Of a DNA stretch of 64,000 nucleotides, positions 1 through 64,000 are shown one piece after another; positions within the stretch are counted from its first letter, which is position 1, and each line of letters starts with the position of its first letter. The stretch lies in the IMG/VR virus record IMGVR_UViG_3300035670_000114, positions 1 through 64,000 of that record. One strand, written 5' to 3'. The DNA is from a virus. A program made the position numbers and the translations under genes. The notes beneath the pieces were generated by a model that saw only the letters and a program-made list of their open reading frames with translations, did not search any database and had not been told where the DNA came from.

Positions 1-40
1 CCCTCTGCCGCGCCCGCGCCCGCACCACCCCCACCACGCC

Positions 41-541
41 TTGACGTCCCCCCTCCTCCCCTACGCCAACGCCTACCTCCTGGTGCCCACCCTAGGCGCC
101 CCCTCTGTCGTCGCCGGCCGCATCACCCAGCCCGCCTCGACCCTCTACCTCCTCCACTGCTACCTAAAACGCCAAGACAGCACCGGCACGTCAACCGGCG
201 CCGACTACCTACCCACGCAACTCTCGCCAGGCGACCGCCTCCCCGGCACCAGCGGCGAGGCCTACCTCTACCGTGGCTACGCCCTGCGCCACCAAGCCGT
301 CGCCTCCGACTTCACCTTCACCTCCCCCATCCCCACCGCCAACTGGCTCCCCCTAACCTCGACCCCCACCTGGCTGCCCCCAGGCACCTCCTGCCAGCAC
401 CTGCAGGGCACCGAAACCCCCAAACCCTGCCGCATCGAGCGCAACACCGGCCGCTACGGCGGCACCCAGATCGACGCCCTCCTGGTAGCCGAAATCGGCG
501 GCATCCCCCTCACCATCCGCAGCGGAGACCTAACCGGCTAA
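41..541 (+). CDS. hypothetical virion (head-tail region) protein
   Basis: 166-aa ORF, TTG start, stop overlaps next ATG; upstream of tail genes. Confidence 0.45.
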   Translation: MTSPLLPYANAYLLVPTLGAPSVVAGRITQPASTLYLLHCYLKRQDSTGTSTGADYLPTQLSPGDRLPGTSGEAYLYRGYALRHQAVASDFTFTSPIPTANWLPLTSTPTWLPPGTSCQHLQGTETPKPCRIERNTGRYGGTQIDALLVAEIGGIPLTIRSGDLTG

Positions 542-1056
542 TGGCCTCCCGCCGCCCAGCCTTTACCATGGACGACCTCCTCCCGAAGGCCGCCATGGAA
601 CTGCGCCCCATCCAGGCCTCAACCAACACCTCCAACCTCCTCTCCTTCAACAAGGTCTCCTTCTCGGGCCCCAGCCTCACGACCCGCCTGGAGACCGCCA
701 TCAACCGTGCCAACCGCCGCATCGCCGTCGACCTGAAGCAGGCCCTGGATGCCGCCATGCGCTCCAGCAACTGGCCAACGCCCACCACCCCCTCGGCCGA
801 CATCTACGAAACCGGCGAGCTCCTCGAATCGGGCACCGTCCGCGTCACCCCCAACGGCGTCCACATCTCGTACGACGCCCCCTACGCCGCCCTCGTCCAC
901 TACGGCGGCTACATCAACCCCTACGGCAGCCAGTCGACCCGCATCTACCTGCCCGCCCGCCCCTGGGTCGACTCGGTCCTGCGTGGCGGCGCCGGCATCC
1001 CCGCCTTCGACTTCGGCCGCTACTACGCCGAAGAAATCGCAAAAGCCTTCAACTAA
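541..1056 (+). CDS. neck/tail-completion protein (HK97 gp10-like)
   Basis: ETGELLES...YAALVHYG...PARPW motifs; context. Confidence 0.55.
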   Translation: MASRRPAFTMDDLLPKAAMELRPIQASTNTSNLLSFNKVSFSGPSLTTRLETAINRANRRIAVDLKQALDAAMRSSNWPTPTTPSADIYETGELLESGTVRVTPNGVHISYDAPYAALVHYGGYINPYGSQSTRIYLPARPWVDSVLRGGAGIPAFDFGRYYAEEIAKAFN

Positions 1057-1066
1057 CCACCCCTTA

Positions 1067-1075
1067 GGCAAGCTA
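1067..1075 (+). promoter_or_regulatory. putative late promoter GGCAAGCTA
   Basis: 22 nt before chaperone ATG. Confidence 0.6.
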
Positions 1076-1097
1076 TCTCGCTCAACTCGCCACCCCC

Positions 1098-1790
1098 ATG
1101 TCGAAGCTCCCCTTCGTGGTCCAGCCTCGCCGTCAGCCCATCTTGGAGCAACTCGGCACCGAGGAAACCGGAATCCTCGAAATCAAGCGCCTCGGCTACC
1201 TGACCGTCGGCGAGAAGTCTTTCGTCCAGCAGGTCCAGCAACTGGACGGCGGCACCTCCCAGATCATCACCGTAAGCCGCCAGGTCGCCCGCAAGTTCGC
1301 CCTCGGCATGGACCAGGCCTACTCGCTGGTCCTACAAATCATCAGCGGCTCAACGCCCCAACTTGTCGACGACCTCGACCCCACCCTGACCACCCAAGAG
1401 CGCACGGCCCTCCACGACCAAAACGCCAAAGCCCTCAAGCAACTCGACCTCATCAACCAGATCGAGCAGGAATTCGCCGAAGACCTCACCCGCGCCGTCC
1501 GCGAGATGTCGGCCGGCCAGGTCCGCGAGAAGATCGTTCACGCCTGCTGTCTCCTCAAGTACCGCATCAACACCGACATCACCATCGACGAGGTCGAGAG
1601 GGTCCACCCCGACCTAATCGACGCCCTGGATGCCCTCTTCCGCGACGAGGAGCGCAAGTGCCTCGACGCCTTCTCGCCACCCGACGACACCAGCAACGAC
1701 GAAACCACCTCAACCTCCTCCTTCGAGGAAGCCGAAAAAAAGCCCGCACCCAGAAGGGCTACCCGTTCGAGGACTACTACTGGCGACTGA
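1098..1790 (+). CDS. tail assembly chaperone (G-like)
   Basis: 230 aa, ends just after a slippery A AAA AAG that opens an overlapping -1 frame. Confidence 0.6.
   Translation: MSKLPFVVQPRRQPILEQLGTEETGILEIKRLGYLTVGEKSFVQQVQQLDGGTSQIITVSRQVARKFALGMDQAYSLVLQIISGSTPQLVDDLDPTLTTQERTALHDQNAKALKQLDLINQIEQEFAEDLTRAVREMSAGQVREKIVHACCLLKYRINTDITIDEVERVHPDLIDALDALFRDEERKCLDAFSPPDDTSNDETTSTSSFEEAEKKPAPRRATRSRTTTGD
1736..1742 (+). other. -1 programmed ribosomal frameshift heptamer A AAA AAG
   Basis: GAA AAA AAG in the 1098 frame; the -1 frame continues KKARTQKGYPFEDYYW... to 2365. Confidence 0.75.
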
Positions 1791-2365
1791 AGTTCTACTT
1801 CCCGGGTGACCCCGAGTTCACCCACGAAAACTACTGGCGCCTCCCCTACCCCTACATCTTGGGCGCCATCCTGCGCCTCAACACCCTAGATCGCGAGCGC
1901 CTCCACAACCTGGAGCGTCCAACGGCCTACATCTCCTGGCAGACGGCCGAACTCAACCGCGACCGCAAGAAACAGCGCAAACCCTTCAAACCCGAAGACT
2001 ACTACTTCTACGCCGACCGCGAAAAGCAAAACCTCCCCGACGCCAGGTACGGCGCCGCCGCCCTGGAGCTCATCCGCCTCGGCAGCTTCCCAACCTGGGC
2101 GCTCTTCGTTTATGCCGACCTCAAGAGCCGCGCCGCCGACGCCCTCCCGCCGGAACTCCTCTGCTTCCAGTGCGACGACGCCATCCTGCTAGCACCCTCC
2201 ACCGACGGCGAACACGTCAGCGGCATGCTGATCGCCACCATCTCGGCCTCCGGTGAACGCCGCAAGATGACGTCCCCCTGCGGACGCACCATCGACGTCC
2301 GCATGCCCACCCTCTCCAGCAAGTTCCAGGCCTTCGAGGACGCCGACCTACGCCTCCTCCGCTGA
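1736..2365 (+). CDS. frameshift extension of tail chaperone (GT-like, join 1098..2365)
   Basis: Protein-like only downstream of the slippery site; the upstream part of ORF 749..2365 is out-of-frame shadow. Confidence 0.65.
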   Translation, partial: KKARTQKGYPFEDYYWRLKFYFPGDPEFTHENYWRLPYPYILGAILRLNTLDRERLHNLERPTAYISWQTAELNRDRKKQRKPFKPEDYYFYADREKQNLPDARYGAAALELIRLGSFPTWALFVYADLKSRAADALPPELLCFQCDDAILLAPSTDGEHVSGMLIATISASGERRKMTSPCGRTIDVRMPTLSSKFQAFEDADLRLLR

Positions 2366-2758
2366 GGCCCACTCGTCGCCATCCGGCAGCCTCCCGTTCT
2401 CCAGCCAGAACCGAATCCTGGCTTCGCGCTCCAGCGAGTGAAACGCCTGCGCCCTGAACCACTCAACCCAATCACTCGACCCCTTGCTCTGGTTGTGCTC
2501 CAAGCACGCCGGCAAGCAGTTGTTACTCGTGTCCTCCCCACCCCGGCTCTTCGCCTTCAGGTGATCAATCGTGAGCGACTTATCATCAATCGGCGGCTCT
2601 CCACAAAAGCAACACCGATTCCCCCATGCTGCCTTAATCGCCCGGCGCCAACGCCTTTTTGCCTCTGAGCTCGTTAAGCATTCCATGGCCGCAAGATACT
2701 GGTGATACGACAAGGCCACCCCTTTGGGAGCCGACGTTTCGACCGAACGGTCAATCAT
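2348..2758 (-). CDS. HNH endonuclease
   Basis: CCFCG...TIDH...GG...N...AC..HN..KG; opposite orientation within tail genes. Confidence 0.9.
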   Translation of the reverse strand: MIDRSVETSAPKGVALSYHQYLAAMECLTSSEAKRRWRRAIKAAWGNRCCFCGEPPIDDKSLTIDHLKAKSRGGEDTSNNCLPACLEHNQSKGSSDWVEWFRAQAFHSLEREARIRFWLENGRLPDGDEWASAEEA

Positions 2759-2873
2759 TTCGGGTCAGACCTAGGACCCAATTCCAACCAAAGACCCGAG
2801 CCGTGATGCAACAAAATCTTTGATCGGCATGACCCGCTTGCGGCTGCACCCTTATCTTACCGCAACCGACCAA

Positions 2874-2882
2874 GGAACACTA
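2874..2882 (+). promoter_or_regulatory. putative late promoter GGAACACTA
   Basis: 21 nt before TTG 2904. Confidence 0.6.
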
Positions 2883-2903
2883 CCAACCAGCAGGGAGCCC
2901 ATC

Positions 2904-3341
2904 TTGCCGCAGTCGCACCCCACCACCCCAACCGCCATCTACGACACCCTGCTGGCTGACGCCACCTTCATGGCCCTTGTCGGCACGCGCACCTTCGAGG
3001 CCGGCAACACCACCCTGCCCGCGCTAAGCGTCCACACCCCAGGCGCCGACCTCCCCAAAACCAGCTCCATCTCCGGCCTGGAGGTCCTGATCCACGACGT
3101 GGTCCCCCAACGCCGCCGCAACTACCTAACGGGCCCTGCCGACATCACCTTCCAGTGGAAGGTCTACCTGCTCGCCTGGCCACCCGCCAACGGCTCCACC
3201 ATGACGGCCGCCACCACCCGCGTCCTCGAACTCTTCTCGAACGCCGAATCCATCGAGGTAGGCCCCACACCAACCGGCCTCGGCTCAATCGCCCAATCCC
3301 TAATCCTCATCTCGTCCGATTCCGCCATAACCGCAACCTAA
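2904..3341 (+). CDS. putative tail terminator/completion protein
   Basis: Immediately before tail tube; TTG 2904 follows GGAG and the late motif. Confidence 0.45.
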   Translation: MPQSHPTTPTAIYDTLLADATFMALVGTRTFEAGNTTLPALSVHTPGADLPKTSSISGLEVLIHDVVPQRRRNYLTGPADITFQWKVYLLAWPPANGSTMTAATTRVLELFSNAESIEVGPTPTGLGSIAQSLILISSDSAITAT

Positions 3342-3356
3342 ACCCAATCACAAATC

Positions 3357-3365
3357 GGAAGCCTA
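3357..3365 (+). promoter_or_regulatory. putative late promoter GGAAGCCTA
   Basis: 77 nt before tail tube. Confidence 0.6.
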
Positions 3366-3442
3366 ATGCAAGCAGGTAGGCACCTGCTCTATCCCCTTGC
3401 GCCTACCGAGGCGTTCCTACCTGAGCGTTCCTACCTGAGCAC

Positions 3443-4045
3443 ATGGCAAACTTCTCCACCGGCTTCGGCTACGACTTCTACATTGTCCCCCTGGCAGCCG
3501 CCGAAGTGGACACCGCCTTCACGGGCGTAAGCAACGCCGCAGGCTTCATCTCGACGACCACCGTCCAGTCCCCCTCCGCCGTCATCAGCTACGCCAGCGG
3601 CGTCTTCAGCGTGGGCGCCACGGCCCTCGACATGGATGGCACCGACAACCCCTTCCGTCTGTACGGCCTGAACAACGCGGCCCTGGAGACCGACACCAAC
3701 ACCGAGGAAGTGGTCACCTACGACGACGAAACCAAGGGCTTCAACATCACGCTGCCGACCTCCAAAACCTGGAGCTTCTCGCTGTCCGGCGTGGCCGACT
3801 TCAAGGATGCCGGCTACCACGTGCTGCGTCTCACCGAGCAGAACACCGTGGCCGACGCCCTCCGCGTGAAGGTGCTCCGCATCGGCCCCACGGGCACCGA
3901 CGAGGCCATCTACGGCTACGGCACCCTGCAGGGCTACACCGAATCCAACGAAGCCGGCTCGATCGTCTCCTGGGAGGCCACCATCCAAGGCTACGGCCCC
4001 TACCGCATCGACATCGACGCCAACGTCGCCCCTCCGACCCCTTGA
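3443..4045 (+). CDS. major tail tube protein
   Basis: 200 aa, TTP-type beta pattern (KTWSFSLSG, VSWEATIQGYG), followed by terminator, then TMP. Confidence 0.8.
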   Translation: MANFSTGFGYDFYIVPLAAAEVDTAFTGVSNAAGFISTTTVQSPSAVISYASGVFSVGATALDMDGTDNPFRLYGLNNAALETDTNTEEVVTYDDETKGFNITLPTSKTWSFSLSGVADFKDAGYHVLRLTEQNTVADALRVKVLRIGPTGTDEAIYGYGTLQGYTESNEAGSIVSWEATIQGYGPYRIDIDANVAPPTP

Positions 4046-4075
4046 GCCCTTTACGGCCCCAACCGACCAAGCCAC

Positions 4076-4100
4076 GAGCCCCAACCGGGGCTCTTTTTTT
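4076..4100 (+). terminator. intrinsic terminator
   Basis: GAGCCCC-AACC-GGGGCTC-T7. Confidence 0.9.
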
Positions 4101-4130
4101 CGGCATCCATAGACCACCCACCACTACGCC

Positions 4131-4292
4131 ATGCCCTCCACGGCCCGCTCGATCGCCAAGCAAATCATCGCCGAACGCACGGCCGCCGCCAACAGTTGCC
4201 CGCTCTTTTTCGTCGAAGAAATCCGAGTCGACCCCGACACCGGCAAGCTCAAAACAACCATGAAATCTTGCCCACTCAAGACGGAAGACTAA
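4131..4292 (+). CDS. small 53-aa protein between tail tube and TMP (not in ORF track)
   Basis: MPSTARSIAKQ...KSCPLKTED*; phage-like codon usage; GGCATCCATA 19 nt upstream. Confidence 0.5.
   Translation: MPSTARSIAKQIIAERTAAANSCPLFFVEEIRVDPDTGKLKTTMKSCPLKTED
4283..4291 (+). promoter_or_regulatory. putative late promoter GGAAGACTA
   Basis: 22 nt before TMP. Confidence 0.55.
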
Positions 4293-4313
4293 CGGCGTTA
4301 AGCGCCGACCGCA

Positions 4314-7300
4314 GTGGCTACTCCTATTGAATTCGAGGCGGTACTGAATGCGGCTCAGCTTAACAAGTACCTCGCAGACCTACGCGCCAACGTAGAAGGA
4401 ACCGCCAAGGCTCTCAACACCTCCCTTGGCGGCACCGTAACCAAAAGAATCGCCCTCGAAACGGTCGCCGACGAATCCGGCGCCCGCAAGCTCGTCGCCG
4501 TCGAAAAGGAGCGCCTCTCGGTCGTCGACAAAATCATCCAAGCCCAGAAAAAACTCGACAAAACCGAAACCGGCAGCGTCATCAACCTCAGCCAGGCCGT
4601 CAATGAGGCAAAGCAGGCCCGCAACGGGATCGCTCGACTCATTCAAGAAACCGACCAGTACGGCAACCGAGTCACCAAAGTCAACGAGAGGTGGATCGCC
4701 CAAAACCAGCGTGTCCGCGAGCTCTCCCGCGAACTCGACCGAGCCGGCGCCTCCAACTTCTGGCAAAGACTAAAGGCCGACCTCAATATCCAGGGCCTCG
4801 CCAGCGCCTCCAACCAGCTCGTCCAGTTCACCCAAGGTCTCCAGGCCGTCAGCATCGTCGTCGGTCAACTCTCGTCGACCTTCAACCGCTTCGTCAACGA
4901 AGCCGCCGAGATCCAACAATTCGAGCTCGCCTTCAAGGCCATCGGCGCCGGCGCCGGTGCAGCCTTCTCGTCCCTCCGCGACGCCGAACGCATCGCCCTT
5001 GGCCTTGGCACCAACCTCGACACCGTCCAGTCCGGCTTCCAGCAGCTCAGCCCGGTCGTCCTAAACGTCGGCGGCAGTATGAGCGACGTCTCGGCCATCA
5101 CCGAGGCCCTGTCGAGCCGCTTCGCCGCCTTCGGCATCTCTGGCGACCGCGCCCGCCGCGTCATGAACGGCGTCATCCAAGCTTTCGCCAAGGGCAAACT
5201 TCAGGCAGAAGAGCTAACCCAGCAGATCTCCGAAGCCGACCCCGCCTTCAAGACAGACCTCGCCAAGTCGATCGGCAAAACCGTCCAAGAACTGGAGGCC
5301 ATGGTCAAGGCCGGTGAAGTCACCACCGACGTCCTGATCGAGTTCCTGCCTGAACTTTCAAAGGCTGACCTCCTCTTCGGCAAGCTCGGCCCCAGCGCCA
5401 CCTCGGCAGTCGATGCCCTGGCAAGCGGCAACGCCACCATCGACCAGGTCCGCAACAACCTCCAAACCCTAAGCCAGCTCAACCTCCGCAACCTGGCCAC
5501 CATCGGCCAGCCCATCATCGAGGTCTTCCTGCGCGTTCAGGCCGTCATCACCGACTTCCTGACCCGCCTCTCCGAGAGCGGCGCCACCTCCAACATCATC
5601 AACGTCTTCTCCCGCATCTCGCAGTCCGGCGTCCGCCTCCTGGAATCACTTCTCCTGATTGCCGACGGCGCCGTCCGCGTCATCGGCGTCATCACGCCAT
5701 TCATCGACCTCTTCACTCGAATCCCGGGCGTCGTCGAACTCGCCGGCCTCGCCCTAATCGGCAAGCTGCTCGGCCCACTTAAGTCACTGCAATTCGGCTG
5801 GACCGCCCAGATCGCCGCCATCGACAAGTTCCGCACCGCCGCCCGCCGCGCCTTCGCGGGCGTCCAACCGCCTCCCATCAAACCCTTCGACGACTTCCGC
5901 CGCGAGATCGGCCGCCCCGTCACCGCCGGCCGCGTCAACTTTGGCGATGCCCTCAATTCCGCCCAGGCTGCCGCCAACGCGACCACCTCAACCGTCTCTG
6001 CCGCCGAGCAAAAGATCCGCAACCAATACCGCGCCACCTACACCGAATTCGCCAAACTCCAGCAACAAAAGACCGCCGCTGCGGCCGGCGGCACCGCCTT
6101 CCCCGCCAAAGAAGAAGCTCGCCTCCAGCGCCTCCAAGGCCGCGTCCGCGACCTCCAGCTCGAACTGCGCGACTTCTCGTCCCCCCGCAACCAAATCAAC
6201 CTCGGCGCCGACGCCCAGACCCGACAAGTCAAGAACCTAACCAACCAGATCGACCAACTGCAGGCCCGTCTGAAGGTCCAGGTACTCGAATCCCAGAAGG
6301 CTGCCTTGGCTGCAGCGAAGGGTGTCTCCGTGCCCACCCTCGAACGCGCCCCCGTCATCCTAACCGGCGACGAGCTCAACGAGCTGCGCCGAATCAACGC
6401 CGAAATCGACACCCTCAGAGACAAGCTGACCGCCGTGCCGGCCTCAAGTCTTCTCGGCAACCAACTCGACGACGCCGACGCCCTTAACCGAAAGATCACC
6501 GAGCTAACCGAAAAGCGCGACCAGCTCGTTGGCGCCACCACCGCTGCCGAAGACAAGATCCGCAAGCAGTATCGCGCCACCTACACCGAATTCGCCAAGC
6601 TACAACAACAAAAAGCAGACGCGGCAACCAGCGGCGTCGCCTTCTCGGACAGGGAAGAGGCCCGCCTCCAGCGTCTGCAACGCCGCACCACCAACCTCCA
6701 GTCCCAACTGCGCGACCTCTTCACGGGTGGCGCCGAGTCTGCCGCTCGCTTCGGCGACAGCCTGGAGGGCTCCGTGTCGGCCTCCTACGACCGCGCCATC
6801 GCCGCATCACAGGCCTACGCCAGCACCGTCTCCAGCGGCGCCAGCAAGACCCAAGTCGCGACCAGCCTCAACGCCGCGCTAGCCGCCAGTAGCGAATACT
6901 ACACCGAAACCCTAGGCCTCGCCAACCAGCGCCTGAAGGAGTACAACGCCTCCTCCACCGCCGTCACTCAGCGCATCGGCGAACTGACCCAGCTCCAGGG
7001 CCGCCTCTCCGCCCAGCTTGCCAGCACCAGTTACGGCAGCGCCGACGCCGACCGCCTCCGCACCCAACTCAAGGGCGTCACGCAGGAAATCTCCACCCTC
7101 CAGTCCTCCCAGAATAACCTCCAGTCCTCGATCCAGGGCACCAACCAGACCATCTCCGACATCAACGAGAGGCTCTCCCAGAACCAGCGAGCCGCCGCCA
7201 CTGCTGCAGCCAGCACCAACCGCCTCGGCAGAGCCGCGACTCGCGTTGGCTCTGCTATCGACGGAGCCGTTGGCCTCGCCGGCAAGGGCATCCAGGGCAT

Positions 7301-10300
7301 CGCCGCCGCCCTTGGCCCCATCGGTATCGCCCTGCTAGCCATCGGCGCCGCCACCAAGCTTTATTCCGACGGCGTCGCCCGCGCCAATGCAGCCAGCAAA
7401 GAATTCAAAGATCAAACCGAGGCCCTCACCCGCAGCCTCGCCGAGCTCAAAGGCGCCCAATCCACCATCGCCCAAGCACCCCCAGAGAGTGCCCTTGAAA
7501 GCTTCTACGCCAAGATCGCCCTTGGCGCAGCCCAGGTCGGCGATGGTGTCATCGGCCTTGGCGAAAGAATAATCTCATTCTACAACCAAGTCACGTCCGC
7601 AATTGACGGAGCCATCGAGAAAACTGGTCCATTGGCCAACGTTTTACGAGTCGTTACTTCTCCTCTAATAACATTTGGCCTCTTTAACGTATTCGCCGGC
7701 GGCGACACTGAAGCCGCATCCCTGACCCGAGAAGTCGAATCCGTCGAAAAGCAGATCAAAAAAACAATCGTCCAAGCTAACCTACTCATCAACGCCCTGT
7801 CCCAGGACATCACTCCCGAGGGCATAAAAGAAGGTGCAGACGAACGAGTCAATGCCGCCTTCGGTACCCTCGACACTGCCATCACCGCAATCCAAAAGAA
7901 GATTGACGACTACAACCTATCTATCAAGAGCAACGAGTCCGCCATCAAGACACTTGGCGACGAATACACCGCAACCGCCGCCAAGCTAAAAGAGCTGGAA
8001 GCAGCCCGCGAAGCCGGCACCCTTCAACCTGAAGACGCTCCGAAGATCGACCAATACAAGCGAAGACTCCAATCCCTCTCAGAAGAGCAAGAAAAGACTC
8101 GCGCCAAAAACGTCATTCTCTCAAAAAGTGCCAACGAATTAAGCACAGTCTACGAAGCCCTGTCCAAGCGCTATGACGCCTTGGCCCAGGCCGCCGGCCG
8201 CGTCCAAACCAAAAACAAGGACCAACTCAACAGCCTCGGCCAGCTCGAAGAGCGTTACAAGTCCCTCAAGGACAGTGTTTCCGAACTTGACTTAACTACC
8301 CCTAAAGGCCGCTCCGAACTCAGACGTATCACAGAGGAGGCTGCCGAGGTTTCTCTCAAGATCCGCGAAATCAAGGAGTCCGCCGATCTGATCGAAAAAA
8401 TCAAAATCGAAGCGCAAGTCGACGAAGGCATCGAACGCGGCGAAATCGCTTCGTCCATCTCGAACCTTCAGTATCAGATTCAGTTGCTGGAGGGGATTAG
8501 CGCAACCGTAGACATCAACTCTCCAGAGCTCCCTGACCTAATCGCAAGGCTAACCAGGGCAAAACGCGACCTCGACGATCTGAACGGCCGTAGAGCGCAG
8601 ATCACCCTACAAGTTGTGCAGCAAGGCATCTCCAGCGGAGAGATCCCCCGGACCATCGCCAACCTCGAAGAACTGCAGCGTCTCCTATCGGAAAGACAAA
8701 AGGCAATCGACATTGACACGACTCAAGGTCGGAACGAACTAAACCTCTTGACCCAAGAGGCCGCCGAATTGTCGGTACAACTTCGTGCCATTAAAGAGCT
8801 GGCATCCTTCTCCGAAGCGATTGCAATTTCGATAGAAATAGACAAACAGATTACCAGCGGAAAGCTGGCCGAGTCAATATCCAACATAGAGACAAAGGTC
8901 CAGTCCCTCGAAAGCGCCAGCGCGAGTGTTGACATCAAGTCGCCTGAACTGCCTCGGATCATCTCCGAGCTGACCAAGGCCGGCGATCGGATTGATCAGC
9001 TCAATGGACGAAAGGCCCAGGTCACCGTCGAAATTCTACAACAAGGCATCTCGACCGGCGAAATCTCGAACACGGTTAGCAACCTCGAACGTATACAACA
9101 AGGACTGCAGCAGCAGCAGCGAACGGTCGACATCTACTCCCCGCAAGCCGATACAATTGCACAACAAATAGAGCAAAACAGGCGCCAGCAGGAATTCGCC
9201 ACTAAGTCCAACGACGAAATCGAGCGCGAACTACAAAGAGAAAGAGCCTCCCAGAAGCAGCAAGACCTGCAGATGGAGCACGATAGACAGCGCCAAATCA
9301 TCCAGGAGCGCAAGCAGGCGCTGCAGGATGAACTCAACAGATCCAAGGAAATCGCCGACGCCAGGGTCAAGGAGCTCCAACAGCTCACCTTCTCCGAAAG
9401 GGAGCTAGCAAGGCTGCGCGTCCAGGATCTACAAAAACAGGCTCAAGGCGGTGGACGCAGAGGCCTTGAGGCTCGCGCCCAGCTAGAAAGACTTGCCAGG
9501 GACGAGCAGATCGCCAGGATAAAAGAAGAGCAAGACCGCAAGGAGGCCCAGATCCAACAGAAGATCAGGCAAGAAGAAGCAATCGAACGCCAACTCGAAA
9601 AAACTTTCCGCGAGCAAATGCTTGCCATCCAGCAAGAGATGCTCAAACTCGAAAGGCAGAAGGCAGGACAGCAGATTACCGCCGCCGAGCAAACCCTGGA
9701 AGAAAGAAGGAAAGCAGAGGAGGCATCCAAGCAGGCCACATCCGCCGACGAGCAACGCCTTGCCAACCTGCGCGAGCAGGCCGGCCAGTGGGCTCGACAG
9801 GCAGCCAGCGCCAAGGAAACGGCCTCCATCTCTAAGCAGATTGTGGACGACACCAGTCGCTACCCGCAGGCGCTGTCGAACGGAGCCGACCAGGCGGATC
9901 GCTTCGCCGAATCCCTCAAGTCCTCGGCCGGAAGCGCCGAAATGATCGCGAAATACCTCAGAAGCGTCGCCAGCCTCAACGGCCAATCCGTCAACATCAA
10001 CGTCAACCAGGTCCCCGCCCGCTTCCTCGGCGGCCCAGTCTCTGCCGGCCAGACCTACCAGGTCAACGAAATCGGCACCGAGGGCTTTCTCTCCTCTGGC
10101 GGCGCCCTACGCGAAATCTCGCGCCCCCGCAACTCCCTCTGGCGTGCCCCCAGTTCCGGTACCGTGATCCCCGCCGACATCTGGAGCGCTATCAAGGCCC
10201 CCGACAACGCCATCTCCGTGAACCCCTCCCCCCTGCGCAACTCCAGCAAGGCCATCAGCAACAGCCGCGTCGAGCAGGCCGTCAAGGTAGCCATCGCCCG

Positions 10301-10481
10301 CTCGTCTTCCGACAGCCAGGCCATCCGCGAGCTCGCCTCCGTCCAGGTCCACCAATCCCAACAGATCGGCAAACTAAGCCGCGCAGTCACCGACCTCGCC
10401 CACAAAGACTGGAACGTCAACGTGGGCCTCAACAGCAGGGACGACGCCGTCTACCTCCGCGCCCTCAATAGCCGACTCTGA
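4314..10481 (+). CDS. tail tape measure protein
   Basis: 2055 aa, helical/coiled-coil, QAFAKGKLQAEEL..Q tape-measure domain, C-terminal RFLGGPV..G..Y.VNEIGTEGF. Confidence 0.95.
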   Translation: MATPIEFEAVLNAAQLNKYLADLRANVEGTAKALNTSLGGTVTKRIALETVADESGARKLVAVEKERLSVVDKIIQAQKKLDKTETGSVINLSQAVNEAKQARNGIARLIQETDQYGNRVTKVNERWIAQNQRVRELSRELDRAGASNFWQRLKADLNIQGLASASNQLVQFTQGLQAVSIVVGQLSSTFNRFVNEAAEIQQFELAFKAIGAGAGAAFSSLRDAERIALGLGTNLDTVQSGFQQLSPVVLNVGGSMSDVSAITEALSSRFAAFGISGDRARRVMNGVIQAFAKGKLQAEELTQQISEADPAFKTDLAKSIGKTVQELEAMVKAGEVTTDVLIEFLPELSKADLLFGKLGPSATSAVDALASGNATIDQVRNNLQTLSQLNLRNLATIGQPIIEVFLRVQAVITDFLTRLSESGATSNIINVFSRISQSGVRLLESLLLIADGAVRVIGVITPFIDLFTRIPGVVELAGLALIGKLLGPLKSLQFGWTAQIAAIDKFRTAARRAFAGVQPPPIKPFDDFRREIGRPVTAGRVNFGDALNSAQAAANATTSTVSAAEQKIRNQYRATYTEFAKLQQQKTAAAAGGTAFPAKEEARLQRLQGRVRDLQLELRDFSSPRNQINLGADAQTRQVKNLTNQIDQLQARLKVQVLESQKAALAAAKGVSVPTLERAPVILTGDELNELRRINAEIDTLRDKLTAVPASSLLGNQLDDADALNRKITELTEKRDQLVGATTAAEDKIRKQYRATYTEFAKLQQQKADAATSGVAFSDREEARLQRLQRRTTNLQSQLRDLFTGGAESAARFGDSLEGSVSASYDRAIAASQAYASTVSSGASKTQVATSLNAALAASSEYYTETLGLANQRLKEYNASSTAVTQRIGELTQLQGRLSAQLASTSYGSADADRLRTQLKGVTQEISTLQSSQNNLQSSIQGTNQTISDINERLSQNQRAAATAAASTNRLGRAATRVGSAIDGAVGLAGKGIQGIAAALGPIGIALLAIGAATKLYSDGVARANAASKEFKDQTEALTRSLAELKGAQSTIAQAPPESALESFYAKIALGAAQVGDGVIGLGERIISFYNQVTSAIDGAIEKTGPLANVLRVVTSPLITFGLFNVFAGGDTEAASLTREVESVEKQIKKTIVQANLLINALSQDITPEGIKEGADERVNAAFGTLDTAITAIQKKIDDYNLSIKSNESAIKTLGDEYTATAAKLKELEAAREAGTLQPEDAPKIDQYKRRLQSLSEEQEKTRAKNVILSKSANELSTVYEALSKRYDALAQAAGRVQTKNKDQLNSLGQLEERYKSLKDSVSELDLTTPKGRSELRRITEEAAEVSLKIREIKESADLIEKIKIEAQVDEGIERGEIASSISNLQYQIQLLEGISATVDINSPELPDLIARLTRAKRDLDDLNGRRAQITLQVVQQGISSGEIPRTIANLEELQRLLSERQKAIDIDTTQGRNELNLLTQEAAELSVQLRAIKELASFSEAIAISIEIDKQITSGKLAESISNIETKVQSLESASASVDIKSPELPRIISELTKAGDRIDQLNGRKAQVTVEILQQGISTGEISNTVSNLERIQQGLQQQQRTVDIYSPQADTIAQQIEQNRRQQEFATKSNDEIERELQRERASQKQQDLQMEHDRQRQIIQERKQALQDELNRSKEIADARVKELQQLTFSERELARLRVQDLQKQAQGGGRRGLEARAQLERLARDEQIARIKEEQDRKEAQIQQKIRQEEAIERQLEKTFREQMLAIQQEMLKLERQKAGQQITAAEQTLEERRKAEEASKQATSADEQRLANLREQAGQWARQAASAKETASISKQIVDDTSRYPQALSNGADQADRFAESLKSSAGSAEMIAKYLRSVASLNGQSVNINVNQVPARFLGGPVSAGQTYQVNEIGTEGFLSSGGALREISRPRNSLWRAPSSGTVIPADIWSAIKAPDNAISVNPSPLRNSSKAISNSRVEQAVKVAIARSSSDSQAIRELASVQVHQSQQIGKLSRAVTDLAHKDWNVNVGLNSRDDAVYLRALNSRL
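6001..6721 (+). repeat. TMP internal repeat, about 60 aa x2, 543 nt period
   Basis: AAEQKIRNQYRATYTEFAKLQQQK vs AAEDKIRKQYRATYTEFAKLQQQK. Confidence 0.9.
8284..9140 (+). repeat. TMP internal repeat, about 140 aa x2
   Basis: VDINSPELP...LNGRRAQ...QQGISSGEI vs VDIKSPELP...LNGRKAQ...QQGISTGEI. Confidence 0.85.
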
Positions 10482-11230
10482 TGGCAGTCACGCTTGGAAC
10501 CGCAACATTTTCCAGGCTGACCGCCCAGCCCTTCGGCTACGAGGGCTCCGACATCCGCTCCGGCCTGAGCGCACGCCGCTGGTTGATTACCGGCCTCCTG
10601 ACCCCCTCCGAGTGGCTCACGCTACTCACTAACTACGACAACTGGCGCAACCTGCGCATCGACGACACACCCACCGAGGTCTCCCTCGCGGTCGGCACCA
10701 CAATCAACCTGACGGCCACCGGCCCCGGCGCCCAATCTTGGACCAACGTCCCTTGCTGGTTTTCGTCTGCCCCGGAGGCCTCTCAGCAGGGCGCCTACCT
10801 CAACGTCAGCGTCGAACTCGTTGACGCCAACCAGGCCCTGGCTGTCCTCGTCCGCAGCGCCGAGCGAGACGTCGAGCTCGAAGACCTCCCCAACTTCGGC
10901 ACCGTCACCGTCGGCACCACGACCTTGACCCTCCTGCGGCCGATGGAGTCCTACGGCCAGGGCCCCCAGCTCCAGCTAACGGCCTCCGGCGTCCACTACC
11001 TGAGCGGCCCCCTGGTCGTCGAACGCATCCGCGACATCGAGGGCACCACCAACGCCGCCGGCTGGGCCGCCATCCTGTCCTGGTACGAGTCGCAGATCGT
11101 CACGACCCCTGCTGCCGGCACCTGGTACCCCATCTCGATTCCAACCGTTCAGGCCTCTAACCGCATCTCCGACGGAGTCAAGAGCGTCCTCTACACCGTG
11201 TCGCTCCAACTCGGCCAGGTGATCGCATGA
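10481..11230 (+). CDS. distal tail (Dit-like) protein
   Basis: Directly after TMP; two similar halves. Confidence 0.5.
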   Translation: MAVTLGTATFSRLTAQPFGYEGSDIRSGLSARRWLITGLLTPSEWLTLLTNYDNWRNLRIDDTPTEVSLAVGTTINLTATGPGAQSWTNVPCWFSSAPEASQQGAYLNVSVELVDANQALAVLVRSAERDVELEDLPNFGTVTVGTTTLTLLRPMESYGQGPQLQLTASGVHYLSGPLVVERIRDIEGTTNAAGWAAILSWYESQIVTTPAAGTWYPISIPTVQASNRISDGVKSVLYTVSLQLGQVIA

Positions 11231-13272
11231 CCATAGACATTCGCGCCAACGTCCAGTCCACCCTGGGCCCAGTCATCAGCGCAAATATCAGCGACGACTA
11301 CATCCAGGGCAACGGCCTAATCAAGACCCGTGGCTCCTGCGTCATCGCCGGACTCGTCAACCCCAAAATCGGCACCCCCTTCAAGATCCGCTACACCAAA
11401 AACGGAATCACCAGGCAGATCCCCAGGACCCTGCGCATCCTGAGCTCCTTCGCCGACCCCTTCCGCCGCACCACCAGCCTCCAACTCGGCTGTAAGCTCA
11501 CCTACATGGAAGACCTGGCTGAGCCAATCAACTGGACGGCACTGCAGGACCAAGAGAAGAATTCTCAATACACAGCACAAGACGAAAAGAATATGGTTAT
11601 ACCAATCTACGCCTCTTCGATCATGGAGCGCTGCCTCGACATGATTGACGTAACCGCAACATCAATACCCCTGACAAGTATATTCAGTATTGCAGAATTT
11701 GACTTCAGCCCCGGCTATGTCCAGATCATAAACGATCTACTTGTCTCCGAAAACTACTGCGGCTACCTGGACCAGCAAGAGCGACTTGTTGTAATATCAT
11801 TAAATCAAGGAGGTGGCACCGGCCCTCTCATTTCTTCCTCGGACGTAATTGACATCGGCGAAATCAACGTTGGCCAAATACCAGGCGAAAGTGTCATCGT
11901 CAACTACTCAAGCTTCACGGCAACAGCACGCGACAATACCGCAATCGGCGAGGCCCCCGACGAAGAGTCCGACCCCTTCACCGGACTCGTCTCTAACGAG
12001 ACTTGGACCCGCTCAAGCGTCGCCATAAGCTACAAAAACAGACTCACCGGCGGCGAAGCCGTGCTAACCCAGGTATTCCCCGTCGTCAACGGTTCTCGCG
12101 AATCGACGGCCTACCAGGTATTTGATGTCATTGACAGGGACACAACCGGCAAGCGCTACCTGCAGGAAACCGAGCAACCATCTTACGAGTCTTCCGACTG
12201 GGAGCGGACATCCGTTCCTACAAACACCAAAAAAGTAAGTCTCGTAACAAGCAGAGAAATTACCGAATACTACTCCTACGTCTCCAAGCTTGGCGGCCTG
12301 GCAACCGACATGCTTTCGATCGGCGTGACGCCATCCAATGACATCTTGAGCGACTTTACCCGCGAGGAATTTTTTTACAACGAATTCGGCGAAGAATACC
12401 AACGAGTTTTGGAAAAAAGAACCAGCTTTACTAATCTTGCCGCATCCACCGGCCTAACAACCGTCTATGAATCAGAATTCGGCGGATCCTGGTCGAGAGC
12501 CATCCCCAGCACGGTTACCGTGCCCGCTGAAAAGATTGTCACTCAAACCTACAGATCCGGCAGATACTCAAAAATTGTAACAATCAAGTACATTCCCTGG
12601 CTTTACACTATATCCGGTCAGCAAGCCGTAGCCGCTGCGGCCGAATTCTGCGAAAGCGTCAACGATGTAACAACGATATGGAACGCAATTCTGGCACAAA
12701 GCGACAGGCTAATCCTGTCTGACACGAGCGTCGAGGTCCAGATAGGCGACCCCTCCTCACAGCAGGGCCCCAGCGACGCCGACCGAGTCAAGGGTAGCCT
12801 CGCCAGGCCCAACTCCGACCCATCTAGGGAATACACAAGGCCCGAGCAGGTCGAGATCGAGTTCGACCAACGCGGCCCCGCCGGCTACGAAACGACAAGC
12901 CAGGGCAGCGTGCAGCTCGTATCTGGCAGCGCCGAGGCCAAGCGCAGGGTCGAATTTTCGATGCCCTACGCGCCAGATGACAGCTTCTACAAGCTCGGCC
13001 TGACCTACTACCTCAAGTCCGGCGACGCCCCCGCGAAAGCAAAGCTTTTCGGCCTCGTCCAGAACCGCCTCCTCCTCGGCAACCGCAACGGCATCAACAT
13101 CCAAACGGCCCCCGAAAAGCTCCCCTCCGCACCTTTTAGCCCCCTCTACATCAACATGGCCGGGACCGCCGCCCTCTACCGAACCAACGGCACCTCCTGG
13201 ACCATCGACGGCAACGGCGTCATCGTCTCAACCGACGCCCTCTATTGGGGCCTAGCAGGTAAGCTCCAATGA
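11227..13272 (+). CDS. tail tip/hub protein
   Basis: 681 aa, second gene after TMP, AT-richer central section. Confidence 0.55.
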   Translation: MTIDIRANVQSTLGPVISANISDDYIQGNGLIKTRGSCVIAGLVNPKIGTPFKIRYTKNGITRQIPRTLRILSSFADPFRRTTSLQLGCKLTYMEDLAEPINWTALQDQEKNSQYTAQDEKNMVIPIYASSIMERCLDMIDVTATSIPLTSIFSIAEFDFSPGYVQIINDLLVSENYCGYLDQQERLVVISLNQGGGTGPLISSSDVIDIGEINVGQIPGESVIVNYSSFTATARDNTAIGEAPDEESDPFTGLVSNETWTRSSVAISYKNRLTGGEAVLTQVFPVVNGSRESTAYQVFDVIDRDTTGKRYLQETEQPSYESSDWERTSVPTNTKKVSLVTSREITEYYSYVSKLGGLATDMLSIGVTPSNDILSDFTREEFFYNEFGEEYQRVLEKRTSFTNLAASTGLTTVYESEFGGSWSRAIPSTVTVPAEKIVTQTYRSGRYSKIVTIKYIPWLYTISGQQAVAAAAEFCESVNDVTTIWNAILAQSDRLILSDTSVEVQIGDPSSQQGPSDADRVKGSLARPNSDPSREYTRPEQVEIEFDQRGPAGYETTSQGSVQLVSGSAEAKRRVEFSMPYAPDDSFYKLGLTYYLKSGDAPAKAKLFGLVQNRLLLGNRNGINIQTAPEKLPSAPFSPLYINMAGTAALYRTNGTSWTIDGNGVIVSTDALYWGLAGKLQ

Positions 13273-14627
13273 CCGACGTCATTACCACCGTCGTCCAGGT
13301 TTCGATCGCCGCCGGCCAGGCGAAGATCTACAACGGCCGCCTGCGCGTCCCGCCTCGACCGATCTCGGTCCTCCCCCTCCCTCCGAAGGTCCAGCCCAAC
13401 CAGGTCCAGGTTCCTGCAGCGGTTATCTCGACGGCAACCCCCAGCGCCGACGTCCTGCAGTCCTGCGTCCTCCTCAAGCCAATCCCCACGCCGACCCCAG
13501 GGCTCGACCCCATCGTCGACGAGGGAATCATTACGCCGGCCGCCCCGGGGGTCACCTACGCCTCACTAGAGACAATCACTGCGATTGTTGACACGTCCCC
13601 CAACCAGCTAATCGGCTGCATCAACGACGCAAGCGAGAACACCCAAAACCGTCTGAACCTCCTCTTCCCGTCCGCCATCGAAGGTGACGGCGTCGTCGAC
13701 CGCACCAGCACCGACATCTACGTCCTCAGAAGCTCCGTCTGGACGAACGTGGGCCCCACGCCAGGCCCTACCATCGTCTCGACCAACCTGGTGCCACCCT
13801 GGAACCAGATCGTCCCCCTCTACATCACCGTAAGGACGGCCACCTCAATCACCTCGATCGACTACTCGCTGGATCTCCAGACGATCGTCCCGAGCATCAC
13901 AACCCGGGGCTCCATCTTCGTCGAAAGTCGCACCGCAACCGTCGCTCGCTGTCCCTCGATCGGCCTCGATCTCGCTGTCTTCGAGCCCCGAGTCGCCATC
14001 GGCGGCGCCGCCATCTCGCCTGCGGCCCCCGTCCCCCTCACCACCCCCGCGCCCTCCATCAAGGCGGCCTCGATCGCCTACCCGGCGGCCTTCCCCATCG
14101 TCCTATCGACGCACGTCCCGATCGTACCCCGCCTGTCGACGGTCACCACCCCCGACGCACCCGCCGACATCTCGATCTCGACCCTGCCGCCATCCATCAC
14201 CGGCGGCAAGTCCTTCAACATTCCGCCTGCAGTCGTCGCGACCACGCCCCCCGTTCCCGAGATCTCGGCCGCCATCGTCGTCAACGTCCCCCTCACGACA
14301 ATCACCCCGTCGGCCGTCACCCCCCTCGTCGGCGTCAGCGCCACCACCAAGCCTCCAGCCGCTCAAACCACAACGACACCCATCACCCCAGTCCTCCAGA
14401 CGGGCGCCGCCGCCTACCCGCCGGCCGTCCAGATCACCACGACCCCCCGCTTACCCGACGCCCCGCGTCCCGCCACCAAGGTCGAGGTACCCCTCATCGT
14501 GGTCACCACAACTGCTCTCCCGCCCTCGTCCATGGTTGTCGACGAGCTCGCCAACTACTACCGCTCCTGGCCATTCCAGAACTACGACTGGCTGGCGGAC
14601 ATCATGCCCGAAGGCTGGGCGAACTAG
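13269..14627 (+). CDS. Pro/Thr-rich tail protein
   Basis: 452 aa with repeated P/T/V-rich segments; tail context. Confidence 0.5.
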   Translation: MTDVITTVVQVSIAAGQAKIYNGRLRVPPRPISVLPLPPKVQPNQVQVPAAVISTATPSADVLQSCVLLKPIPTPTPGLDPIVDEGIITPAAPGVTYASLETITAIVDTSPNQLIGCINDASENTQNRLNLLFPSAIEGDGVVDRTSTDIYVLRSSVWTNVGPTPGPTIVSTNLVPPWNQIVPLYITVRTATSITSIDYSLDLQTIVPSITTRGSIFVESRTATVARCPSIGLDLAVFEPRVAIGGAAISPAAPVPLTTPAPSIKAASIAYPAAFPIVLSTHVPIVPRLSTVTTPDAPADISISTLPPSITGGKSFNIPPAVVATTPPVPEISAAIVVNVPLTTITPSAVTPLVGVSATTKPPAAQTTTTPITPVLQTGAAAYPPAVQITTTPRLPDAPRPATKVEVPLIVVTTTALPPSSMVVDELANYYRSWPFQNYDWLADIMPEGWAN

Positions 14628-14635
14628 GCACACTA
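14627..14635 (+). promoter_or_regulatory. putative late promoter GGCACACTA
   Basis: 19 nt before ATG. Confidence 0.6.
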
Positions 14636-14654
14636 TCGGCACGAGTCGTCACCC

Positions 14655-15011
14655 ATGGCAGCACCGAACCTACGAGAACCGGCCGGCGTCTACGGCAACA
14701 CGGAGGGCTACGCGGTCTCCGACAGCCTGGCCGTCACGCTGTCGAACGCTGCTGCCAGCAACAAGGCCTTCAAGGTCACCACCGTTCGCGCCTGCAACGT
14801 CACCTCAAGCTCGGCAACCATCTCGGTCTCGATCTACCGTGGCACCACGCACCGCTACCTCGTCAAGGGCGTCTCCGTTGACGCCGGCGCCTCACTGATC
14901 ATCACCACCCGCGAGGACTACCTCTACCTGGAGGAGGGCGACGCCATCTACGCGCAGTCCTCCGTCAACAACGCCTTCGACCTCACCATCGCCTTCGAGG
15001 AAATCTCCTAA
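14655..15011 (+). CDS. virion structural protein
   Basis: Beta-rich 118 aa, YLEEGDAI motif. Confidence 0.55.
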   Translation: MAAPNLREPAGVYGNTEGYAVSDSLAVTLSNAAASNKAFKVTTVRACNVTSSSATISVSIYRGTTHRYLVKGVSVDAGASLIITTREDYLYLEEGDAIYAQSSVNNAFDLTIAFEEIS

Positions 15012-15907
15012 TGGCCGTCGTCACCTCCGCCTGGTCAACTATAGTCAACCAGAACTGGGCCAGTCCGACCTGGTCTACCGACGACCCAAGCTACAAGCTC
15101 GACGTTCAGTTGACGAACTGGATCAACGCAATCAACGACACGTCGGTAATCGAAAAAATCTTCGACCCAGGCCAGGCTACATCCAGAGATACGAGTGCCA
15201 AAGTTTATTGGCTCCTCAGGGCGAGGTCAGACGGAGATACTTCCTCTGACTATGGAATCTATTTCTTCGGCAGAAATGGCGGTACCTCTCTTCAGGATTC
15301 CGACTCTGGAACTTACTACCAACGCTCGGCCTCTTCAGAAAATCTTGGTGGAGGAACTTTCCAACGCAATGCAAGCAGCAGTTTATCAAATATAAGCTTT
15401 ACTTCGCCAAGGTCTCACTTCACTGCATACGAAGCCGCCGGCACGCTTCCTTGGTTCGCCTATTCGACTGTTTTGAGCGACGGAAATGGAGTCACCCATC
15501 TGCTTGCGCGAGTTTCGACTGCCGGAATGACCACTGGTAGCTACTATCCTGCGAGCGGATTAGGGAAATGGGTTTATATTGCAGACAGTAGCGCCCTACA
15601 GTCAGGTTACATCTACACGCCTCAGTCCAGGATAAATACTCCTTATATCGGAATCCCGTCATCCAGTTGGTCCAGGAACATTGTGGCCCCCTCCCCGTCA
15701 CCCGGCTATGGCTCGAACTACTTTTTTTCCATGCCTGCCATGTATGCTCCAAATCATTTCATAGGACAAGCAAGTCAGGATATTCTTGTCACAACTTCAT
15801 CCTCGGGGGGCTGGGGTGATACCACTACCTTTAATGGGATAACCTATACATGCCTAAGGGCACATACGGGTAGCAGCTCGCCGGTGACCTGGGTTAGGAC
15901 AAGTTAA
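15011..15907 (+). CDS. variable tail/receptor-binding protein
   Basis: Ser/Gly/aromatic-rich; low-GC core. Confidence 0.45.
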   Translation: MAVVTSAWSTIVNQNWASPTWSTDDPSYKLDVQLTNWINAINDTSVIEKIFDPGQATSRDTSAKVYWLLRARSDGDTSSDYGIYFFGRNGGTSLQDSDSGTYYQRSASSENLGGGTFQRNASSSLSNISFTSPRSHFTAYEAAGTLPWFAYSTVLSDGNGVTHLLARVSTAGMTTGSYYPASGLGKWVYIADSSALQSGYIYTPQSRINTPYIGIPSSSWSRNIVAPSPSPGYGSNYFFSMPAMYAPNHFIGQASQDILVTTSSSGGWGDTTTFNGITYTCLRAHTGSSSPVTWVRTS

Positions 15908-16138
15908 ATGGCGGAAATCATCAGCCTCGGCCTCTCCTCGGCGTCCGAATCAGCTTCAATCTTCTCCGAACTTAACGGCGTAGAGCTTTTGACCACAGCC
16001 TCAGACCAGGCTCTCACTTATGAGATGGACGCAAATGCCTACGCCCCCATCTGGCAAAACCCCGCCTTCCAAGAAAGACCCTACCACCCCATCACCCCCT
16101 CCTGGCGACGCCCCCGCACCGTCGTGACCAACACCTAG
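15908..16138 (+). CDS. hypothetical protein
   Basis: 76-aa ORF abutting upstream stop. Confidence 0.45.
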   Translation: MAEIISLGLSSASESASIFSELNGVELLTTASDQALTYEMDANAYAPIWQNPAFQERPYHPITPSWRRPRTVVTNT

Positions 16139-16148
16139 CGCCGTTATT

Positions 16149-16157
16149 GGCATCCTA
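16149..16157 (+). promoter_or_regulatory. putative late promoter GGCATCCTA
   Basis: 20 nt before ATG. Confidence 0.6.
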
Positions 16158-16177
16158 ACGCGCAGCACACAAAGGCC

Positions 16178-16612
16178 ATGGCCGTCACCGTCTCCCTGTT
16201 CAACCACTCCGCCAAGCGCTTCGCTGACGGATCCAACTTGGTTACGGACTTTTACAAAATCAATCTTTACTCGGCCTTCACCTTCGACGCCACGGCCACC
16301 ACCTTGGCTGCGGCCCAAACCGGCGCCACCCAGCTCCCCAACGCCTTCGGCTATAGCCAGGACTTCAAACTCCTGACCTCCGTAACTGTCACTCAGACCG
16401 GTAACGACGCCGCCTTCGACGCCGCCGACGTCACCTGGACCGCCACGGGCGGCCAGATCGCCGCAGCTCACGCCCTTGTCTATAACGTCAACGACGACGG
16501 CAACCCGCCGCTGCTCTACATCAACTTCGGTGAAACCAAGACCGCCGACGACGGCACCGACTTCAAGATCATTTGGGATGCCGCCGGCATCGTAACCTTC
16601 ACCGTCGCCTAA
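16178..16612 (+). CDS. tail structural protein
   Basis: FDAADVTWTATGG..., YINFGETKTA.DGTDFKIIW pattern. Confidence 0.6.
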   Translation: MAVTVSLFNHSAKRFADGSNLVTDFYKINLYSAFTFDATATTLAAAQTGATQLPNAFGYSQDFKLLTSVTVTQTGNDAAFDAADVTWTATGGQIAAAHALVYNVNDDGNPPLLYINFGETKTADDGTDFKIIWDAAGIVTFTVA

Positions 16613-16616
16613 GGCA

Positions 16617-17018
16617 GTGGCAATCTCGCCCGTCGTCAGCCCCAAGGAGCTTGAGCGCCAGGCGCAGCTCGCCCTTGAGGGCCGCACCCTCTACGTGATG
16701 CTCTGCAACCCCAGTGTCACCGGCCTGGGGCCCGAGACCCCCGTCTCAACCTGGCAGACGCACGAAATCAGCGGCGGCGGCTACTCGCGCTTCTCGGCTG
16801 TGATTCAACCCGGCACCTACTCAACTATCTCGGGCTCCTACGAGTTCCCCGAAATCGTCGCCGAATTCAGCGCCACGGGCGGTCTGTCATTCACTAACGT
16901 CATTCTTTACATCGACAACTCGACGTATCCGCATACCGTGGGCACCGAGAACCCCAACATTGTCCTGCTCCCCGGTCAAACTCAAACCTACAAGATCAAT
17001 CTGCGCTACAACGACTAA
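16617..17018 (+). CDS. tail structural protein
   Basis: EISGGGYSR, FSATGG pattern resembling the previous gene. Confidence 0.55.
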   Translation: MAISPVVSPKELERQAQLALEGRTLYVMLCNPSVTGLGPETPVSTWQTHEISGGGYSRFSAVIQPGTYSTISGSYEFPEIVAEFSATGGLSFTNVILYIDNSTYPHTVGTENPNIVLLPGQTQTYKINLRYND

Positions 17019-17977
17019 TGGCGCTGAACGTCAACATCAACGTCCAAGCCGAGTCCCTGCGCTCGACCGACAGCCAGCTCCGCCAAGCCCAGCGTCACGA
17101 CCTATCCCGCAAGACCGACCAGGTCAAGACGGCCGAAAAGGCCTCAAAGCTTATTCTACCGCAATCCCAGCAAAACCCCAAGACCCCACCAAACACCAGA
17201 CCCTCGCCTTCCTCAACAGCCAACCCCAAGTCACCAACCAACTCCTCGGGCAACTCCCTGGTCCTGACGCCCACCGCGTCCTCCTACACCTCACCTATCC
17301 AAAGACCTCAGCGAGTCTCTCAGCAACTTTCCGCGAGGCGCAAGGATGGCGGGGAGTTCGATTTCGCTGTATTCCTATCCGAGAGTAATTTCTTAGATGG
17401 AGAGTCTGGTGCCAACAGGTCTGTGCAGTATCAGCTAGGAAACTACGTGCGCATTTCCGGGGAATCCCTTGAGACGACTCCAGCGGATTACTATTCCTTG
17501 CAATCTCCGGCCTGGAAAGTTCCCATATTTGATAAAGAAAATAAAGTAATTCAAGTAAGACTTGATTGGGAAAAAAGCCAAAACTGCGGAGGTAGAAATA
17601 ATTTTATTCAGTCAGCCTCGACTAAGGTCGCGATTGTCGCGCAAAAAAAAATGACCATAAAGGCTAGGGTAGACGGAAAGGGGGAGAAGCAGTCCAGGAA
17701 CTTCGAGGTAATGATTGTTTATCTGAGTGGTCGGAGTGGGACGACACGGCCGCTGCTGGAGAGTACGTCCCCCGGAGGACTGCTTGGCTGCGTTCCTGGA
17801 GGCGCGGTGATCTATAGAGCAAATACTGACGGTTTGAATTTATCGGTCAACGAAAGCGTGGCAACTTTTGATGTGTCAATACCAAAAGCAGGCTTATTCT
17901 TCTTGAATTTCTTTTTTAGTACCGTGGATAGTCTTTTCCATATTGATTGTTACTACGACATTACTTTGGAATTTTGA
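17018..17977 (+). CDS. tail-associated protein with low-GC C-terminal domain
   Basis: C-rich N-terminus and linker, AT-rich from about 17380. Confidence 0.5.
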   Translation: MALNVNINVQAESLRSTDSQLRQAQRHDLSRKTDQVKTAEKASKLILPQSQQNPKTPPNTRPSPSSTANPKSPTNSSGNSLVLTPTASSYTSPIQRPQRVSQQLSARRKDGGEFDFAVFLSESNFLDGESGANRSVQYQLGNYVRISGESLETTPADYYSLQSPAWKVPIFDKENKVIQVRLDWEKSQNCGGRNNFIQSASTKVAIVAQKKMTIKARVDGKGEKQSRNFEVMIVYLSGRSGTTRPLLESTSPGGLLGCVPGGAVIYRANTDGLNLSVNESVATFDVSIPKAGLFFLNFFFSTVDSLFHIDCYYDITLEF

Positions 17978-18019
17978 AATTCGTGCCAAAGGTATTATAT
18001 GGACAGAATCACCTCACCC

Positions 18020-18136
18020 ATGATCCAACCCCTCTCCCAATCCGCCAAAGCCCAAACCCAAGCCAACCGCTACGCCTTCCTCGTCCAAGCCAGCAACAAG
18101 CGCCTCCTCGAACAGCTCCTAAAGAAGGTTAAGTAG
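18020..18136 (+). CDS. 38-aa helical microprotein (not in ORF track)
   Basis: MIQPLSQSAKAQTQANRY...KKVK*; late-type motif 20 nt upstream. Confidence 0.45.
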   Translation: MIQPLSQSAKAQTQANRYAFLVQASNKRLLEQLLKKVK

Positions 18137-18144
18137 GTATCCTA
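18136..18144 (+). promoter_or_regulatory. putative late promoter GGTATCCTA
   Basis: 30 nt before scaffold. Confidence 0.6.
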
Positions 18145-18174
18145 CTCCGCAACCCGGGTGAGACACCCCTTCGC

Positions 18175-18939
18175 ATGGCCACCGACAACCAATCCCAGCA
18201 GCCCTCCGTGACGGACGGCCCCTCCGACGAAGCCCTCAACCAAGGCGGCGCAGGCAGCGGCGAGAACACCGAGCCCACCGGAGACCTGGTCCCCAAGTCC
18301 GAAATCGACAACCTCCTCAAGGCCCTCAAGGCTGAACGGGAGTCCCGCAAACAATTCGAGCGCGACGCCCGCGAGAAGGCCGCCCAGCTCGAAAAGTTCG
18401 CCCAGATCAACCCCGACGAATACCGCCGCCTCCAGGAAGAGGCCGCCATCGCCGAGCGCGAGCGCCTGGCAGCCGAGGAGCGCACCTCCCTCCTTGAGGA
18501 GAAGTACGGCGCCCAGACCGCCGAAGCCAAGCGCCTCGCCGAGCAGCGCGAAGCCGAACTGCGCGAGTTCCGCAAGCGCTATGCCCTCGAAAAGGTCTTC
18601 TTCGAGGCCGGCGGCCGAACCGACGCCGCCGAAGGCGTCTCCTTCTTCGACATGCTGGCCGACCGCCTGGGCCCCAGCTTCCGCCTGGAAGCCAACGGCT
18701 CCATCACCGTAATCGACTCCAACGGCGATCCCGTGCTCGACAGCGACACCGGCAAGCGCATCGCCCCCGTTGACTACCTCTCGAAGTTCAAGACCCACAC
18801 CATCTACGGCACCTTCTTCAAGGGCGCCCGTGGTTCTGGCGCCGGCATCGGCTTTGGCGGCACCGACGCCAACGGCCTGACCGCCGAAAACTTCTCCGAA
18901 CTGCCGACCGACGAGCAGTTCGAGCAAGCCTTCGGCTAA
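18175..18939 (+). CDS. capsid scaffolding protein
   Basis: LKALKAERESRK coiled coil, C-terminal GSGAG; directly upstream of capsid. Confidence 0.8.
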   Translation: MATDNQSQQPSVTDGPSDEALNQGGAGSGENTEPTGDLVPKSEIDNLLKALKAERESRKQFERDAREKAAQLEKFAQINPDEYRRLQEEAAIAERERLAAEERTSLLEEKYGAQTAEAKRLAEQREAELREFRKRYALEKVFFEAGGRTDAAEGVSFFDMLADRLGPSFRLEANGSITVIDSNGDPVLDSDTGKRIAPVDYLSKFKTHTIYGTFFKGARGSGAGIGFGGTDANGLTAENFSELPTDEQFEQAFG

Positions 18940-18966
18940 CCACCCGCCACCCAACCAGTCACAAAC

Positions 18967-18989
18967 AAGAGGGGGCGACCCCTCTTTTT
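18967..18989 (+). terminator. intrinsic terminator
   Basis: AAGAGGGG-GCGA-CCCCTCTT-TTT. Confidence 0.85.
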
Positions 18990-19020
18990 GCTGCCAATTC
19001 CGGCTCAAAAAAGTTCAATA

Positions 19021-19029
19021 GGTATCCTA
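19021..19029 (+). promoter_or_regulatory. putative late promoter GGTATCCTA
   Basis: After terminator, 125 nt before capsid. Confidence 0.65.
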
Positions 19030-19154
19030 TCGACGAGGAGATGCCCTGAAGTCCCAGGTCGAGATGACCGGATCAGACGGGTGTCGGGCCACGGATGACG
19101 CGAAGTCTACCTGGTCATTCACCCACTCTTTCCCGTTTACTCGGACATCCTATC

Positions 19155-20066
19155 ATGGGTCTCAGTCTCGTTGAGGCGAAGAAGCACAGCCGCAATCCTC
19201 AGGAAATCGCGGTCATTACCGAGCTCTCCGCCGGCCCCCTTCTCAGCACCATCCCCTTTCGCAACATCCAAGGCTCGGGCCTCTTCTACAAGCGTGAAGA
19301 GAGCCTCGGCGACGTCGGCTTCCGCTCGTTCAACGAAGGCTACGACGAGAGCTACGCCGAAATCCGCCAGTACAGCGAGGCGCTGAAGCTCTTCGGTGGC
19401 GACATCCGCGTTGACCGCGCCATGGTCGAACTGGAGGGTGCCCAAGCCCGCGCTTACCAGATCCAAGCCAAGGTTCGCGCCATGCGCCTGGCATGGGAAG
19501 GCCTCTTCATCAACGGCGACAGTAACAGCACCGCCGCCGAATTCGACGGCCTCGCCCTGCGCCTGCCCGCCGCCGAGGCTGGGAGCCACTCCCAGGTGAT
19601 CGCCAACGGCAGCTCCGCCGCTGCCCTCAACCTGAACAAGCTGGACGAAGCCATCGACGCCGTGGACGCCCAGGGCGGCCAGAAGTACCTGGTGATGTCC
19701 AAGAGCGCCCGCCGCCACCTGTCCGCCGTGGCTCGTGCCTCCGGCCAGATCGACATCCAGCGCTCCGAGTTCGGCGGCCAGCAGCTCGTGTACGGTGGCC
19801 TGCCCGTCCTGGAGATCGACCGCGACCACAAGAACCTGCCCATCCTGGACGGCACCCCGACCGACCAGTCGATCTACGTGGTGTCCTTCGGCAACGACCA
19901 CGTGACCGGCATCCAGAACGGCGGCCCTCAGGTCCGCGACCTGGGTGAGGCCACCGAGGGCCCCTACCTCGTGACCCGCGTCGAGTGGCTCTGCGGCCTG
20001 GCCGTCATCAACGGCCGCTCCGCCGCCCGCCTGACCAAGGTGAACGCCAACGCCTCGATCGTCTGA
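19155..20066 (+). CDS. major capsid protein
   Basis: 303 aa from MGLSLVEAKK; FRSFNEGY, FINGD...EFDGL, C-terminal SAARL; strong codon bias; flanked by terminators. Confidence 0.85.
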   Translation: MGLSLVEAKKHSRNPQEIAVITELSAGPLLSTIPFRNIQGSGLFYKREESLGDVGFRSFNEGYDESYAEIRQYSEALKLFGGDIRVDRAMVELEGAQARAYQIQAKVRAMRLAWEGLFINGDSNSTAAEFDGLALRLPAAEAGSHSQVIANGSSAAALNLNKLDEAIDAVDAQGGQKYLVMSKSARRHLSAVARASGQIDIQRSEFGGQQLVYGGLPVLEIDRDHKNLPILDGTPTDQSIYVVSFGNDHVTGIQNGGPQVRDLGEATEGPYLVTRVEWLCGLAVINGRSAARLTKVNANASIV

Positions 20067-20086
20067 TCGCTGCACCAGCAACCAAC

Positions 20087-20111
20087 GGAGGGGCTTCGGC
20101 CCCTCCTTTTT
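20087..20111 (+). terminator. intrinsic terminator
   Basis: GGAGGGGC-TTCG-GCCCCTCC-T5. Confidence 0.9.
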
Positions 20112-20180
20112 ATTACCCACCCGTAATCACCATAAAAACACCCAACGTCACCACGCGCCCCTCGGACCCACCCCAAAAAA

Positions 20181-20189
20181 GGAATACTA
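20181..20189 (+). promoter_or_regulatory. putative late promoter GGAATACTA
   Basis: After terminator, 22 nt before ATG. Confidence 0.65.
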
Positions 20190-20211
20190 AGACAGCCCCA
20201 GGAGTTGGTCC

Positions 20212-20553
20212 ATGATCGGAACGCTCGGCCAATTTGTTCGCGAGATCCGCGACAAGCTTGCCGGCGTCGGTGACCCGATTCCTGTAACCGGAAGCTTTGC
20301 CGCGCCCGTCGGCGGCGCCACCGAAGCCAAGCAAGACGCCCAGCTCGCCAAGATGCCTGACCTGGTATCTGGCAGCGTCCCAGTGGTCACCGGCCTGGAG
20401 ATTCCCGAGCACGACCACATCTCACTCTCCTACACGTCCGGCAACCTGACCGGCGTCACCTACCGAACCGGCGGCTCCGGCGGCACCGTCGTCGCAACCC
20501 TGACCCTGGCCTACGACGGCAGCAACAACCTGCTAACGGTCACGAAGTCATAA
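20212..20553 (+). CDS. virion structural protein
   Basis: GGSGGTVVATLTLAYD..NNL pattern. Confidence 0.55.
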   Translation: MIGTLGQFVREIRDKLAGVGDPIPVTGSFAAPVGGATEAKQDAQLAKMPDLVSGSVPVVTGLEIPEHDHISLSYTSGNLTGVTYRTGGSGGTVVATLTLAYDGSNNLLTVTKS

Positions 20554-20563
20554 GGAGGCACCC

Positions 20564-21709
20564 ATGGGTATCCAGTTCAACCCATTCACCGGCAACCTCG
20601 ACTTCGTCGGCACCGTCCCCGACCCGCTGACGCTCAACGAGCTGACGGTCAACACCCTGCTAACCGCCGCCCACATCCACGGCAACATTGCAGGCTCCTT
20701 CTACATCCACATCAAGAACACCGACACCGTCGAGCTCCCGAAGGGCACGCCCTTCTACCTGAGTGGCACCGTCGGCGGTAGCGACCGCGTCGAAGTCAAG
20801 GCCGCTCGTGGCGACGACCCCGCCAAGGGTCCCGCGATCGGTCTCCTCGAAACCACCCTAGCCGTCAACGGCGAAGGCAACGGCGTCATCCTCGGCGAAA
20901 TCTTCACCTACGACACCGCCACCCCGGGCTGGACCACCAACCAGCCCCTCTACGTGTCGGCCACCGGCGGCCTCACCAACGTCCGCCCAACCACCGGTTA
21001 CCGCCAGGTGGTCGCCTACGCCGGCCGCATCCACGCCAGTACCGGCACCATCGTCGTCGTCGGCAACCAGCGCGAGAACGTCCAGGGTAACACCGGCGAG
21101 GTCCAGATCAACCTGGACGGCGGCATCGGCACCATCGCCGGCTTCCGCTGGAACTCCTCCACGGGAACCCTCGAAGTCCCCGGCGACATCGAGCTCGACG
21201 ACGGCGGCACCTACACGACCACCCTTCAGATGGTCACCCCAACCGCCGATCGGGTGATCAGCTTCCCAGACCGCACCGGCACCCTCGCCCTAGTCTCCGG
21301 CTCTAATGGGCAGGTTGCCTACAACCTCAATGGCGCCCAAGCCGGCGGCGCCCTGATCGTCGACCCGACAACCGGCGCCTTCGGGTACGGCTCTGGCACC
21401 GGTGGCGCCGTCACGCAGGCCACCAACAAGGCCACTGGCGTCACCCTCAATACCCAGTGCGGCCAGATCACCATGAACGCCGCCGCCCTGGCGGCCGACA
21501 CCTCGGTGTCGTTCGTCCTAGCCAACAGCAAAATCGCCGCCAACGATCTCCTCCTAATCAACCACATCTCGGGTGGCACATTCATGGCGTACGTGGTTGA
21601 TAGCAGATGCGCCGCAGGCTCGGCGACAATCGGCATCCGAAACGTGACGCCGGGGTCGTTGAGCGAGGCCATCGTCCTTGCCTTCGCGGTCATCAAAGCC
21701 ACCACCTGA
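20564..21709 (+). CDS. fibre-like structural protein
   Basis: FNPFTGNLD N-terminus, modular Gly/Thr-rich segments. Confidence 0.55.
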   Translation: MGIQFNPFTGNLDFVGTVPDPLTLNELTVNTLLTAAHIHGNIAGSFYIHIKNTDTVELPKGTPFYLSGTVGGSDRVEVKAARGDDPAKGPAIGLLETTLAVNGEGNGVILGEIFTYDTATPGWTTNQPLYVSATGGLTNVRPTTGYRQVVAYAGRIHASTGTIVVVGNQRENVQGNTGEVQINLDGGIGTIAGFRWNSSTGTLEVPGDIELDDGGTYTTTLQMVTPTADRVISFPDRTGTLALVSGSNGQVAYNLNGAQAGGALIVDPTTGAFGYGSGTGGAVTQATNKATGVTLNTQCGQITMNAAALAADTSVSFVLANSKIAANDLLLINHISGGTFMAYVVDSRCAAGSATIGIRNVTPGSLSEAIVLAFAVIKATT

Positions 21710-21722
21710 TCCCTCTGATCCC

Positions 21723-22208
21723 ATGGCCAGCGTCACAATTACAGTCGCCATCGACGAAGCCTTCATCCCTGGGCTGCGAGCCGAACTGCATTTGCAGGCG
21801 CAAGGCGGCAACTTTTGGGATTCGGCGGAAGCGTACGTGCAAGCCAGCGCGAACGAACTCATGCGCCAAGCCTGCGAACGCTATCGAGTTGGCCCCTACT
21901 GGCGCCCATCAGAGCCGCCAGTATTCAACCAGGACGGCACCCTCAACGTGCCCCCGCCAGAAGAGACGCTACCCGGCGGCGGCACGGACGAGCTGATTGA
22001 CCCCCTGGCAGACGAAGTCGTTGACCCAACGGCAGAACCCCTCGATCCTCCGGCTGACACAACTGAGCCCACCCTCGTCCGCGCTCGCAACGAAGAGGGC
22101 GAGTACGTCGGCGACGACCCAACCACCCCCGAGAACGAGGCCTGGGTCGCCGTAGCCGAGCCCCCCATCGAAGACAGCAACACTACCAGCGAGGGGCCGA
22201 TCGAATGA
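21723..22208 (+). CDS. acidic Pro-rich hypothetical protein
   Basis: RARNEEGEYVGDDPTTP motif; stop overlaps next ATG. Confidence 0.5.
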   Translation: MASVTITVAIDEAFIPGLRAELHLQAQGGNFWDSAEAYVQASANELMRQACERYRVGPYWRPSEPPVFNQDGTLNVPPPEETLPGGGTDELIDPLADEVVDPTAEPLDPPADTTEPTLVRARNEEGEYVGDDPTTPENEAWVAVAEPPIEDSNTTSEGPIE

Positions 22209-23017
22209 GCATGATCTGGCGGCCTGGCTATGTCACATCATTTGCTGATCCAGATGTTCAGGCGTATCTGACTGCCGTAGAAGAGGCAGATAATGCGTCC
22301 CTTGAATACCCGGTAGCAGTCCTGATTGACGAGTTTATTCGTGGCTGCAAGTTTGATGGAATATGGGATGCTATCAAGGCCGCTTGCATCATGGCAGGTG
22401 CTCGTACACTTGCCGGAGCGCTTGTGCCATTAAAAGGGGCAGCGCCGACGAATGTTGGCTTTGTGGCAGGTGACTATGACCGGAAGACGGGGCTGGGTGA
22501 TCCCTTTAATACCGCAAAATATCTGAACAGCAACCGCGTCGGCTCGGATCAGCCCCAAAATAATGCACACATCAGCGCATACGTTTCCCAGGTGGCCACA
22601 AGCGGCCCAACCTCTTATCCCGTTTATATTGGTTCATACGGAAGCACTGCTAACGTCCTAACTGGCTCCTTGCACTTTGGCAGAAACAATAACAATGGAA
22701 CACTTTTCGGAAGAGGCGTATCTAGCGTTTACGAAGCAAATCTAGGGAGCGGTTCTGCCGTGGGGTTTAAGGGTATCAGCAGATCATCGTCAGCCAATTT
22801 CGTCTATAGAAATAACTCAACCAGCGCGACGATTACAAGAACCTCGGAGGCGCCGGGCAATGCGCCTGTATTGGTTTTTGCCGTAGGCGGCTCGGCTGCG
22901 CTAGAGATTTCAAACGCCCGACTCTCCTGCTACTCCATCGGCGAGTCACTAAATCTAGCCCTGCTCGACGCCAGGATAACCACCCTGATGCAAGCACTGT
23001 CCATTGCAATCCCATGA
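22205..23017 (+). CDS. lectin-like virion protein, cassette 1
   Basis: DPDVQAYLTAVE N-terminus; low-GC beta-rich core. Confidence 0.5.
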   Translation: MSMIWRPGYVTSFADPDVQAYLTAVEEADNASLEYPVAVLIDEFIRGCKFDGIWDAIKAACIMAGARTLAGALVPLKGAAPTNVGFVAGDYDRKTGLGDPFNTAKYLNSNRVGSDQPQNNAHISAYVSQVATSGPTSYPVYIGSYGSTANVLTGSLHFGRNNNNGTLFGRGVSSVYEANLGSGSAVGFKGISRSSSANFVYRNNSTSATITRTSEAPGNAPVLVFAVGGSAALEISNARLSCYSIGESLNLALLDARITTLMQALSIAIP

Positions 23018-23042
23018 CACTAACCCATAGCACTACGAGGAA

Positions 23043-23765
23043 ATGACGATCTACGTCCCCGGAAAGCTGACGTTTCGGAAGCAGACCGTATCTGCAGATC
23101 CGTACTACAACAACGTCTCGCTGCTGCTTCACGGCGATGGTGTTAACGGCAGCACGACCATCGTGGATAGCAGCCCATCGCCCAAGATTGTCACTGCTGT
23201 AGGAAACGCGCAGATCGGCACTGCGCAAAGCAAGTTTGGTGGGGCAAGTATTGCGTTTGATGGTGCGGGAGATTACTTGCAGTCGCCATCTAATTCAGGT
23301 TTTCAAATTGGTACAGGCGATTTCACCCTCGAAGCCTGGATACATCCTCTTGCGTTCGCAAGTGAGCCTAATTTCAACGATTTCGGTTCTATTTTTGATT
23401 TTCGCACCGCAGGCGTTAGCCAAGTAAACATACTTTTGACATTTTTGGGTAGTTCTAATCTTGTTTTTTTTGTAGATGGCCTAACTCGCATCACCGGAGC
23501 CGCAATATCCGTAAATCAATGGACACACGTTGCATTATGTAAATCAAGCGGAACCACCAGACTATTTATTAACGGTGCGCAATCCGGGGTAAATTATTCA
23601 GACGCAAACAATTATACATCATCTGCATTCAGGATAGCAGGCAATGTCAGCGCGAATGCTTTTTTCCACGGCTACATAGATGACGTAAGAATTACGAAAG
23701 GAATCGCCCGCTATCAATCGGCGTTCACCCCGCCCACCGCACCGTTCCCCGAGGTACTCGGATGA
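23043..23765 (+). CDS. LamG/ConA-like lectin domain protein, cassette 2
   Basis: SLLLHGDG, FDGAGDYL, DFTLEAWI, NQWTHVA, GYIDDVRITKG. Confidence 0.85.
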   Translation: MTIYVPGKLTFRKQTVSADPYYNNVSLLLHGDGVNGSTTIVDSSPSPKIVTAVGNAQIGTAQSKFGGASIAFDGAGDYLQSPSNSGFQIGTGDFTLEAWIHPLAFASEPNFNDFGSIFDFRTAGVSQVNILLTFLGSSNLVFFVDGLTRITGAAISVNQWTHVALCKSSGTTRLFINGAQSGVNYSDANNYTSSAFRIAGNVSANAFFHGYIDDVRITKGIARYQSAFTPPTAPFPEVLG

Positions 23766-23799
23766 CCCCCACCCTAACCATTGCCACTACGAGGACGCC

Positions 23800-24636
23800 A
23801 TGAGCTGGATTATCACGCCGCAGCAGAAGCATCCGGTTTCACCATTCCTCCTTGACACTTATCCCGGCGCTGCTGCTGCATACAGCCTAAGACAGCTTCG
23901 CACAGGCGTTACAAATGTTGTCCGCGTACGTCGCAGTAGCGATAACGCAGAACTGGACTTCACGGCTGCGCAAGTCACTAATGGCACGCTAACTGGATGG
24001 GTTGGAGCTGGGAATAATGGGTTTGTGCGGACGTGGTATGACCAAAGCGGCAACGGAAGGGATGCTTCACAAACCACAACAAGCCAGCAGCCCGAAATTG
24101 TCTTAAATGGAGCGTTAATAACCGAAGGCTTAAAACCTGCCCTAAGTTTTAATGGAATCAGCCATTCATTCAACCATAATTATTCAATAACTACTGCCTC
24201 AACGATATTGGCCGTCGCCAAACTAACTGCTGTAGCAAGCTCAGTTGAGCCAATCTACGAAGCTACAGCCCCAAATACATCTTTAAGAAATGGGATGATT
24301 GGTGACGCCAACAACTCTGGCCAATGGGGCACATATATGAATAGTTGGAAACTGTCAGGCTATTCGGCGCAAGGCACTCGCCGACTAATGATTAGCATTA
24401 GCGATGGCTTGACATCAGGAACAGTTCAAAACACTTTAGCCACAAACGGGGCAGTTACAACAGTTACGGATACTGGACGCTATGCAGGTGACGCACTGGA
24501 TAGGCGGTCAATTATGCGAACCTCACTCGATTTTACCCGAGGCGTTGTCCAAGAGATAATTGTATGGCCAACAGCGCAAACCTCAAGCAGGGTTGGGATT
24601 GAATCCAACATCAACGGCCACTACGCCATCTACTGA
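23800..24636 (+). CDS. ConA/arabinofuranosidase-B-like lectin domain protein, cassette 3
   Basis: AAAAYSLRQL, VRVRRSSDN, TWYDQSGNGRDA. Confidence 0.7.
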   Translation: MSWIITPQQKHPVSPFLLDTYPGAAAAYSLRQLRTGVTNVVRVRRSSDNAELDFTAAQVTNGTLTGWVGAGNNGFVRTWYDQSGNGRDASQTTTSQQPEIVLNGALITEGLKPALSFNGISHSFNHNYSITTASTILAVAKLTAVASSVEPIYEATAPNTSLRNGMIGDANNSGQWGTYMNSWKLSGYSAQGTRRLMISISDGLTSGTVQNTLATNGAVTTVTDTGRYAGDALDRRSIMRTSLDFTRGVVQEIIVWPTAQTSSRVGIESNINGHYAIY

Positions 24637-24734
24637 CACCTCCTAGTGTCCCCGTCTAAGGCGACCACCTGACGCCAAGGAACCCTAGCTTGCGCCCGCC
24701 GCGTCGTGCGCCAAGCTTCCCTCGCCTCATACCG

Positions 24735-25289
24735 ATGTCCGCTCCAACCGTCCCGCCGGCCATCCGCGCCTCACTGCTCGCCCTGGCGCTCCCCCTGCTC
24801 GCCGGCGGCTCCTACGTCTGGATCAGTTGCGAGCGATTCGCCTCCAAGCCTGGCGAGTGCGCCCTGCAGTGGACTCAGGCCGCTGGCGTTATCAGCACCG
24901 GCGTCGGCTGGGTCCAAGGCTTCTGGCAACCCAACCAGGTGCTCCGCAAGCGCGAACAAGAGCTCCTGCTCACGCCTCCGCCGGTTGCCGCCGGCCCCGC
25001 GCCCGAGCCGCCCGCCTCGCCCTCCTTCTCGTTCTCGACGCAGCCCTACTCTCCGCCCTCTCTTTCGCTTACCCCTGTTCCACCCGCAAGCGACGACGTC
25101 TCCTGGTCCTTCCCGGAGCCAACCCCTCCCCCGGCGGCCGACACCTATTCGACCGACGAGCTGGAGGCCATGACCGTAGTCGAGCTGCGCGAACTCGGCC
25201 GCAGGCTTGAGCTGCGCCCCCTCCACTCGAACGCCAGAAAGGGCGAGCTTGTCGAGTGGATCGCCGGCCAGCCCAAGCTCGTCGACTGA
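24735..25289 (+). CDS. membrane-anchored protein with C-terminal Rho-N/HeH-like domain
   Basis: Hydrophobic N-terminal helix, Pro/Ser linker, LEAMTVVELRELG...RKGELVEWI. Confidence 0.6.
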   Translation: MSAPTVPPAIRASLLALALPLLAGGSYVWISCERFASKPGECALQWTQAAGVISTGVGWVQGFWQPNQVLRKREQELLLTPPPVAAGPAPEPPASPSFSFSTQPYSPPSLSLTPVPPASDDVSWSFPEPTPPPAADTYSTDELEAMTVVELRELGRRLELRPLHSNARKGELVEWIAGQPKLVD

Positions 25290-25338
25290 CGACTACGAGT
25301 GGGGTCGTGATAGGGTGTGAGCAGCACCCCAAGGCATC

Positions 25339-26199
25339 ATGACCCCAACCCTGCAGCAGACCTGGCACCAGTTTCTGGAGGAGCGCAAGATCTCGCTGTC
25401 GCCCACCAGCGTGGTCACCGACTACACGCAGGTGACCAAGTGGCTTGCTCGCTGCCCCGTCCAGGACCTCGAACAGGGCCGACGCATCTTGATCTGGATC
25501 CTCCAGCAGGAACCCGTCAAGTCGTCCCGCCGCGTCTGCATGTTTGTGCGCTCCATGTACAAGTGGGCCTCCTCGGAGGACGTCGGCATCCTGCAGCGCA
25601 ATCCCGTCGGCAACTTCAAGATGCCCAAGGCCCCTCAGGGCAACGGGGAGATCGTCGTCATCAACAAACAGGAACTCAACCTGATCATGATCGCCCTGCG
25701 CGTCAAGTCTCACCACCGCAGCGTCGACTGGTCACTGTTTGCCGAATTCATGCTCCAGACCGGCATGCGCACCGGCGAGGTACGCGCCCTTAAGTGGTCC
25801 GACATCCCGTCAGACGAGAACCGCATCCTGGTCCACAGCAACTACACCCTGACCCACGGCCACAAGCCCAGCACCAAAACCAACAAGCAGCGCTGGGTGC
25901 CGCTCAACGAGAGGTGTCTCGAAATCCTGCAGGAGCTCCCCCGCTCCAGCGAATACATCTTCCCCTGGAACCGTTACACCTTCCAGTCCTTCTTCCGCAC
26001 CAAGGTCGACCAACTCCATCGCGCCGGCTTGATCAAGGGCCGCTATCGCCCCTACGACCTGCGCCACGTCGCCATCAGTCGCTGGCTTGAAGCCGGCATC
26101 CCCGTCACGCAGGCCGCGTCGTGGGCCGGCAACACCAGCGAGGTCATCTGGAAGCACTACGCCAACAGCACCCAAGACTACGCCATGCCCGTCCTGTAA
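25339..26199 (+). CDS. tyrosine recombinase/integrase
   Basis: TGMRTGE, KT.K.R.VPL, PYDLRH, WAGN, KHY catalytic set; 286 aa, no arm-binding domain. Confidence 0.92.
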   Translation: MTPTLQQTWHQFLEERKISLSPTSVVTDYTQVTKWLARCPVQDLEQGRRILIWILQQEPVKSSRRVCMFVRSMYKWASSEDVGILQRNPVGNFKMPKAPQGNGEIVVINKQELNLIMIALRVKSHHRSVDWSLFAEFMLQTGMRTGEVRALKWSDIPSDENRILVHSNYTLTHGHKPSTKTNKQRWVPLNERCLEILQELPRSSEYIFPWNRYTFQSFFRTKVDQLHRAGLIKGRYRPYDLRHVAISRWLEAGIPVTQAASWAGNTSEVIWKHYANSTQDYAMPVL

Positions 26200-26222
26200 C
26201 TCGCCCCTACCGAGCTCCCTTT

Positions 26223-26231
26223 GGCAACCTA
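26223..26231 (+). promoter_or_regulatory. putative late promoter GGCAACCTA
   Basis: 57 nt before 26289. Confidence 0.6.
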
Positions 26232-26288
26232 ATGTGACGGCGCCAAACCTCTACGAGGCGCGTCTACGTTCACCTCTGGAGACCCACA

Positions 26289-26693
26289 ATGGGAGCCCGC
26301 TCTACTTATCCGATTCGCGAGGCGTTTCATCTCGACGAAAACACCCGCATCACCACGACCGCCAAGGACCTGGGTGTTGACCTCGGCAACATCAAGACCA
26401 TCCGCCTGATCGTCCTGGATGCCACCGTGGTGCAGGCGGCCGGCGGCGGCACCAACGCCACCATCCAACTGCAAGACGCCGACAACTCCGACGCCGTCTT
26501 CCACACCATCACCTCCGCCGACCTGGCCAACGTGGACGCCAATGGCGTGTACCTGGAGCACGTGCGCGGCGCCCTCTGGGAAGGCATCCGCAACGTGAAG
26601 TACGTCTACACCGCCGGCACCGCTGGCGGCGGCACCGCTGGCGCCATCTCCGGCTTCTCGGTGTACGTGGACGCAGTGGAAGTCAACTACTGA
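26289..26693 (+). CDS. probable abundant virion (capsid decoration-like) protein
   Basis: Beta-rich 134 aa; strong codon bias; own late motif, structured leader and terminator. Confidence 0.5.
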   Translation: MGARSTYPIREAFHLDENTRITTTAKDLGVDLGNIKTIRLIVLDATVVQAAGGGTNATIQLQDADNSDAVFHTITSADLANVDANGVYLEHVRGALWEGIRNVKYVYTAGTAGGGTAGAISGFSVYVDAVEVNY

Positions 26694-26718
26694 TCTCCCC
26701 ACTCAAATCAGCCAACCA

Positions 26719-26743
26719 AGCCCCGGCCACCCGGGGCTCTTTT
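26719..26743 (+). terminator. intrinsic terminator
   Basis: AGCCCCGG-CCAC-CCGGGGCT-CTTTT. Confidence 0.85.
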
Positions 26744-26745
26744 GT

Positions 26746-26754
26746 GGAAACCTA
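26746..26754 (+). promoter_or_regulatory. putative late promoter GGAAACCTA
   Basis: Directly after terminator, 22 nt before ATG. Confidence 0.65.
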
Positions 26755-26776
26755 AGTCACCGCACCCGCGCCTTCA

Positions 26777-27169
26777 ATGCACCTGCAGCCGTACCCCCAA
26801 TACTTCCTCAAGGACGGTGAACGCCGTGCGGCCAACTACACCGTCGAGGCCCGCGAGCTGCTCGAAACCGGCTGGGTCGCCGAGAAGAACGCCCTGATCG
26901 AGGCCCTCTCCTCCGCACCCACCACCGAACCCGCCCCCGAGCCCGAACCCGCTGAGCCGGCCGAGCCCGCCGAGCAAGTCGACGCCGACGTCGTCGAAGA
27001 CGAAGACGCCGAGCCCGCGCCGATCGACGAGCGCATCGAGGACGCCGACGTCGTCGACTTCGCCGCCATGACCAGGCTCCAGCTCCTGGCCTACGCCGAG
27101 AAGCGCGGCGTTGACCTGCGCAACAACCTCTCGAAGGCCGAGCTGATCGAAGCCTGTCAAGCCCTCTGA
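26777..27169 (+). CDS. acidic protein with C-terminal HeH/Rho-N-like domain
   Basis: MTRLQLLAYAEKRGVDL....SKAELIEA. Confidence 0.6.
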   Translation: MHLQPYPQYFLKDGERRAANYTVEARELLETGWVAEKNALIEALSSAPTTEPAPEPEPAEPAEPAEQVDADVVEDEDAEPAPIDERIEDADVVDFAAMTRLQLLAYAEKRGVDLRNNLSKAELIEACQAL

Positions 27170-27351
27170 TGGAATTCGAGTACACCACAGGGCCCCGCTA
27201 CCTGGAGGACGGCCGAAACCTCGACTCCGACGTCTCCGCCGTCCACCCGGTCGTAACCCGCCGCGAGATCAATCAGCCAGTGTCTGACGGCTCCCTCGGC
27301 GAACCCGGCTACGAACCAGGCCAGTTCAACAAGGACAACCTGCCCCTCTGA
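27169..27351 (+). CDS. small acidic hypothetical protein
   Basis: TGATG coupling to upstream gene. Confidence 0.5.
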   Translation: MEFEYTTGPRYLEDGRNLDSDVSAVHPVVTRREINQPVSDGSLGEPGYEPGQFNKDNLPL

Positions 27352-27353
27352 CC

Positions 27354-27434
27354 ATGGCAATGAGCAAAATCGCCGCCTCGGCCCACGGCTCCACCAAGAA
27401 GAAGCCCGCCCCCAAGACGACCAAAGGCAAATGA
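27354..27434 (+). CDS. 26-aa Lys-rich microprotein
   Basis: MAMSKIAAS...TTKGK*; fills the gap with ATGA overlap. Confidence 0.4.
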   Translation: MAMSKIAASAHGSTKKKPAPKTTKGK

Positions 27435-27706
27435 CCATCAAGTACAGGGGCGAAACCTTCGAGGACTACAACACGCCCAAGGCGACCCCGAATCACCCGA
27501 CGAAGTCCCACGCCGTCTTGGCCCGAGAGAAGGGCAAAGTCAAGCTGATTCGCTTCGGCGAGCAGGGCGCTACCGGCTCGCCATACCGCAAGGGCGAGAG
27601 CAAGGCCGACACCCAGCGCCGCCGCGATTGGCTGAACAGGCACGAAGAGAACATCAAGAAAGGCAAGCTGTTCCCAGCCTGGTGGGCCAAGAAGGTCAAG
27701 TGGTAG
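27431..27706 (+). CDS. small basic protein
   Basis: KSHAVLA...KLIRFGEQG...WAKKVKW. Confidence 0.65.
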   Translation: MTIKYRGETFEDYNTPKATPNHPTKSHAVLAREKGKVKLIRFGEQGATGSPYRKGESKADTQRRRDWLNRHEENIKKGKLFPAWWAKKVKW

Positions 27707-27717
27707 CCCCACACAAA

Positions 27718-27726
27718 GGCAGCCTA
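27718..27726 (+). promoter_or_regulatory. putative late promoter GGCAGCCTA
   Basis: 22 nt before ATG. Confidence 0.6.
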
Positions 27727-27748
27727 CTGCATGTTGCGGTGACCTCCA

Positions 27749-28045
27749 ATGGCTGAGGCAAAACGAAAGAGATCAACCGCTGACTTCTACGCCAGCAACC
27801 CCGAGGCCTACGCCAAGAAGCTTCGCTACGACAAGAAGCGAAACGCCAAGCCCGACCGCAAGAAGTACCGCGCCGAGCTCGCCCGCGAGCGTCGCGCACG
27901 CGGCATCATGGGCAAGGGCGGTCCAGACGTCAGCCACACCGCTGGCGGTGGCTTCAAGCTCGAAAATCCCTCTCGCAACCGCGCCCGAAACGGCCACGGC
28001 AACAACGGCCGCCTCGCGCCAGGCAAGGGCACCAGGCGCTCCTGA
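27749..28045 (+). CDS. basic protein with degenerate HNH-like motif
   Basis: DVSH...ENPSRNRARN. Confidence 0.55.
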   Translation: MAEAKRKRSTADFYASNPEAYAKKLRYDKKRNAKPDRKKYRAELARERRARGIMGKGGPDVSHTAGGGFKLENPSRNRARNGHGNNGRLAPGKGTRRS

Positions 28046-28060
28046 CCCAGTTGATCGACA

Positions 28061-28069
28061 GGCATCCTA
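28061..28069 (+). promoter_or_regulatory. putative late promoter GGCATCCTA
   Basis: Before lysis genes. Confidence 0.6.
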
Positions 28070-28112
28070 GTTGGTAGCAAACGCCGAAGCGGAGCCCGGC
28101 CTGGTCAGCCCT

Positions 28113-28544
28113 ATGTCCAACGAGAATCCCGTCTTCGGCTCCGCTCCAGCCACCGAACAGGCTCACGGCGTGCCATACGAACACCAGTCAATCTCGCCCG
28201 CCGACCTGTACCACAGACTCGGCAAGCTCGAAGGCCTGATGCAGGGCATGATGGGCAGCGTCGACTCCTTCGGGCAGGCGATCAAGGACATCCACGCACG
28301 CATCGACAGAGTCGAACAACGCCAGGGCATACTGGAAAAAAGCCAATCCCAGGAAGCCGGATCGGACTCCGTCTTGCGCTCCATTTCCAAGGACTACGTC
28401 ATCCCGATCGCAGCAATCGTCATCACCTGGTTCGCCGCCAAGTCAGGCACCGTGCCCTCCGAGCACCACCCGAACAAGAGGTCGCAATACATCCTCGAAA
28501 GCAGACCCACGGCGATCATCACAACCCGCTCCACCATCTCGTGA
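28113..28544 (+). CDS. putative holin/lysis membrane protein
   Basis: Coiled coil plus one TM (YVIPIAAIVITWF); overlaps endolysin start. Confidence 0.45.
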   Translation: MSNENPVFGSAPATEQAHGVPYEHQSISPADLYHRLGKLEGLMQGMMGSVDSFGQAIKDIHARIDRVEQRQGILEKSQSQEAGSDSVLRSISKDYVIPIAAIVITWFAAKSGTVPSEHHPNKRSQYILESRPTAIITTRSTIS

Positions 28545-29668
28545 ACCGCCAAACGATCTTCGATCTCGCCCAGCAAGCTGGCGCCAAGTTCCCTCAGCTC
28601 GTCGTAGCCCAATACATCCTCGAAAGCGGAGACGGCCAACACCTCAGCGGCAAATTCAACTACTTCGGCCTCAAGGGGCCTGGCACCCTCAAGACCACGG
28701 ACGAATACTACAACGGAGTCAGGACAACCATTAAGGACCGCTTCAAGGACTTCTCGTCCCCGCAGGAAGCCGTCAACTACCTCGTCGAACGCTGGTACAA
28801 AAACTGGAAAGGCTACTCCGGCGTCAACAGAGCAAAGGCCCCCGAAGAGGCCGCCAACCTCCTGTATTCGGAAGGATATGCTACTGACCCGAACTACGCC
28901 GCAAAGCTCATCAGGATCATGTCTCAGCTCCCCGCCCAGCAACCCGAGTACGCCAACATCCTGGATGCGGCCAAGAACTACGAAGGCAAGCCCTGGCAGG
29001 ACAAAGCCTTCTCCGACCTCGACGCCAGCCTGACCACCGAGCAGCGCAAGCTGTTCACCACCCTCTGGCGCCAGGGCCCACCCGCCACCGCCTCAAAACC
29101 CGCCGCCAGCAAGCCTTCTACCGGCAAGCCTTCGTTCCCACTCAAGGTCCCCTACTTCTACCAGCGCGACAGTAAGACGGGCCACGGCGAGCGCATGTGC
29201 TTCAGCAGCAGCATGGCGATGGCCATGGACTACCTCGACCCGTCGGCCATCGAGGGCGACGACGACTCCTATCTGCGCGTCGTCTTCCGCTACGGCGACA
29301 CCGTATCCTCCGATGCCCAGATCAAGGCCGCCAGGTCCCTGGGCTTCGACGCTCAGTTCCGCAACAACCTGACGCAGGCCGACCTCCTGTCCCAGCTCGA
29401 CAAAGGCATCCCGGTCCCCATCGGCGTGCTCCACAAGGGCAGCGTCAGCAACCCCACCGGCGGCGGCCACTGGATCTGCTTGACCGGCTACAACACTACC
29501 CACTTCTGGGTCTGCGACCCGTTCGGCGAAATGGACGTCGTCAACGGTGGCTACGTTCGCACCGGCAAGAATGACGGCAACCAGGTTCGCTACACACGCA
29601 AAAACCTGATGCGCCGCTGGCTGATTCAATCCAACAACGATGGCTGGGGGGTGATCTTCAAGAAATGA
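28541..29668 (+). CDS. endolysin: glucosaminidase (GH73-like) plus C39-like peptidase
   Basis: AQYILESG, NYFGLKG, GYATDPNY; YQRDS...CFSSS...GHW...DPFG. Confidence 0.85.
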   Translation: MNRQTIFDLAQQAGAKFPQLVVAQYILESGDGQHLSGKFNYFGLKGPGTLKTTDEYYNGVRTTIKDRFKDFSSPQEAVNYLVERWYKNWKGYSGVNRAKAPEEAANLLYSEGYATDPNYAAKLIRIMSQLPAQQPEYANILDAAKNYEGKPWQDKAFSDLDASLTTEQRKLFTTLWRQGPPATASKPAASKPSTGKPSFPLKVPYFYQRDSKTGHGERMCFSSSMAMAMDYLDPSAIEGDDDSYLRVVFRYGDTVSSDAQIKAARSLGFDAQFRNNLTQADLLSQLDKGIPVPIGVLHKGSVSNPTGGGHWICLTGYNTTHFWVCDPFGEMDVVNGGYVRTGKNDGNQVRYTRKNLMRRWLIQSNNDGWGVIFKK

Positions 29669-29886
29669 CACAAGTCATCCTCGATTATCTCCCGGGCTAC
29701 ATGTTCGACGGAGCCAGGGTCGTGTCAACCGGCTCTGCGCTACCCCCAACCCAACACATCAATCGCCGCAACGGCGAGATCATGTACTACGTCAGGCCTC
29801 TATTCGACGGCCAAACGAACGTCGGAATGTTCATCCGCCACAAGGGAATCGTCGACTCCATCAAGAACAGGCTATCTTCGACCTAG
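29665..29886 (+). CDS. hypothetical protein
   Basis: ATGA overlap; last rightward gene before convergence. Confidence 0.5.
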   Translation: MTQVILDYLPGYMFDGARVVSTGSALPPTQHINRRNGEIMYYVRPLFDGQTNVGMFIRHKGIVDSIKNRLSST

Positions 29887-30305
29887 CCGTTGCTGCCGTA
29901 GTAGCTCAGCCCCGGAATGTTGCTAACAAGGCCGCCGAGGTACTCATGCACGCTATCTGCCTGCCATCCACAGCGCAAGCATAGGCCATTGGCGATCTGA
30001 TTGAACGCGATGGTGTGATACCTGGTCCACATTCCGCGTTGAACGGCGTCGTCACAAACCTGGCTAGCCGAGCGCAGGAGCGCCAGCTCGGTCATCTCGT
30101 GATACTGCAGACGCATGGCGGTACTGTGCTCGTACCGACGCTTGTCGATCAACTTCAGCGCAAATCCAGAAACGTAAGCCATGGCCACCGTCAGGCCATT
30201 CGACAACCCGGCAACCAGGTTGGCGACCGCAGTGCCTGCAGACACGTTGGCGGCAATCAGGCCACCGCTGGCCGTCAGGATAACGCCAAAGAGCCAATTC
30301 TTCAC
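29883..30305 (-). CDS. hypothetical membrane protein
   Basis: Two hydrophobic segments; coupled to helicase stop. Confidence 0.5.
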   Translation of the reverse strand: MKNWLFGVILTASGGLIAANVSAGTAVANLVAGLSNGLTVAMAYVSGFALKLIDKRRYEHSTAMRLQYHEMTELALLRSASQVCDDAVQRGMWTRYHTIAFNQIANGLCLRCGWQADSVHEYLGGLVSNIPGLSYYGSNG

Positions 30306-32086
30306 GAAATCGTTCTCCGTGCTTTCAGGATCAAAGAATGCTGAAGGGTGTCGTCCGACTTTAGGCTGCAGGTCTTGTAGTCGATCTGCACCACAGACTT
30401 GTCGACCATGCCACCCTCAAGCATTGTAAGGCGATCATCGAGGCCGGAGGAGTGCCAGATAACCTGACCGTCCCGTGCCTTATTGTGCCAAACCTCGACC
30501 CTCTGGTTTGACGGTTCACCGACCACCTGCTTTTGCTTGCGCACCAACCACACGGCATGCGACACGTGGCTCAAGGCGTCGGTCCCCCTGATCTGGTCAG
30601 CGGTCGGCGGTGGCGGTGGTGCGTCCCCCCTGGTCCCGGCTTCGGCCTTCAGGCTTACCTGGTTCATCTGTGCAGCAACAAATAGATCAACTCCAAGCTC
30701 CTTGGCCGCGCCAGTCAACTTGTAGGCCCTCTCCTCAAGCATCGAGGCATCGTTCGACGGCGCACCCTTATGCCTGGCAAGGCAATGAAAGTGGTCAAGA
30801 ATCACCACCCGTAACTCAGGATTCTTCGCCTTCATCGACCGCATCGAGTTGATCGCCGCATCAACGCACGCGCCCCACGGCGCATCAACCAGTAACTTGC
30901 CGCCAATCGCCTGCAGCTCTCCGGCCAGCCTCCCCAGCAAGCTTGCAATTCCGGCCCTCCTCTCCTTCTCGGGATTCAACAACTCCACCACCGTGACGTA
31001 CCCAAGTCCCTCCTGACTTGCGGTCCAGTGGTATCCCTGCCTGCCGAAGATCTTCCTGGTCAACGACGCAAACAGCCTGGCCTCGACCGCCTTCAACCCC
31101 AGCTCCGCCGATATAAACCCAACCGTCAACCCACCGGCCGCCAGCGACGTGGCAATATGACACGCGCAAGCGGTCTTACCCGTCGAAGGCCGCGCCGCAA
31201 AGGTAAACAACCTCCCCTCTGCCGGCGCATTGATCTTCGGTCTACTGACGCCACCGCCAATATCCAGATCAATCGCGGGAAAGCCCGTCGACACTGGCCT
31301 CTCGATGTCTTCGGCAACCATGAGGCCGTCCACCCAGTTCTTCCTCTTGTTACCTGGCGACCCAATAATCGAGTCGATTGCGCTGATCGCATGCCCCTGC
31401 GATCCAATGGCGCCACGAATCATGCCGACGCCCTCCATCGCCCGATGTTGGAGGAACTCCAGCGCCCGCTCAAGTTTCTCCTCGGCCTTGATATTTTGCG
31501 CCGCAACGTGCAGCGTCTCCGCATACAAGGAGCGAACCCTGTATTGCTTCAGCACATCCAGCGCCGTAGCCCACTCCGAGTTGCCGTCGCCATAGGACTC
31601 CATCAGCATGGGATCCGACAACTCGTAGATCGCCTTGTTGAAGTCCAGCACCGACACAAATCGACTGCTGTCCGACCTCATCGAATAGCTAGCAATCAGT
31701 GACTCCCTGGAAATCAACTGGCTGACATTTTGCCCCACAAAAGTCAGATCAATTTCATGCGATATGGCCCGAAACCGATAATCCGACCACAGGCTCATGG
31801 GCACCGACTGCCCGTGCCCAACTCCAAACGCACTCCTGAGCTCAGCCCACAACTCACGCGCCATGCCCGACGGACATGTCAGCACTCTGCTGAGAACGAT
31901 TGCCTCCTGCTGGGTGGTGTCTTCTCGCTCGCGCACGCTCGTCGGCTGAAGCTTGTCGACGATCCGCGCAACCAGCACCGCCTGATCCAGGGCCTCGTGG
32001 TTACACGACGAAATGCGCCCATCCTTGACCTCAAGCAGGCCGAGCTCGGCGGCCCGCTGTATGTAGTGCGGCAGCTCAGCCTGCAT
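30302..32086 (-). CDS. DnaB-like replicative helicase
   Basis: Walker A AARPSTGKT, FISAEL, Walker B VVILDH, AAQMN. Confidence 0.85.
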   Translation of the reverse strand: MQAELPHYIQRAAELGLLEVKDGRISSCNHEALDQAVLVARIVDKLQPTSVREREDTTQQEAIVLSRVLTCPSGMARELWAELRSAFGVGHGQSVPMSLWSDYRFRAISHEIDLTFVGQNVSQLISRESLIASYSMRSDSSRFVSVLDFNKAIYELSDPMLMESYGDGNSEWATALDVLKQYRVRSLYAETLHVAAQNIKAEEKLERALEFLQHRAMEGVGMIRGAIGSQGHAISAIDSIIGSPGNKRKNWVDGLMVAEDIERPVSTGFPAIDLDIGGGVSRPKINAPAEGRLFTFAARPSTGKTACACHIATSLAAGGLTVGFISAELGLKAVEARLFASLTRKIFGRQGYHWTASQEGLGYVTVVELLNPEKERRAGIASLLGRLAGELQAIGGKLLVDAPWGACVDAAINSMRSMKAKNPELRVVILDHFHCLARHKGAPSNDASMLEERAYKLTGAAKELGVDLFVAAQMNQVSLKAEAGTRGDAPPPPPTADQIRGTDALSHVSHAVWLVRKQKQVVGEPSNQRVEVWHNKARDGQVIWHSSGLDDRLTMLEGGMVDKSVVQIDYKTCSLKSDDTLQHSLILKARRTIS

Positions 32087-33086
32087 ACCCGACCTCGTCT
32101 GCGAAGGTCCAGTTTATCACTCGCGACTCTTCGGGCTCAGGCGTGCCAGTTGGCCAACGGTCCAATCCGTACTTGAACCGGAACCGCGCCGGATCCAGTC
32201 CCGCCTCAACCAGATTGGTCTCTGTCCTGATCACGAATAGCTCCACGTCCCGGGTGATGGTCCCCTGCGACCAAGCCTGCTGGTAACTGTGCTGCGCATC
32301 CTCGTAGTCCGAGATCAGCTTCCTGACGGAGGGGTCGTACACGATGGTATCACTCCGATCCTCCTCCTTGGTCGGCTCGGCCGGGGAGTCGACGCCCGCG
32401 TTGAACAGGTTGTAGACGTTCGAGCGCTTGGTGTCGCTAGGCGTGCCAACCCCCGTGATGCTGTTCAGCGTCCTGCTTCTGTTCTGGTTGGACCAGAAGT
32501 CAGACGATTCCACGCCGGCCTTAATAACCGAGAAGAATTCCTCGTAGTCGTGCGCCTTGATACCAAGATCCTTCATGTGTATGTCGATTGCCCTCACCAA
32601 CTGCATGCTAATCCGCCTGATCTTGGCGTAATCCTTGGGCCTGTACTTATTCCAGGCATCAGTAGCCTCCTGCAGGTAGTCGCGCTTGGCCCTCTGCACA
32701 CCCAAGTCGCCACCAGTCTGCTCACCTTCGGTTACTGCGCTCTTGCACGCAATCATCTTGTCGTACTCCTCTTCCACCCTCGCCTTGTCCCTCTTGAGCT
32801 TGTCGATAATCGGCGCAGGATCAGCCAACATCGGATGAGAATCCGGCCCACTAATGAAGCCGAGCTGCCTTAGCTCATCCATGCACCTAATCCTCGTTGA
32901 GCGATGTACCCCAACACAGCGATCAACAAAGGTTATGCCTCTAGTCTTGAACCCAACGTGATTCAGCAACGCCAAATAAATCACCCTAGAGGTTGGGTGC
33001 AATTCCTGGCAAAACAGGATGGCAATTGGGCACTTCACGTATGGCGTGCTGTCCCAATCTGACTCCTTTGAAACAGTGAAAGTCAT
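32076..33086 (-). CDS. replication initiator (N-terminal HTH)
   Basis: LHPTSRVIYLAL...GVHRSTRIRCMDELRQLGFI; between iterons and helicase. Confidence 0.65.
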   Translation of the reverse strand: MTFTVSKESDWDSTPYVKCPIAILFCQELHPTSRVIYLALLNHVGFKTRGITFVDRCVGVHRSTRIRCMDELRQLGFISGPDSHPMLADPAPIIDKLKRDKARVEEEYDKMIACKSAVTEGEQTGGDLGVQRAKRDYLQEATDAWNKYRPKDYAKIRRISMQLVRAIDIHMKDLGIKAHDYEEFFSVIKAGVESSDFWSNQNRSRTLNSITGVGTPSDTKRSNVYNLFNAGVDSPAEPTKEEDRSDTIVYDPSVRKLISDYEDAQHSYQQAWSQGTITRDVELFVIRTETNLVEAGLDPARFRFKYGLDRWPTGTPEPEESRVINWTFADEVGYAG

Positions 33087-33161
33087 TAAACGCTTTTACA
33101 GAACAGGGGCGTATCCAGATCCTAGCACCGCCGAAATCAACCCGCCAGGCGGCTCGATCTG

Positions 33162-33360
33162 GTTGCATTTTGCAACCGAGCACGTTGCATTTTGCAACAG
33201 GCATCCGAAAAAACGGTATCACCACGGCACCAAAGCCTGGCAAGCGGTTGCATTTTGCAACTACACACGTTGCATTTTGCAACCAAGGACGTTGCATTTT
33301 GCAACCACACACGTTGCATTTTGCAACAGCACCCCCTGCCGACCTGTTGCATTTTGCAAC
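33162..33360. repeat. 7 x GTTGCATTTTGCAAC palindromic iterons; probable origin
   Basis: Starts at 33162, 33184, 33247, 33269, 33291, 33313, 33346. Confidence 0.9.
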
Positions 33361-33550
33361 GTGATTAAGAGATCTCTGCTTAGAAAGCAATCTCTAAAGG
33401 GTTTCTTCCTCTAAGGCTGTTCCCCTTGAATACCAAACCACTACTAAGACCTCCTTCTAACGCGGGCATGCGCTCCGCGCCTTCTTGTCGAGGTAGTTGA
33501 CCACACGGGGAAATCCGGCTAACCTTCAGACCGTGCCCCTTGCCCAGCCC

Positions 33551-33886
33551 ATGGATCAAGCCCCGGAGGTCGACGCCGGCTACGACGAGGTCGGCAGGAT
33601 CGTCGTCCCACCCGTGCTTGAGGGCATCAAGTCCCGCTCCTGGGCCTGCGAGCTGATCTCGCTAGCCGAACACGACCCCAACCAACTCGACGCATGGATC
33701 AAGCGCTACCGACGCGAAAACCGCGAGTCCCTGAAGGCCCAAGCACGCAAGCGCAAGCGCCGCGCCGCCAAGATCGAACGCCTCAAGGCCGAAGCCAACA
33801 AGCTCGTCGTCGAAGGACTACATCAAAACCTCGACTCCAGGGAACCACCAACCGCACGAAACCAACGGCCTGGATGCTCGACGTGA
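33551..33886 (+). CDS. hypothetical basic protein
   Basis: First rightward ORF after origin. Confidence 0.5.
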   Translation: MDQAPEVDAGYDEVGRIVVPPVLEGIKSRSWACELISLAEHDPNQLDAWIKRYRRENRESLKAQARKRKRRAAKIERLKAEANKLVVEGLHQNLDSREPPTARNQRPGCST

Positions 33887-34098
33887 CGGTGCCAAGTTGC
33901 CCAACCTTTGCGCCACTCGCCGTCGACGGCTCGCCCAACTACCGCGTTGCTGTTGCCCTCGACCGCAGCCCCGGCCCACTCGTCGGCGTGTGCTCCGAAG
34001 CCGGCCCCGAAGACTGCGCCGCCTGGGTCGCCGAGAATCCATCCTGGTTGCTCGACTTCGGACCCAGTCGCACCGCAAGGCACCAAACACACCGCTAA
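33874..34098 (+). CDS. hypothetical protein
   Basis: Fills gap; start uncertain. Confidence 0.35.
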   Translation: MLDVTVPSCPTFAPLAVDGSPNYRVAVALDRSPGPLVGVCSEAGPEDCAAWVAENPSWLLDFGPSRTARHQTHR

Positions 34099-34132
34099 GC
34101 TTCAGGGCGGAACCCGAAAGACACCCACCCCA

Positions 34133-34894
34133 ATGCCGGAAGCCATCCCAAACCTTGCAGGAGTCGCCACCAAGGGCCTGGTTGAGTCCATCGGCAGCGG
34201 AAGCTACAAGGCCGACTACATCAACTGGTCCCGCACCATGAACCTCCTGCGGGACTACGCCCCGGGCTGGATGGCCGAGGCGGTGCCCACGACCGACGGC
34301 GCCCTCGTCCACCCGTCCTCGGGTCCTGGCGGCTACCTGCTGATCCGCTTCCGCCACGTCGACGGCACCGTGACGCCATCCGTGCCCCAGGCGGTGATGG
34401 ACCACAAAAACAAGGCGATTGCCCTCGACAACATCACGGCCCGCGACATCACCGACACCCACCGTCGCGGCTGCTGCCTGGCTGCAGCCTTCACCTTCGG
34501 CCTGGCCTACGAACTCTGGGCCAAGATGCCCCTGGAGGCCGCCGCACCGCCGATCCCCTCCGAAGACGCCCCCGCCGACACCCAGCCCGCCACGCGCCCC
34601 ACCCGCCGCGCCGCAGCTTCTGCGTTGGCCACCCCGGCACCCGCCACCAGCGCCGAGTCGCAGGCCGCCCCGACCACCGAGCAGCCACCGGCAGATGAAG
34701 CGATTAGCGACAAACAGCGCTTCATGGAGGCCGCCATCGAGAAGGGCCTCACGACGCACGCCATCGAGAGCCTGATCAGTCGCATCGGCTCCGACTTCCT
34801 CGGCGGCATCGAGAAGCTCAAGGAGAAGGACGCCGCCTGGGTGCGCAGCTACAACGAAGCCAGCGACCCGGCCAACGACGCAAAAAAGTTCTAA
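34133..34894 (+). CDS. ssDNA-annealing protein (DUF1071/Sak3-like)
   Basis: YINWS, VMDHKN, RDITDTHRR...FGLAYELW. Confidence 0.75.
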   Translation: MPEAIPNLAGVATKGLVESIGSGSYKADYINWSRTMNLLRDYAPGWMAEAVPTTDGALVHPSSGPGGYLLIRFRHVDGTVTPSVPQAVMDHKNKAIALDNITARDITDTHRRGCCLAAAFTFGLAYELWAKMPLEAAAPPIPSEDAPADTQPATRPTRRAAASALATPAPATSAESQAAPTTEQPPADEAISDKQRFMEAAIEKGLTTHAIESLISRIGSDFLGGIEKLKEKDAAWVRSYNEASDPANDAKKF

Positions 34895-35016
34895 CCTCAG
34901 CGTTCCCCAGGCTCCCGGTTGTCGTCGACACGGAGCCTGGCCCGCCCTGCATCGACTCTGCTAGTATTGCCTTTGCTGCCGCCTTTGGTGGCGCCATTGT
35001 CCCTCCCGAGTAGTCG

Positions 35017-35853
35017 ATGCAGTCAAACCATCAGTCCGAGATCACCGCCTGGCTGAACGCCGCTGGTCGCTTCCCCTTGATCCCCCCGGAAGAGATCAAC
35101 CTGATCGCCAGGCGCATCCAGGCGATGCCTGAGTCTCGTGCCCGCCGCAGGCTGATCAACAAGCTCGTAAGCCACAACCTGCGTCTCGTGGTCAGGCTGA
35201 CCAAGACCTACATGCAGGGACACGGCCGCCACCGCTGGGGCAGCATCGAAACCCTCGACTTCCTACAGGTCGGCGTCATGGGCTTGATCCGAGCCGCCGA
35301 AAAGTTTGACCCGGCTCGCGGCTACACCTTCTCGACGTACGCGGCCCACTGGATTCGCTCCACCATAGGCCGTCACAACATCCGCACCATCACCCCCGTG
35401 TACGTGCCCGAATCCGCGTCACGACGGATGGTCTTCTTCGAGCGCAACGGACACATCAAGACCCGGGGCGGCAGCGGCCTGATGCCCGAGCGGCAGATCG
35501 ACCAACTGATCGACAACATCCGCCTGGCCTACAGTTGCGTCTCGACCGACTATCGCATTGACCCGCGCACGACCATCGGCGAGCTAATCCCCGACACCAA
35601 CACCTCCCACGGCACCAACGAGGTCTCCTACACCATCGAGGAGTCGCTTCGTGAGGCCGGCGTGGATCCAATCGGTTGCCAGATCCTGATCCGCAACTAC
35701 GTCATGAGCCAAAGCCTTCAGGTGATCGCCAAGGACCTCGACATGACCGTCGACCAGGTCAGGATCAAGAAGAAGAAAGCGATGAATGTCGCTCGCCGAC
35801 ACCCAGATGCCTTCCAGAACGCCTACACTGAGCTTGTACCAACAGCCCCATAG
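35017..35853 (+). CDS. RpoD-family sigma factor
   Basis: Region 1.2, NLRLVV, GLIRAAEKFDPARGYTFSTYA.HWIR, region 4 HTH. Confidence 0.92.
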   Translation: MQSNHQSEITAWLNAAGRFPLIPPEEINLIARRIQAMPESRARRRLINKLVSHNLRLVVRLTKTYMQGHGRHRWGSIETLDFLQVGVMGLIRAAEKFDPARGYTFSTYAAHWIRSTIGRHNIRTITPVYVPESASRRMVFFERNGHIKTRGGSGLMPERQIDQLIDNIRLAYSCVSTDYRIDPRTTIGELIPDTNTSHGTNEVSYTIEESLREAGVDPIGCQILIRNYVMSQSLQVIAKDLDMTVDQVRIKKKKAMNVARRHPDAFQNAYTELVPTAP

Positions 35854-35861
35854 GGGAACCG

Positions 35862-36215
35862 ATGGCCTCAATTTCAATCGCCGGCAAAGTCGTCTGCAAA
35901 GAAGGCACCGCACCGGTGGCACTCAAGACCTTCGACAACGGCGGCACGCTCGCCAAGTTCTCGGTGGTCGACAACGAATACTTCTACGTGAAGGAAGGCG
36001 ACGACCGCGCCGGCCAGTTCTACGAGGTCGAAGTCAACGGCAAGGCCGCCGAGATCTTCGCCGAACGACTCCTGCGTGGCGACCGCGTCGCGGTTCACGG
36101 CCAGCTCGTCCAGCGGGTCTACAACGACAAGACCTACCTGACCGTCAAGAACGCTCGCGTCACCTCCCTGGAGCCCCGACGCGACCAATCCGCTAATCAG
36201 GAAATCCCTTTCTGA
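35862..36215 (+). CDS. ssb: single-stranded DNA-binding protein
   Basis: OB-fold pattern (RGDRVAVHGQL), C-terminal EIPF. Confidence 0.88.
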   Translation: MASISIAGKVVCKEGTAPVALKTFDNGGTLAKFSVVDNEYFYVKEGDDRAGQFYEVEVNGKAAEIFAERLLRGDRVAVHGQLVQRVYNDKTYLTVKNARVTSLEPRRDQSANQEIPF

Positions 36216-36240
36216 CACGCGGTTTTATCGCTTTCGCCCC

Positions 36241-36264
36241 GGCCCCGGTCGGGGCCTTTTCTTT
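36241..36264 (+). terminator. intrinsic terminator
   Basis: GGCCCC-GGTC-GGGGCC-TTTTCTTT. Confidence 0.8.
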
Positions 36265-36304
36265 GGAGCCGTGCTACGCTTGACGGGTCACCACACGGCT
36301 AGTC

Positions 36305-36655
36305 ATGCCCGAGTCACCCGAACTGATCATCAACGAAGAGGCCTTGGCCCTCCTGAAAACCTGGAACGGAGCAAACCAGCTCGAAAACCAGGAAAAGCAC
36401 ACCGCACTGCAGGCCCTTGCCTACTGCCTTGGCCGCAACTACCGCGCCGCCGCCGAGGGAGCCAAGGACGGCGTCTTCACCTTGAGCTTCCGCGTCAAGT
36501 TTGACCGCAACGAGGTCCCGACTGCCATCAAGGCCGTCTCTCGCTGCTCAACCGTGTCGACGGCCGACATCGACCTCACCTGCCCCTTCCCCGACAACGA
36601 AGACGACGCCAGCTCCGAGGCCCAGGCCAACGAAGGCACCCCTTCGCTTTTCTGA
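36305..36655 (+). CDS. hypothetical protein
   Basis: Extended -10 upstream; typical codon usage. Confidence 0.55.
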   Translation: MPESPELIINEEALALLKTWNGANQLENQEKHTALQALAYCLGRNYRAAAEGAKDGVFTLSFRVKFDRNEVPTAIKAVSRCSTVSTADIDLTCPFPDNEDDASSEAQANEGTPSLF

Positions 36656-36722
36656 TCCACTAGCCACCGGGCGACGTCCAACCGGTGTCGCCCACCACTT
36701 ATTCATCCCCTAGATCAAAGCG

Positions 36723-37172
36723 ATGGAGCAAATCGACCCCTACGAGGTCGCCCCCAGTACCGTTGGCGCCCTCTTCGACGACGTGCCACGCCTGACCACG
36801 GCCCTCGTGCGACCGCACGTCATCGCCGGCCTGATTCACCGTGGCGCCATTCGCTATTCGGAAATACTGGCCTCCATCACCCCATACTGCAGTGTCGAAG
36901 ACCTGAAGGTCGGCAACTGGGATCCACTCGAAGGCGACTACTGCGACGACTGCACCCGTCTCGAAAGGCTGCTGGACGAGGTCCTCGGCGAATTCGTTGG
37001 CGCAGGACTGGTGCGCTACAACGAAGAGAAGGAACTCTGGGTCTTGACCGCCAAAGACATCCCCAAGGTCATCTCCTGGGTCTCAGTCCTTGGCGGCCGG
37101 ATGCCCGATCACTTCCTCCTCTACCTCAGCCAACAGCAGACACTGCGCTACAAGCAGAATGATCAAGCGTAG
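36723..37172 (+). CDS. hypothetical protein (possible winged helix)
   Basis: 149-aa ORF. Confidence 0.55.
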   Translation: MEQIDPYEVAPSTVGALFDDVPRLTTALVRPHVIAGLIHRGAIRYSEILASITPYCSVEDLKVGNWDPLEGDYCDDCTRLERLLDEVLGEFVGAGLVRYNEEKELWVLTAKDIPKVISWVSVLGGRMPDHFLLYLSQQQTLRYKQNDQA

Positions 37173-37398
37173 CCATGCCTCCAAGTCCACCAAACCAAGG
37201 GACCACGAACGGCTGGCCGCTCGACCGACGCCTGTTCGCATCTACGCACGCCACTCAAGCGTCGAGGTCTACCTTGGCTGCGGCTGGAAGAAGGGCAGCG
37301 TGATCTCAAGCGATCGGGACGGCTGCTCCGTCTGGCTCGGCTCGGAGCAGCGCATGACCCGCTGCTTCGACAACCGTAACATCCGTCCAGCCTCCTAA
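37159..37398 (+). CDS. hypothetical protein
   Basis: SH3/tudor-like short strand pattern. Confidence 0.45.
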   Translation: MIKRSHASKSTKPRDHERLAARPTPVRIYARHSSVEVYLGCGWKKGSVISSDRDGCSVWLGSEQRMTRCFDNRNIRPAS

Positions 37399-37443
37399 CG
37401 GCCAGCGCCAGCAATCTGCTAGACTCTATCCAAGCCTGCAACC

Positions 37444-37740
37444 ATGGAAGTATCACAAGCCAACAAATTTGTCGGCCAAGACGTGATCATTCGCGTCATT
37501 GCCGGAATCGACTACGTCAGGGACATCCGTTGTCAAATCGTTTCACGAGAAGGCCGCAATCTTTACATTGACATCCTCGGCATGAAGGACTATATCTGGC
37601 TACCGGACGTCATCAGCATCACCCCAGACCCGAACCCTCCTGTCGAGCAATGGGACGGCACCGACGTCGAGCCAACCTTCCGCTTCACGTCCAATGGCGG
37701 CTCCACCACGCCGACAACTCCTTCCAGCCAGCAAGCCTGA
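37444..37740 (+). CDS. hypothetical protein
   Basis: Extended -10 upstream. Confidence 0.5.
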   Translation: MEVSQANKFVGQDVIIRVIAGIDYVRDIRCQIVSREGRNLYIDILGMKDYIWLPDVISITPDPNPPVEQWDGTDVEPTFRFTSNGGSTTPTTPSSQQA

Positions 37741-37786
37741 AGCCCGGCCCACTTAGACTCTGTGGTCCGCCAATAGAGTCACGGCC

Positions 37787-38218
37787 TTGAGTCCCACGCA
37801 AGCCGATCCAACCTTTCCGGGCGAGTCCTATGAGCTGCGCGTGCGAATGCCGCTGTGGTCCAAGCAGCGACCGAGGTTTACCCGCGCTGGCCATGCCTAC
37901 AAGAACCCCGCCTACGACCAGGCCTTGAAGGACATGCGAAGCTCGCTGTCCGAGCTGTGGCCGTACCCGCCGATCGACTACCCCATATCGGTCCACCTCC
38001 ACCTTTGCGGCGAAGGCCGAGGCGACCTCGACAACATTGCTGGCTTCATCCTGGACGCCGCAGGCCCCGTCAGAGCCACCAAAAAGAAGGAGGCCCTCCC
38101 TGGCGTCTTGTGGGTCGACGACCGGGTGTCGATCATCAGCCACCTCTCGATTTCCTGGACAAAGGGCGAGAAGGCTGACTCCTGCTGGGATCTGCGAATC
38201 GTTAAACTGAGGCCCTGA
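37787..38218 (+). CDS. RusA-like Holliday junction resolvase
   Basis: SKQRPRF, GDLDN...ILDA, LWVDD. Confidence 0.8.
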   Translation: MSPTQADPTFPGESYELRVRMPLWSKQRPRFTRAGHAYKNPAYDQALKDMRSSLSELWPYPPIDYPISVHLHLCGEGRGDLDNIAGFILDAAGPVRATKKKEALPGVLWVDDRVSIISHLSISWTKGEKADSCWDLRIVKLRP

Positions 38219-38229
38219 GCTACGTCGCC

Positions 38230-39111
38230 GTGTCCGCTTCGGTCAGCTACCTCCAGGCCGACCCCTCCTACCGGAAGGACCCTGGGCATGCGCAATCGAG
38301 TGTCAAGCACATCCTCAAGTCGCCAGCGCACTACCAGGCCGAGAAAAAGAAGAAGATCGCCCCAACCCTGACGATGCAGATCGGCACCGGGGCCCACTGC
38401 CTAACGCTTGAGGGCAAGGAGCAATTCGAGAAAGACTTCGTCCTCAAGCCGGATGGCCTGAGCCTGGCGACCAGGGAAGGCAAGGCCTGGAAAGAAGAAA
38501 ACAAGTCGAAGACGATACTCTCGCAAACGGACCAATACCAGTCCTGGGACGCCGTTCACGGCATGGCCGCCGCCCTGCAGGAGCTCGACTGGTTCGACCC
38601 ATCTCAAGCCGACTACCGCAAATTCAACGAAGTCAGCCTGTACTGGCGCTCGGAGGGCCTCGACTGCAAGGCCCGCATAGACAGGCTGCTGCTGTCGGAC
38701 ACTCACGCAACCATTCTGGACGTCAAGAGTACCGACGGCGTCAAGATGGAGGACTTCAGGAAGAAGGTCATCGGTGACTTCAACTACATGTTTCAGGCCG
38801 CCTGGTACACCGACGGCGTCGAGCAATACTACAAGCTGCCGACAAACTTCATCTTCGTCGCCATCGAGCGAACCCCTCCCTACCAGATCGGCATCTTCGA
38901 CATCAGCGACGAGATGATCGACGAGGGCTTCCGTCAGATCAGGCACGCCAGACGACTCCTGAAGCACTGCCTCCAAACGAAAGACTGGGGGCGTCCTCCC
39001 ATCGTCTCCGGCACCCTGGAGCTTCCGCCCTACTACCGTTCGCCACTGGGCGATGCTACACTTGGCTCGTCAATGGAAGCTCTCGAAGAGGCCTTCTCGA
39101 TCCCCGCCTGA
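38230..39111 (+). CDS. exonuclease VIII/RecE-like PD-(D/E)XK nuclease
   Basis: KSPAHY, GTGAH..LE, KARIDR, DVKST, Y..QAAWY. Confidence 0.88.
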   Translation: MSASVSYLQADPSYRKDPGHAQSSVKHILKSPAHYQAEKKKKIAPTLTMQIGTGAHCLTLEGKEQFEKDFVLKPDGLSLATREGKAWKEENKSKTILSQTDQYQSWDAVHGMAAALQELDWFDPSQADYRKFNEVSLYWRSEGLDCKARIDRLLLSDTHATILDVKSTDGVKMEDFRKKVIGDFNYMFQAAWYTDGVEQYYKLPTNFIFVAIERTPPYQIGIFDISDEMIDEGFRQIRHARRLLKHCLQTKDWGRPPIVSGTLELPPYYRSPLGDATLGSSMEALEEAFSIPA

Positions 39112-39116
39112 CCCAT

Positions 39117-40850
39117 ATGGTGCGACCGGCCACTAGAGACCCACGCTTCCGGGTCGACCTGATTTTCGCCACACCCAATCCCCAGCAGTGCATCTATGCC
39201 GCGATGCACCAGGACTACAGCGAAGGGTTCGTGGCGGCCGACCGCGCCGACTGGCCGGATGAGACCCGCGCCGGCGAAATCTGCGTGAAACGGCTGCTGG
39301 CCGGCGAGCGGGGCCACTACGGCTGCTACTCGGCCGACACCGAGGTCTTGACGGAAGCAGGCTGGACTCCCTGGCCGGACGTGACGACGTCAACAATGCT
39401 TGCTGCCGTCGACATCAGCAGTGGCGCAGTCAACTTTGAAGTCCCAACCGCGATCCAGTGCATTCCCATCAAAGAAGGCGACAGCCTCTACAGTTTTGAA
39501 TCCCAGCGTCTAAGCCTCGCCGTCACGCAAGATCACCGGATGGCCATATCCAGCCGCAAGTCGACCGGATGGAGCCAGTGGCGCTTCGAGCCAGCCTCTT
39601 CTGTAGCCGGCAAAGCTGTTCGCTACAGGCTTGCCGGAAATCTTAAGAAGCGCAGCATCCCCGACGACTGTCCGCAAGGCGTTGATCTCGTCAGTCTATT
39701 CAAGGTCGCCGGCTTCTTCTTCGGCGATGGCTGCCGCAGCCAGTCAAAAGATCCTAAATGCCTCAGATTCCGCTTGCGTCGCGCTCGTAAGATTGCTTAC
39801 CTGAAGAGCTGCGGCTTCGCTGTCAAAGAAACGAAAGGCGATCGGTTTGTTCTCAGAGATGCAACCGTTTCCCGGTGGATCCACAAGCACTTCCAGGCTG
39901 AAGAGGGCAAGCGTGTGCCGTCCTTCATCATGTCTCTTCCTGAGGGCCTGTTTCAAGCATTCGCCGATGGATTGAAAAACAGCGACGGCACAGCCAAGCG
40001 GCAAACGTGGGCATTTGACTCCGTGGAAAAGGCCGCCCTGGACGTCATTCAGGCCGCCTTCCACCTCAACAACCAGGCCGCCTCCTTAACGCTGAACAAC
40101 TCGAACGAGGGAGACATCCACAAGAATCATAAGCCTTGCTGGCGCCTGCACGTCTCGTCTCGCGAGCCCTACGCCCGGGCTGAGGTCAATCAACAAGGAC
40201 GCACTCGCGGAACCGAAAAGCTGATCCCGTACGAAGGCAACGTCTACTGCGCAACTGTCTCAACTGGAGCGCTCCTTGTACGTCGCAACAACAAGCCAGT
40301 GGTTTGTGGGAACTGCCTGGAACATCCCAGTATCACCTTGAACACTGGCTGGTTCCCCCATTCCGTTCTCCAGCAGGCACGAACCCACCGTGTGGGAATT
40401 TCGTTTGATTGTCAAAGTCTGAGATATACTGGAAAGCGTATATCTCAAGTCGCAAATGGAGAGCTAGATGCGGAAGAGGTATTTTACCTGCGACCAGTTG
40501 GCAGTTATAGCGACCGCAAAGGCAAGAAGTATTCCTACACCCAGCAACAGCGCGACATAGACCTTGCTTTATGCCGCAACGCCGCGAGGCGCTACGATGA
40601 ACTCATCCAACTCGGATACGCCGAAGAGCACGCCCGTGGTATCCTGCCGTTCGACTATCGCCAGCACTTCGTGGTGAGCTTCTCCCTGAGAGCCTTTCTG
40701 CATTTCCTGGACCTGCGTGCCAAGCTTGACGCCCAAGAAGAGATCCGCGCCCTCTGCGACCTGATGTGGCCTCACCTGCAGGCCTGGACACCAGAGATTG
40801 CCGCCTGGTACGAGTCCGCCCGCCTTCACAAGGCAAGGCTTGCGCCCTAG
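39117..40850 (+). CDS. thyX: flavin-dependent thymidylate synthase with intein
   Basis: Cyanobacterial-type PNPQQ...GHYG|CLEHP, QQARTHRVGISFD.QS.RY, EEHARG. Confidence 0.93.
   Translation: MVRPATRDPRFRVDLIFATPNPQQCIYAAMHQDYSEGFVAADRADWPDETRAGEICVKRLLAGERGHYGCYSADTEVLTEAGWTPWPDVTTSTMLAAVDISSGAVNFEVPTAIQCIPIKEGDSLYSFESQRLSLAVTQDHRMAISSRKSTGWSQWRFEPASSVAGKAVRYRLAGNLKKRSIPDDCPQGVDLVSLFKVAGFFFGDGCRSQSKDPKCLRFRLRRARKIAYLKSCGFAVKETKGDRFVLRDATVSRWIHKHFQAEEGKRVPSFIMSLPEGLFQAFADGLKNSDGTAKRQTWAFDSVEKAALDVIQAAFHLNNQAASLTLNNSNEGDIHKNHKPCWRLHVSSREPYARAEVNQQGRTRGTEKLIPYEGNVYCATVSTGALLVRRNNKPVVCGNCLEHPSITLNTGWFPHSVLQQARTHRVGISFDCQSLRYTGKRISQVANGELDAEEVFYLRPVGSYSDRKGKKYSYTQQQRDIDLALCRNAARRYDELIQLGYAEEHARGILPFDYRQHFVVSFSLRAFLHFLDLRAKLDAQEEIRALCDLMWPHLQAWTPEIAAWYESARLHKARLAP
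39324..40313 (+). mobile_element. 330-aa intein with LAGLIDADG-like endonuclease
   Basis: CYSADTEVLT, VTQDHRM, GFFFGDG, VYCATV...VVCGN followed by Cys+1. Confidence 0.92.
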
Positions 40851-40875
40851 ACTTCACCCAAGCTTGCTGATCCCC

Positions 40876-41451
40876 ATGGCCCCGAAGCTCGTTCTGTTCA
40901 ACGGCCCCCGCCACTCCGGCAAGGACACCGCTGCAGCGAAGTGCGTCGAGCGCTTCAATGCGCTTCACTTCAAGATGTCAGGTCCAATCAAGGCAGCCAT
41001 CAAGGCCACCTTTTCGTTGACTAACGAAGACGTCGAGTACCTGGAGTCCATCAAGACCGAGCCCTGCGACCTCCTATTTGGCAAGAGCTACGTCGACGTC
41101 CAGATCACCTTCAGTGAAAAGTGGGGCAAGAAGCAGTTCGGCGAGCAGTTCTTCGGCAACCTGGCGGTGCGCCACGTCCGGCAACTGCTGGCAGATGATC
41201 AGCGCCCAAGCCCACTCGTGGTGTGCAGCGACTCCGGCTTCTCCCATGAAGCCAAACCGCTACTGAACACCATCTTCGACGTCGAAGACGTCCTGCTTGT
41301 CAGACTCCATCGCCCCGACAAAAGCTTTGATGGCGACAGTCGCGGCTACATCAAGCTCGATGACGTTGCCACCATTGAGGTCTGCAACGATGGCGACATC
41401 GACCTGTTCCACAAGCGAATCGTCGACGTCGTCTCCGTATTCGCCGAGTAG
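40876..41451 (+). CDS. deoxynucleoside monophosphate kinase-like
   Basis: P-loop NGPRHSGKDT, SDSGFSHE, NDGD. Confidence 0.75.
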   Translation: MAPKLVLFNGPRHSGKDTAAAKCVERFNALHFKMSGPIKAAIKATFSLTNEDVEYLESIKTEPCDLLFGKSYVDVQITFSEKWGKKQFGEQFFGNLAVRHVRQLLADDQRPSPLVVCSDSGFSHEAKPLLNTIFDVEDVLLVRLHRPDKSFDGDSRGYIKLDDVATIEVCNDGDIDLFHKRIVDVVSVFAE

Positions 41452-41504
41452 CCGCGCAGGCGGCTTCTGTCGGCACAATAATGTGCCGAAACTCGCTGTG
41501 CCAG

Positions 41505-42119
41505 GTGGAATGGAAGGAAGCCAAGCCCCCAAAGCGCACGCCTGGCCCGATCTATAACTTCAGGCGCGGCTACAACCTGTCGAGCTCAGGTAGGCACGAG
41601 ACCGCTGATCAGTACGCGGCCTTCCAGGTCTACCTGAAGCTCAACGGCAACAGAACCTTCATCGACACCGCCAAGCTCTCCGGCTACGACGACAGGACGA
41701 TCGCACGATGGTGCAAGACGTTCTGCTGGGAGTCACGCGCCGCCAGGTGGGACAGGGACCAAATGGCGATCGTCTGGAAAGAAGCCGAGGCCCTCAAGCG
41801 CAACGCACACAAGGAAGCCATCGTCGAGTTCCGCGACGCGGCACAGCGTCAGGCCGAGATGATGTCGAAGGTCTCCGAGGACCTCGTGGGCCTGCTCAGC
41901 AACCGCATCGAAAAGGCCATCGAGAAGAAGGAAGACATCCCCATGGGGATGGTCGCCGGACTCCTGAAGGCGGCCTCTAGCGTCTCCGAACAATCCCGTC
42001 AAGCTTGGGCCAACTCCCTGGGCGTGAACGAACTTCTGTCCGTCGTCGACTCCGACATCCAGCAGGTGCGGGTTGACGACGTCACCCACGACCCGTACGA
42101 ATTCGAGATCGAGGAATAA
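41505..42119 (+). CDS. terminase small subunit
   Basis: HTH (TIARW...WESRAARWD), directly before TerL; alternative start 41481. Confidence 0.65.
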   Translation: MEWKEAKPPKRTPGPIYNFRRGYNLSSSGRHETADQYAAFQVYLKLNGNRTFIDTAKLSGYDDRTIARWCKTFCWESRAARWDRDQMAIVWKEAEALKRNAHKEAIVEFRDAAQRQAEMMSKVSEDLVGLLSNRIEKAIEKKEDIPMGMVAGLLKAASSVSEQSRQAWANSLGVNELLSVVDSDIQQVRVDDVTHDPYEFEIEE

Positions 42120-42125
42120 CCATTC

Positions 42126-43655
42126 ATGGTCAGAAGAATTGGCGACGACTTCCTGGGTCACGCCGCCAGTCAACTCGATCTCGTCCGAGAGGCCAAGGCC
42201 AAGAGGGAGTACGAAAGCGAGAACGGCAAGGAGGTCATCTTCCACCGGTTCATCAAGCAGATCAACCCCAACTACCGCTTCTACAGGTTCCACGGCGAGC
42301 TCGTCAAGCAACTGCAGCTCGTCATCAGTGGCCAATGCAAGAGGCTCATCGTCAGCACGCACCCCAGGATCGGCAAGAGCCTGCTCTCCTCTAAGCTCCT
42401 GCCTGCCGCCTACCTGCTCGCGCATCCAGAGCGCTACGTCGCCATCTGCTCCTACAGCGCCGAGCTGGCCGAGGGCTTTTCCAAGGACGCCAGAGAATAC
42501 TACGAGCAGGCCGGCGGCCGACTGGACCCCAGCAGCAAATCCGTCAACCAGTGGGGCACAACTGGCGGCGGCGGCTGCTGGGCGGCAGGCATCGGTGGCT
42601 CCGTGGTGGGCCGCTCAGCAAGCCTGATCATCGCCGACGACACCATCAAGGGCAGACAGGAGGCCGACAGCGAGGCCGCCATGGACAAGCTCTGGGGCTT
42701 CTACCAGGGCTCTCTCTATACCCGCCTCGAACCCGGGGGCGCCGTCGTGGTGGTGGCCACCCGCTGGACCGAGCTCGACCTGACCGGTCGCCTGCTGGAG
42801 TTGGAGGCCTCCGTCCCCGAAAGCCAGCGAGAAAACTGGACAATCATCGACTGGCCGGCAATCAGCGAGGACTCCGGCGATCGACCACCACTGCCGCAGC
42901 ACTGCAACATCGTCAAAGACTGGCGAGAGGAACCCGGCCTGCCGCTGTGCCCTCAACGCTATGGCGTCGAAGACCTGGAGCGGATCCGTCACGTCGTCGG
43001 CGTCAGGGAGTGGTCGTCACAATACCAGCAACGGCCGGCGCCAATCGGCGGCAACATGTTCAACCCCGAGTGGTGGCAATACTACGAGTCGAGGGATACC
43101 CTGCCGACCATGGATCGCGTCATCATGAGCGTCGACTGCACCTTCACCGACAACAATGATTCCGACTACGTGGTAGCAACCGTCGTCGGGCAGTGCGCGA
43201 CGAAGTTCTACGTCATCGACATGCTGCGCCGCAAGACCGACATCGTCGGCACCATCTCGATGATCATCTCGATGCTGCAGGAGCACTCCATCGACGGCAC
43301 CATCATCGAGTTGGCCGCCAACGGATACGCCGTCTACCAGATGATGAAGACTCGCATCCCCGGCCTGATCGGCTACAAGACCGGCAACAGGCGCAAGGAC
43401 GACCCCAGTCGCTTGGCAGCTATCGTGCCGTTAGTTGAAGCTGGCGACGTCTACCTGCCAGAAAACGTGTCCTGGCTCGACACATTCATCAACGAATTCA
43501 GCCTCTTCCCGGCGGCCAGGAACGACGACATTTGCGACAGCATCTCCATGGCAATCAACTACATGAGTCAGCGCACTCCGCCACAAATTACTCCCGTACA
43601 CTGGGGGCGCTCGTCCGCGCTTCCGAGCCCAGTGGAGCGCAACATGCCCTGGTAA
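42126..43655 (+). CDS. terL: terminase large subunit
   Basis: PRIGKS, IIADD, TRW..DL.G, SQYQQRP, FPAARNDDICDS. Confidence 0.95.
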   Translation: MVRRIGDDFLGHAASQLDLVREAKAKREYESENGKEVIFHRFIKQINPNYRFYRFHGELVKQLQLVISGQCKRLIVSTHPRIGKSLLSSKLLPAAYLLAHPERYVAICSYSAELAEGFSKDAREYYEQAGGRLDPSSKSVNQWGTTGGGGCWAAGIGGSVVGRSASLIIADDTIKGRQEADSEAAMDKLWGFYQGSLYTRLEPGGAVVVVATRWTELDLTGRLLELEASVPESQRENWTIIDWPAISEDSGDRPPLPQHCNIVKDWREEPGLPLCPQRYGVEDLERIRHVVGVREWSSQYQQRPAPIGGNMFNPEWWQYYESRDTLPTMDRVIMSVDCTFTDNNDSDYVVATVVGQCATKFYVIDMLRRKTDIVGTISMIISMLQEHSIDGTIIELAANGYAVYQMMKTRIPGLIGYKTGNRRKDDPSRLAAIVPLVEAGDVYLPENVSWLDTFINEFSLFPAARNDDICDSISMAINYMSQRTPPQITPVHWGRSSALPSPVERNMPW

Positions 43656-43656
43656 G

Positions 43657-44295
43657 ATGAGACGGATCACGAAATTCCAGCTCACACCCGAGCAACGGGA
43701 TCTCGCGGAGCGCAACATGGATCTAGCCAGGCACCAAGCCTGGATCTACAAGCGCAAAACCGGCATCGAGTACAAGGTGCTCGAAAGCGAAGCCTTCCTG
43801 GGCCTTTGCCAGGCTGCCGCCAAGTACGACATCAATCGCCTGCACGAGCAAACTGGCCAACCTCTCAAGTTCTCGTCCCTGGCGGTCCCCTATATCAGGG
43901 GCAGTATCCTGCATTACATCAGGGACAAGACGTACGCCATGCGTCTGACCTACGAAACCAGGGACATCTGGACGCGAGGCAAGCGCTACCTATATGCCGG
44001 CTTCACCGACCTGGAGGTCTGTGAGCTCCTTGGCATCGAGCTGTCGAAGTGGCAGGAGGCCAAGTCTGCCTGCTCGGGTCCTCCCCTTGAGCTCGCCGAC
44101 CACGCCACGCCCTCCGAGCCCCTTGAGCCCGACGAGGTCGACAACCTGACCATCTTCCGTCAGGATGCCGCCGAACTCCTCTCCAAGCTGACGCCAGCCA
44201 CGCGGCAGCGCCTGGATCGCTTCATGGAGGCCCGGGCCAGTGACGTGCCCAAGACCGTCATCAACGAGTTGCGGCAACTGGTCTTCGGGGGCTAG
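43657..44295 (+). CDS. SigF/SigB-type sigma factor lacking region 4.2
   Basis: GLCQAAAKYD, FSSLAVPYIRGSILHYIRDK, region 3 helix; ends without the region 4 HTH. Confidence 0.85.
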   Translation: MRRITKFQLTPEQRDLAERNMDLARHQAWIYKRKTGIEYKVLESEAFLGLCQAAAKYDINRLHEQTGQPLKFSSLAVPYIRGSILHYIRDKTYAMRLTYETRDIWTRGKRYLYAGFTDLEVCELLGIELSKWQEAKSACSGPPLELADHATPSEPLEPDEVDNLTIFRQDAAELLSKLTPATRQRLDRFMEARASDVPKTVINELRQLVFGG

Positions 44296-44319
44296 ACTGC
44301 GGCCAGTCGCCCAAACCGA

Positions 44320-45903
44320 TTGGCAATCAGGGACAGCACCGTTGAGCAGGTGCGCCAGGTGCCCGTCACGCAGGTACTCAAAAACGAAGGCATCGAGATG
44401 AAGCGTGTCGGCCGCGAGGCCGTCACCTTGTGTCCCTGGCACAACGACTCCAACCCATCTCTGACGCTCAACGACGACAAGAATATCTGCTTCTGCTTCG
44501 CCTGCGGCGGCGGCAGTGACGCCATCGCCTACATCCAGCAATATCACAGCCTCAGCTTTTCTGATGCCGTCGCACGCATCGCCGAGAAGAACGGCATCGA
44601 CGTCCTGTTCGACGACCTCGATCCCGCCGAAGCCCTGCGGGCCGCCGAAGAGCGCCGCAGGCGACAGGAGGCCATCGACAAGCAGCAGGACGCCTTCCGA
44701 AGCGGCATACAGTCGAGGCACGGTATCGACGCCCGCGCCTGGCTGCTTTCTCGCGGCATCAGACCCGAAACCTGCCGAGAATTCGGCATCGGTTGGGCCC
44801 GGGACGGCCGCTTTGCCCGCCGCGTCACGGTGCCAATCCATGACCACAGGGGCTCCCTGGTCGGCTTCACCGGCAGGACAATCGACGACGTCACCGACGA
44901 AAACAGGAAGTACGTCAACTCGTCATCGAGCGACCTCTTCCAGAAGGGCGCACTCGTCTACAACGAACACAAGGCAATCCGCGCCGCCAGGTCAAACGGC
45001 TTCCTGGTGTTCGTCGAGGGTCACTTCGACGTCATTCAGATGTGGCAGTACGGGATACCGAACACCGTTGCCATCCAGGGCACCGCAGCGCCCATGCTGC
45101 AGTCCATCAAGAGGTTGTCGAGGTACTGCAAGCGCTTTGTGCTCTGCTACGACGGCGACAGCGGCGGCCGAAAGGCCATCCAGAACTTCGTGGACGTCTG
45201 CGGCCTAATGGCCTGTAAGGGTGAAGTCAGCATCACGGTTGCCAGCCTTCCTGAAGGCAGCGACCCCGACGACTGCATCAGAAACAACGTCGACCTGCAC
45301 GGCATCATCGAGTCGGCTCCGCAGTGGCTCGACTGGCAGATCGACAACTGGCTGAATGAAGTCGACAGGTCCGACACCCACCGCTTCTCGCAGATCGAGA
45401 CCGCCATCCGCAAGCTCGTCGAGTCGATCACGTCCCCGGCCCTCCGGCAGCACTACATCGACAAGGCCTCCAAGGTGCTCACCGACAACCAGAAGTCGGC
45501 CGTCAGGCTGGCCCAGAAGTGGCGCCAGGACCTGCCAGCCATTCGCGTGTCGGCGCAATGGGAAAAGCCGGATCCGGCGTGGACCCGCCACCAGGTGGAG
45601 AAGCGTGCAATTCGCGCCTACATCCACGTCCCCGAGTGCCGCGAGAGGCTGGCGCCCCTGATGCATCACCTGCAGACGCCCTCCTTCTCGTGGCTGTGGG
45701 GTCGCATCCAAGAGCTCGAACGGCTCACCGAAAACCTCGACTCGCACTTACTTATGTCGGTGTTGGTCGTGGCAGAGCCGCAGTACCTCAGGACCCTGCG
45801 CCCGATTGTCGTGCCAACCATTGAGGTCTCGATGGACGACGGAACCTACTCCCATATCGAGCGTACAATGTCAAGCACGCTTGCGATGGACCTTCGACTG
45901 TGA
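44320..45903 (+). CDS. dnaG: DNA primase
   Basis: CPWH..CFAC zinc finger, KYVNS, TOPRIM VEGHFDV and YDGD. Confidence 0.95.
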   Translation: MAIRDSTVEQVRQVPVTQVLKNEGIEMKRVGREAVTLCPWHNDSNPSLTLNDDKNICFCFACGGGSDAIAYIQQYHSLSFSDAVARIAEKNGIDVLFDDLDPAEALRAAEERRRRQEAIDKQQDAFRSGIQSRHGIDARAWLLSRGIRPETCREFGIGWARDGRFARRVTVPIHDHRGSLVGFTGRTIDDVTDENRKYVNSSSSDLFQKGALVYNEHKAIRAARSNGFLVFVEGHFDVIQMWQYGIPNTVAIQGTAAPMLQSIKRLSRYCKRFVLCYDGDSGGRKAIQNFVDVCGLMACKGEVSITVASLPEGSDPDDCIRNNVDLHGIIESAPQWLDWQIDNWLNEVDRSDTHRFSQIETAIRKLVESITSPALRQHYIDKASKVLTDNQKSAVRLAQKWRQDLPAIRVSAQWEKPDPAWTRHQVEKRAIRAYIHVPECRERLAPLMHHLQTPSFSWLWGRIQELERLTENLDSHLLMSVLVVAEPQYLRTLRPIVVPTIEVSMDDGTYSHIERTMSSTLAMDLRL

Positions 45904-46118
45904 CGCCCTTCTACGTCATTCACGTCATCCCCGACTGCCCCTGGTGTACTAGGGCTAAGGCGCTACTGGAGGCCTACTCGCTGGACTACTCGACGACCTC
46001 CGAGCCCTGCGACGAGTGGCCGACTTGGCCGGCAATCTACCTTACCACCGAAAACACCAAGGAGCTAATCGGCGGCTATGACCAACTGTGCTCCCACCTG
46101 TCGTCGCGGAACGCTTGA
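45900..46118 (+). CDS. glutaredoxin
   Basis: CPWC, TWPAI, IGGYDQL. Confidence 0.85.
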   Translation: MTPFYVIHVIPDCPWCTRAKALLEAYSLDYSTTSEPCDEWPTWPAIYLTTENTKELIGGYDQLCSHLSSRNA

Positions 46119-46297
46119 GTCCTACCAGGACGCCGTCGACAGCCTGACGATGTTCGCGGCATCGCATCCCGAGTGGCGCCGCCCACTGGAGGACATCGTC
46201 CTCTACGTCGAAACTCTTCGACCTGGCGCAATCCTTCACGAACCAGGCCTCTAGCAAAGGCACCCTATGCTACTGTGCTCGGGTGCCGGATTCTTTT

Positions 46298-46558
46298 ATG
46301 ATCGACCCGATGAGCCTGAGCCTCGCTCAAAAGTTTGAGCTTGAGCGTTCGCTGCGAGCCATTGACGAGGCCAGGGACATCGAGGAGCTCCGCCGCTTGG
46401 CGAAACAGCTCGCTCATTCCTGGTTCTCCCAGAAGGCAGCCACTCAGTGGATGATGAAGCAAACGCTTGGAGCACCTCCAACCGTCTGCGCAAGTGCTAC
46501 CATGACGACTGCCACCCACCCTCATTCAAATGAAGCAGACCACCAAGAAGACGCTTAA
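46298..46558 (+). CDS. nblA: NblA-like phycobilisome degradation protein
   Basis: LSLAQKFEL...ELRRLAKQL...QK...WMMKQ helix-loop-helix pattern. Confidence 0.65.
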   Translation: MIDPMSLSLAQKFELERSLRAIDEARDIEELRRLAKQLAHSWFSQKAATQWMMKQTLGAPPTVCASATMTTATHPHSNEADHQEDA

Positions 46559-46667
46559 CGGTGCCTCCGTCCAGATCTCGCCTGGTCGCAAGAAGACCCG
46601 CCAAGGTAACGGCCTCAACTCGAAGCCACGTGGCACCCGCAAGCTAAAGGTGGGGCAAGGTGGCTGA
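46530..46667 (+). CDS. 45-aa basic microprotein (not in ORF track)
   Basis: KKTRQGNG...SK...K..GQG. Confidence 0.55.
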   Translation: MKQTTKKTLNGASVQISPGRKKTRQGNGLNSKPRGTRKLKVGQGG

Positions 46668-46959
46668 GGTCGTTACGTCGCAACAAGTCCACCGATCAAC
46701 TTCAGTTCTCCTGAGGATGTTTGAGGAGCTTCGTTACGACGAAGCATGCCTCTTTTTGCACAATCTGCATACCCATCACCTCGAAGAGTGGCTTCAGGTC
46801 AAGAGAATCCTTCTTGACATGAGGCTGAGAACGAGCCCAACACTCATTGCGACCCTGATCGACTGCTCCTCCAGGAAGGACCTGTCCTCCTGCGATCCGG
46901 TCGTGCCGGGTCTTTTCCTCTACTCCAGAGACCGCGAACCAGGCGAGCTGCTGGATTGA
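46660..46959 (+). CDS. hypothetical protein
   Basis: 99-aa ORF filling the gap before nrdJ. Confidence 0.4.
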   Translation: MAEVVTSQQVHRSTSVLLRMFEELRYDEACLFLHNLHTHHLEEWLQVKRILLDMRLRTSPTLIATLIDCSSRKDLSSCDPVVPGLFLYSRDREPGELLD

Positions 46960-46978
46960 TCTTATCCCTCCATACCTA

Positions 46979-49354
46979 ATGTCTGAATTTCGCGATTCGG
47001 CCCCTTCCGCGTCCGCTGTTTTTTACAGAAGCTACTCCCGCCGGAGGCCCGACGGCCGTCGTGAGTCCTTCTCGGAAGCCGTCACCAGGACGGTCACCGA
47101 CCTCGCCCAAATTGGCGGCCTGAGCCAGGAGCAGTTCAACCTCTGCCTCGACATGGCGCTGAATCAGCACACGCTGCCCAGCGGTCGTGCCATGTGGGTC
47201 GCCGGCACCGAGTGGAGCAAGAAGCCGCAAAACTTCCCCGGCTACTACAACTGTTGCTCACTCCAGGTCGGCGACCCCTCGATCTTCGGCCTGCTAATGG
47301 AGCTGGCCATGATGGGTGTCGGCACCGGCGCCGTCCTGGAGCAACATGTCGTCGACAAGTTGCCGATCGTCACGGCCTCCATCAACGTCGTCAACGTCTT
47401 CGAGAATCCCGGCAAGTCCGGCGGCCAGGAGCTCACCACCCTGACGCTGGAGCGCGACGACGCCGACGAGGCCGCCCTGCGCCTGACCGTCGGCGACTCG
47501 CGGGAGGGCTGGGCCAGTGCCTACCAATACCTGATCCAACTGGCCTACCGTAACCTCTACGACCCCGATCTGTTTTCCAAGGAGGTCTACGACTTTGCGT
47601 CTGCCAGCAACAAGCTTGACGTCATCCTTGACCTCACACAGGTTCGCCAGGCCGGCGAAAGACTCAAGGGCTTCGGTGGCGTCGCAAACCCCGTCAGACT
47701 GAGGGCCTCCCTGGAAAACGCAGCCAAGCTGCTGTCCAAGGCCCGGGGGCGCCGCCTCGCACCGATTGAGTGTTGCCTGTTGATCGACGAGGCCGCTAGT
47801 GCCGTGGTTGCCGGAAACGTGCGTCGCTCGGCGGGCATGAAGCAGTTCTCGTCTGACGACGTCGAGGCCGCATCCGCCAAGGAGGGCCTCTACCGCCAGT
47901 CGGAAGACGGCTCGTGGTCCGTCGACCCGGAGCGCGAGGCCCTGCGGATGTCCAACCACACCCTCTGCTTCCACCGCAAGCCAACCCTGGACGAGGTCAC
48001 GGCGTCCGTCACCAAGCAGTTCTACAGCGGCGAAGGCGCCATTCAGTATGTCCCCGAGGCCATCGCTCGCGCCAACGCCGACCTGCTGACGACCCCTCGC
48101 CTGAAGCAGCGTTTCCTCGACACCTACGTCACCGCAGGCCCCTACCTCGCCCGCGAGCTGCTGTGCGACCTGGCCATGGCTGCAGGCCTGCCGTCCGACG
48201 AGCGCATCCTGGATCACCGCATCTCGCGCTACGGCCTCAACCCCTGTGGCGAGATCCTGATTCGCGACAACCTCTGCAACCTGGCGGAAGTCAACGTCAA
48301 CACAATCGACCCCAGCAACGTCTCCCTGCAGCGGCGTGCCTTCTATGCCGCCGGCCTGCAGGTTGCCTCCCTCCTGCAGCACAAGTTCGTACCCGAGCCA
48401 CTGGCCTACAGCAGGCGCGTCGACCCGATCGTCGGCGTCGGCCTGACTGGCGGCTTTGACTTCATGGTCCACGCCCTTGGCGCCGACTGGCTGGAGTGGA
48501 TGATGCGCGGTCGCCCGACCGGGGCCCGTTATCGTCGCTACACGGACGTCGAGCGCGACTTCCTCGTGGCCTGGAGGAACTACGCCGAGGCCGGCGTCAA
48601 GGACTACTGCCGCGAACACGGCATCGAGGCACCCAACCGCTTCACCGACCTCCAGCCCAGTGGCTCCAAGAGCCTGCTGACCGGCGCCTCTCCTGGCTGG
48701 CATCCGCCGAAGGCTCAGCGATTCATTCGCCGCATCACCTTTGGCCGCAACGATCCGTTGGTGGCCGCCCTGCGCGACTACGGCTACTCCGTCATTCCCG
48801 CCCAGAGCGCTCGCGACGAGAGCGGTAACCTGCTCGACGACATCGCGGATCCCCGGGTCACCGAGGTGCTGGTCGAGATCCCAACCGAGGTCAGTTGGGC
48901 GAACCTGCCTGGCTGCGATCAGCACGACCTGTCTCGCCTGCCGGTCGAGGCCCAGTGGGGCTTCTACATGCAGTTCCAGAACCACTACACCACCCACAAC
49001 ACGTCCGCCACAATCGAATTCCGGCAAGACGAGATCCCGGCGCTTTCGCGTCTGATCTACGACAACATCCAAGCTGACGGCGGCTACATCTCGGCCGCTC
49101 TGCTCGCCCGATTCGACGCCAACGAGACGTTCCCTCGCCTCCCCTTTGAGCCAATCTCGAAGCAGACCTACGACTCCATGATGCTCCAGATCAAGGCGTA
49201 TCGCTCGACGCTGGCGCCAGGCACCACCGTGCTTGACCTACTGGAGCAATACGACCACCCCGATCACATCCTGGCTCCGCAAGATTCGGCCTGCGCCTCT
49301 GCAGCCTGCATCGCTCGGGCCGACAAGGACGAATCACTGGGCATCGGCGCCTGA
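46979..49354 (+). CDS. nrdJ: class II (B12-dependent) ribonucleotide reductase, cyanobacterial type
   Basis: VFYRSYSR, PSGR, GNVRRSA, NPCGEI, CNLAEV, GWHPPKAQRFIRR, C-terminal Cys pair. Confidence 0.93.
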   Translation: MSEFRDSAPSASAVFYRSYSRRRPDGRRESFSEAVTRTVTDLAQIGGLSQEQFNLCLDMALNQHTLPSGRAMWVAGTEWSKKPQNFPGYYNCCSLQVGDPSIFGLLMELAMMGVGTGAVLEQHVVDKLPIVTASINVVNVFENPGKSGGQELTTLTLERDDADEAALRLTVGDSREGWASAYQYLIQLAYRNLYDPDLFSKEVYDFASASNKLDVILDLTQVRQAGERLKGFGGVANPVRLRASLENAAKLLSKARGRRLAPIECCLLIDEAASAVVAGNVRRSAGMKQFSSDDVEAASAKEGLYRQSEDGSWSVDPEREALRMSNHTLCFHRKPTLDEVTASVTKQFYSGEGAIQYVPEAIARANADLLTTPRLKQRFLDTYVTAGPYLARELLCDLAMAAGLPSDERILDHRISRYGLNPCGEILIRDNLCNLAEVNVNTIDPSNVSLQRRAFYAAGLQVASLLQHKFVPEPLAYSRRVDPIVGVGLTGGFDFMVHALGADWLEWMMRGRPTGARYRRYTDVERDFLVAWRNYAEAGVKDYCREHGIEAPNRFTDLQPSGSKSLLTGASPGWHPPKAQRFIRRITFGRNDPLVAALRDYGYSVIPAQSARDESGNLLDDIADPRVTEVLVEIPTEVSWANLPGCDQHDLSRLPVEAQWGFYMQFQNHYTTHNTSATIEFRQDEIPALSRLIYDNIQADGGYISAALLARFDANETFPRLPFEPISKQTYDSMMLQIKAYRSTLAPGTTVLDLLEQYDHPDHILAPQDSACASAACIARADKDESLGIGA

Positions 49355-49371
49355 CGCCCGCCGCAACTCCT

Positions 49372-49400
49372 GGCCACCTCTCCGGGGTGGCCTTTGTTTT
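49372..49400 (+). terminator. intrinsic terminator
   Basis: GGCCACCTC-TCC-GGGGTGGCC-TTTGTTTT. Confidence 0.8.
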
Positions 49401-49436
49401 GGCCCCTAAACTTTCCACTGGGACTCGTAACTCGCC

Positions 49437-49856
49437 ATGCCAAGGAAGGAGCGCGAATACCGCGCCGAGTCGCACGACCACTACTGCCACGAGGTCCGCG
49501 AAAGGCTCTACCACTGGGAGCGCGACTGCATGGGCATGTATCTTTGCCACAAGGTCGAATTCAGGGAGAGGATCCTACTGATCGAAAGGATTCAATCCTC
49601 CTGGAATCGCCTGGCAAAGGCCCGCAAGCTTCACACCGGCACCGGCTTCTACCTGAACAAGGAGCAGTATGACGCCGCCGTGGAGAAGATGCTAGAGTCT
49701 GGGGCGAATCAGTCAACAGACGGCCATGCTTCTCTCGGACCAGCAGATCGCGCAAAGGGCAGCGGGGGGGATGATAACCCCGTGGGTGCCGAGTCTGATC
49801 CGCCAAGTAGAAGACCCTACAGGCCAATGCTGCAAGGTCTTAAGCTACGGTCTTAG
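49437..49856 (+). CDS. hypothetical protein overlapping dcd
   Basis: Coding-like for about 90 aa, then runs 131 nt into dcd. Confidence 0.5.
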   Translation: MPRKEREYRAESHDHYCHEVRERLYHWERDCMGMYLCHKVEFRERILLIERIQSSWNRLAKARKLHTGTGFYLNKEQYDAAVEKMLESGANQSTDGHASLGPADRAKGSGGDDNPVGAESDPPSRRPYRPMLQGLKLRS

Positions 49857-50322
49857 CTCCTACGGCTACGACCTGCGTCTGTCTGGTCGACAGTTCCTGG
49901 TGTTCCGTCACGTCCCCGGAACTGTCATGAACCCCAAGCGGTTCAATCCTGCAAACCTGGAGCCCGTCCCGTTGCATCGAGACGAAGACGGCGAGTTCTT
50001 CATCCTGCCAGCCCACTCCTATGGACTGGGTGTAGCACTGGAGAGGCTCAAGATCCCCAGCAACATAACCGTGATCTGTCTAGGCAAGAGCACCTACGCT
50101 CGCCTGGGGATCATCGCCAACACCACACCAGGCGAGGCCGGATGGGAGGGCCACCTGACCCTTGAATTCAGCAACTCCAGCAGCGCCGACTGCAGGCTGT
50201 ACGTCAACGAGGGAATCGCCCAGGCGCTCTTCTGCGAGGGCCAGCCCTGCTTGACGTCGTACGAGGATCGCAACGGCAAGTACCAGGGGCAGTCTGAGGA
50301 GGTAACGCTGCCCAAGGTGTAG
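49726..50322 (+). CDS. dcd: dCTP deaminase
   Basis: SYGLSSYGYDLRL, GKSTYARLG, EAGWEGHLTLE, GKYQGQ. Confidence 0.96.
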   Translation: MLLSDQQIAQRAAGGMITPWVPSLIRQVEDPTGQCCKVLSYGLSSYGYDLRLSGRQFLVFRHVPGTVMNPKRFNPANLEPVPLHRDEDGEFFILPAHSYGLGVALERLKIPSNITVICLGKSTYARLGIIANTTPGEAGWEGHLTLEFSNSSSADCRLYVNEGIAQALFCEGQPCLTSYEDRNGKYQGQSEEVTLPKV

Positions 50323-50339
50323 CCGTCAGCTAACTTGCC

Positions 50340-50348
50340 GGCAGACTA
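50340..50348 (+). promoter_or_regulatory. putative late promoter GGCAGACTA
   Basis: 32 nt before the isolated portal gene. Confidence 0.6.
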
Positions 50349-50380
50349 AACGAGGCCGCAAGTGACGGCCCCAAGCTGGC

Positions 50381-51844
50381 ATGGACATCACGCATCCGAC
50401 GAACGATCCGGCGCTGGTCAGTTACCACCGCCCAGAGCTGATGTCCCTGTTGAGTGGACTTGAGCTTGCCCTCGATTGCTGGAGCCTGCTAAGCACCGCC
50501 TCCCGTGGCTCTGAAAAGAGCAAGTATCTCCCCAAGGAGCCAGGCGAGCCCACCTCTGCCTACAAGAGCCGCCTTCACCGCTCGACCTACACGCCAATCT
50601 TCCGCGATAGCGTCAGGGCGTACGCCGGCCTCTTGAGCCGGTTTCAACTCATCGACCCTCCACCAAGTCTACTGGAGTCACAGCACGACGTCGACCTGCG
50701 CGGATCGAGTATCCACGGCTTCTCAAGTCGATGCGATGAACTCGCCATCAGGGATGCCGGCGTCTACGTGATGGTCGACATGCCCCCGGCTGGCGGCACC
50801 AACAACTTCGTCGACGAGCTCGCCGAAGGCCGCAGGCCCTATTGCATGATTGTGGAGCGCAAGGACGTCATTAACTGGTCGCTTCGCTACGTCAACGGCA
50901 GGGAGGTCCTCGAAAGGGTGACGGTCCGGCAACTGCGTGCCATCTCCAACTCTGACGGCTACGGCTCAACGCTTGAACCCGTCTACCTCGTAATGAGGCC
51001 CGGGTCCGTCGAGGTCTTCCGCGTCGAGAAGAGCCAGTCGGGCTGGAGAAATGTCTCCCTTGGCCCACCGATTCAAACCAGTCTGGACTACATTCCGATT
51101 CGCTGGTACGGCCTATCGACGTCGTCCTTTGCCCAGGGCGAGCTCGCCATGAACGGCCTCGCAGAGATGAGCATCCAGCACTTTCAGATGCGATCTGACC
51201 TGCAGGAGCTGCTGCACAAGTGCGCCATGCCGGTCCCCGTCCGAAAGGGCGCTCCGGTTGGTTCTGATGGGCGGTCTGCGCCAATGATTATTGGCTCCAA
51301 CAGCGGCATGGATCTACCCGAAAACGGCGAGTTCCTCTTTGCCGAGCCAACCGGTCGTAGTATCGAGCGCCATCAAGCCGAAATCGCCCACCTTGAGGCC
51401 TTGATGGACAGGTCTGGTCTCAACTTCCTCTACGGCGCCAACGTCAAGACGGCAACCGAGGCATCCCTTCGCGCATCCCAGATCAGCAGTCAGGTGAACT
51501 CGCTGATCAGAAACAAGGTCGCCACCATGACATGGCTTTTCCGCGTCTGGGCCGAATACGCTGGTGAGACCGATAAGTTGACGTCGGAGTCGGGCATCCA
51601 GGTCAACGACTCGCTCATCAACCGACCCATCGACCCCAGTGGTATCGCCCAAATGATCAACCTCCACAAAGCTAGGCTATCGAGCAAGAGGGTCGTGCTT
51701 GAGGAGCTGCAGCGCGGCGGCGTGCTTGATCCCGACATGAATATCGACGACGAACTCAAGAGAATTGCCAAGGAGGAGCGCGAAGAGTCCTCGCCGCCAG
51801 GCGTCGCGCCTCAGCTCCAAGACCCCTCTACCGTGAGGCCGTAA
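50381..51844 (+). CDS. portal protein (DUF4055-like)
   Basis: YLPKEPGE...Y..RL, DVDLRG, RRPY, INW, KTATEA, EELQRGGVL. Confidence 0.85.
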   Translation: MDITHPTNDPALVSYHRPELMSLLSGLELALDCWSLLSTASRGSEKSKYLPKEPGEPTSAYKSRLHRSTYTPIFRDSVRAYAGLLSRFQLIDPPPSLLESQHDVDLRGSSIHGFSSRCDELAIRDAGVYVMVDMPPAGGTNNFVDELAEGRRPYCMIVERKDVINWSLRYVNGREVLERVTVRQLRAISNSDGYGSTLEPVYLVMRPGSVEVFRVEKSQSGWRNVSLGPPIQTSLDYIPIRWYGLSTSSFAQGELAMNGLAEMSIQHFQMRSDLQELLHKCAMPVPVRKGAPVGSDGRSAPMIIGSNSGMDLPENGEFLFAEPTGRSIERHQAEIAHLEALMDRSGLNFLYGANVKTATEASLRASQISSQVNSLIRNKVATMTWLFRVWAEYAGETDKLTSESGIQVNDSLINRPIDPSGIAQMINLHKARLSSKRVVLEELQRGGVLDPDMNIDDELKRIAKEEREESSPPGVAPQLQDPSTVRP

Positions 51845-52056
51845 TGATCGTCGCCCGCTTCGAGTTCAAGGAGTCGTGCAGCGACTACTTCTGCCCCGGC
51901 CCCAACCAGACCGTCATCGAGATCCTCTTCGAGAGCCCCGAGGCCCTGGTTTCTACGGCCGAGGGGTTTGGCCCTAACCTGTCCAACTGCTTGGCCCTGG
52001 TCAATGGTAAGGTGTGTGACTTGAGAGAGATTTCGGGTCTCAGTGCATCCCCTTGA
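51844..52056 (+). CDS. hypothetical protein
   Basis: TAATG coupling. Confidence 0.5.
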   Translation: MIVARFEFKESCSDYFCPGPNQTVIEILFESPEALVSTAEGFGPNLSNCLALVNGKVCDLREISGLSASP

Positions 52057-52402
52057 GCACGGCGACTGCCTCTCGTCACCCGGCGGCGGCTTCGTCTATC
52101 GCATCGTGGCCCCCTGCTGTCGTCTCTTCGACCGCGAAGAGTTGCCGTGGCCCTGCTGCTCTCTGACTTGGAGGGGAAAGCAGCCAAGCTGGAATCGGGT
52201 GGGGCGCAGACTCGTGGCCGACCTTGCTTCCTCAAGGTGCCCGAGCTATGTTGTTGAGGCTCGCGACAGATGGGGACACCAGTGGACGCAGATTCTGACC
52301 GTCTACAATCACAGGTTGACTCCAGAGGAGCGGCAGTGGTGGGTCACCAAGAAGCCACTGGCCGGGGAGTGGCCGGAGCCCCCCTCGCAAGCCGGCCAAT
52401 AA
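52043..52402 (+). CDS. conserved cyanobacterial-type hypothetical protein
   Basis: CCRLFDREELPWPCC...PSWNRVGRR. Confidence 0.55.
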   Translation: MHPLEHGDCLSSPGGGFVYRIVAPCCRLFDREELPWPCCSLTWRGKQPSWNRVGRRLVADLASSRCPSYVVEARDRWGHQWTQILTVYNHRLTPEERQWWVTKKPLAGEWPEPPSQAGQ

Positions 52403-52525
52403 GGGGCATCAACTGGCCTGCCATTTTCAGTTTGAGACCCGAGCTGACGCCACCCGGCTACGCCGAGGTCGCGGCCATCATGAGGGCCAAGAGGAACCCC
52501 GCCCACCCCGGCGCCTAGGTACCTA

Positions 52526-52554
52526 TTGCTTCATGGCGCCTGAGCTGCTACGAT
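52526..52554 (+). promoter_or_regulatory. sigma70-type promoter
   Basis: TTGCTT-N17-TACGAT with TG extension. Confidence 0.65.
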
Positions 52555-52576
52555 CTTTTGGCAACTGGAGCACTCC

Positions 52577-53077
52577 ATGAAGGACTACAAGACCAGATCA
52601 AACCGACCCCTCACCGAATTCGCCTGCGACGGCTTCGACAGGTTCGCCGAAAGCGGACGCTCCCTGCCGTACAAAAGGGTCAACGGCAACACGACCATCG
52701 AAGTCCTGCCCGAGGACACGGTCAACGGCGACAGATGCAGTGTCTTTGTCGTCTCGCTGTTCGGCAGCCCAATCTTCGAGGCCAGGAAGACCTCCGACGG
52801 CATCGACTCACTCAAGATTGCCTTCACCGACTTCTTCGACGTCTGGGGTCAGCCGACCACCACAACGGCCGAACGCCTCAATGGCCTGCTCGATCGCGCC
52901 GGGAACCACGAGGTAATCCCGAAAAACGTGCGAGTCTTCCGCTGCAAGGCCCCGGAAGCGTCTCTTACCTACATCGGTAGAGGCGAGGAGCGGGTGGCGG
53001 TTGGCCGTCAATATGTCAAGGCCGTTGCGATTCAGCCCGACCCGAACGACCTCAAGCTCCTCCACTCCCCGGTCTGA
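52577..53077 (+). CDS. hypothetical protein
   Basis: TTGCTT-N17-TACGAT promoter and GGAG upstream. Confidence 0.6.
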   Translation: MKDYKTRSNRPLTEFACDGFDRFAESGRSLPYKRVNGNTTIEVLPEDTVNGDRCSVFVVSLFGSPIFEARKTSDGIDSLKIAFTDFFDVWGQPTTTTAERLNGLLDRAGNHEVIPKNVRVFRCKAPEASLTYIGRGEERVAVGRQYVKAVAIQPDPNDLKLLHSPV

Positions 53078-53078
53078 C

Positions 53079-53249
53079 ATGCAAATGAGACGCAAACCAA
53101 AGCAGTACCTGGTCGACTTCGCCGACGGCTCCAGCGAGCTGGTGCCAGCCTATTACCTGTCACACGCCAGGGCTGTTGCGGCTCACCTGTATCCATCTCG
53201 ATCCATCAAATCCATCTCCTTGGCCACACAAAGGCCTCCTGGAGAATGA
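53079..53249 (+). CDS. hypothetical protein
   Basis: Short ORF directly after previous stop. Confidence 0.4.
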   Translation: MQMRRKPKQYLVDFADGSSELVPAYYLSHARAVAAHLYPSRSIKSISLATQRPPGE

Positions 53250-53366
53250 AGCGGCAGACTACTTCTGCTATAATCTAGCAACGAGTCTCATTTGAGCGAG
53301 GCTTCCGATCATTTCCGGCGGTTGACGTTGACCGGCTTCAGCGTCGTCGAGTTCTCTACCTCCCTC

Positions 53367-53822
53367 ATGCTCTCGAAAAAACTTCTGACCATCTTGGCCG
53401 CTATCGCGGTGGCTCCGTCTCAAGCCTTGGCGATTCAGCCAGACCTCAACTTCCCCAAACCTTTCCAGCTCAGTCCCGGCCCACACCTGCATCAGTGGAC
53501 CCCACCTGGAGCAAGAGACTTCAACTCGTCTGCGCTGGTAGCCTCGGTTGCTTCCTGGTACGGCCCCGGCTTTCATGGCAGACTCACCGCCAACGGCGAG
53601 GTCTACAACTCTTGGGCAATGACCGCCGCCCACCCCTCGCTACCGTTCGGCACATTGGTCCGTGTCACCAATCGCAACAACGGCCGAGCTGTAGTCGTTC
53701 GCATCAACGACAGAGGTCCCTTCTACGGAGGCAGAGCCATTGATCTGTCACAGGCCGCCGCCGCCGCCATCGGCATGACCGCCACCGGCGTGGCGCCGGT
53801 AAGCATTCAGGTGCTTCGATAG
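53367..53822 (+). CDS. rlpA: RlpA-family lytic transglycosylase with signal peptide
   Basis: [39 protein letters not shown]. Confidence 0.95.
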
Positions 53823-53846
53823 GGCGACTTACAACAGTTGCAACTG

Positions 53847-53875
53847 TTGCAACAATTGCGATTGGCTGCTACATT
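53847..53875 (+). promoter_or_regulatory. sigma70-type promoter
   Basis: TTGCAA-N17-TACATT with TG extension. Confidence 0.6.
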
Positions 53876-53897
53876 TGAGGATGTGGCAGCCTTTCGC

Positions 53898-54425
53898 GTG
53901 TCCATCAAAATTTTTCTGACTCAGGCGCAGCTTCAGCGTGCAGAGTCTGAAGCCGCAAGACGTCAGTCCTTCAACGCTGCGCGGGGAATGCGAGGTCGAA
54001 ACGGTGCCCCGTCACTCGGCGCGAAGGCGATGGAGATGCACCGCATCGGCTGCATCGGCGAGATGGCGGTCGCCGCCCACCTGGGCCTTGACGAATCCAT
54101 CTACTCCGACGTCAGCCCCAACAGGAAAAGAACCGACCTACCGGGGCGCATCGAGGTCAAGACTCGCGCCAAGCACCACTACGACCTGCTCGTGCAGCTC
54201 GACGACAGCGCCGACAAACTCTACGTCTTGGTCACGTACGAGGCGGGCGAGGCTCGCCTGGCTGGCTGGATCGACGGCTCAGAGGTGTCAAGCAAGGGGT
54301 CGGTGGTCGAATACGTCAGGGGACGCCCATGTCGAGCCGTGCGTCAATCAAGCCTGAACGACCCGACCTTGTTGATCGCCGAGGTTCAGGCTAGGCTTAG
54401 CAAGGAACACTCTGGCGATTCCTGA
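53898..54425 (+). CDS. PD-(D/E)XK-like nuclease
   Basis: GEMAVA, D....IEVKT. Confidence 0.6.
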   Translation: MSIKIFLTQAQLQRAESEAARRQSFNAARGMRGRNGAPSLGAKAMEMHRIGCIGEMAVAAHLGLDESIYSDVSPNRKRTDLPGRIEVKTRAKHHYDLLVQLDDSADKLYVLVTYEAGEARLAGWIDGSEVSSKGSVVEYVRGRPCRAVRQSSLNDPTLLIAEVQARLSKEHSGDS

Positions 54426-54440
54426 TTCGCCGTCTCACCG

Positions 54441-54689
54441 ATGGACGAAAGACGCACCTGGAACACCCCGGCCAGGGAGCCCTGGAACACCAAGATTCAT
54501 TCGTTGCTCAACACGATAGACCTCCACACCAGGCTGCATTTACAGGCTAGCAACAGCGTTGACGCCGAGTTTCATGCTAGGATGGCCGAGAGCCTTAGGT
54601 CGTACGTTTCTGACCTCAAAACCTGGATTCATGCTCAGGAGCGCTTACCGAACCGTCTTGAGGCCTTAAAACATGACACCCACGCCTGA
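54441..54689 (+). CDS. hypothetical protein
   Basis: RTWNTPAREPWN; 82 aa. Confidence 0.5.
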   Translation: MDERRTWNTPAREPWNTKIHSLLNTIDLHTRLHLQASNSVDAEFHARMAESLRSYVSDLKTWIHAQERLPNRLEALKHDTHA

Positions 54690-54903
54690 AGATGCTTACA
54701 AAGAGCTGACAGAGCTCTATCGGAGTACGAATTTATGCGCTCCGCCTAGTCGCGAAGCGTTGCTGAGGTGGGCTGTTCACGCTGAAGAGTGGGCCACTGT
54801 CATGATTTCTCACTATGGCTGGACTTATCGTCGCGCTGAAAAAGTGGTCAACCGCTGCCGCGTGCTCCAGCCTTTGGCCCAACAGCACCAGCTACCAGGC
54901 TAG
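54673..54903 (+). CDS. hypothetical protein
   Basis: Overlaps upstream stop. Confidence 0.45.
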   Translation: MTPTPEDAYKELTELYRSTNLCAPPSREALLRWAVHAEEWATVMISHYGWTYRRAEKVVNRCRVLQPLAQQHQLPG

Positions 54904-55157
54904 CCGTTTTGCCCAGGATGCCCTTGCAGGTACTTGGCAGCGCTGGTGATTGAGTGCGACCTCATCGGCGCGGTGTCGCTGGTGCCTTCCGAGATCCTGA
55001 CGTCGTGAGCTCCACCCCTTTCCTCGAAGAAGACGTCGTACCCCTTCTTTTGTGCCAAGTCGATCAACTGGCGGGTGCTGCCATAATGCTTGGCTCTACT
55101 ATGTATGTACAGCTTCGGCCTGCTGGTGTAGAGCAGGGAGAACGGATTGCTCGACAT
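54900..55157 (-). CDS. hypothetical protein
   Basis: GGCTAGACT upstream; start chosen at MSSNP. Confidence 0.45.
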   Translation of the reverse strand: MSSNPFSLLYTSRPKLYIHSRAKHYGSTRQLIDLAQKKGYDVFFEERGGAHDVRISEGTSDTAPMRSHSITSAAKYLQGHPGQNG

Positions 55158-55195
55158 CGCTGCTTTCCTGATGCTTTCCACAGTCTAGCCGTCGA

Positions 55196-55342
55196 TCAAG
55201 CCTTCTTACGTCTCTTCTTCTTGGCCTTGGAAGCCTGACTGAGGGCTATGGCCACCGCTTGACCCTGCGACCTGCCCTCCTTCATCAACTTCTGAATGTT
55301 ACTGGACACGGTTTTCTTGCCGTATCCTTTCTTGAGCGGCAT
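55196..55342 (-). CDS. 48-aa basic microprotein (not in ORF track)
   Basis: [19 protein letters not shown]...QAVAIALS. Confidence 0.65.
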
Positions 55343-55389
55343 CGCAGTCACCCGGCTTCTACTATGATTCCCGATAAGCGGCTTTTATC

Positions 55390-55611
55390 ATGATTCCAAC
55401 TGACGACCAGGATTCCCTCGACCATGCGATGCTGATGCTTTTCACGGCGAGGTGGTCAATACCGACCGCAGCGGCGCACCTCAGCATGAAAGCAACCGAG
55501 GAATCCTGGAGCCAACTCAAGGCACTATTCGCCGAATACTGCAAAATTCACGGCACGACCTACAAAGAAGAGCACCCCGGGAAGGATTCAAACCTTCGAC
55601 CATCGGATTAG
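55390..55611 (+). CDS. hypothetical protein (3' end antisense to tRNA)
   Basis: LFTARWSIPTAA.HL.M pattern. Confidence 0.45.
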   Translation: MIPTDDQDSLDHAMLMLFTARWSIPTAAAHLSMKATEESWSQLKALFAEYCKIHGTTYKEEHPGKDSNLRPSD

Positions 55612-55645
55612 AAGTCCGTTGCTCTGTTCGCTGAGCTACCGGGGC
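55573..55645 (-). tRNA. tRNA-Arg(TCT)
   Basis: GCCCCGG TA GCTC AGCGAACA GAGC A ACGGA CTTCTAA TCCGA TGGTC GAAGG TTTGAAT CCTTC CCGGGGT G; no encoded CCA. Confidence 0.9.
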
Positions 55646-55671
55646 GATTGCCTCTTGGCCATCAGATTCTA

Positions 55672-56205
55672 CTACATTTGGCCGGGAAGCGTGTACACCA
55701 GCCTTTGCTTGATGAAGTCCAGGCTGACCGGAGCAAACCCATGGTTTTCGACGCAGGCATTAAAGTACCTGCCGTCTGGTACGCCATCAGCCAAGACCTG
55801 ACCGCGATGTAGGTGGCCATGCACGTTTGCCCGATAACTTGGCCTTGCGAGGCAGTCGGGATGGACTGGAAAGTGCGAAAAGACGAGGCCATCCCTGTAG
55901 AAGCATCCACGCACGTCCTCGAAATACTTGCAATACTCCTTCAGTTCGTAGATGTCATGATTACCCCTCGCCAAAACCTTTCGGCCATTCAATCTCGACA
56001 GTATATCCAATCCCTTGCGCGAAAACGATACGTCGCCGAGATGGTAAACTCGATCGCGTGGAGACACAACCGAGTTCCACTGCTCGACGATAAATTCATT
56101 CATCTCTTCGACCGAATCAAATGGTCTTAGCTTCAAATTGTTGTCCTTAGCTTCCACAATTCGCGTGTGATGGAAGTGTGTGTCTGATGTGACGAACGTC
56201 GTCAT
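55672..56205 (-). CDS. calcineurin-like metallophosphoesterase
   Basis: SDTHF, HLGD, GNHD, HGHLH. Confidence 0.92.
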   Translation of the reverse strand: MTTFVTSDTHFHHTRIVEAKDNNLKLRPFDSVEEMNEFIVEQWNSVVSPRDRVYHLGDVSFSRKGLDILSRLNGRKVLARGNHDIYELKEYCKYFEDVRGCFYRDGLVFSHFPVHPDCLARPSYRANVHGHLHRGQVLADGVPDGRYFNACVENHGFAPVSLDFIKQRLVYTLPGQM

Positions 56206-56258
56206 GGTTGGCTTGCGAGTAAGGTCGAGTGTAGCACGCCGTCCAGTGCGGCGGCCTC

Positions 56259-56495
56259 TTGTCTTACCGCTTGCGCGGTGTTACCATCGCAAGACACGCC
56301 GCGAAGACCTTGATCAGCGAAGCGCCGATTCAAGCACTGCCCAAACTGTACGATTACGTCATTCACGGCCTAATCGACGGCAAGTCGGCAACAGGCTTAC
56401 TGGTTGACCACAGCAGGGATGCCGCCATACTGACAGCCAACGAGCTCTGGCCCGACATGCAGATCGTTCGAGTCGAACTCGAAGGCGACTGGTGA
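56259..56495 (+). CDS. hypothetical protein
   Basis: Start uncertain. Confidence 0.4.
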   Translation: MSYRLRGVTIARHAAKTLISEAPIQALPKLYDYVIHGLIDGKSATGLLVDHSRDAAILTANELWPDMQIVRVELEGDW

Positions 56496-56502
56496 CCCGG
56501 AC

Positions 56503-56688
56503 TCAATTCCCTCCGGCCTCCTCTCGCCCCATGGCCTCAAGCATGCGCTTCATCGCTAGCCTATCGGCCATGGCGTCCTCCTTCCAGTGCTCCGGCAGGT
56601 CAAGCGACTCCCAGGCCTTCTTTCTCGCCAGGTCCCGCCTCTGTTGAACAGAAAGCCGATTCGCCTTGTATCCGGTTTTCGCCGTCAC
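56503..56688 (-). CDS. small basic hypothetical protein
   Basis: Late-type motif 20 nt upstream. Confidence 0.5.
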   Translation of the reverse strand: MTAKTGYKANRLSVQQRRDLARKKAWESLDLPEHWKEDAMADRLAMKRMLEAMGREEAGGN

Positions 56689-56739
56689 GCGAGCTGGTCG
56701 TCTCGGCTTATGATTCCATCTCTACTCGTTTGTACGCAC

Positions 56740-56769
56740 AAAAGCCGCCAGTACCGAAGTATTGGCGGC
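56740..56769 (-). terminator. intrinsic terminator
   Basis: 11-bp stem GCCGCCAGTAC-CGAA-GTATTGGCGGC with T4 on minus strand. Confidence 0.75.
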
Positions 56770-56800
56770 CTCCTTGTTTTTGCCAATACACGTCAATACG

Positions 56801-57034
56801 TCAGGCCCTGGCTCTGTAGCTCGGCGGATTTTTGCCCTCCATCACTACAATTCTCCTGTTTTTGACCAGGAAAGAGATGCTTTTTGCCTGCCTCTCCAGG
56901 ATCATTCGACTTGTGGACTCCCCTTGGAGGTGCCATCGCGGGTTGTCGCAGGGCAGGATGTCCGACATCCACAAGGTAAAGGCCGGCGATCGGTCAAGCG
57001 TTGCCGCCATGAAGAAGACCTCAAACTGAGCCAA
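56801..57034 (-). CDS. hypothetical protein
   Basis: 77 aa, followed by terminator. Confidence 0.4.
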   Translation of the reverse strand: MAQFEVFFMAATLDRSPAFTLWMSDILPCDNPRWHLQGESTSRMILERQAKSISFLVKNRRIVVMEGKNPPSYRARA

Positions 57035-57134
57035 AGCCTAGCATGCCGTCAACCTGGTCGCCGTTGCATCGCTTGACACAACTCCCACTTACCAACGGGC
57101 GTACACTTGCGGTACTGCACACAAGGCTTCAGTC

Positions 57135-58058
57135 GTGAGCGAGGTCGTAGTCAAGGGCAACTGGTTCGAGCAGGATGGCGACCGCCTGCTGCTTGGCGGC
57201 TCTCACACCTGGAACAACGTGGTCTCAATGGGTGGAGTCCAGGCGCCTCTTGGCATCGGCAACGTCGAAAGGCTCTGGACCTACGAGGCGCGAGCGGTCA
57301 ACACCGACTACGGCGCCCCCTGGGACACCGACGACATCAAGCGTGCCTCGCCGATCCCCTGGCGCTCAAGCAAGAAAGGCTTCGACCTCTCCTCGGTCAG
57401 CGAGGCCTACCTCACCAGGTTGAAGCAGGTCGTCAAGAGGGCTGCCCGAGCGGGCAAGATCGCCATCGTCAACCTCTTCGAGGGCTCCCTGGCCTCCAGG
57501 AGCTGGAAATACCACGCCTTCAACCCATCCAACAACATCCAGCGCATCGGGCCCGCCGCCGCAAACCTGGTTCACACCCGTGGACCTTGGAACAGTTATC
57601 AGTTTCGATACGCCAAGGCAGTTGTCAGGGCCTTGCGAGAGCAGGACAACGTCATCTTTGAGACCGGCAACGAGTTCCAAGGTCGGGCCTCGTCGATTCC
57701 GTTCGCCAGGGCCCTCATCAACAAGGTCTCGGGTTGGACCGACAAGCCGATTGGCGCCAGTCATATTCCATCCACCCACTGGGGCTGGATGCGGTCGACG
57801 GGCGCCGACTGGTTTGCCCCGCAGACACCCTCTTCGATCAGGCCGGATCTCCCTGGCCCCGTGATCTGGGACGACGACCACCACTCCCCAGGCAGAAGCG
57901 TACCCCAGCAACTCCTGGATGCCCGCAGGGTTGGCATGATTCCGATCCTGATGGACTCCTACCGCAACTCTGTGCTGTCGTTCCCGTCCTTGCGTGCCGA
58001 GCGAGACGCCATAACTGGCCTGCCACTGAGTCGACTCAATTTCAAGAAGTCTCCCTAA
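57135..58058 (+). CDS. clan GH-A (GH5-like) glycoside hydrolase
   Basis: GSHTWNN, NVIFETGNE acid/base motif, PVIWDDDH. Confidence 0.6.
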   Translation: MSEVVVKGNWFEQDGDRLLLGGSHTWNNVVSMGGVQAPLGIGNVERLWTYEARAVNTDYGAPWDTDDIKRASPIPWRSSKKGFDLSSVSEAYLTRLKQVVKRAARAGKIAIVNLFEGSLASRSWKYHAFNPSNNIQRIGPAAANLVHTRGPWNSYQFRYAKAVVRALREQDNVIFETGNEFQGRASSIPFARALINKVSGWTDKPIGASHIPSTHWGWMRSTGADWFAPQTPSSIRPDLPGPVIWDDDHHSPGRSVPQQLLDARRVGMIPILMDSYRNSVLSFPSLRAERDAITGLPLSRLNFKKSP

Positions 58059-58093
58059 GGTGCTAGAATCGACAAAGCCCTCCACCTGGGACC

Positions 58094-58294
58094 ATGTCGA
58101 AGGTCAGAACACCCACCCTGTACGGAATCCGTGTAGCCTGGCGAACCACTGGGCACGAAAACGGCTTCTTTGTATTCCCTGCCACCGACCCTCCGGTCGT
58201 TGGCGACCTGCTGCAACGCGGCACCGGTGAAGCCGTTCTCCGGGTATCCGACGTCAAGGCCGATGCACTGTCTTTGGTTGTGAGCCGCGCCTAA
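58094..58294 (+). CDS. hypothetical protein
   Basis: TGCTAGAAT upstream. Confidence 0.45.
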   Translation: MSKVRTPTLYGIRVAWRTTGHENGFFVFPATDPPVVGDLLQRGTGEAVLRVSDVKADALSLVVSRA

Positions 58295-58299
58295 TTAGC

Positions 58300-58764
58300 A
58301 TGCTTCAGCGTCCCCTGCTACTGGGATCCTCGGACCCGGACCCCGTTCTACCGTCCGTTCACTCCCTCGCGGGGGACCGAGTCCCCGTCGCCGGTGAAAT
58401 TGATCCAATAGGCCTGCATCCGGGGCTCGAACCCGGCGCGACGATGATGAGGATCATGAGGCGACTGGGAATGAGCAGGCGTCTCTGTCACTGTTATTCA
58501 GATTTTTCCTTACTGGCTCTCAATGGATCCGTTGGCCTTCACGATGACCCTGGACTCGGCTTAATCCTCAACTGGATTGTTGTTGACATCAGCCCGAGCA
58601 ACATGGAGCCAGAAATAATAACCATTTCACCGAAGAATACGCAGCAAAAATACAACTTACAACTTGCCGTGGGGGACATCTTTCTGTTCGATGCCGACCA
58701 GCCTCATGCCTGGGTATCGAACGGCGAATCCATCCTCGTCCAGGTATCCGTTGACTGCAAGTAA
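58300..58764 (+). CDS. cupin/DSBH metalloprotein (HxD...H), paralog A
   Basis: VGLHDDPG...LAVGDIFLFDADQPHAW. Confidence 0.6.
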   Translation: MLQRPLLLGSSDPDPVLPSVHSLAGDRVPVAGEIDPIGLHPGLEPGATMMRIMRRLGMSRRLCHCYSDFSLLALNGSVGLHDDPGLGLILNWIVVDISPSNMEPEIITISPKNTQQKYNLQLAVGDIFLFDADQPHAWVSNGESILVQVSVDCK

Positions 58765-58771
58765 CCAGCCC

Positions 58772-59362
58772 ATGAAAACCAGATTGAGCGGCAACAAGAT
58801 CTACGCCGGAATCGGCGCCCGAAAGACGCCGCCAGAGATACTCTCAACCATTGAGACGTTCTCCGCCGTCATGGCCGCCGCCGGCTGGCGCCTAAGAAGC
58901 GGCGGGGCCGAGGGCGCCGACGAATCCTTCCTCAAGGGCGCCGACTACCTGCCCTTGCAGCGAGCGATCTACCTCCCCGGCGCATCCTTCAACGGCAAGA
59001 CCGCCGGCTCGGGTGGCTGTCACGACGCCACCAAGCTACCTGGCTGGAGCAAGGCCCTCGAAACCGTTGACCGCTATCACCCTCGTCCATCCGGCCTTTC
59101 CCCCTTTGCTAGGAAGCTGATGGCGAGAAACGCCATGCAGATCCTCGGCCCGTCCCTTGATTCGCCAGCAAACCTAGTGGTGGCCTGGACCCTCTGGGGG
59201 CAGGTCGTTGGCGGAACCGGCCAAGCCCTTCGTATCGCCATCGCCCACGGCATCCCCATCCTCAACCTCGGACTACCAAAGGACCTTGAACGGGTGGAGG
59301 CAATCATCTCGGCCTGGGCCAAGAAGGTCGCCTCGCTCAGCGACCCAAAACAGACGCGATAG
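58772..59362 (+). CDS. DprA/SLOG-family Rossmann-fold protein
   Basis: YAGIGARKTP, LRSGGAEGAD, ARN..QILG, GGTGQA. Confidence 0.8.
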   Translation: MKTRLSGNKIYAGIGARKTPPEILSTIETFSAVMAAAGWRLRSGGAEGADESFLKGADYLPLQRAIYLPGASFNGKTAGSGGCHDATKLPGWSKALETVDRYHPRPSGLSPFARKLMARNAMQILGPSLDSPANLVVAWTLWGQVVGGTGQALRIAIAHGIPILNLGLPKDLERVEAIISAWAKKVASLSDPKQTR

Positions 59363-59709
59363 GCCCCCTCGAACCCCGACCAAAGTCCACCGTCCCCTCC
59401 TTGTACGCCAAGCGCCCCAGAGGCCGACTCCCGCTCCCCGACCACGGCCGAAACACTCGCGCCATCGGCGAGTCGATTTGAGAGCGGGCAAGGGAAACGG
59501 GTTCCTCCCTTCCCCACCTACCCACCTCCAGCTATCTAGCTCCTGTAGATTGCTAGTCTACTGTTCATATATCTTCTTTTATATATAAGAACTATCTACC
59601 TATAAAACCTACTTTGGTAAAGGGGGTAGTCTGAAGGGGGAAACCCCTTTGTTGCCGAATTCCGGCATTTCGGGGTAGTGACCCTAGTGGTAGCAAGGCT
59701 TTTCGGCGA

Positions 59710-59738
59710 TTGCCCTTGTCAATCGCCCGTGCTAGAGT
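59710..59738 (+). promoter_or_regulatory. sigma70-type promoter
   Basis: TTGCCC-N17-TAGAGT with TG extension. Confidence 0.55.
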
Positions 59739-59760
59739 TCGCCAAGCAACCGCCCCACTG

Positions 59761-60306
59761 ATGCCGACCCCGCTTGCCCACCACCTGCCACCACCACTGC
59801 AGGATGTACTTACCGAGCATCGAGAAGACATCGAAATCAAGGCCACCACCTACTTTCGGCGACCCGGAACTCTCTTGTCTTTGGATCACGCTTTTGTAGG
59901 CCCAAGTTTAGGAGAATGCTCTATACCGTTAGACTCGCAAATGTCACGCATATTTACTGGATTACTGGGCGCCCACGGCTATCGTTTGCGTAACTCAAGG
60001 CACATCATGCACAGTGGAGTCGCTATAATTGAAACAAGGCTAAATGTGCTTCCGCACGTCGACGCTGGCTTCGGCCTGACTGCCGCCTGGTTCATCGGCG
60101 CCATGTCGTCGACCGGAGACTGCATGCCATCATGGCTTCGGGACGGCTTCGCTGCCCTGGTCACGAAGAGCGGATACCTCAAGCTCTGTCCCGGCGACCT
60201 TTTCTTCTTCAACGCCAACAGGGAGCATGCGTGGATGTGCAACCATTACGCCTATCTCCTCGTGGCTCCCGTTACAAAGATTGACAGGTACGCCAGCCAC
60301 GGCTAA
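59761..60306 (+). CDS. cupin/DSBH metalloprotein (HxD...H), paralog B
   Basis: VLPHVDAG...LCPGDLFFFNANREHAW. Confidence 0.6.
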   Translation: MPTPLAHHLPPPLQDVLTEHREDIEIKATTYFRRPGTLLSLDHAFVGPSLGECSIPLDSQMSRIFTGLLGAHGYRLRNSRHIMHSGVAIIETRLNVLPHVDAGFGLTAAWFIGAMSSTGDCMPSWLRDGFAALVTKSGYLKLCPGDLFFFNANREHAWMCNHYAYLLVAPVTKIDRYASHG

Positions 60307-60330
60307 GCTGCCGCAACCCACTCGCCCCCC

Positions 60331-60612
60331 ATGTTCAAGTTTCAAGTCGGAACGATCGAGGACGCCTTCGTCTACGTGTGCGACTGCAACCTGGCCACCG
60401 TTGCTGATCTGGCTGGAAAGAGGTCCAGGACGAAGCATGAGTACGAAAGGCAGATCCAGATTGCTCAAACGGCGATCAACTGGATGCGCAGCTTTGGCGT
60501 CCGACCTTCTGGCAGGTCTTCCGATGTCCTGCAGGATTTCGGCGGCTCCGTCAAGAAGTGGGCTAGCCAGTGGGATGTGCTATCATCGGACAAGTCACAA
60601 TCCTCCACATGA
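60331..60612 (+). CDS. hypothetical protein
   Basis: DCNLATV...ERQIQIAQ. Confidence 0.55.
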   Translation: MFKFQVGTIEDAFVYVCDCNLATVADLAGKRSRTKHEYERQIQIAQTAINWMRSFGVRPSGRSSDVLQDFGGSVKKWASQWDVLSSDKSQSST

Positions 60613-60950
60613 GCCAGTTATCCGAAATGAGCTCCCCGATCGCCCCAATGATTTTACACGCCTCCGACCCAGAGTTCTCCCGGCTTTACCCGTACGGAGC
60701 GAACGTCCACGACCGATTCGGTCGAAGGCTGCCTCAAGTGGTGTGGTGTAATCCCTTAACTGGTGAGGTTGATAGGGTTTGGATAACCCGAAATCCTCTT
60801 TTGCTCTTACCGAGTCTTCTTGGCTTACGGCTCAAGCCAAGGTCTTTCATGGGCTGGTATGAGTATCAGGTTTCCCATCGCCATGGTTTCTGGCCTGCCC
60901 CTTTGACTATTACACCGCGAACTTGCGACGAGGCTGCCAGGGGCTGTTGA
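60609..60950 (+). CDS. hypothetical protein
   Basis: ATGA overlap; TGCTATCAT upstream. Confidence 0.45.
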   Translation: MSQLSEMSSPIAPMILHASDPEFSRLYPYGANVHDRFGRRLPQVVWCNPLTGEVDRVWITRNPLLLLPSLLGLRLKPRSFMGWYEYQVSHRHGFWPAPLTITPRTCDEAARGC

Positions 60951-61207
60951 CGGTGGATCCCCTGCCTGAGCGCCTGTTTCGTTGCCTGCAAGCCTTGAAA
61001 CAGCGATTCCCTGTGACCATCTCCTCCGACCACGGCCGAATCGGACCCTTCTGGTGGGTCAACGGCGTCACCAGTAGTTCCATCCTGCGAAATGCCGTGT
61101 ATGATGGATCTGTTCACACTGTCTGGCGCCCTGGTGTCTCCGGGTGGGGCAACCCCCTCGGCCGCACCTTCCGGTGGCGGACCATCAACACTAACCAAGA
61201 GGTCTAA
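60923..61207 (+). CDS. hypothetical protein
   Basis: Tightly packed; start uncertain. Confidence 0.35.
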   Translation: MRRGCQGLLTVDPLPERLFRCLQALKQRFPVTISSDHGRIGPFWWVNGVTSSSILRNAVYDGSVHTVWRPGVSGWGNPLGRTFRWRTINTNQEV

Positions 61208-61482
61208 TGGCTGTAACTGGTTTACCTGATCAAGTGGAACTGGCCGCACTTCTTGAGTCTTCAAGAAATCGCGAGCCTATTGAGCTGATGCAATTCCGCG
61301 CAAAGCCGTGTGATGACTGTGCAGTTGTTTGTGGGTTTTATCTTGACTATAGTGAAGCGCTAAGACTGGCACCACGAAACGAGCAACTCATTCTATCGCG
61401 TCAGTGGTTTTGTCATCAAACACCAAGGCTTGCGTGTCGTGGTAATGCCGACAATCTCAAACTGATTAACAAGGAGAGCTAG
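61207..61482 (+). CDS. Cys/His zinc-binding hypothetical protein
   Basis: PCDDC...FCH...CRG. Confidence 0.5.
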   Translation: MAVTGLPDQVELAALLESSRNREPIELMQFRAKPCDDCAVVCGFYLDYSEALRLAPRNEQLILSRQWFCHQTPRLACRGNADNLKLINKES

Positions 61483-61487
61483 GACCA

Positions 61488-61793
61488 ATGAGCACCGATT
61501 TCAAAATTGAGCCTCCGTGGCAAGAAGAGGGAGGAAGAGTCAACATACCATCCAGGTACACCGTTGTCGCCGAGCTGCCGTGCATCACATGGGGGTGGGA
61601 GCTTGATCGCTACTATTGGATTCTCAAGGACCAAAATGGCGCTTTGGTCCTTGGGGGATCTGATCATGGACGTTTTTGTGTCGCCAATACTGATTCGCTG
61701 AGGGAGCAAATCAGTACCTTGTCTGGCTACATCGAAGCCACTAAATCAGCGCTGCAATTGCTTGAGTCCTCTGATGGAGAACTAAGACCATGA
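61488..61793 (+). CDS. hypothetical protein
   Basis: AGGA upstream; packed operon. Confidence 0.5.
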   Translation: MSTDFKIEPPWQEEGGRVNIPSRYTVVAELPCITWGWELDRYYWILKDQNGALVLGGSDHGRFCVANTDSLREQISTLSGYIEATKSALQLLESSDGELRP

Positions 61794-62050
61794 ACAATTC
61801 GCGTTATCCCTACACCTACGCCTGCGATTTTATCCGCATGGCTGGGCCAGTCAGCTCGGACGGCGTTGTCCTTTCCCGCTCTGACGCATCCCAAATTCGT
61901 CAACACATCGCCAATGCTCTTGGTATGGACGACCATGAGCTGGCTTGTAAGCTGGCTGATGCTGAGCTTGCTAGGGAAAACGATCCAGAAGCCCTGAAGC
62001 AGCAAACAGATCGACTCCTGGCTGCTATGCGACTCGGATTCGCCTCGTAG
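61790..62050 (+). CDS. hypothetical protein
   Basis: ATGA overlap. Confidence 0.55.
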   Translation: MNNSRYPYTYACDFIRMAGPVSSDGVVLSRSDASQIRQHIANALGMDDHELACKLADAELARENDPEALKQQTDRLLAAMRLGFAS

Positions 62051-62060
62051 TGACCGCCTA

Positions 62061-62312
62061 ATGACTGAACTTTCACCAGCAGCATTAAAAGTCCGCGAAG
62101 CCGCCGAAAGGGAAACGGACCTTGATTTTCGGTATGCGTCACAGATTGCCGCCGCCATCATCGAAGCGCTGGCGAATCAGGTGGTGCCGACAAACTTGCT
62201 CGGACCTCCGGAGAACGCTGCTGCGGCACAGCGCGAGATCACGCGAGCAAGCATCCTCGACATTGCCGCCGAACTGCGCGGCACCGCGATTCCTGAAACC
62301 CGGACACGTTGA
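62061..62312 (+). CDS. hypothetical protein
   Basis: LSPAA...ANQVVP...IAAEL pattern. Confidence 0.55.
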   Translation: MTELSPAALKVREAAERETDLDFRYASQIAAAIIEALANQVVPTNLLGPPENAAAAQREITRASILDIAAELRGTAIPETRTR

Positions 62313-62533
62313 TGACTGAAAACGCCAACCTGTTCCGAACGATGGACGCAAGGGCGTGGGCTGCTGAGTTCATGCGAGTCACGGGCGGCACTGTCGACGA
62401 GCCAACTATGGCCTCCTGGTTCGCTAATGCGATCATGTGCGGTTGGGATCATCACTACTGGCAGTCCGAGGAATACAGGCAAACGATCGCTCGTGTGCTA
62501 CCATTGGATGGTCCCGCAGGCGAAGGAGGTTGA
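62309..62533 (+). CDS. hypothetical protein
   Basis: DARAWAAEF...WFANAIMCGWD. Confidence 0.55.
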   Translation: MMTENANLFRTMDARAWAAEFMRVTGGTVDEPTMASWFANAIMCGWDHHYWQSEEYRQTIARVLPLDGPAGEGG

Positions 62534-62539
62534 TTCTCC

Positions 62540-62797
62540 GTGAAAATCTACTGCTTGTTTGCCCAGCAAAGATGTCACTACCAGAACGAATACGCCCCTG
62601 ACCTGAGGGCCGCTATTGACGAGTATGGCAATAGCGACAATCCACGTTACCTTGATAACGAGGAAGAAAAGCTGCGCAAGGACAGCACCATCGCGTTCTG
62701 GAGGCGCATCATCATTGAAATTGATGACGCTGAGTTCGACCGACTGTTCCATCCCTCTTCAGACGTGCTCAAACCGATCAGTGTCAACCACTCTTAA
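62540..62797 (+). CDS. hypothetical protein
   Basis: GGAGG upstream of GTG. Confidence 0.5.
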   Translation: MKIYCLFAQQRCHYQNEYAPDLRAAIDEYGNSDNPRYLDNEEEKLRKDSTIAFWRRIIIEIDDAEFDRLFHPSSDVLKPISVNHS

Positions 62798-62813
62798 AAG
62801 AAAAAAGACATCA

Positions 62814-63332
62814 ATGACTCAACTCCTGATTACTCCACCTATTGCGCCTTGCGCAAAATGCGGTGCGCAGGCCAAATGTGTTGATTGGTTTTACCGGGAC
62901 CTGTGGCGTGTCATGTGTGACAATAATCACACATCGACCGAGGAATGCGCTACCCCGCATCGGGCAATCTGTAAATGGAACAACAGGCAAGCCGAGTACG
63001 CAGGGCTAAAGACAGCTTCTGCCACAAGTGAAGGAGTCGCTAGTTACCCCATGAAAGAACAAGTCACCATCTACTGCACCAAGTACGCCTTGACACGAGG
63101 CATTTTCCAATTGACTGGCCATTTATTGGAAAACGGCAAGTATTTTAGCGAGGATGCCGGCACTGGAATTGGCATTTTTTTGAACAGCAAAGAGTTCTGT
63201 TTCACAGAAGAGGAGGCCGTGTCCCAGTTCGAGCAAAAGAAGGCGGCAAAAATCGCCTCGGCTCGCGAGCAGCTCGCAAAACTGGAGGCGACTCAGCCAG
63301 TTTTCAATGATTCCCCAGGAGGGGTACGCTAA
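62814..63332 (+). CDS. zinc-finger (Lar-like) domain protein
   Basis: PCAKCG...C..H...AICKWN. Confidence 0.5.
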   Translation: MTQLLITPPIAPCAKCGAQAKCVDWFYRDLWRVMCDNNHTSTEECATPHRAICKWNNRQAEYAGLKTASATSEGVASYPMKEQVTIYCTKYALTRGIFQLTGHLLENGKYFSEDAGTGIGIFLNSKEFCFTEEEAVSQFEQKKAAKIASAREQLAKLEATQPVFNDSPGGVR

Positions 63333-63754
63333 TGGCTGAGGTCATCCTAAATGGCGGCAACCCGCTAAAAGACTGTCCAACCGACTGGGCCGAAGCCAGC
63401 AGATGGGAGGCCGAGGTGAATGGCGGGAATCAGGCATTTGAAGCCCCAATCTGGAAATGGGACTGCGGTTTTAAGCTTGACTTTGACGGACCACTGCTTC
63501 GCTTTAGTAGTCGCTTTTACCCTCCCAAGACTCATTATGGCAGCACCTGGAGTGGAACCTTGAGTGTTATCGTGCTCGGCCAAGAAATTGAAAAAAAGAA
63601 CTTTGAATGTGAAACACTCGATGTACTCCGCACTCAGGTCGAAGCATTTAAGGACTCTTACGCACAAAAACTTGTCAGGGTTTTATCCCCTACCGAGGAG
63701 AGCATCGCTGTCGAACTGGATTGCGCTTCCACTACCACGAACGACCACCACTAA
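63332..63754 (+). CDS. hypothetical protein
   Basis: TAATG coupling. Confidence 0.5.
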   Translation: MAEVILNGGNPLKDCPTDWAEASRWEAEVNGGNQAFEAPIWKWDCGFKLDFDGPLLRFSSRFYPPKTHYGSTWSGTLSVIVLGQEIEKKNFECETLDVLRTQVEAFKDSYAQKLVRVLSPTEESIAVELDCASTTTNDHH

Positions 63755-63759
63755 TCACT

Positions 63760-64000
63760 ATGGCAAACGCATCAACCGACACGTTTCGCTCTCTGTGCGC
63801 TGAACTAGCAAAGACCCTGGCCGAACACCAGCGCCAGTTAGAGGAGTTGTATCACCCTGACAACCCAAAGGCCGCTTGGCTAGACGCGGCCGCCCGACTG
63901 CTCGACCGCGCTGAGGTCGCCCTGGCCCAGTCCGAGTCAAGGGGGCCGGTAAGTCAAGAGCTACTGGATGCGTGGGAAGAATGCAAAAGCGCTGAGCCAG
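63760..64000 (+). CDS. hypothetical protein, truncated by window end
   Basis: MANASTDTFRSLCAEL..., open to the edge. Confidence 0.5.
   Translation, partial: MANASTDTFRSLCAELAKTLAEHQRQLEELYHPDNPKAAWLDAAARLLDRAEVALAQSESRGPVSQELLDAWEECKSAEP

Follow-up and report, generated by a model that had tools for sequence, protein, structure and literature searches.

In phage T4, gp55, a phage protein of the sigma family, directs the host core RNA polymerase to late promoters made up of a single box, TATAAATA, with no -35 element. gp55 consists essentially of region 2 only, and it needs gp33 and the gp45 clamp. In phage phiEco32, middle and late promoters with a single element around -10 are served by a phage sigma factor, gp36.

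In cyanobacteria, the J-Box, GGGaAtacT, is the extended -10 promoter of the group 3 sigma factor SigJ, and it is probably read by SigF too (Gonzalez et al., 2019, PMC6495340). Promoters of this type have G's before an A-N3-T core and a weak -35 element; transcription from them starts about 10 bp downstream of the core centre and depends on a group 3 sigma factor. The SigB open complex shows a flipped -11A and three arginines at the G's, with R100 reading -14G, R97 contacting -13G and R110 reading -15G (PMC11156646). For cyanosiphoviruses, a special regulon of the group 3 factor was already proposed by Sullivan et al. (2009, PMC2784084), who searched with BPROM for sigma-70 promoters only and named no target sequence for that factor. 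In the literature searched, we found no description of a motif for the P-SS2 and S-CBS2 sigma factors, of their missing region 4 or of the pairing of motif and sigma factor discussed below; the strategy itself is known.

Here, we analyse a word, GG-H-A-N-N-C-T-A, located about 20 bases before virion and packaging genes in a cyanobacterial phage and its relatives, which is very probably a one-box late promoter. Its reader is most likely a shortened sigma factor encoded by the phage itself.

Distribution and conservation of the late motif

The window is a 64-kb stretch of a phage genome of 86.9 kb. The original prediction had listed 21 copies of GGHANNMTA in it, and all of them are found where they had been placed. 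Every gap ends at an ATG, GTG or TTG opening a frame of 38-2055 codons, and twelve of the 21 gaps are 19-24 nt long; in eight of the 21 cases, another in-frame start codon lies further upstream. Enrichment over shuffled sequence was borne out, with 33 matches in the window versus 17.3 ± 3.4 in dinucleotide shuffles (at least 33 in 0 of 100 shuffles). The whole genome has 21 + strand copies of the core GGHANNCTA, where 7.9 ± 3.0 are expected, and two - strand copies, where 6.2 are expected. A weight matrix trained solely on S-CBS2 and S-CRES3 sites, with a threshold of 10 bits, gives 17 + strand matches of at least 10 bits (4.0 ± 2.3 expected) and 2 on the - strand.

Along the + strand, the copy GGCAAGCTA (1067..1075) stands 22 nt before an ATG at 1098, and that at 2874..2882 stands 21 nt before a TTG at 2904, with in-frame starts also further upstream. 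The major tail protein gene (3443-4045) is preceded at 77 nt by the copy at 3357..3365 and the tape-measure gene (4314-10481) at 22 nt by the copy at 4283..4291, a position also filled in S-CBS2 and S-CRES3. The top-scoring copy (17.5 bits, 10368..10376), absent from the original list, lies within the 3' end of the tape-measure gene, 104 nt upstream of a gene at 10481. The copy at 14627..14635, whose first base is the last base of the preceding stop codon, is 19 nt from an ATG at 14655, and that at 16149..16157 is 20 nt from an ATG at 16178. GGTATTATA (17991..17999) is separated by 20 nt from a 38-codon ORF (18020-18136), and the copy at 18136..18144 by 30 nt from the scaffold gene (18175-18939). 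The major head gene (19155-20066) lies 125 nt beyond the copy at 19021..19029, which follows a terminator-like hairpin; this motif and leader length are common to S-CBS2 and, with one mismatch, to S-CRES3. Gaps of 22, 57 and 22 nt lead from 20181..20189, 26223..26231 and 27718..27726 to ATG codons at 20212, 26289 and 27749, respectively, and the copy at 24679..24687 is either 47 nt from an ATG at 24735 or 2 nt from a TTG at 24690. The copy at 26746..26754 is found 8 nt after a GC-rich hairpin with a T-run and 22 nt before an ATG at 26777. A lysis unit made up of an ORF (28113-28544) and then the endolysin gene (28541-29668) is headed by 28061..28069; the terS-terL-sigma-primase unit is headed by 41472..41480, located 7 nt after a terminator-like hairpin; and the portal gene (50381-51844) has its copy 32 nt upstream (50340..50348). 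On the - strand, GGAATCATA occurs at 55363..55371, where it scores under the 10-bit matrix threshold, and again at 56709..56717, after a hairpin with a T-run, each time 20 nt from a small minus-strand ORF. Terminator-like hairpins upstream of several sites, as initially noticed, are thus seen for 19021, 26746, 41472 and 56717 (- strand).

Two + strand copies are doubtful. That at 46259..46267 is directly followed, at 46268, by a box of a second class, TGCTACTGT, and that at 53253..53261 has TGCTATAAT 4 nt downstream, at 53266. These two copies, which adjoin TGCTANNNT-type boxes, may not be late promoters, and TGCTATAAT at 53266 may be the real promoter there.

Gene functions were checked and agree with the targets first named, that is, tail (3443), scaffold (18175), major head (19155), TerS (41505), portal (50381) and, for lysis, the endolysin at 28541 just behind the 28061 unit. 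The motif is carried by about 15-16 of approximately 35 + strand late genes, well short of the promoter at almost every structural gene that had been proposed. Past 54 kb, the + strand has a single match, at 63323; hence, the motif, announced as genome-wide, is in fact late-module-wide.

The same positional enrichment recurs in related cyanosiphoviruses. In S-CBS2, 19 of 43 matches lie 18-26 nt before annotated starts versus 0.48 expected (p = 4e-26), in S-CRES3 21 of 34 do so (p = 4e-31), and in the first 50 kb of P-SS2, 7 of 10 + strand matches lie 20-28 nt before annotated starts. Across 80 IMG/VR loci of relatives, there are 433 matches on the + strand versus 148 on the - strand; 21% of the + strand matches are located 18-25 nt before an ORF start, compared with 4% for a reversed-pattern control and 0% for the - strand. 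Among these relatives, the motif is present upstream of terS in 54 of 58 contigs and of the portal gene in 43 of 43; it is rare before primase (3/65), terL (5/59) and an RpoD-like sigma gene (3/42), absent before the short sigma (0/66) and SSB (0/45) genes, and, more generally, nearly absent upstream of early genes. In S-CRES3, copies at 64004/64009 stand back-to-back in a divergent gap. Motif and short phage sigma occur together in four isolates and in 80 contigs with 42-60% G+C. S-CBS3, which has the RpoD-like sigma only, has no motif match, though this sole negative control is weak because its genome is also devoid of any TGCTANNNT. These observations support the motif as a late-gene mark across the whole phage family.

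A single box without a -35 element

In a logo of 75 sites, information stays under 0.13 bits throughout the stretch from -60 to -14, counted from the motif start and including the -35 range, in agreement with the lack of a shared -35 reported at the outset, and there is no conservation upstream of about -11. The 19-22 nt ahead of the start codon are unconserved apart from purines 5 and 6 nt past the motif (56/75 sites, p = 5e-6), an enrichment compatible with a transcription start there; these unconserved bases leave no room for a separate -10 element. Leaders are mostly devoid of a Shine-Dalgarno sequence. The consensus reads a-T-a-GG-[C/A]-A-t-[A/C]-C-T-A, and this computational evidence supports a -10-type promoter acting without a -35 element.

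A single box without -35 is also what characterizes T4 late promoters, to which the system had been likened. However, among known promoters, the cyanobacterial J-Box comes closest, and the phage consensus can be overlaid on it base for base. Common to both are G's directly upstream of the A-t-a-c-T core, a near-invariant A and T four bases apart, a weak or dispensable -35 and a group 3 sigma factor as reader, presumed in the case of the phage. In contrast, the J-Box has three G's, the third being absolute, whereas the phage word has two and disfavours G at the third place (1/45 and 2/41 phage sites). The phage word also adds an invariant A after the T and sits about 20 nt from start codons, and its presumed reader keeps a mere remnant of region 4. 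In SigB, sigma2 and sigma3 likewise recognize G's, in double-stranded form (PMC11156646). However, SigB needs a -35 element, GTTTWW, read by an intact region 4, and its -10 element is GGGWAW without a conserved -7T, whereas the phage sites have no -35 element and show a strong C-T-A at -8 to -6.

The two phage sigma factors

The putative reader is a 212-aa protein encoded at 43657..44295 on the + strand; its gene starts 2 nt past the terL stop codon, without a separate motif. It belongs to a large family of approximately 213-aa group 3 (SigF/SigB-like) factors, as originally assigned, and matches PHROG 36098 'RNA polymerase sigma factor' (4e-62), the NCBIfam cyanobacterial SigF PRK07408 (4.4e-17, profile positions 31-155 of 258) and NCBIfam SigBFG (1.9e-8), all NCBIfam scores being far under the curated whole-protein cut-offs. 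Region 2 is detectable with the PHROG and NCBIfam profiles; Pfam Sigma70_r2 gives 16.5 bits, under its cut-off of 24. P-SS2 ORF003 and S-CBS2 gp077, annotated as group 3 or SigF-like, are members of the same family (46-49% identity) and are likewise placed after terL.

Among solved structures, the family profile best matches the S. aureus SigB open complex (PDB 8X6G, E = 5.7e-7); its alignment to chain 8x6g_H extends to position 136 and spans regions 2 to 3.1. Here, SigB R100 pairs with R89 and R97 with H86, both of which are invariant in the family, and H/Y99 takes the place of R110; loss of the R110-equivalent arginine fits a GG rather than a GGG. AlphaFold predicts sigma2, sigma3 (helices 99-113, 118-125 and 129-139), a disordered 3.2 linker (142-153) holding an invariant CSGPPLEL, and a confident three-helix C-terminal domain; profile alignment and model together point to region 3 and the 3.2 linker. 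Neither Sigma70_r4 nor r4_2 matches the window protein or any of 42 family C-termini, even with E allowed to reach 10, and no -35-reading helix-turn-helix of region 4 was recognized in the short sigma. Its C-terminal part, three helices in about 50 residues, is poorly conserved, and a structure search with it returned sigma region 4 domains as top folds, at low Z (4.2-4.6). As modelled, this domain is a remnant that lacks one helix of a normal region 4. The factor, first described as region-4-less, is so at the level of HMM detection in 42 relatives but not in the predicted structure, and, given this weak resemblance, it may still make some upstream DNA contact.

Unlike the essentially region-2-only T4 gp55, the short sigma still has sigma3, a 3.2 linker and, at the C-terminus, a small domain. 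It also falls in a different sequence family, and the window protein lacks a clamp-binding tail. phiEco32 gp36 is of another sigma lineage and has another word and another host.

The phage has a second sigma factor, which the original prediction did not mention. This full-length, 278-aa RpoD-like protein, encoded among early genes (35017..35853, + strand), follows the cyanobacterial RpoD profile as far as the end, region 4 included. The second box class, TGCTANNNT, marks the early region and has the form of an extended -10 element for group 1 and 2 sigma factors. With two sigma factors and two box classes, the transcription system is not the minimal one that had been envisaged. The two factors co-occur in nearly all relatives with enough flank, so that assigning the motif to the short one is a matter of inference.

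Reading of the motif and alternative explanations

We consider it probable that GG-H-A-N-N-C-T-A is the whole late promoter and is read, without a -35 element, by the host core polymerase and the short phage sigma. The motif would be an extended -10 element like the cyanobacterial J-Box, with G-14, G-13, A-11 and T-7, and transcription would start about 5-7 nt past its last A, giving leaders of about 12-16 nt. The host core would carry the factor encoded at 43657-44295, whose sigma2 and sigma3 would touch the still double-stranded GG and trap the flipped A-11 in the manner of SigB. Because the -35-reading helix is lost, a -35 box would be neither needed nor conserved. Since the sigma gene belongs to the motif-headed terS-terL-sigma unit, positive feedback would follow its first expression, which might occur via read-through from an upstream early or middle unit. 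The lack of a motif promoter of its own before the short sigma gene (0/66) is a point against this scheme, and leaves first expression unaccounted for.

A host group 3 factor of the SigF/SigJ type could read the late promoter instead, the short phage sigma having another task or acting as a booster. The motif is indeed close to the host-type J-Box, read by SigJ and probably SigF (PMC6495340), and a group 3 sigma was noted in the P-SS2 host; of the sequenced Prochlorococcus strains, however, only two were reported to have such factors (Sullivan et al., 2009, PMC2784084). Moreover, the motif accompanies the phage sigma across the four isolates and the 80 contigs of 42-60% G+C, and its avoidance of the third G matches the R110-equivalent loss in the phage factor; we find a host reader unlikely. 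Reading by the RpoD-like phage sigma (35017-35853) or by host SigA, with terS-terL-sigma as a middle unit and the short sigma reading another signal, would suit the early location of the RpoD-like gene, its co-occurrence with the short sigma and the position of the latter within a motif-headed unit, as the next cascade step would be. Yet the RpoD-like factor has its region 4 and the motif sites have no -35, the early region has its separate TGCTANNNT class, and a GG upstream of the -10 element is a group 3 trait (PMC11156646, PMC6495340). No third motif was noticed in passing before virion genes; we find this explanation improbable.

Equally improbable, in our view, is a role of the word at the RNA level, in processing or in translation, at a constant distance from the start codons within polycistronic late messages. 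The sharp 19-22 nt spacing to start codons, the scarcity of Shine-Dalgarno sequences and an RNase III-like gene annotated in S-CRES3 speak for it. However, copies located right after terminator-like hairpins or heading divergent units call for a new transcript from that point, the distance between the conserved A and T is that of -11 and -7, with purines at the would-be start site, the capsid copy lies 125 nt from the start codon in three phages, and depletion on the - strand is what promoter avoidance predicts. Finally, the word might bind a late activator protein, the real promoter being elsewhere; late activators are common in phages, RinA of staphylococcal phages, upstream of terS, being one. 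The site is, however, asymmetric and single, and the 19-22 unconserved bases before the start codon are too few for a -10 element, a discriminator and a leader, so that this explanation is very improbable.

The J-Box-like one-box system, with its SigF/SigJ-derived factor devoid of the -35 helix, may have a further component in part of the family. Among the distinct C-termini of the relatives' short sigmas, 33 of 65 end in Q-x-x-[LV]-F, by sequence match only, and the conserved acidic tail ending in Q-x-S-L-F, found in about half of them, corresponds to the bacterial beta-clamp-binding consensus. The factor of the window phage ends in ...RQLVFGG, and no ORF of this genome offers a convincing Q-x-x-L-F end. 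We suggest, tentatively, that in about half of the family C-termini, the window phage excepted, this tail could tie late transcription to replication via the host beta-clamp. Such a link would be a convergent counterpart of T4 gp45-gp55/gp33. If reading by the short sigma is correct, a large family of aquatic siphoviruses would run its late genes on a SigF/SigJ-derived sigma factor and J-Box-like one-box promoters.

A repeated nine-base motif in a cyanosiphovirus genome

The window makes up the first 64 kb of one contig of 86,866 bp, and its G+C content is about 60%. The + strand shows a strongly negative GC skew, -0.31 at the left end, which weakens steadily along the window and reaches about -0.02 at 60-64 kb. 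The gene content is that of a siphovirus, with terS, terL, portal, major tail, scaffold, major head, and endolysin, so that the functions named as motif targets in the original prediction are all located; primase, B12-type ribonucleotide reductase, and dCTP deaminase genes are also present. A ThyX (Thy1) domain lies in a frame of 577 codons (39117-40850) and occupies residues 400-560 only. The first 400 residues, which are unexplained, could reflect a fusion, an insertion, or a wrong start. A nucleotide search (megablast of 12 kb against a phage collection) retrieved no close phage. Judging from its sequence, the phage is an S-CBS2/P-SS2-like cyanosiphovirus because the protein matches of its group 3 (SigF/SigB-like) sigma factor, hereafter the short sigma (43657-44295, +), fall in the Synechococcus phages S-CBS2 and S-CRES1-3 (46-49% identity) and the Prochlorococcus phage P-SS2 (46%). 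A gene caller based on codon usage missed atypical genes in the window and served as a rough guide only; annotated relatives were the main reference.

The motif GGHANNMTA had been proposed as a late promoter on the basis of 21 sites. All 21 are present as written, and every gap runs from the motif to a start codon followed by an open frame, twelve of these gaps being 19-24 nt long; for eight of the chosen starts, the first in-frame start is not the one used. Terminator-like hairpins directly precede the copies at 19021, 26746, 41472, and 56717 (-), in line with the claim that several sites follow terminators. The pattern occurs 33 times in the window vs. 17.3 ± 3.4 in shuffled sequences. With C at position 7, it is found over the whole genome 21 times on the + strand (7.9 expected) and twice on the - strand (6.2 expected). 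A weight matrix trained on S-CBS2 and S-CRES3 sites only gives 17 matches in the window genome on the + strand (4.0 ± 2.3 expected), all confined to 2.8-53.3 kb, and 2 on the - strand. Its best-scoring copy, at 10368, was missing from the original 21. On the + strand, the exact pattern has one extra copy at 63323 and none in 64-87 kb. At 46259 and 53253, a box belonging to a different class (TGCTACTGT and TGCTATAAT, respectively) comes directly after the motif. The statement that almost every structural gene has its own promoter went too far: by our own tally, the motif precedes about 15-16 out of the roughly 35 genes on the + strand in the first 30 kb. Promoter density is about one per two genes, which is dense, not one per gene.

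Alignment of 75 sites yields the logo a-T-a-G-G-[C/A]-A-t-[A/C]-C-T-A-r. Positions -60 to -14 relative to the motif show no conservation, and therefore there is no -35 element, as originally noted. The stretch from the motif to the start codon is also unconserved, apart from purines at positions 5 and 6 downstream of the motif, the former of which is a purine at 56/75 sites (p = 5e-6). The mere 19-22 nt that separate the motif from the start codon cannot accommodate another -10 element; if the motif is a promoter at all, it must itself be the core promoter. We take it to resemble the SigF/SigG consensus of Bacillus subtilis (CATnnTA-like); consensus strings for these two factors are not given explicitly in the literature examined.

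Conservation of the motif among relatives

As far as sequence can tell, the decisive evidence for the motif is its behavior in relatives, because their gene starts were annotated by others. The original prediction had called for a repeat of the analysis in related cyanosiphoviruses. In S-CBS2, an annotated start follows 19 of the 43 + strand matches at a distance of 18-26 nt, against an expectation of 0.48 (p = 4e-26); the S-CRES3 count is 21 of 34 (p = 4e-31), and two copies in that genome stand back-to-back within a 64-nt divergent gap. For the first 50 kb of P-SS2, 7 of 10 + strand matches are found 20-28 nt before annotated starts, including those of the portal gene and a head morphogenesis gene, and the core GGHANNCTA has 17 matches on the + strand vs. 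1 on the - strand over 100 kb.

Uncultured relatives were sampled as 80 IMG/VR contigs encoding the short sigma (1.29 Mb, 42-60% G+C). They contain 433 matches on the + strand and 148 on the - strand. Among the + strand matches, 21% lie 18-25 nt before an ORF start, vs. 4% for a reversed-pattern control and none for the - strand. The exact motif is found upstream of terS in 54/58 distinct contigs and of the portal gene in 43/43. Upstream counts for other genes in the relatives' contigs are 0/66 for the short sigma, 0/45 for SSB, 3/65 for primase, 5/59 for terL, and 3/42 for the RpoD-like sigma. Logos made from crude first-start ORFs of the 80 loci are noisy, yet C, T, and A appear at motif positions 7-9 (read as -8 to -6) in short-tail and long-tail clades alike. 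The window phage, S-CBS2, and S-CRES3 (the last with one mismatch) all have the motif ahead of the capsid gene, separated from it by about 125 nt of leader. Within this major-head leader (window 19021-19157; L001:30830-30966 and L004:6140-6287 in loci of relatives), the length and the blocks GGGTGTC and ATTCACC are kept in the three phages, whose capsid promoters have diverged in other respects.

The enrichment over shuffled sequences, the matrix matches, the strand bias, and the counts at orthologous sites rule out that the motif arose by chance or from base composition. The motif is real and general, and its reading as a promoter is well supported by these sequence comparisons.

The short sigma and its possible link to the motif

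The short sigma (212 aa) matches PHROG 36098 (4e-62). Its description as SigF-like holds: the best NCBIfam model is cyanobacterial SigF (4.4e-17), matched over profile positions 31-155 of 258 only. The short length appears from sequence comparison to be a family trait and not a truncation, because nearly all of the more than 300 relatives in metagenomes have 205-244 residues. Within the family, there is almost no variation in regions 2 to 3.1 or in a CSGPPLEL motif, and the last 50 residues are poorly conserved. The AlphaFold model (pLDDT 83) displays sigma2, sigma3, a disordered linker (142-153), and three confident C-terminal helices (165-176, 180-192, and 199-210). At a threshold as loose as E = 10, Pfam region 4 models still match neither the C-terminus of the window sigma nor any of the 42 C-termini taken from the family, and the C-terminal domain folded alone has no significant Foldseek match (none below E = 4.6). 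Alignment of the family with the RpoD-like sigma by hhalign covers region 2 alone and is uninformative for the C-terminus. Exhaustive structural comparison ranks region 4 of WhiG, SigB, SigL, SigH, AlgU, and SigC at the top, with low Z-scores of 4.2-4.6. We read the modeled domain as a region 4 remnant, one helix short and without conserved basic residues, which might still dock on the beta-subunit flap and which is unlikely to read a -35 element. The term "region-4-less" is thus roughly right for function and wrong for anatomy, since the predicted structure, besides the expected sigma2 and sigma3, has a three-helix stub. The short sigma offers a natural example of a factor that keeps sigma2 and sigma3 with region 4 reduced to a stub.

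Among solved structures, SigB of Staphylococcus aureus is the best match to the family profile. When SigB forms its open complex, part of the -10 element GGGWAW is recognized in duplex form; R100 bonds to -14G, R97 is in contact with -13G, the sigma3 residue R110 bonds to -15G, and a pocket receives the flipped -11A (PMC11156646). The profile alignment pairs R100 with R89 and R97 with H86, two residues that do not vary in the family. R110 is paired with H or Y at position 99, which fits a motif with two Gs rather than three. A cyanobacterial parallel is the J-Box (GGGaAtacT) of Nostoc punctiforme, defined on 93 SigJ-dependent promoters, with a mapped gvpA start, a weak -35, and suggested reading by SigF too (PMC6495340). 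Its A-t-a-c-T core and upstream Gs overlay the phage motif. That the motif is paired with the short sigma is likely, though not proven. The system combines known kinds of elements: phage-encoded sigmas with one-box late promoters and J-Box-type promoters.

T4 late transcription is activated via clamp-binding tails on gp55 and gp33, and the clamp is reportedly also used for phage Mu late genes (a 2025 preprint). A conserved acidic tail that ends, at the extreme C-terminus, in Q-x-[S/N]-L-F is found in 33/65 distinct C-termini of the short-sigma family, within the C-terminal 30 codons of the sigma gene (loci L012-L017, L020, L021, L027, L033, and others; for example, L014:9891-10154). Every carrier is a long form of some 240 aa, and the S-CRES3 type (gp21, L003:12572-13306) is one of them. 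The beta-clamp-binding consensus is Q-L-x-L-F, usually at C-termini (PMC4549789), and by sequence the terminal motif of the family looks like this bacterial sliding-clamp binding motif. If real, it would be a second independent case of replication-coupled late transcription. The window sigma has no such tail, and there is no convincing separate carrier among the genes of the window genome. The S-CBS2 sigma (gp077 3' end, L025:10463-10612) ends in ...SRVPQGRC and its closest relatives (e.g., L021) run on into a long acidic tail; this end represents either a frameshift or sequencing error, or a recent tail loss.

Two sigma factors and two box classes

The original prediction of a "minimal" SigF-derived system left out a second phage sigma, full-length and RpoD-like (35017-35853, +; 278 aa), and a second box, TGCTANNNT, of extended -10 form. 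The RpoD-like sigma gene adjoins a putative ssb gene. Its product aligns to the cyanobacterial RpoD profile through the last positions and hence has region 4. The same pair is found in the same places in S-CBS2, S-CRES3, and P-SS2, one next to ssb and one after terL, as well as in nearly all IMG/VR loci with enough flank. The second box is enriched in the window (23 vs. 11.7 expected), mostly between 33 and 62 kb (33119-62504), in the early and replication region. Examples are found at 34959, 39054, 46268, 53266, and 58061, two of which abut the GG-type motifs at 46259 and 53253.

S-CBS3, which has only the RpoD-like sigma, contains 0 matches to the GG motif and also zero TGCTANNNT boxes, so that it is a weak negative control. 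In P-SS2, the second box is present in 3 and 2 copies where about 20 are expected per strand. Both CTA-containing words are strongly depleted in P-SS2 and S-CBS3 has no copy of either, which suggests a general avoidance of CTA/TAG-containing words in these two genomes.

Because the two sigmas travel together, the assignment of a box class to a sigma is something we infer. In the simplest scheme, the short sigma would read the GG class, and the extended -10 class would be left to host SigA, the RpoD-like sigma, or both. The short sigma gene itself follows terL in a motif-headed unit, behind a terminator-like hairpin; speculatively, leaky read-through could start a positive feedback on its expression.

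Both sigmas of P-SS2 were named by Sullivan et al. (2009), who suggested sigma-70-type promoters as the targets of the group 2 factor and "a particular regulon" as that of the group 3 factor; only sigma-70 promoters were sought, with BPROM (PMC2784084). The motif is undescribed in the literature covered on S-CBS2, S-CRES, cyanosiphovirus sigma factors, and late promoters, in which subscription journals are thinly represented. The group 3 sigma of P-SS2-like cyanosiphoviruses, annotated since 2009 without a known target, now has a candidate promoter, conserved across isolates and at least 80 uncultured contigs and with start sites predicted to within a few bases. Cultured systems exist in S-CBS2 with Synechococcus CB0204, the S-CRES phages, and P-SS2 with Prochlorococcus MIT9313. 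Finally, such a promoter would explain a possible co-regulation of packaging, portal, and virion genes that are scattered over the genome.
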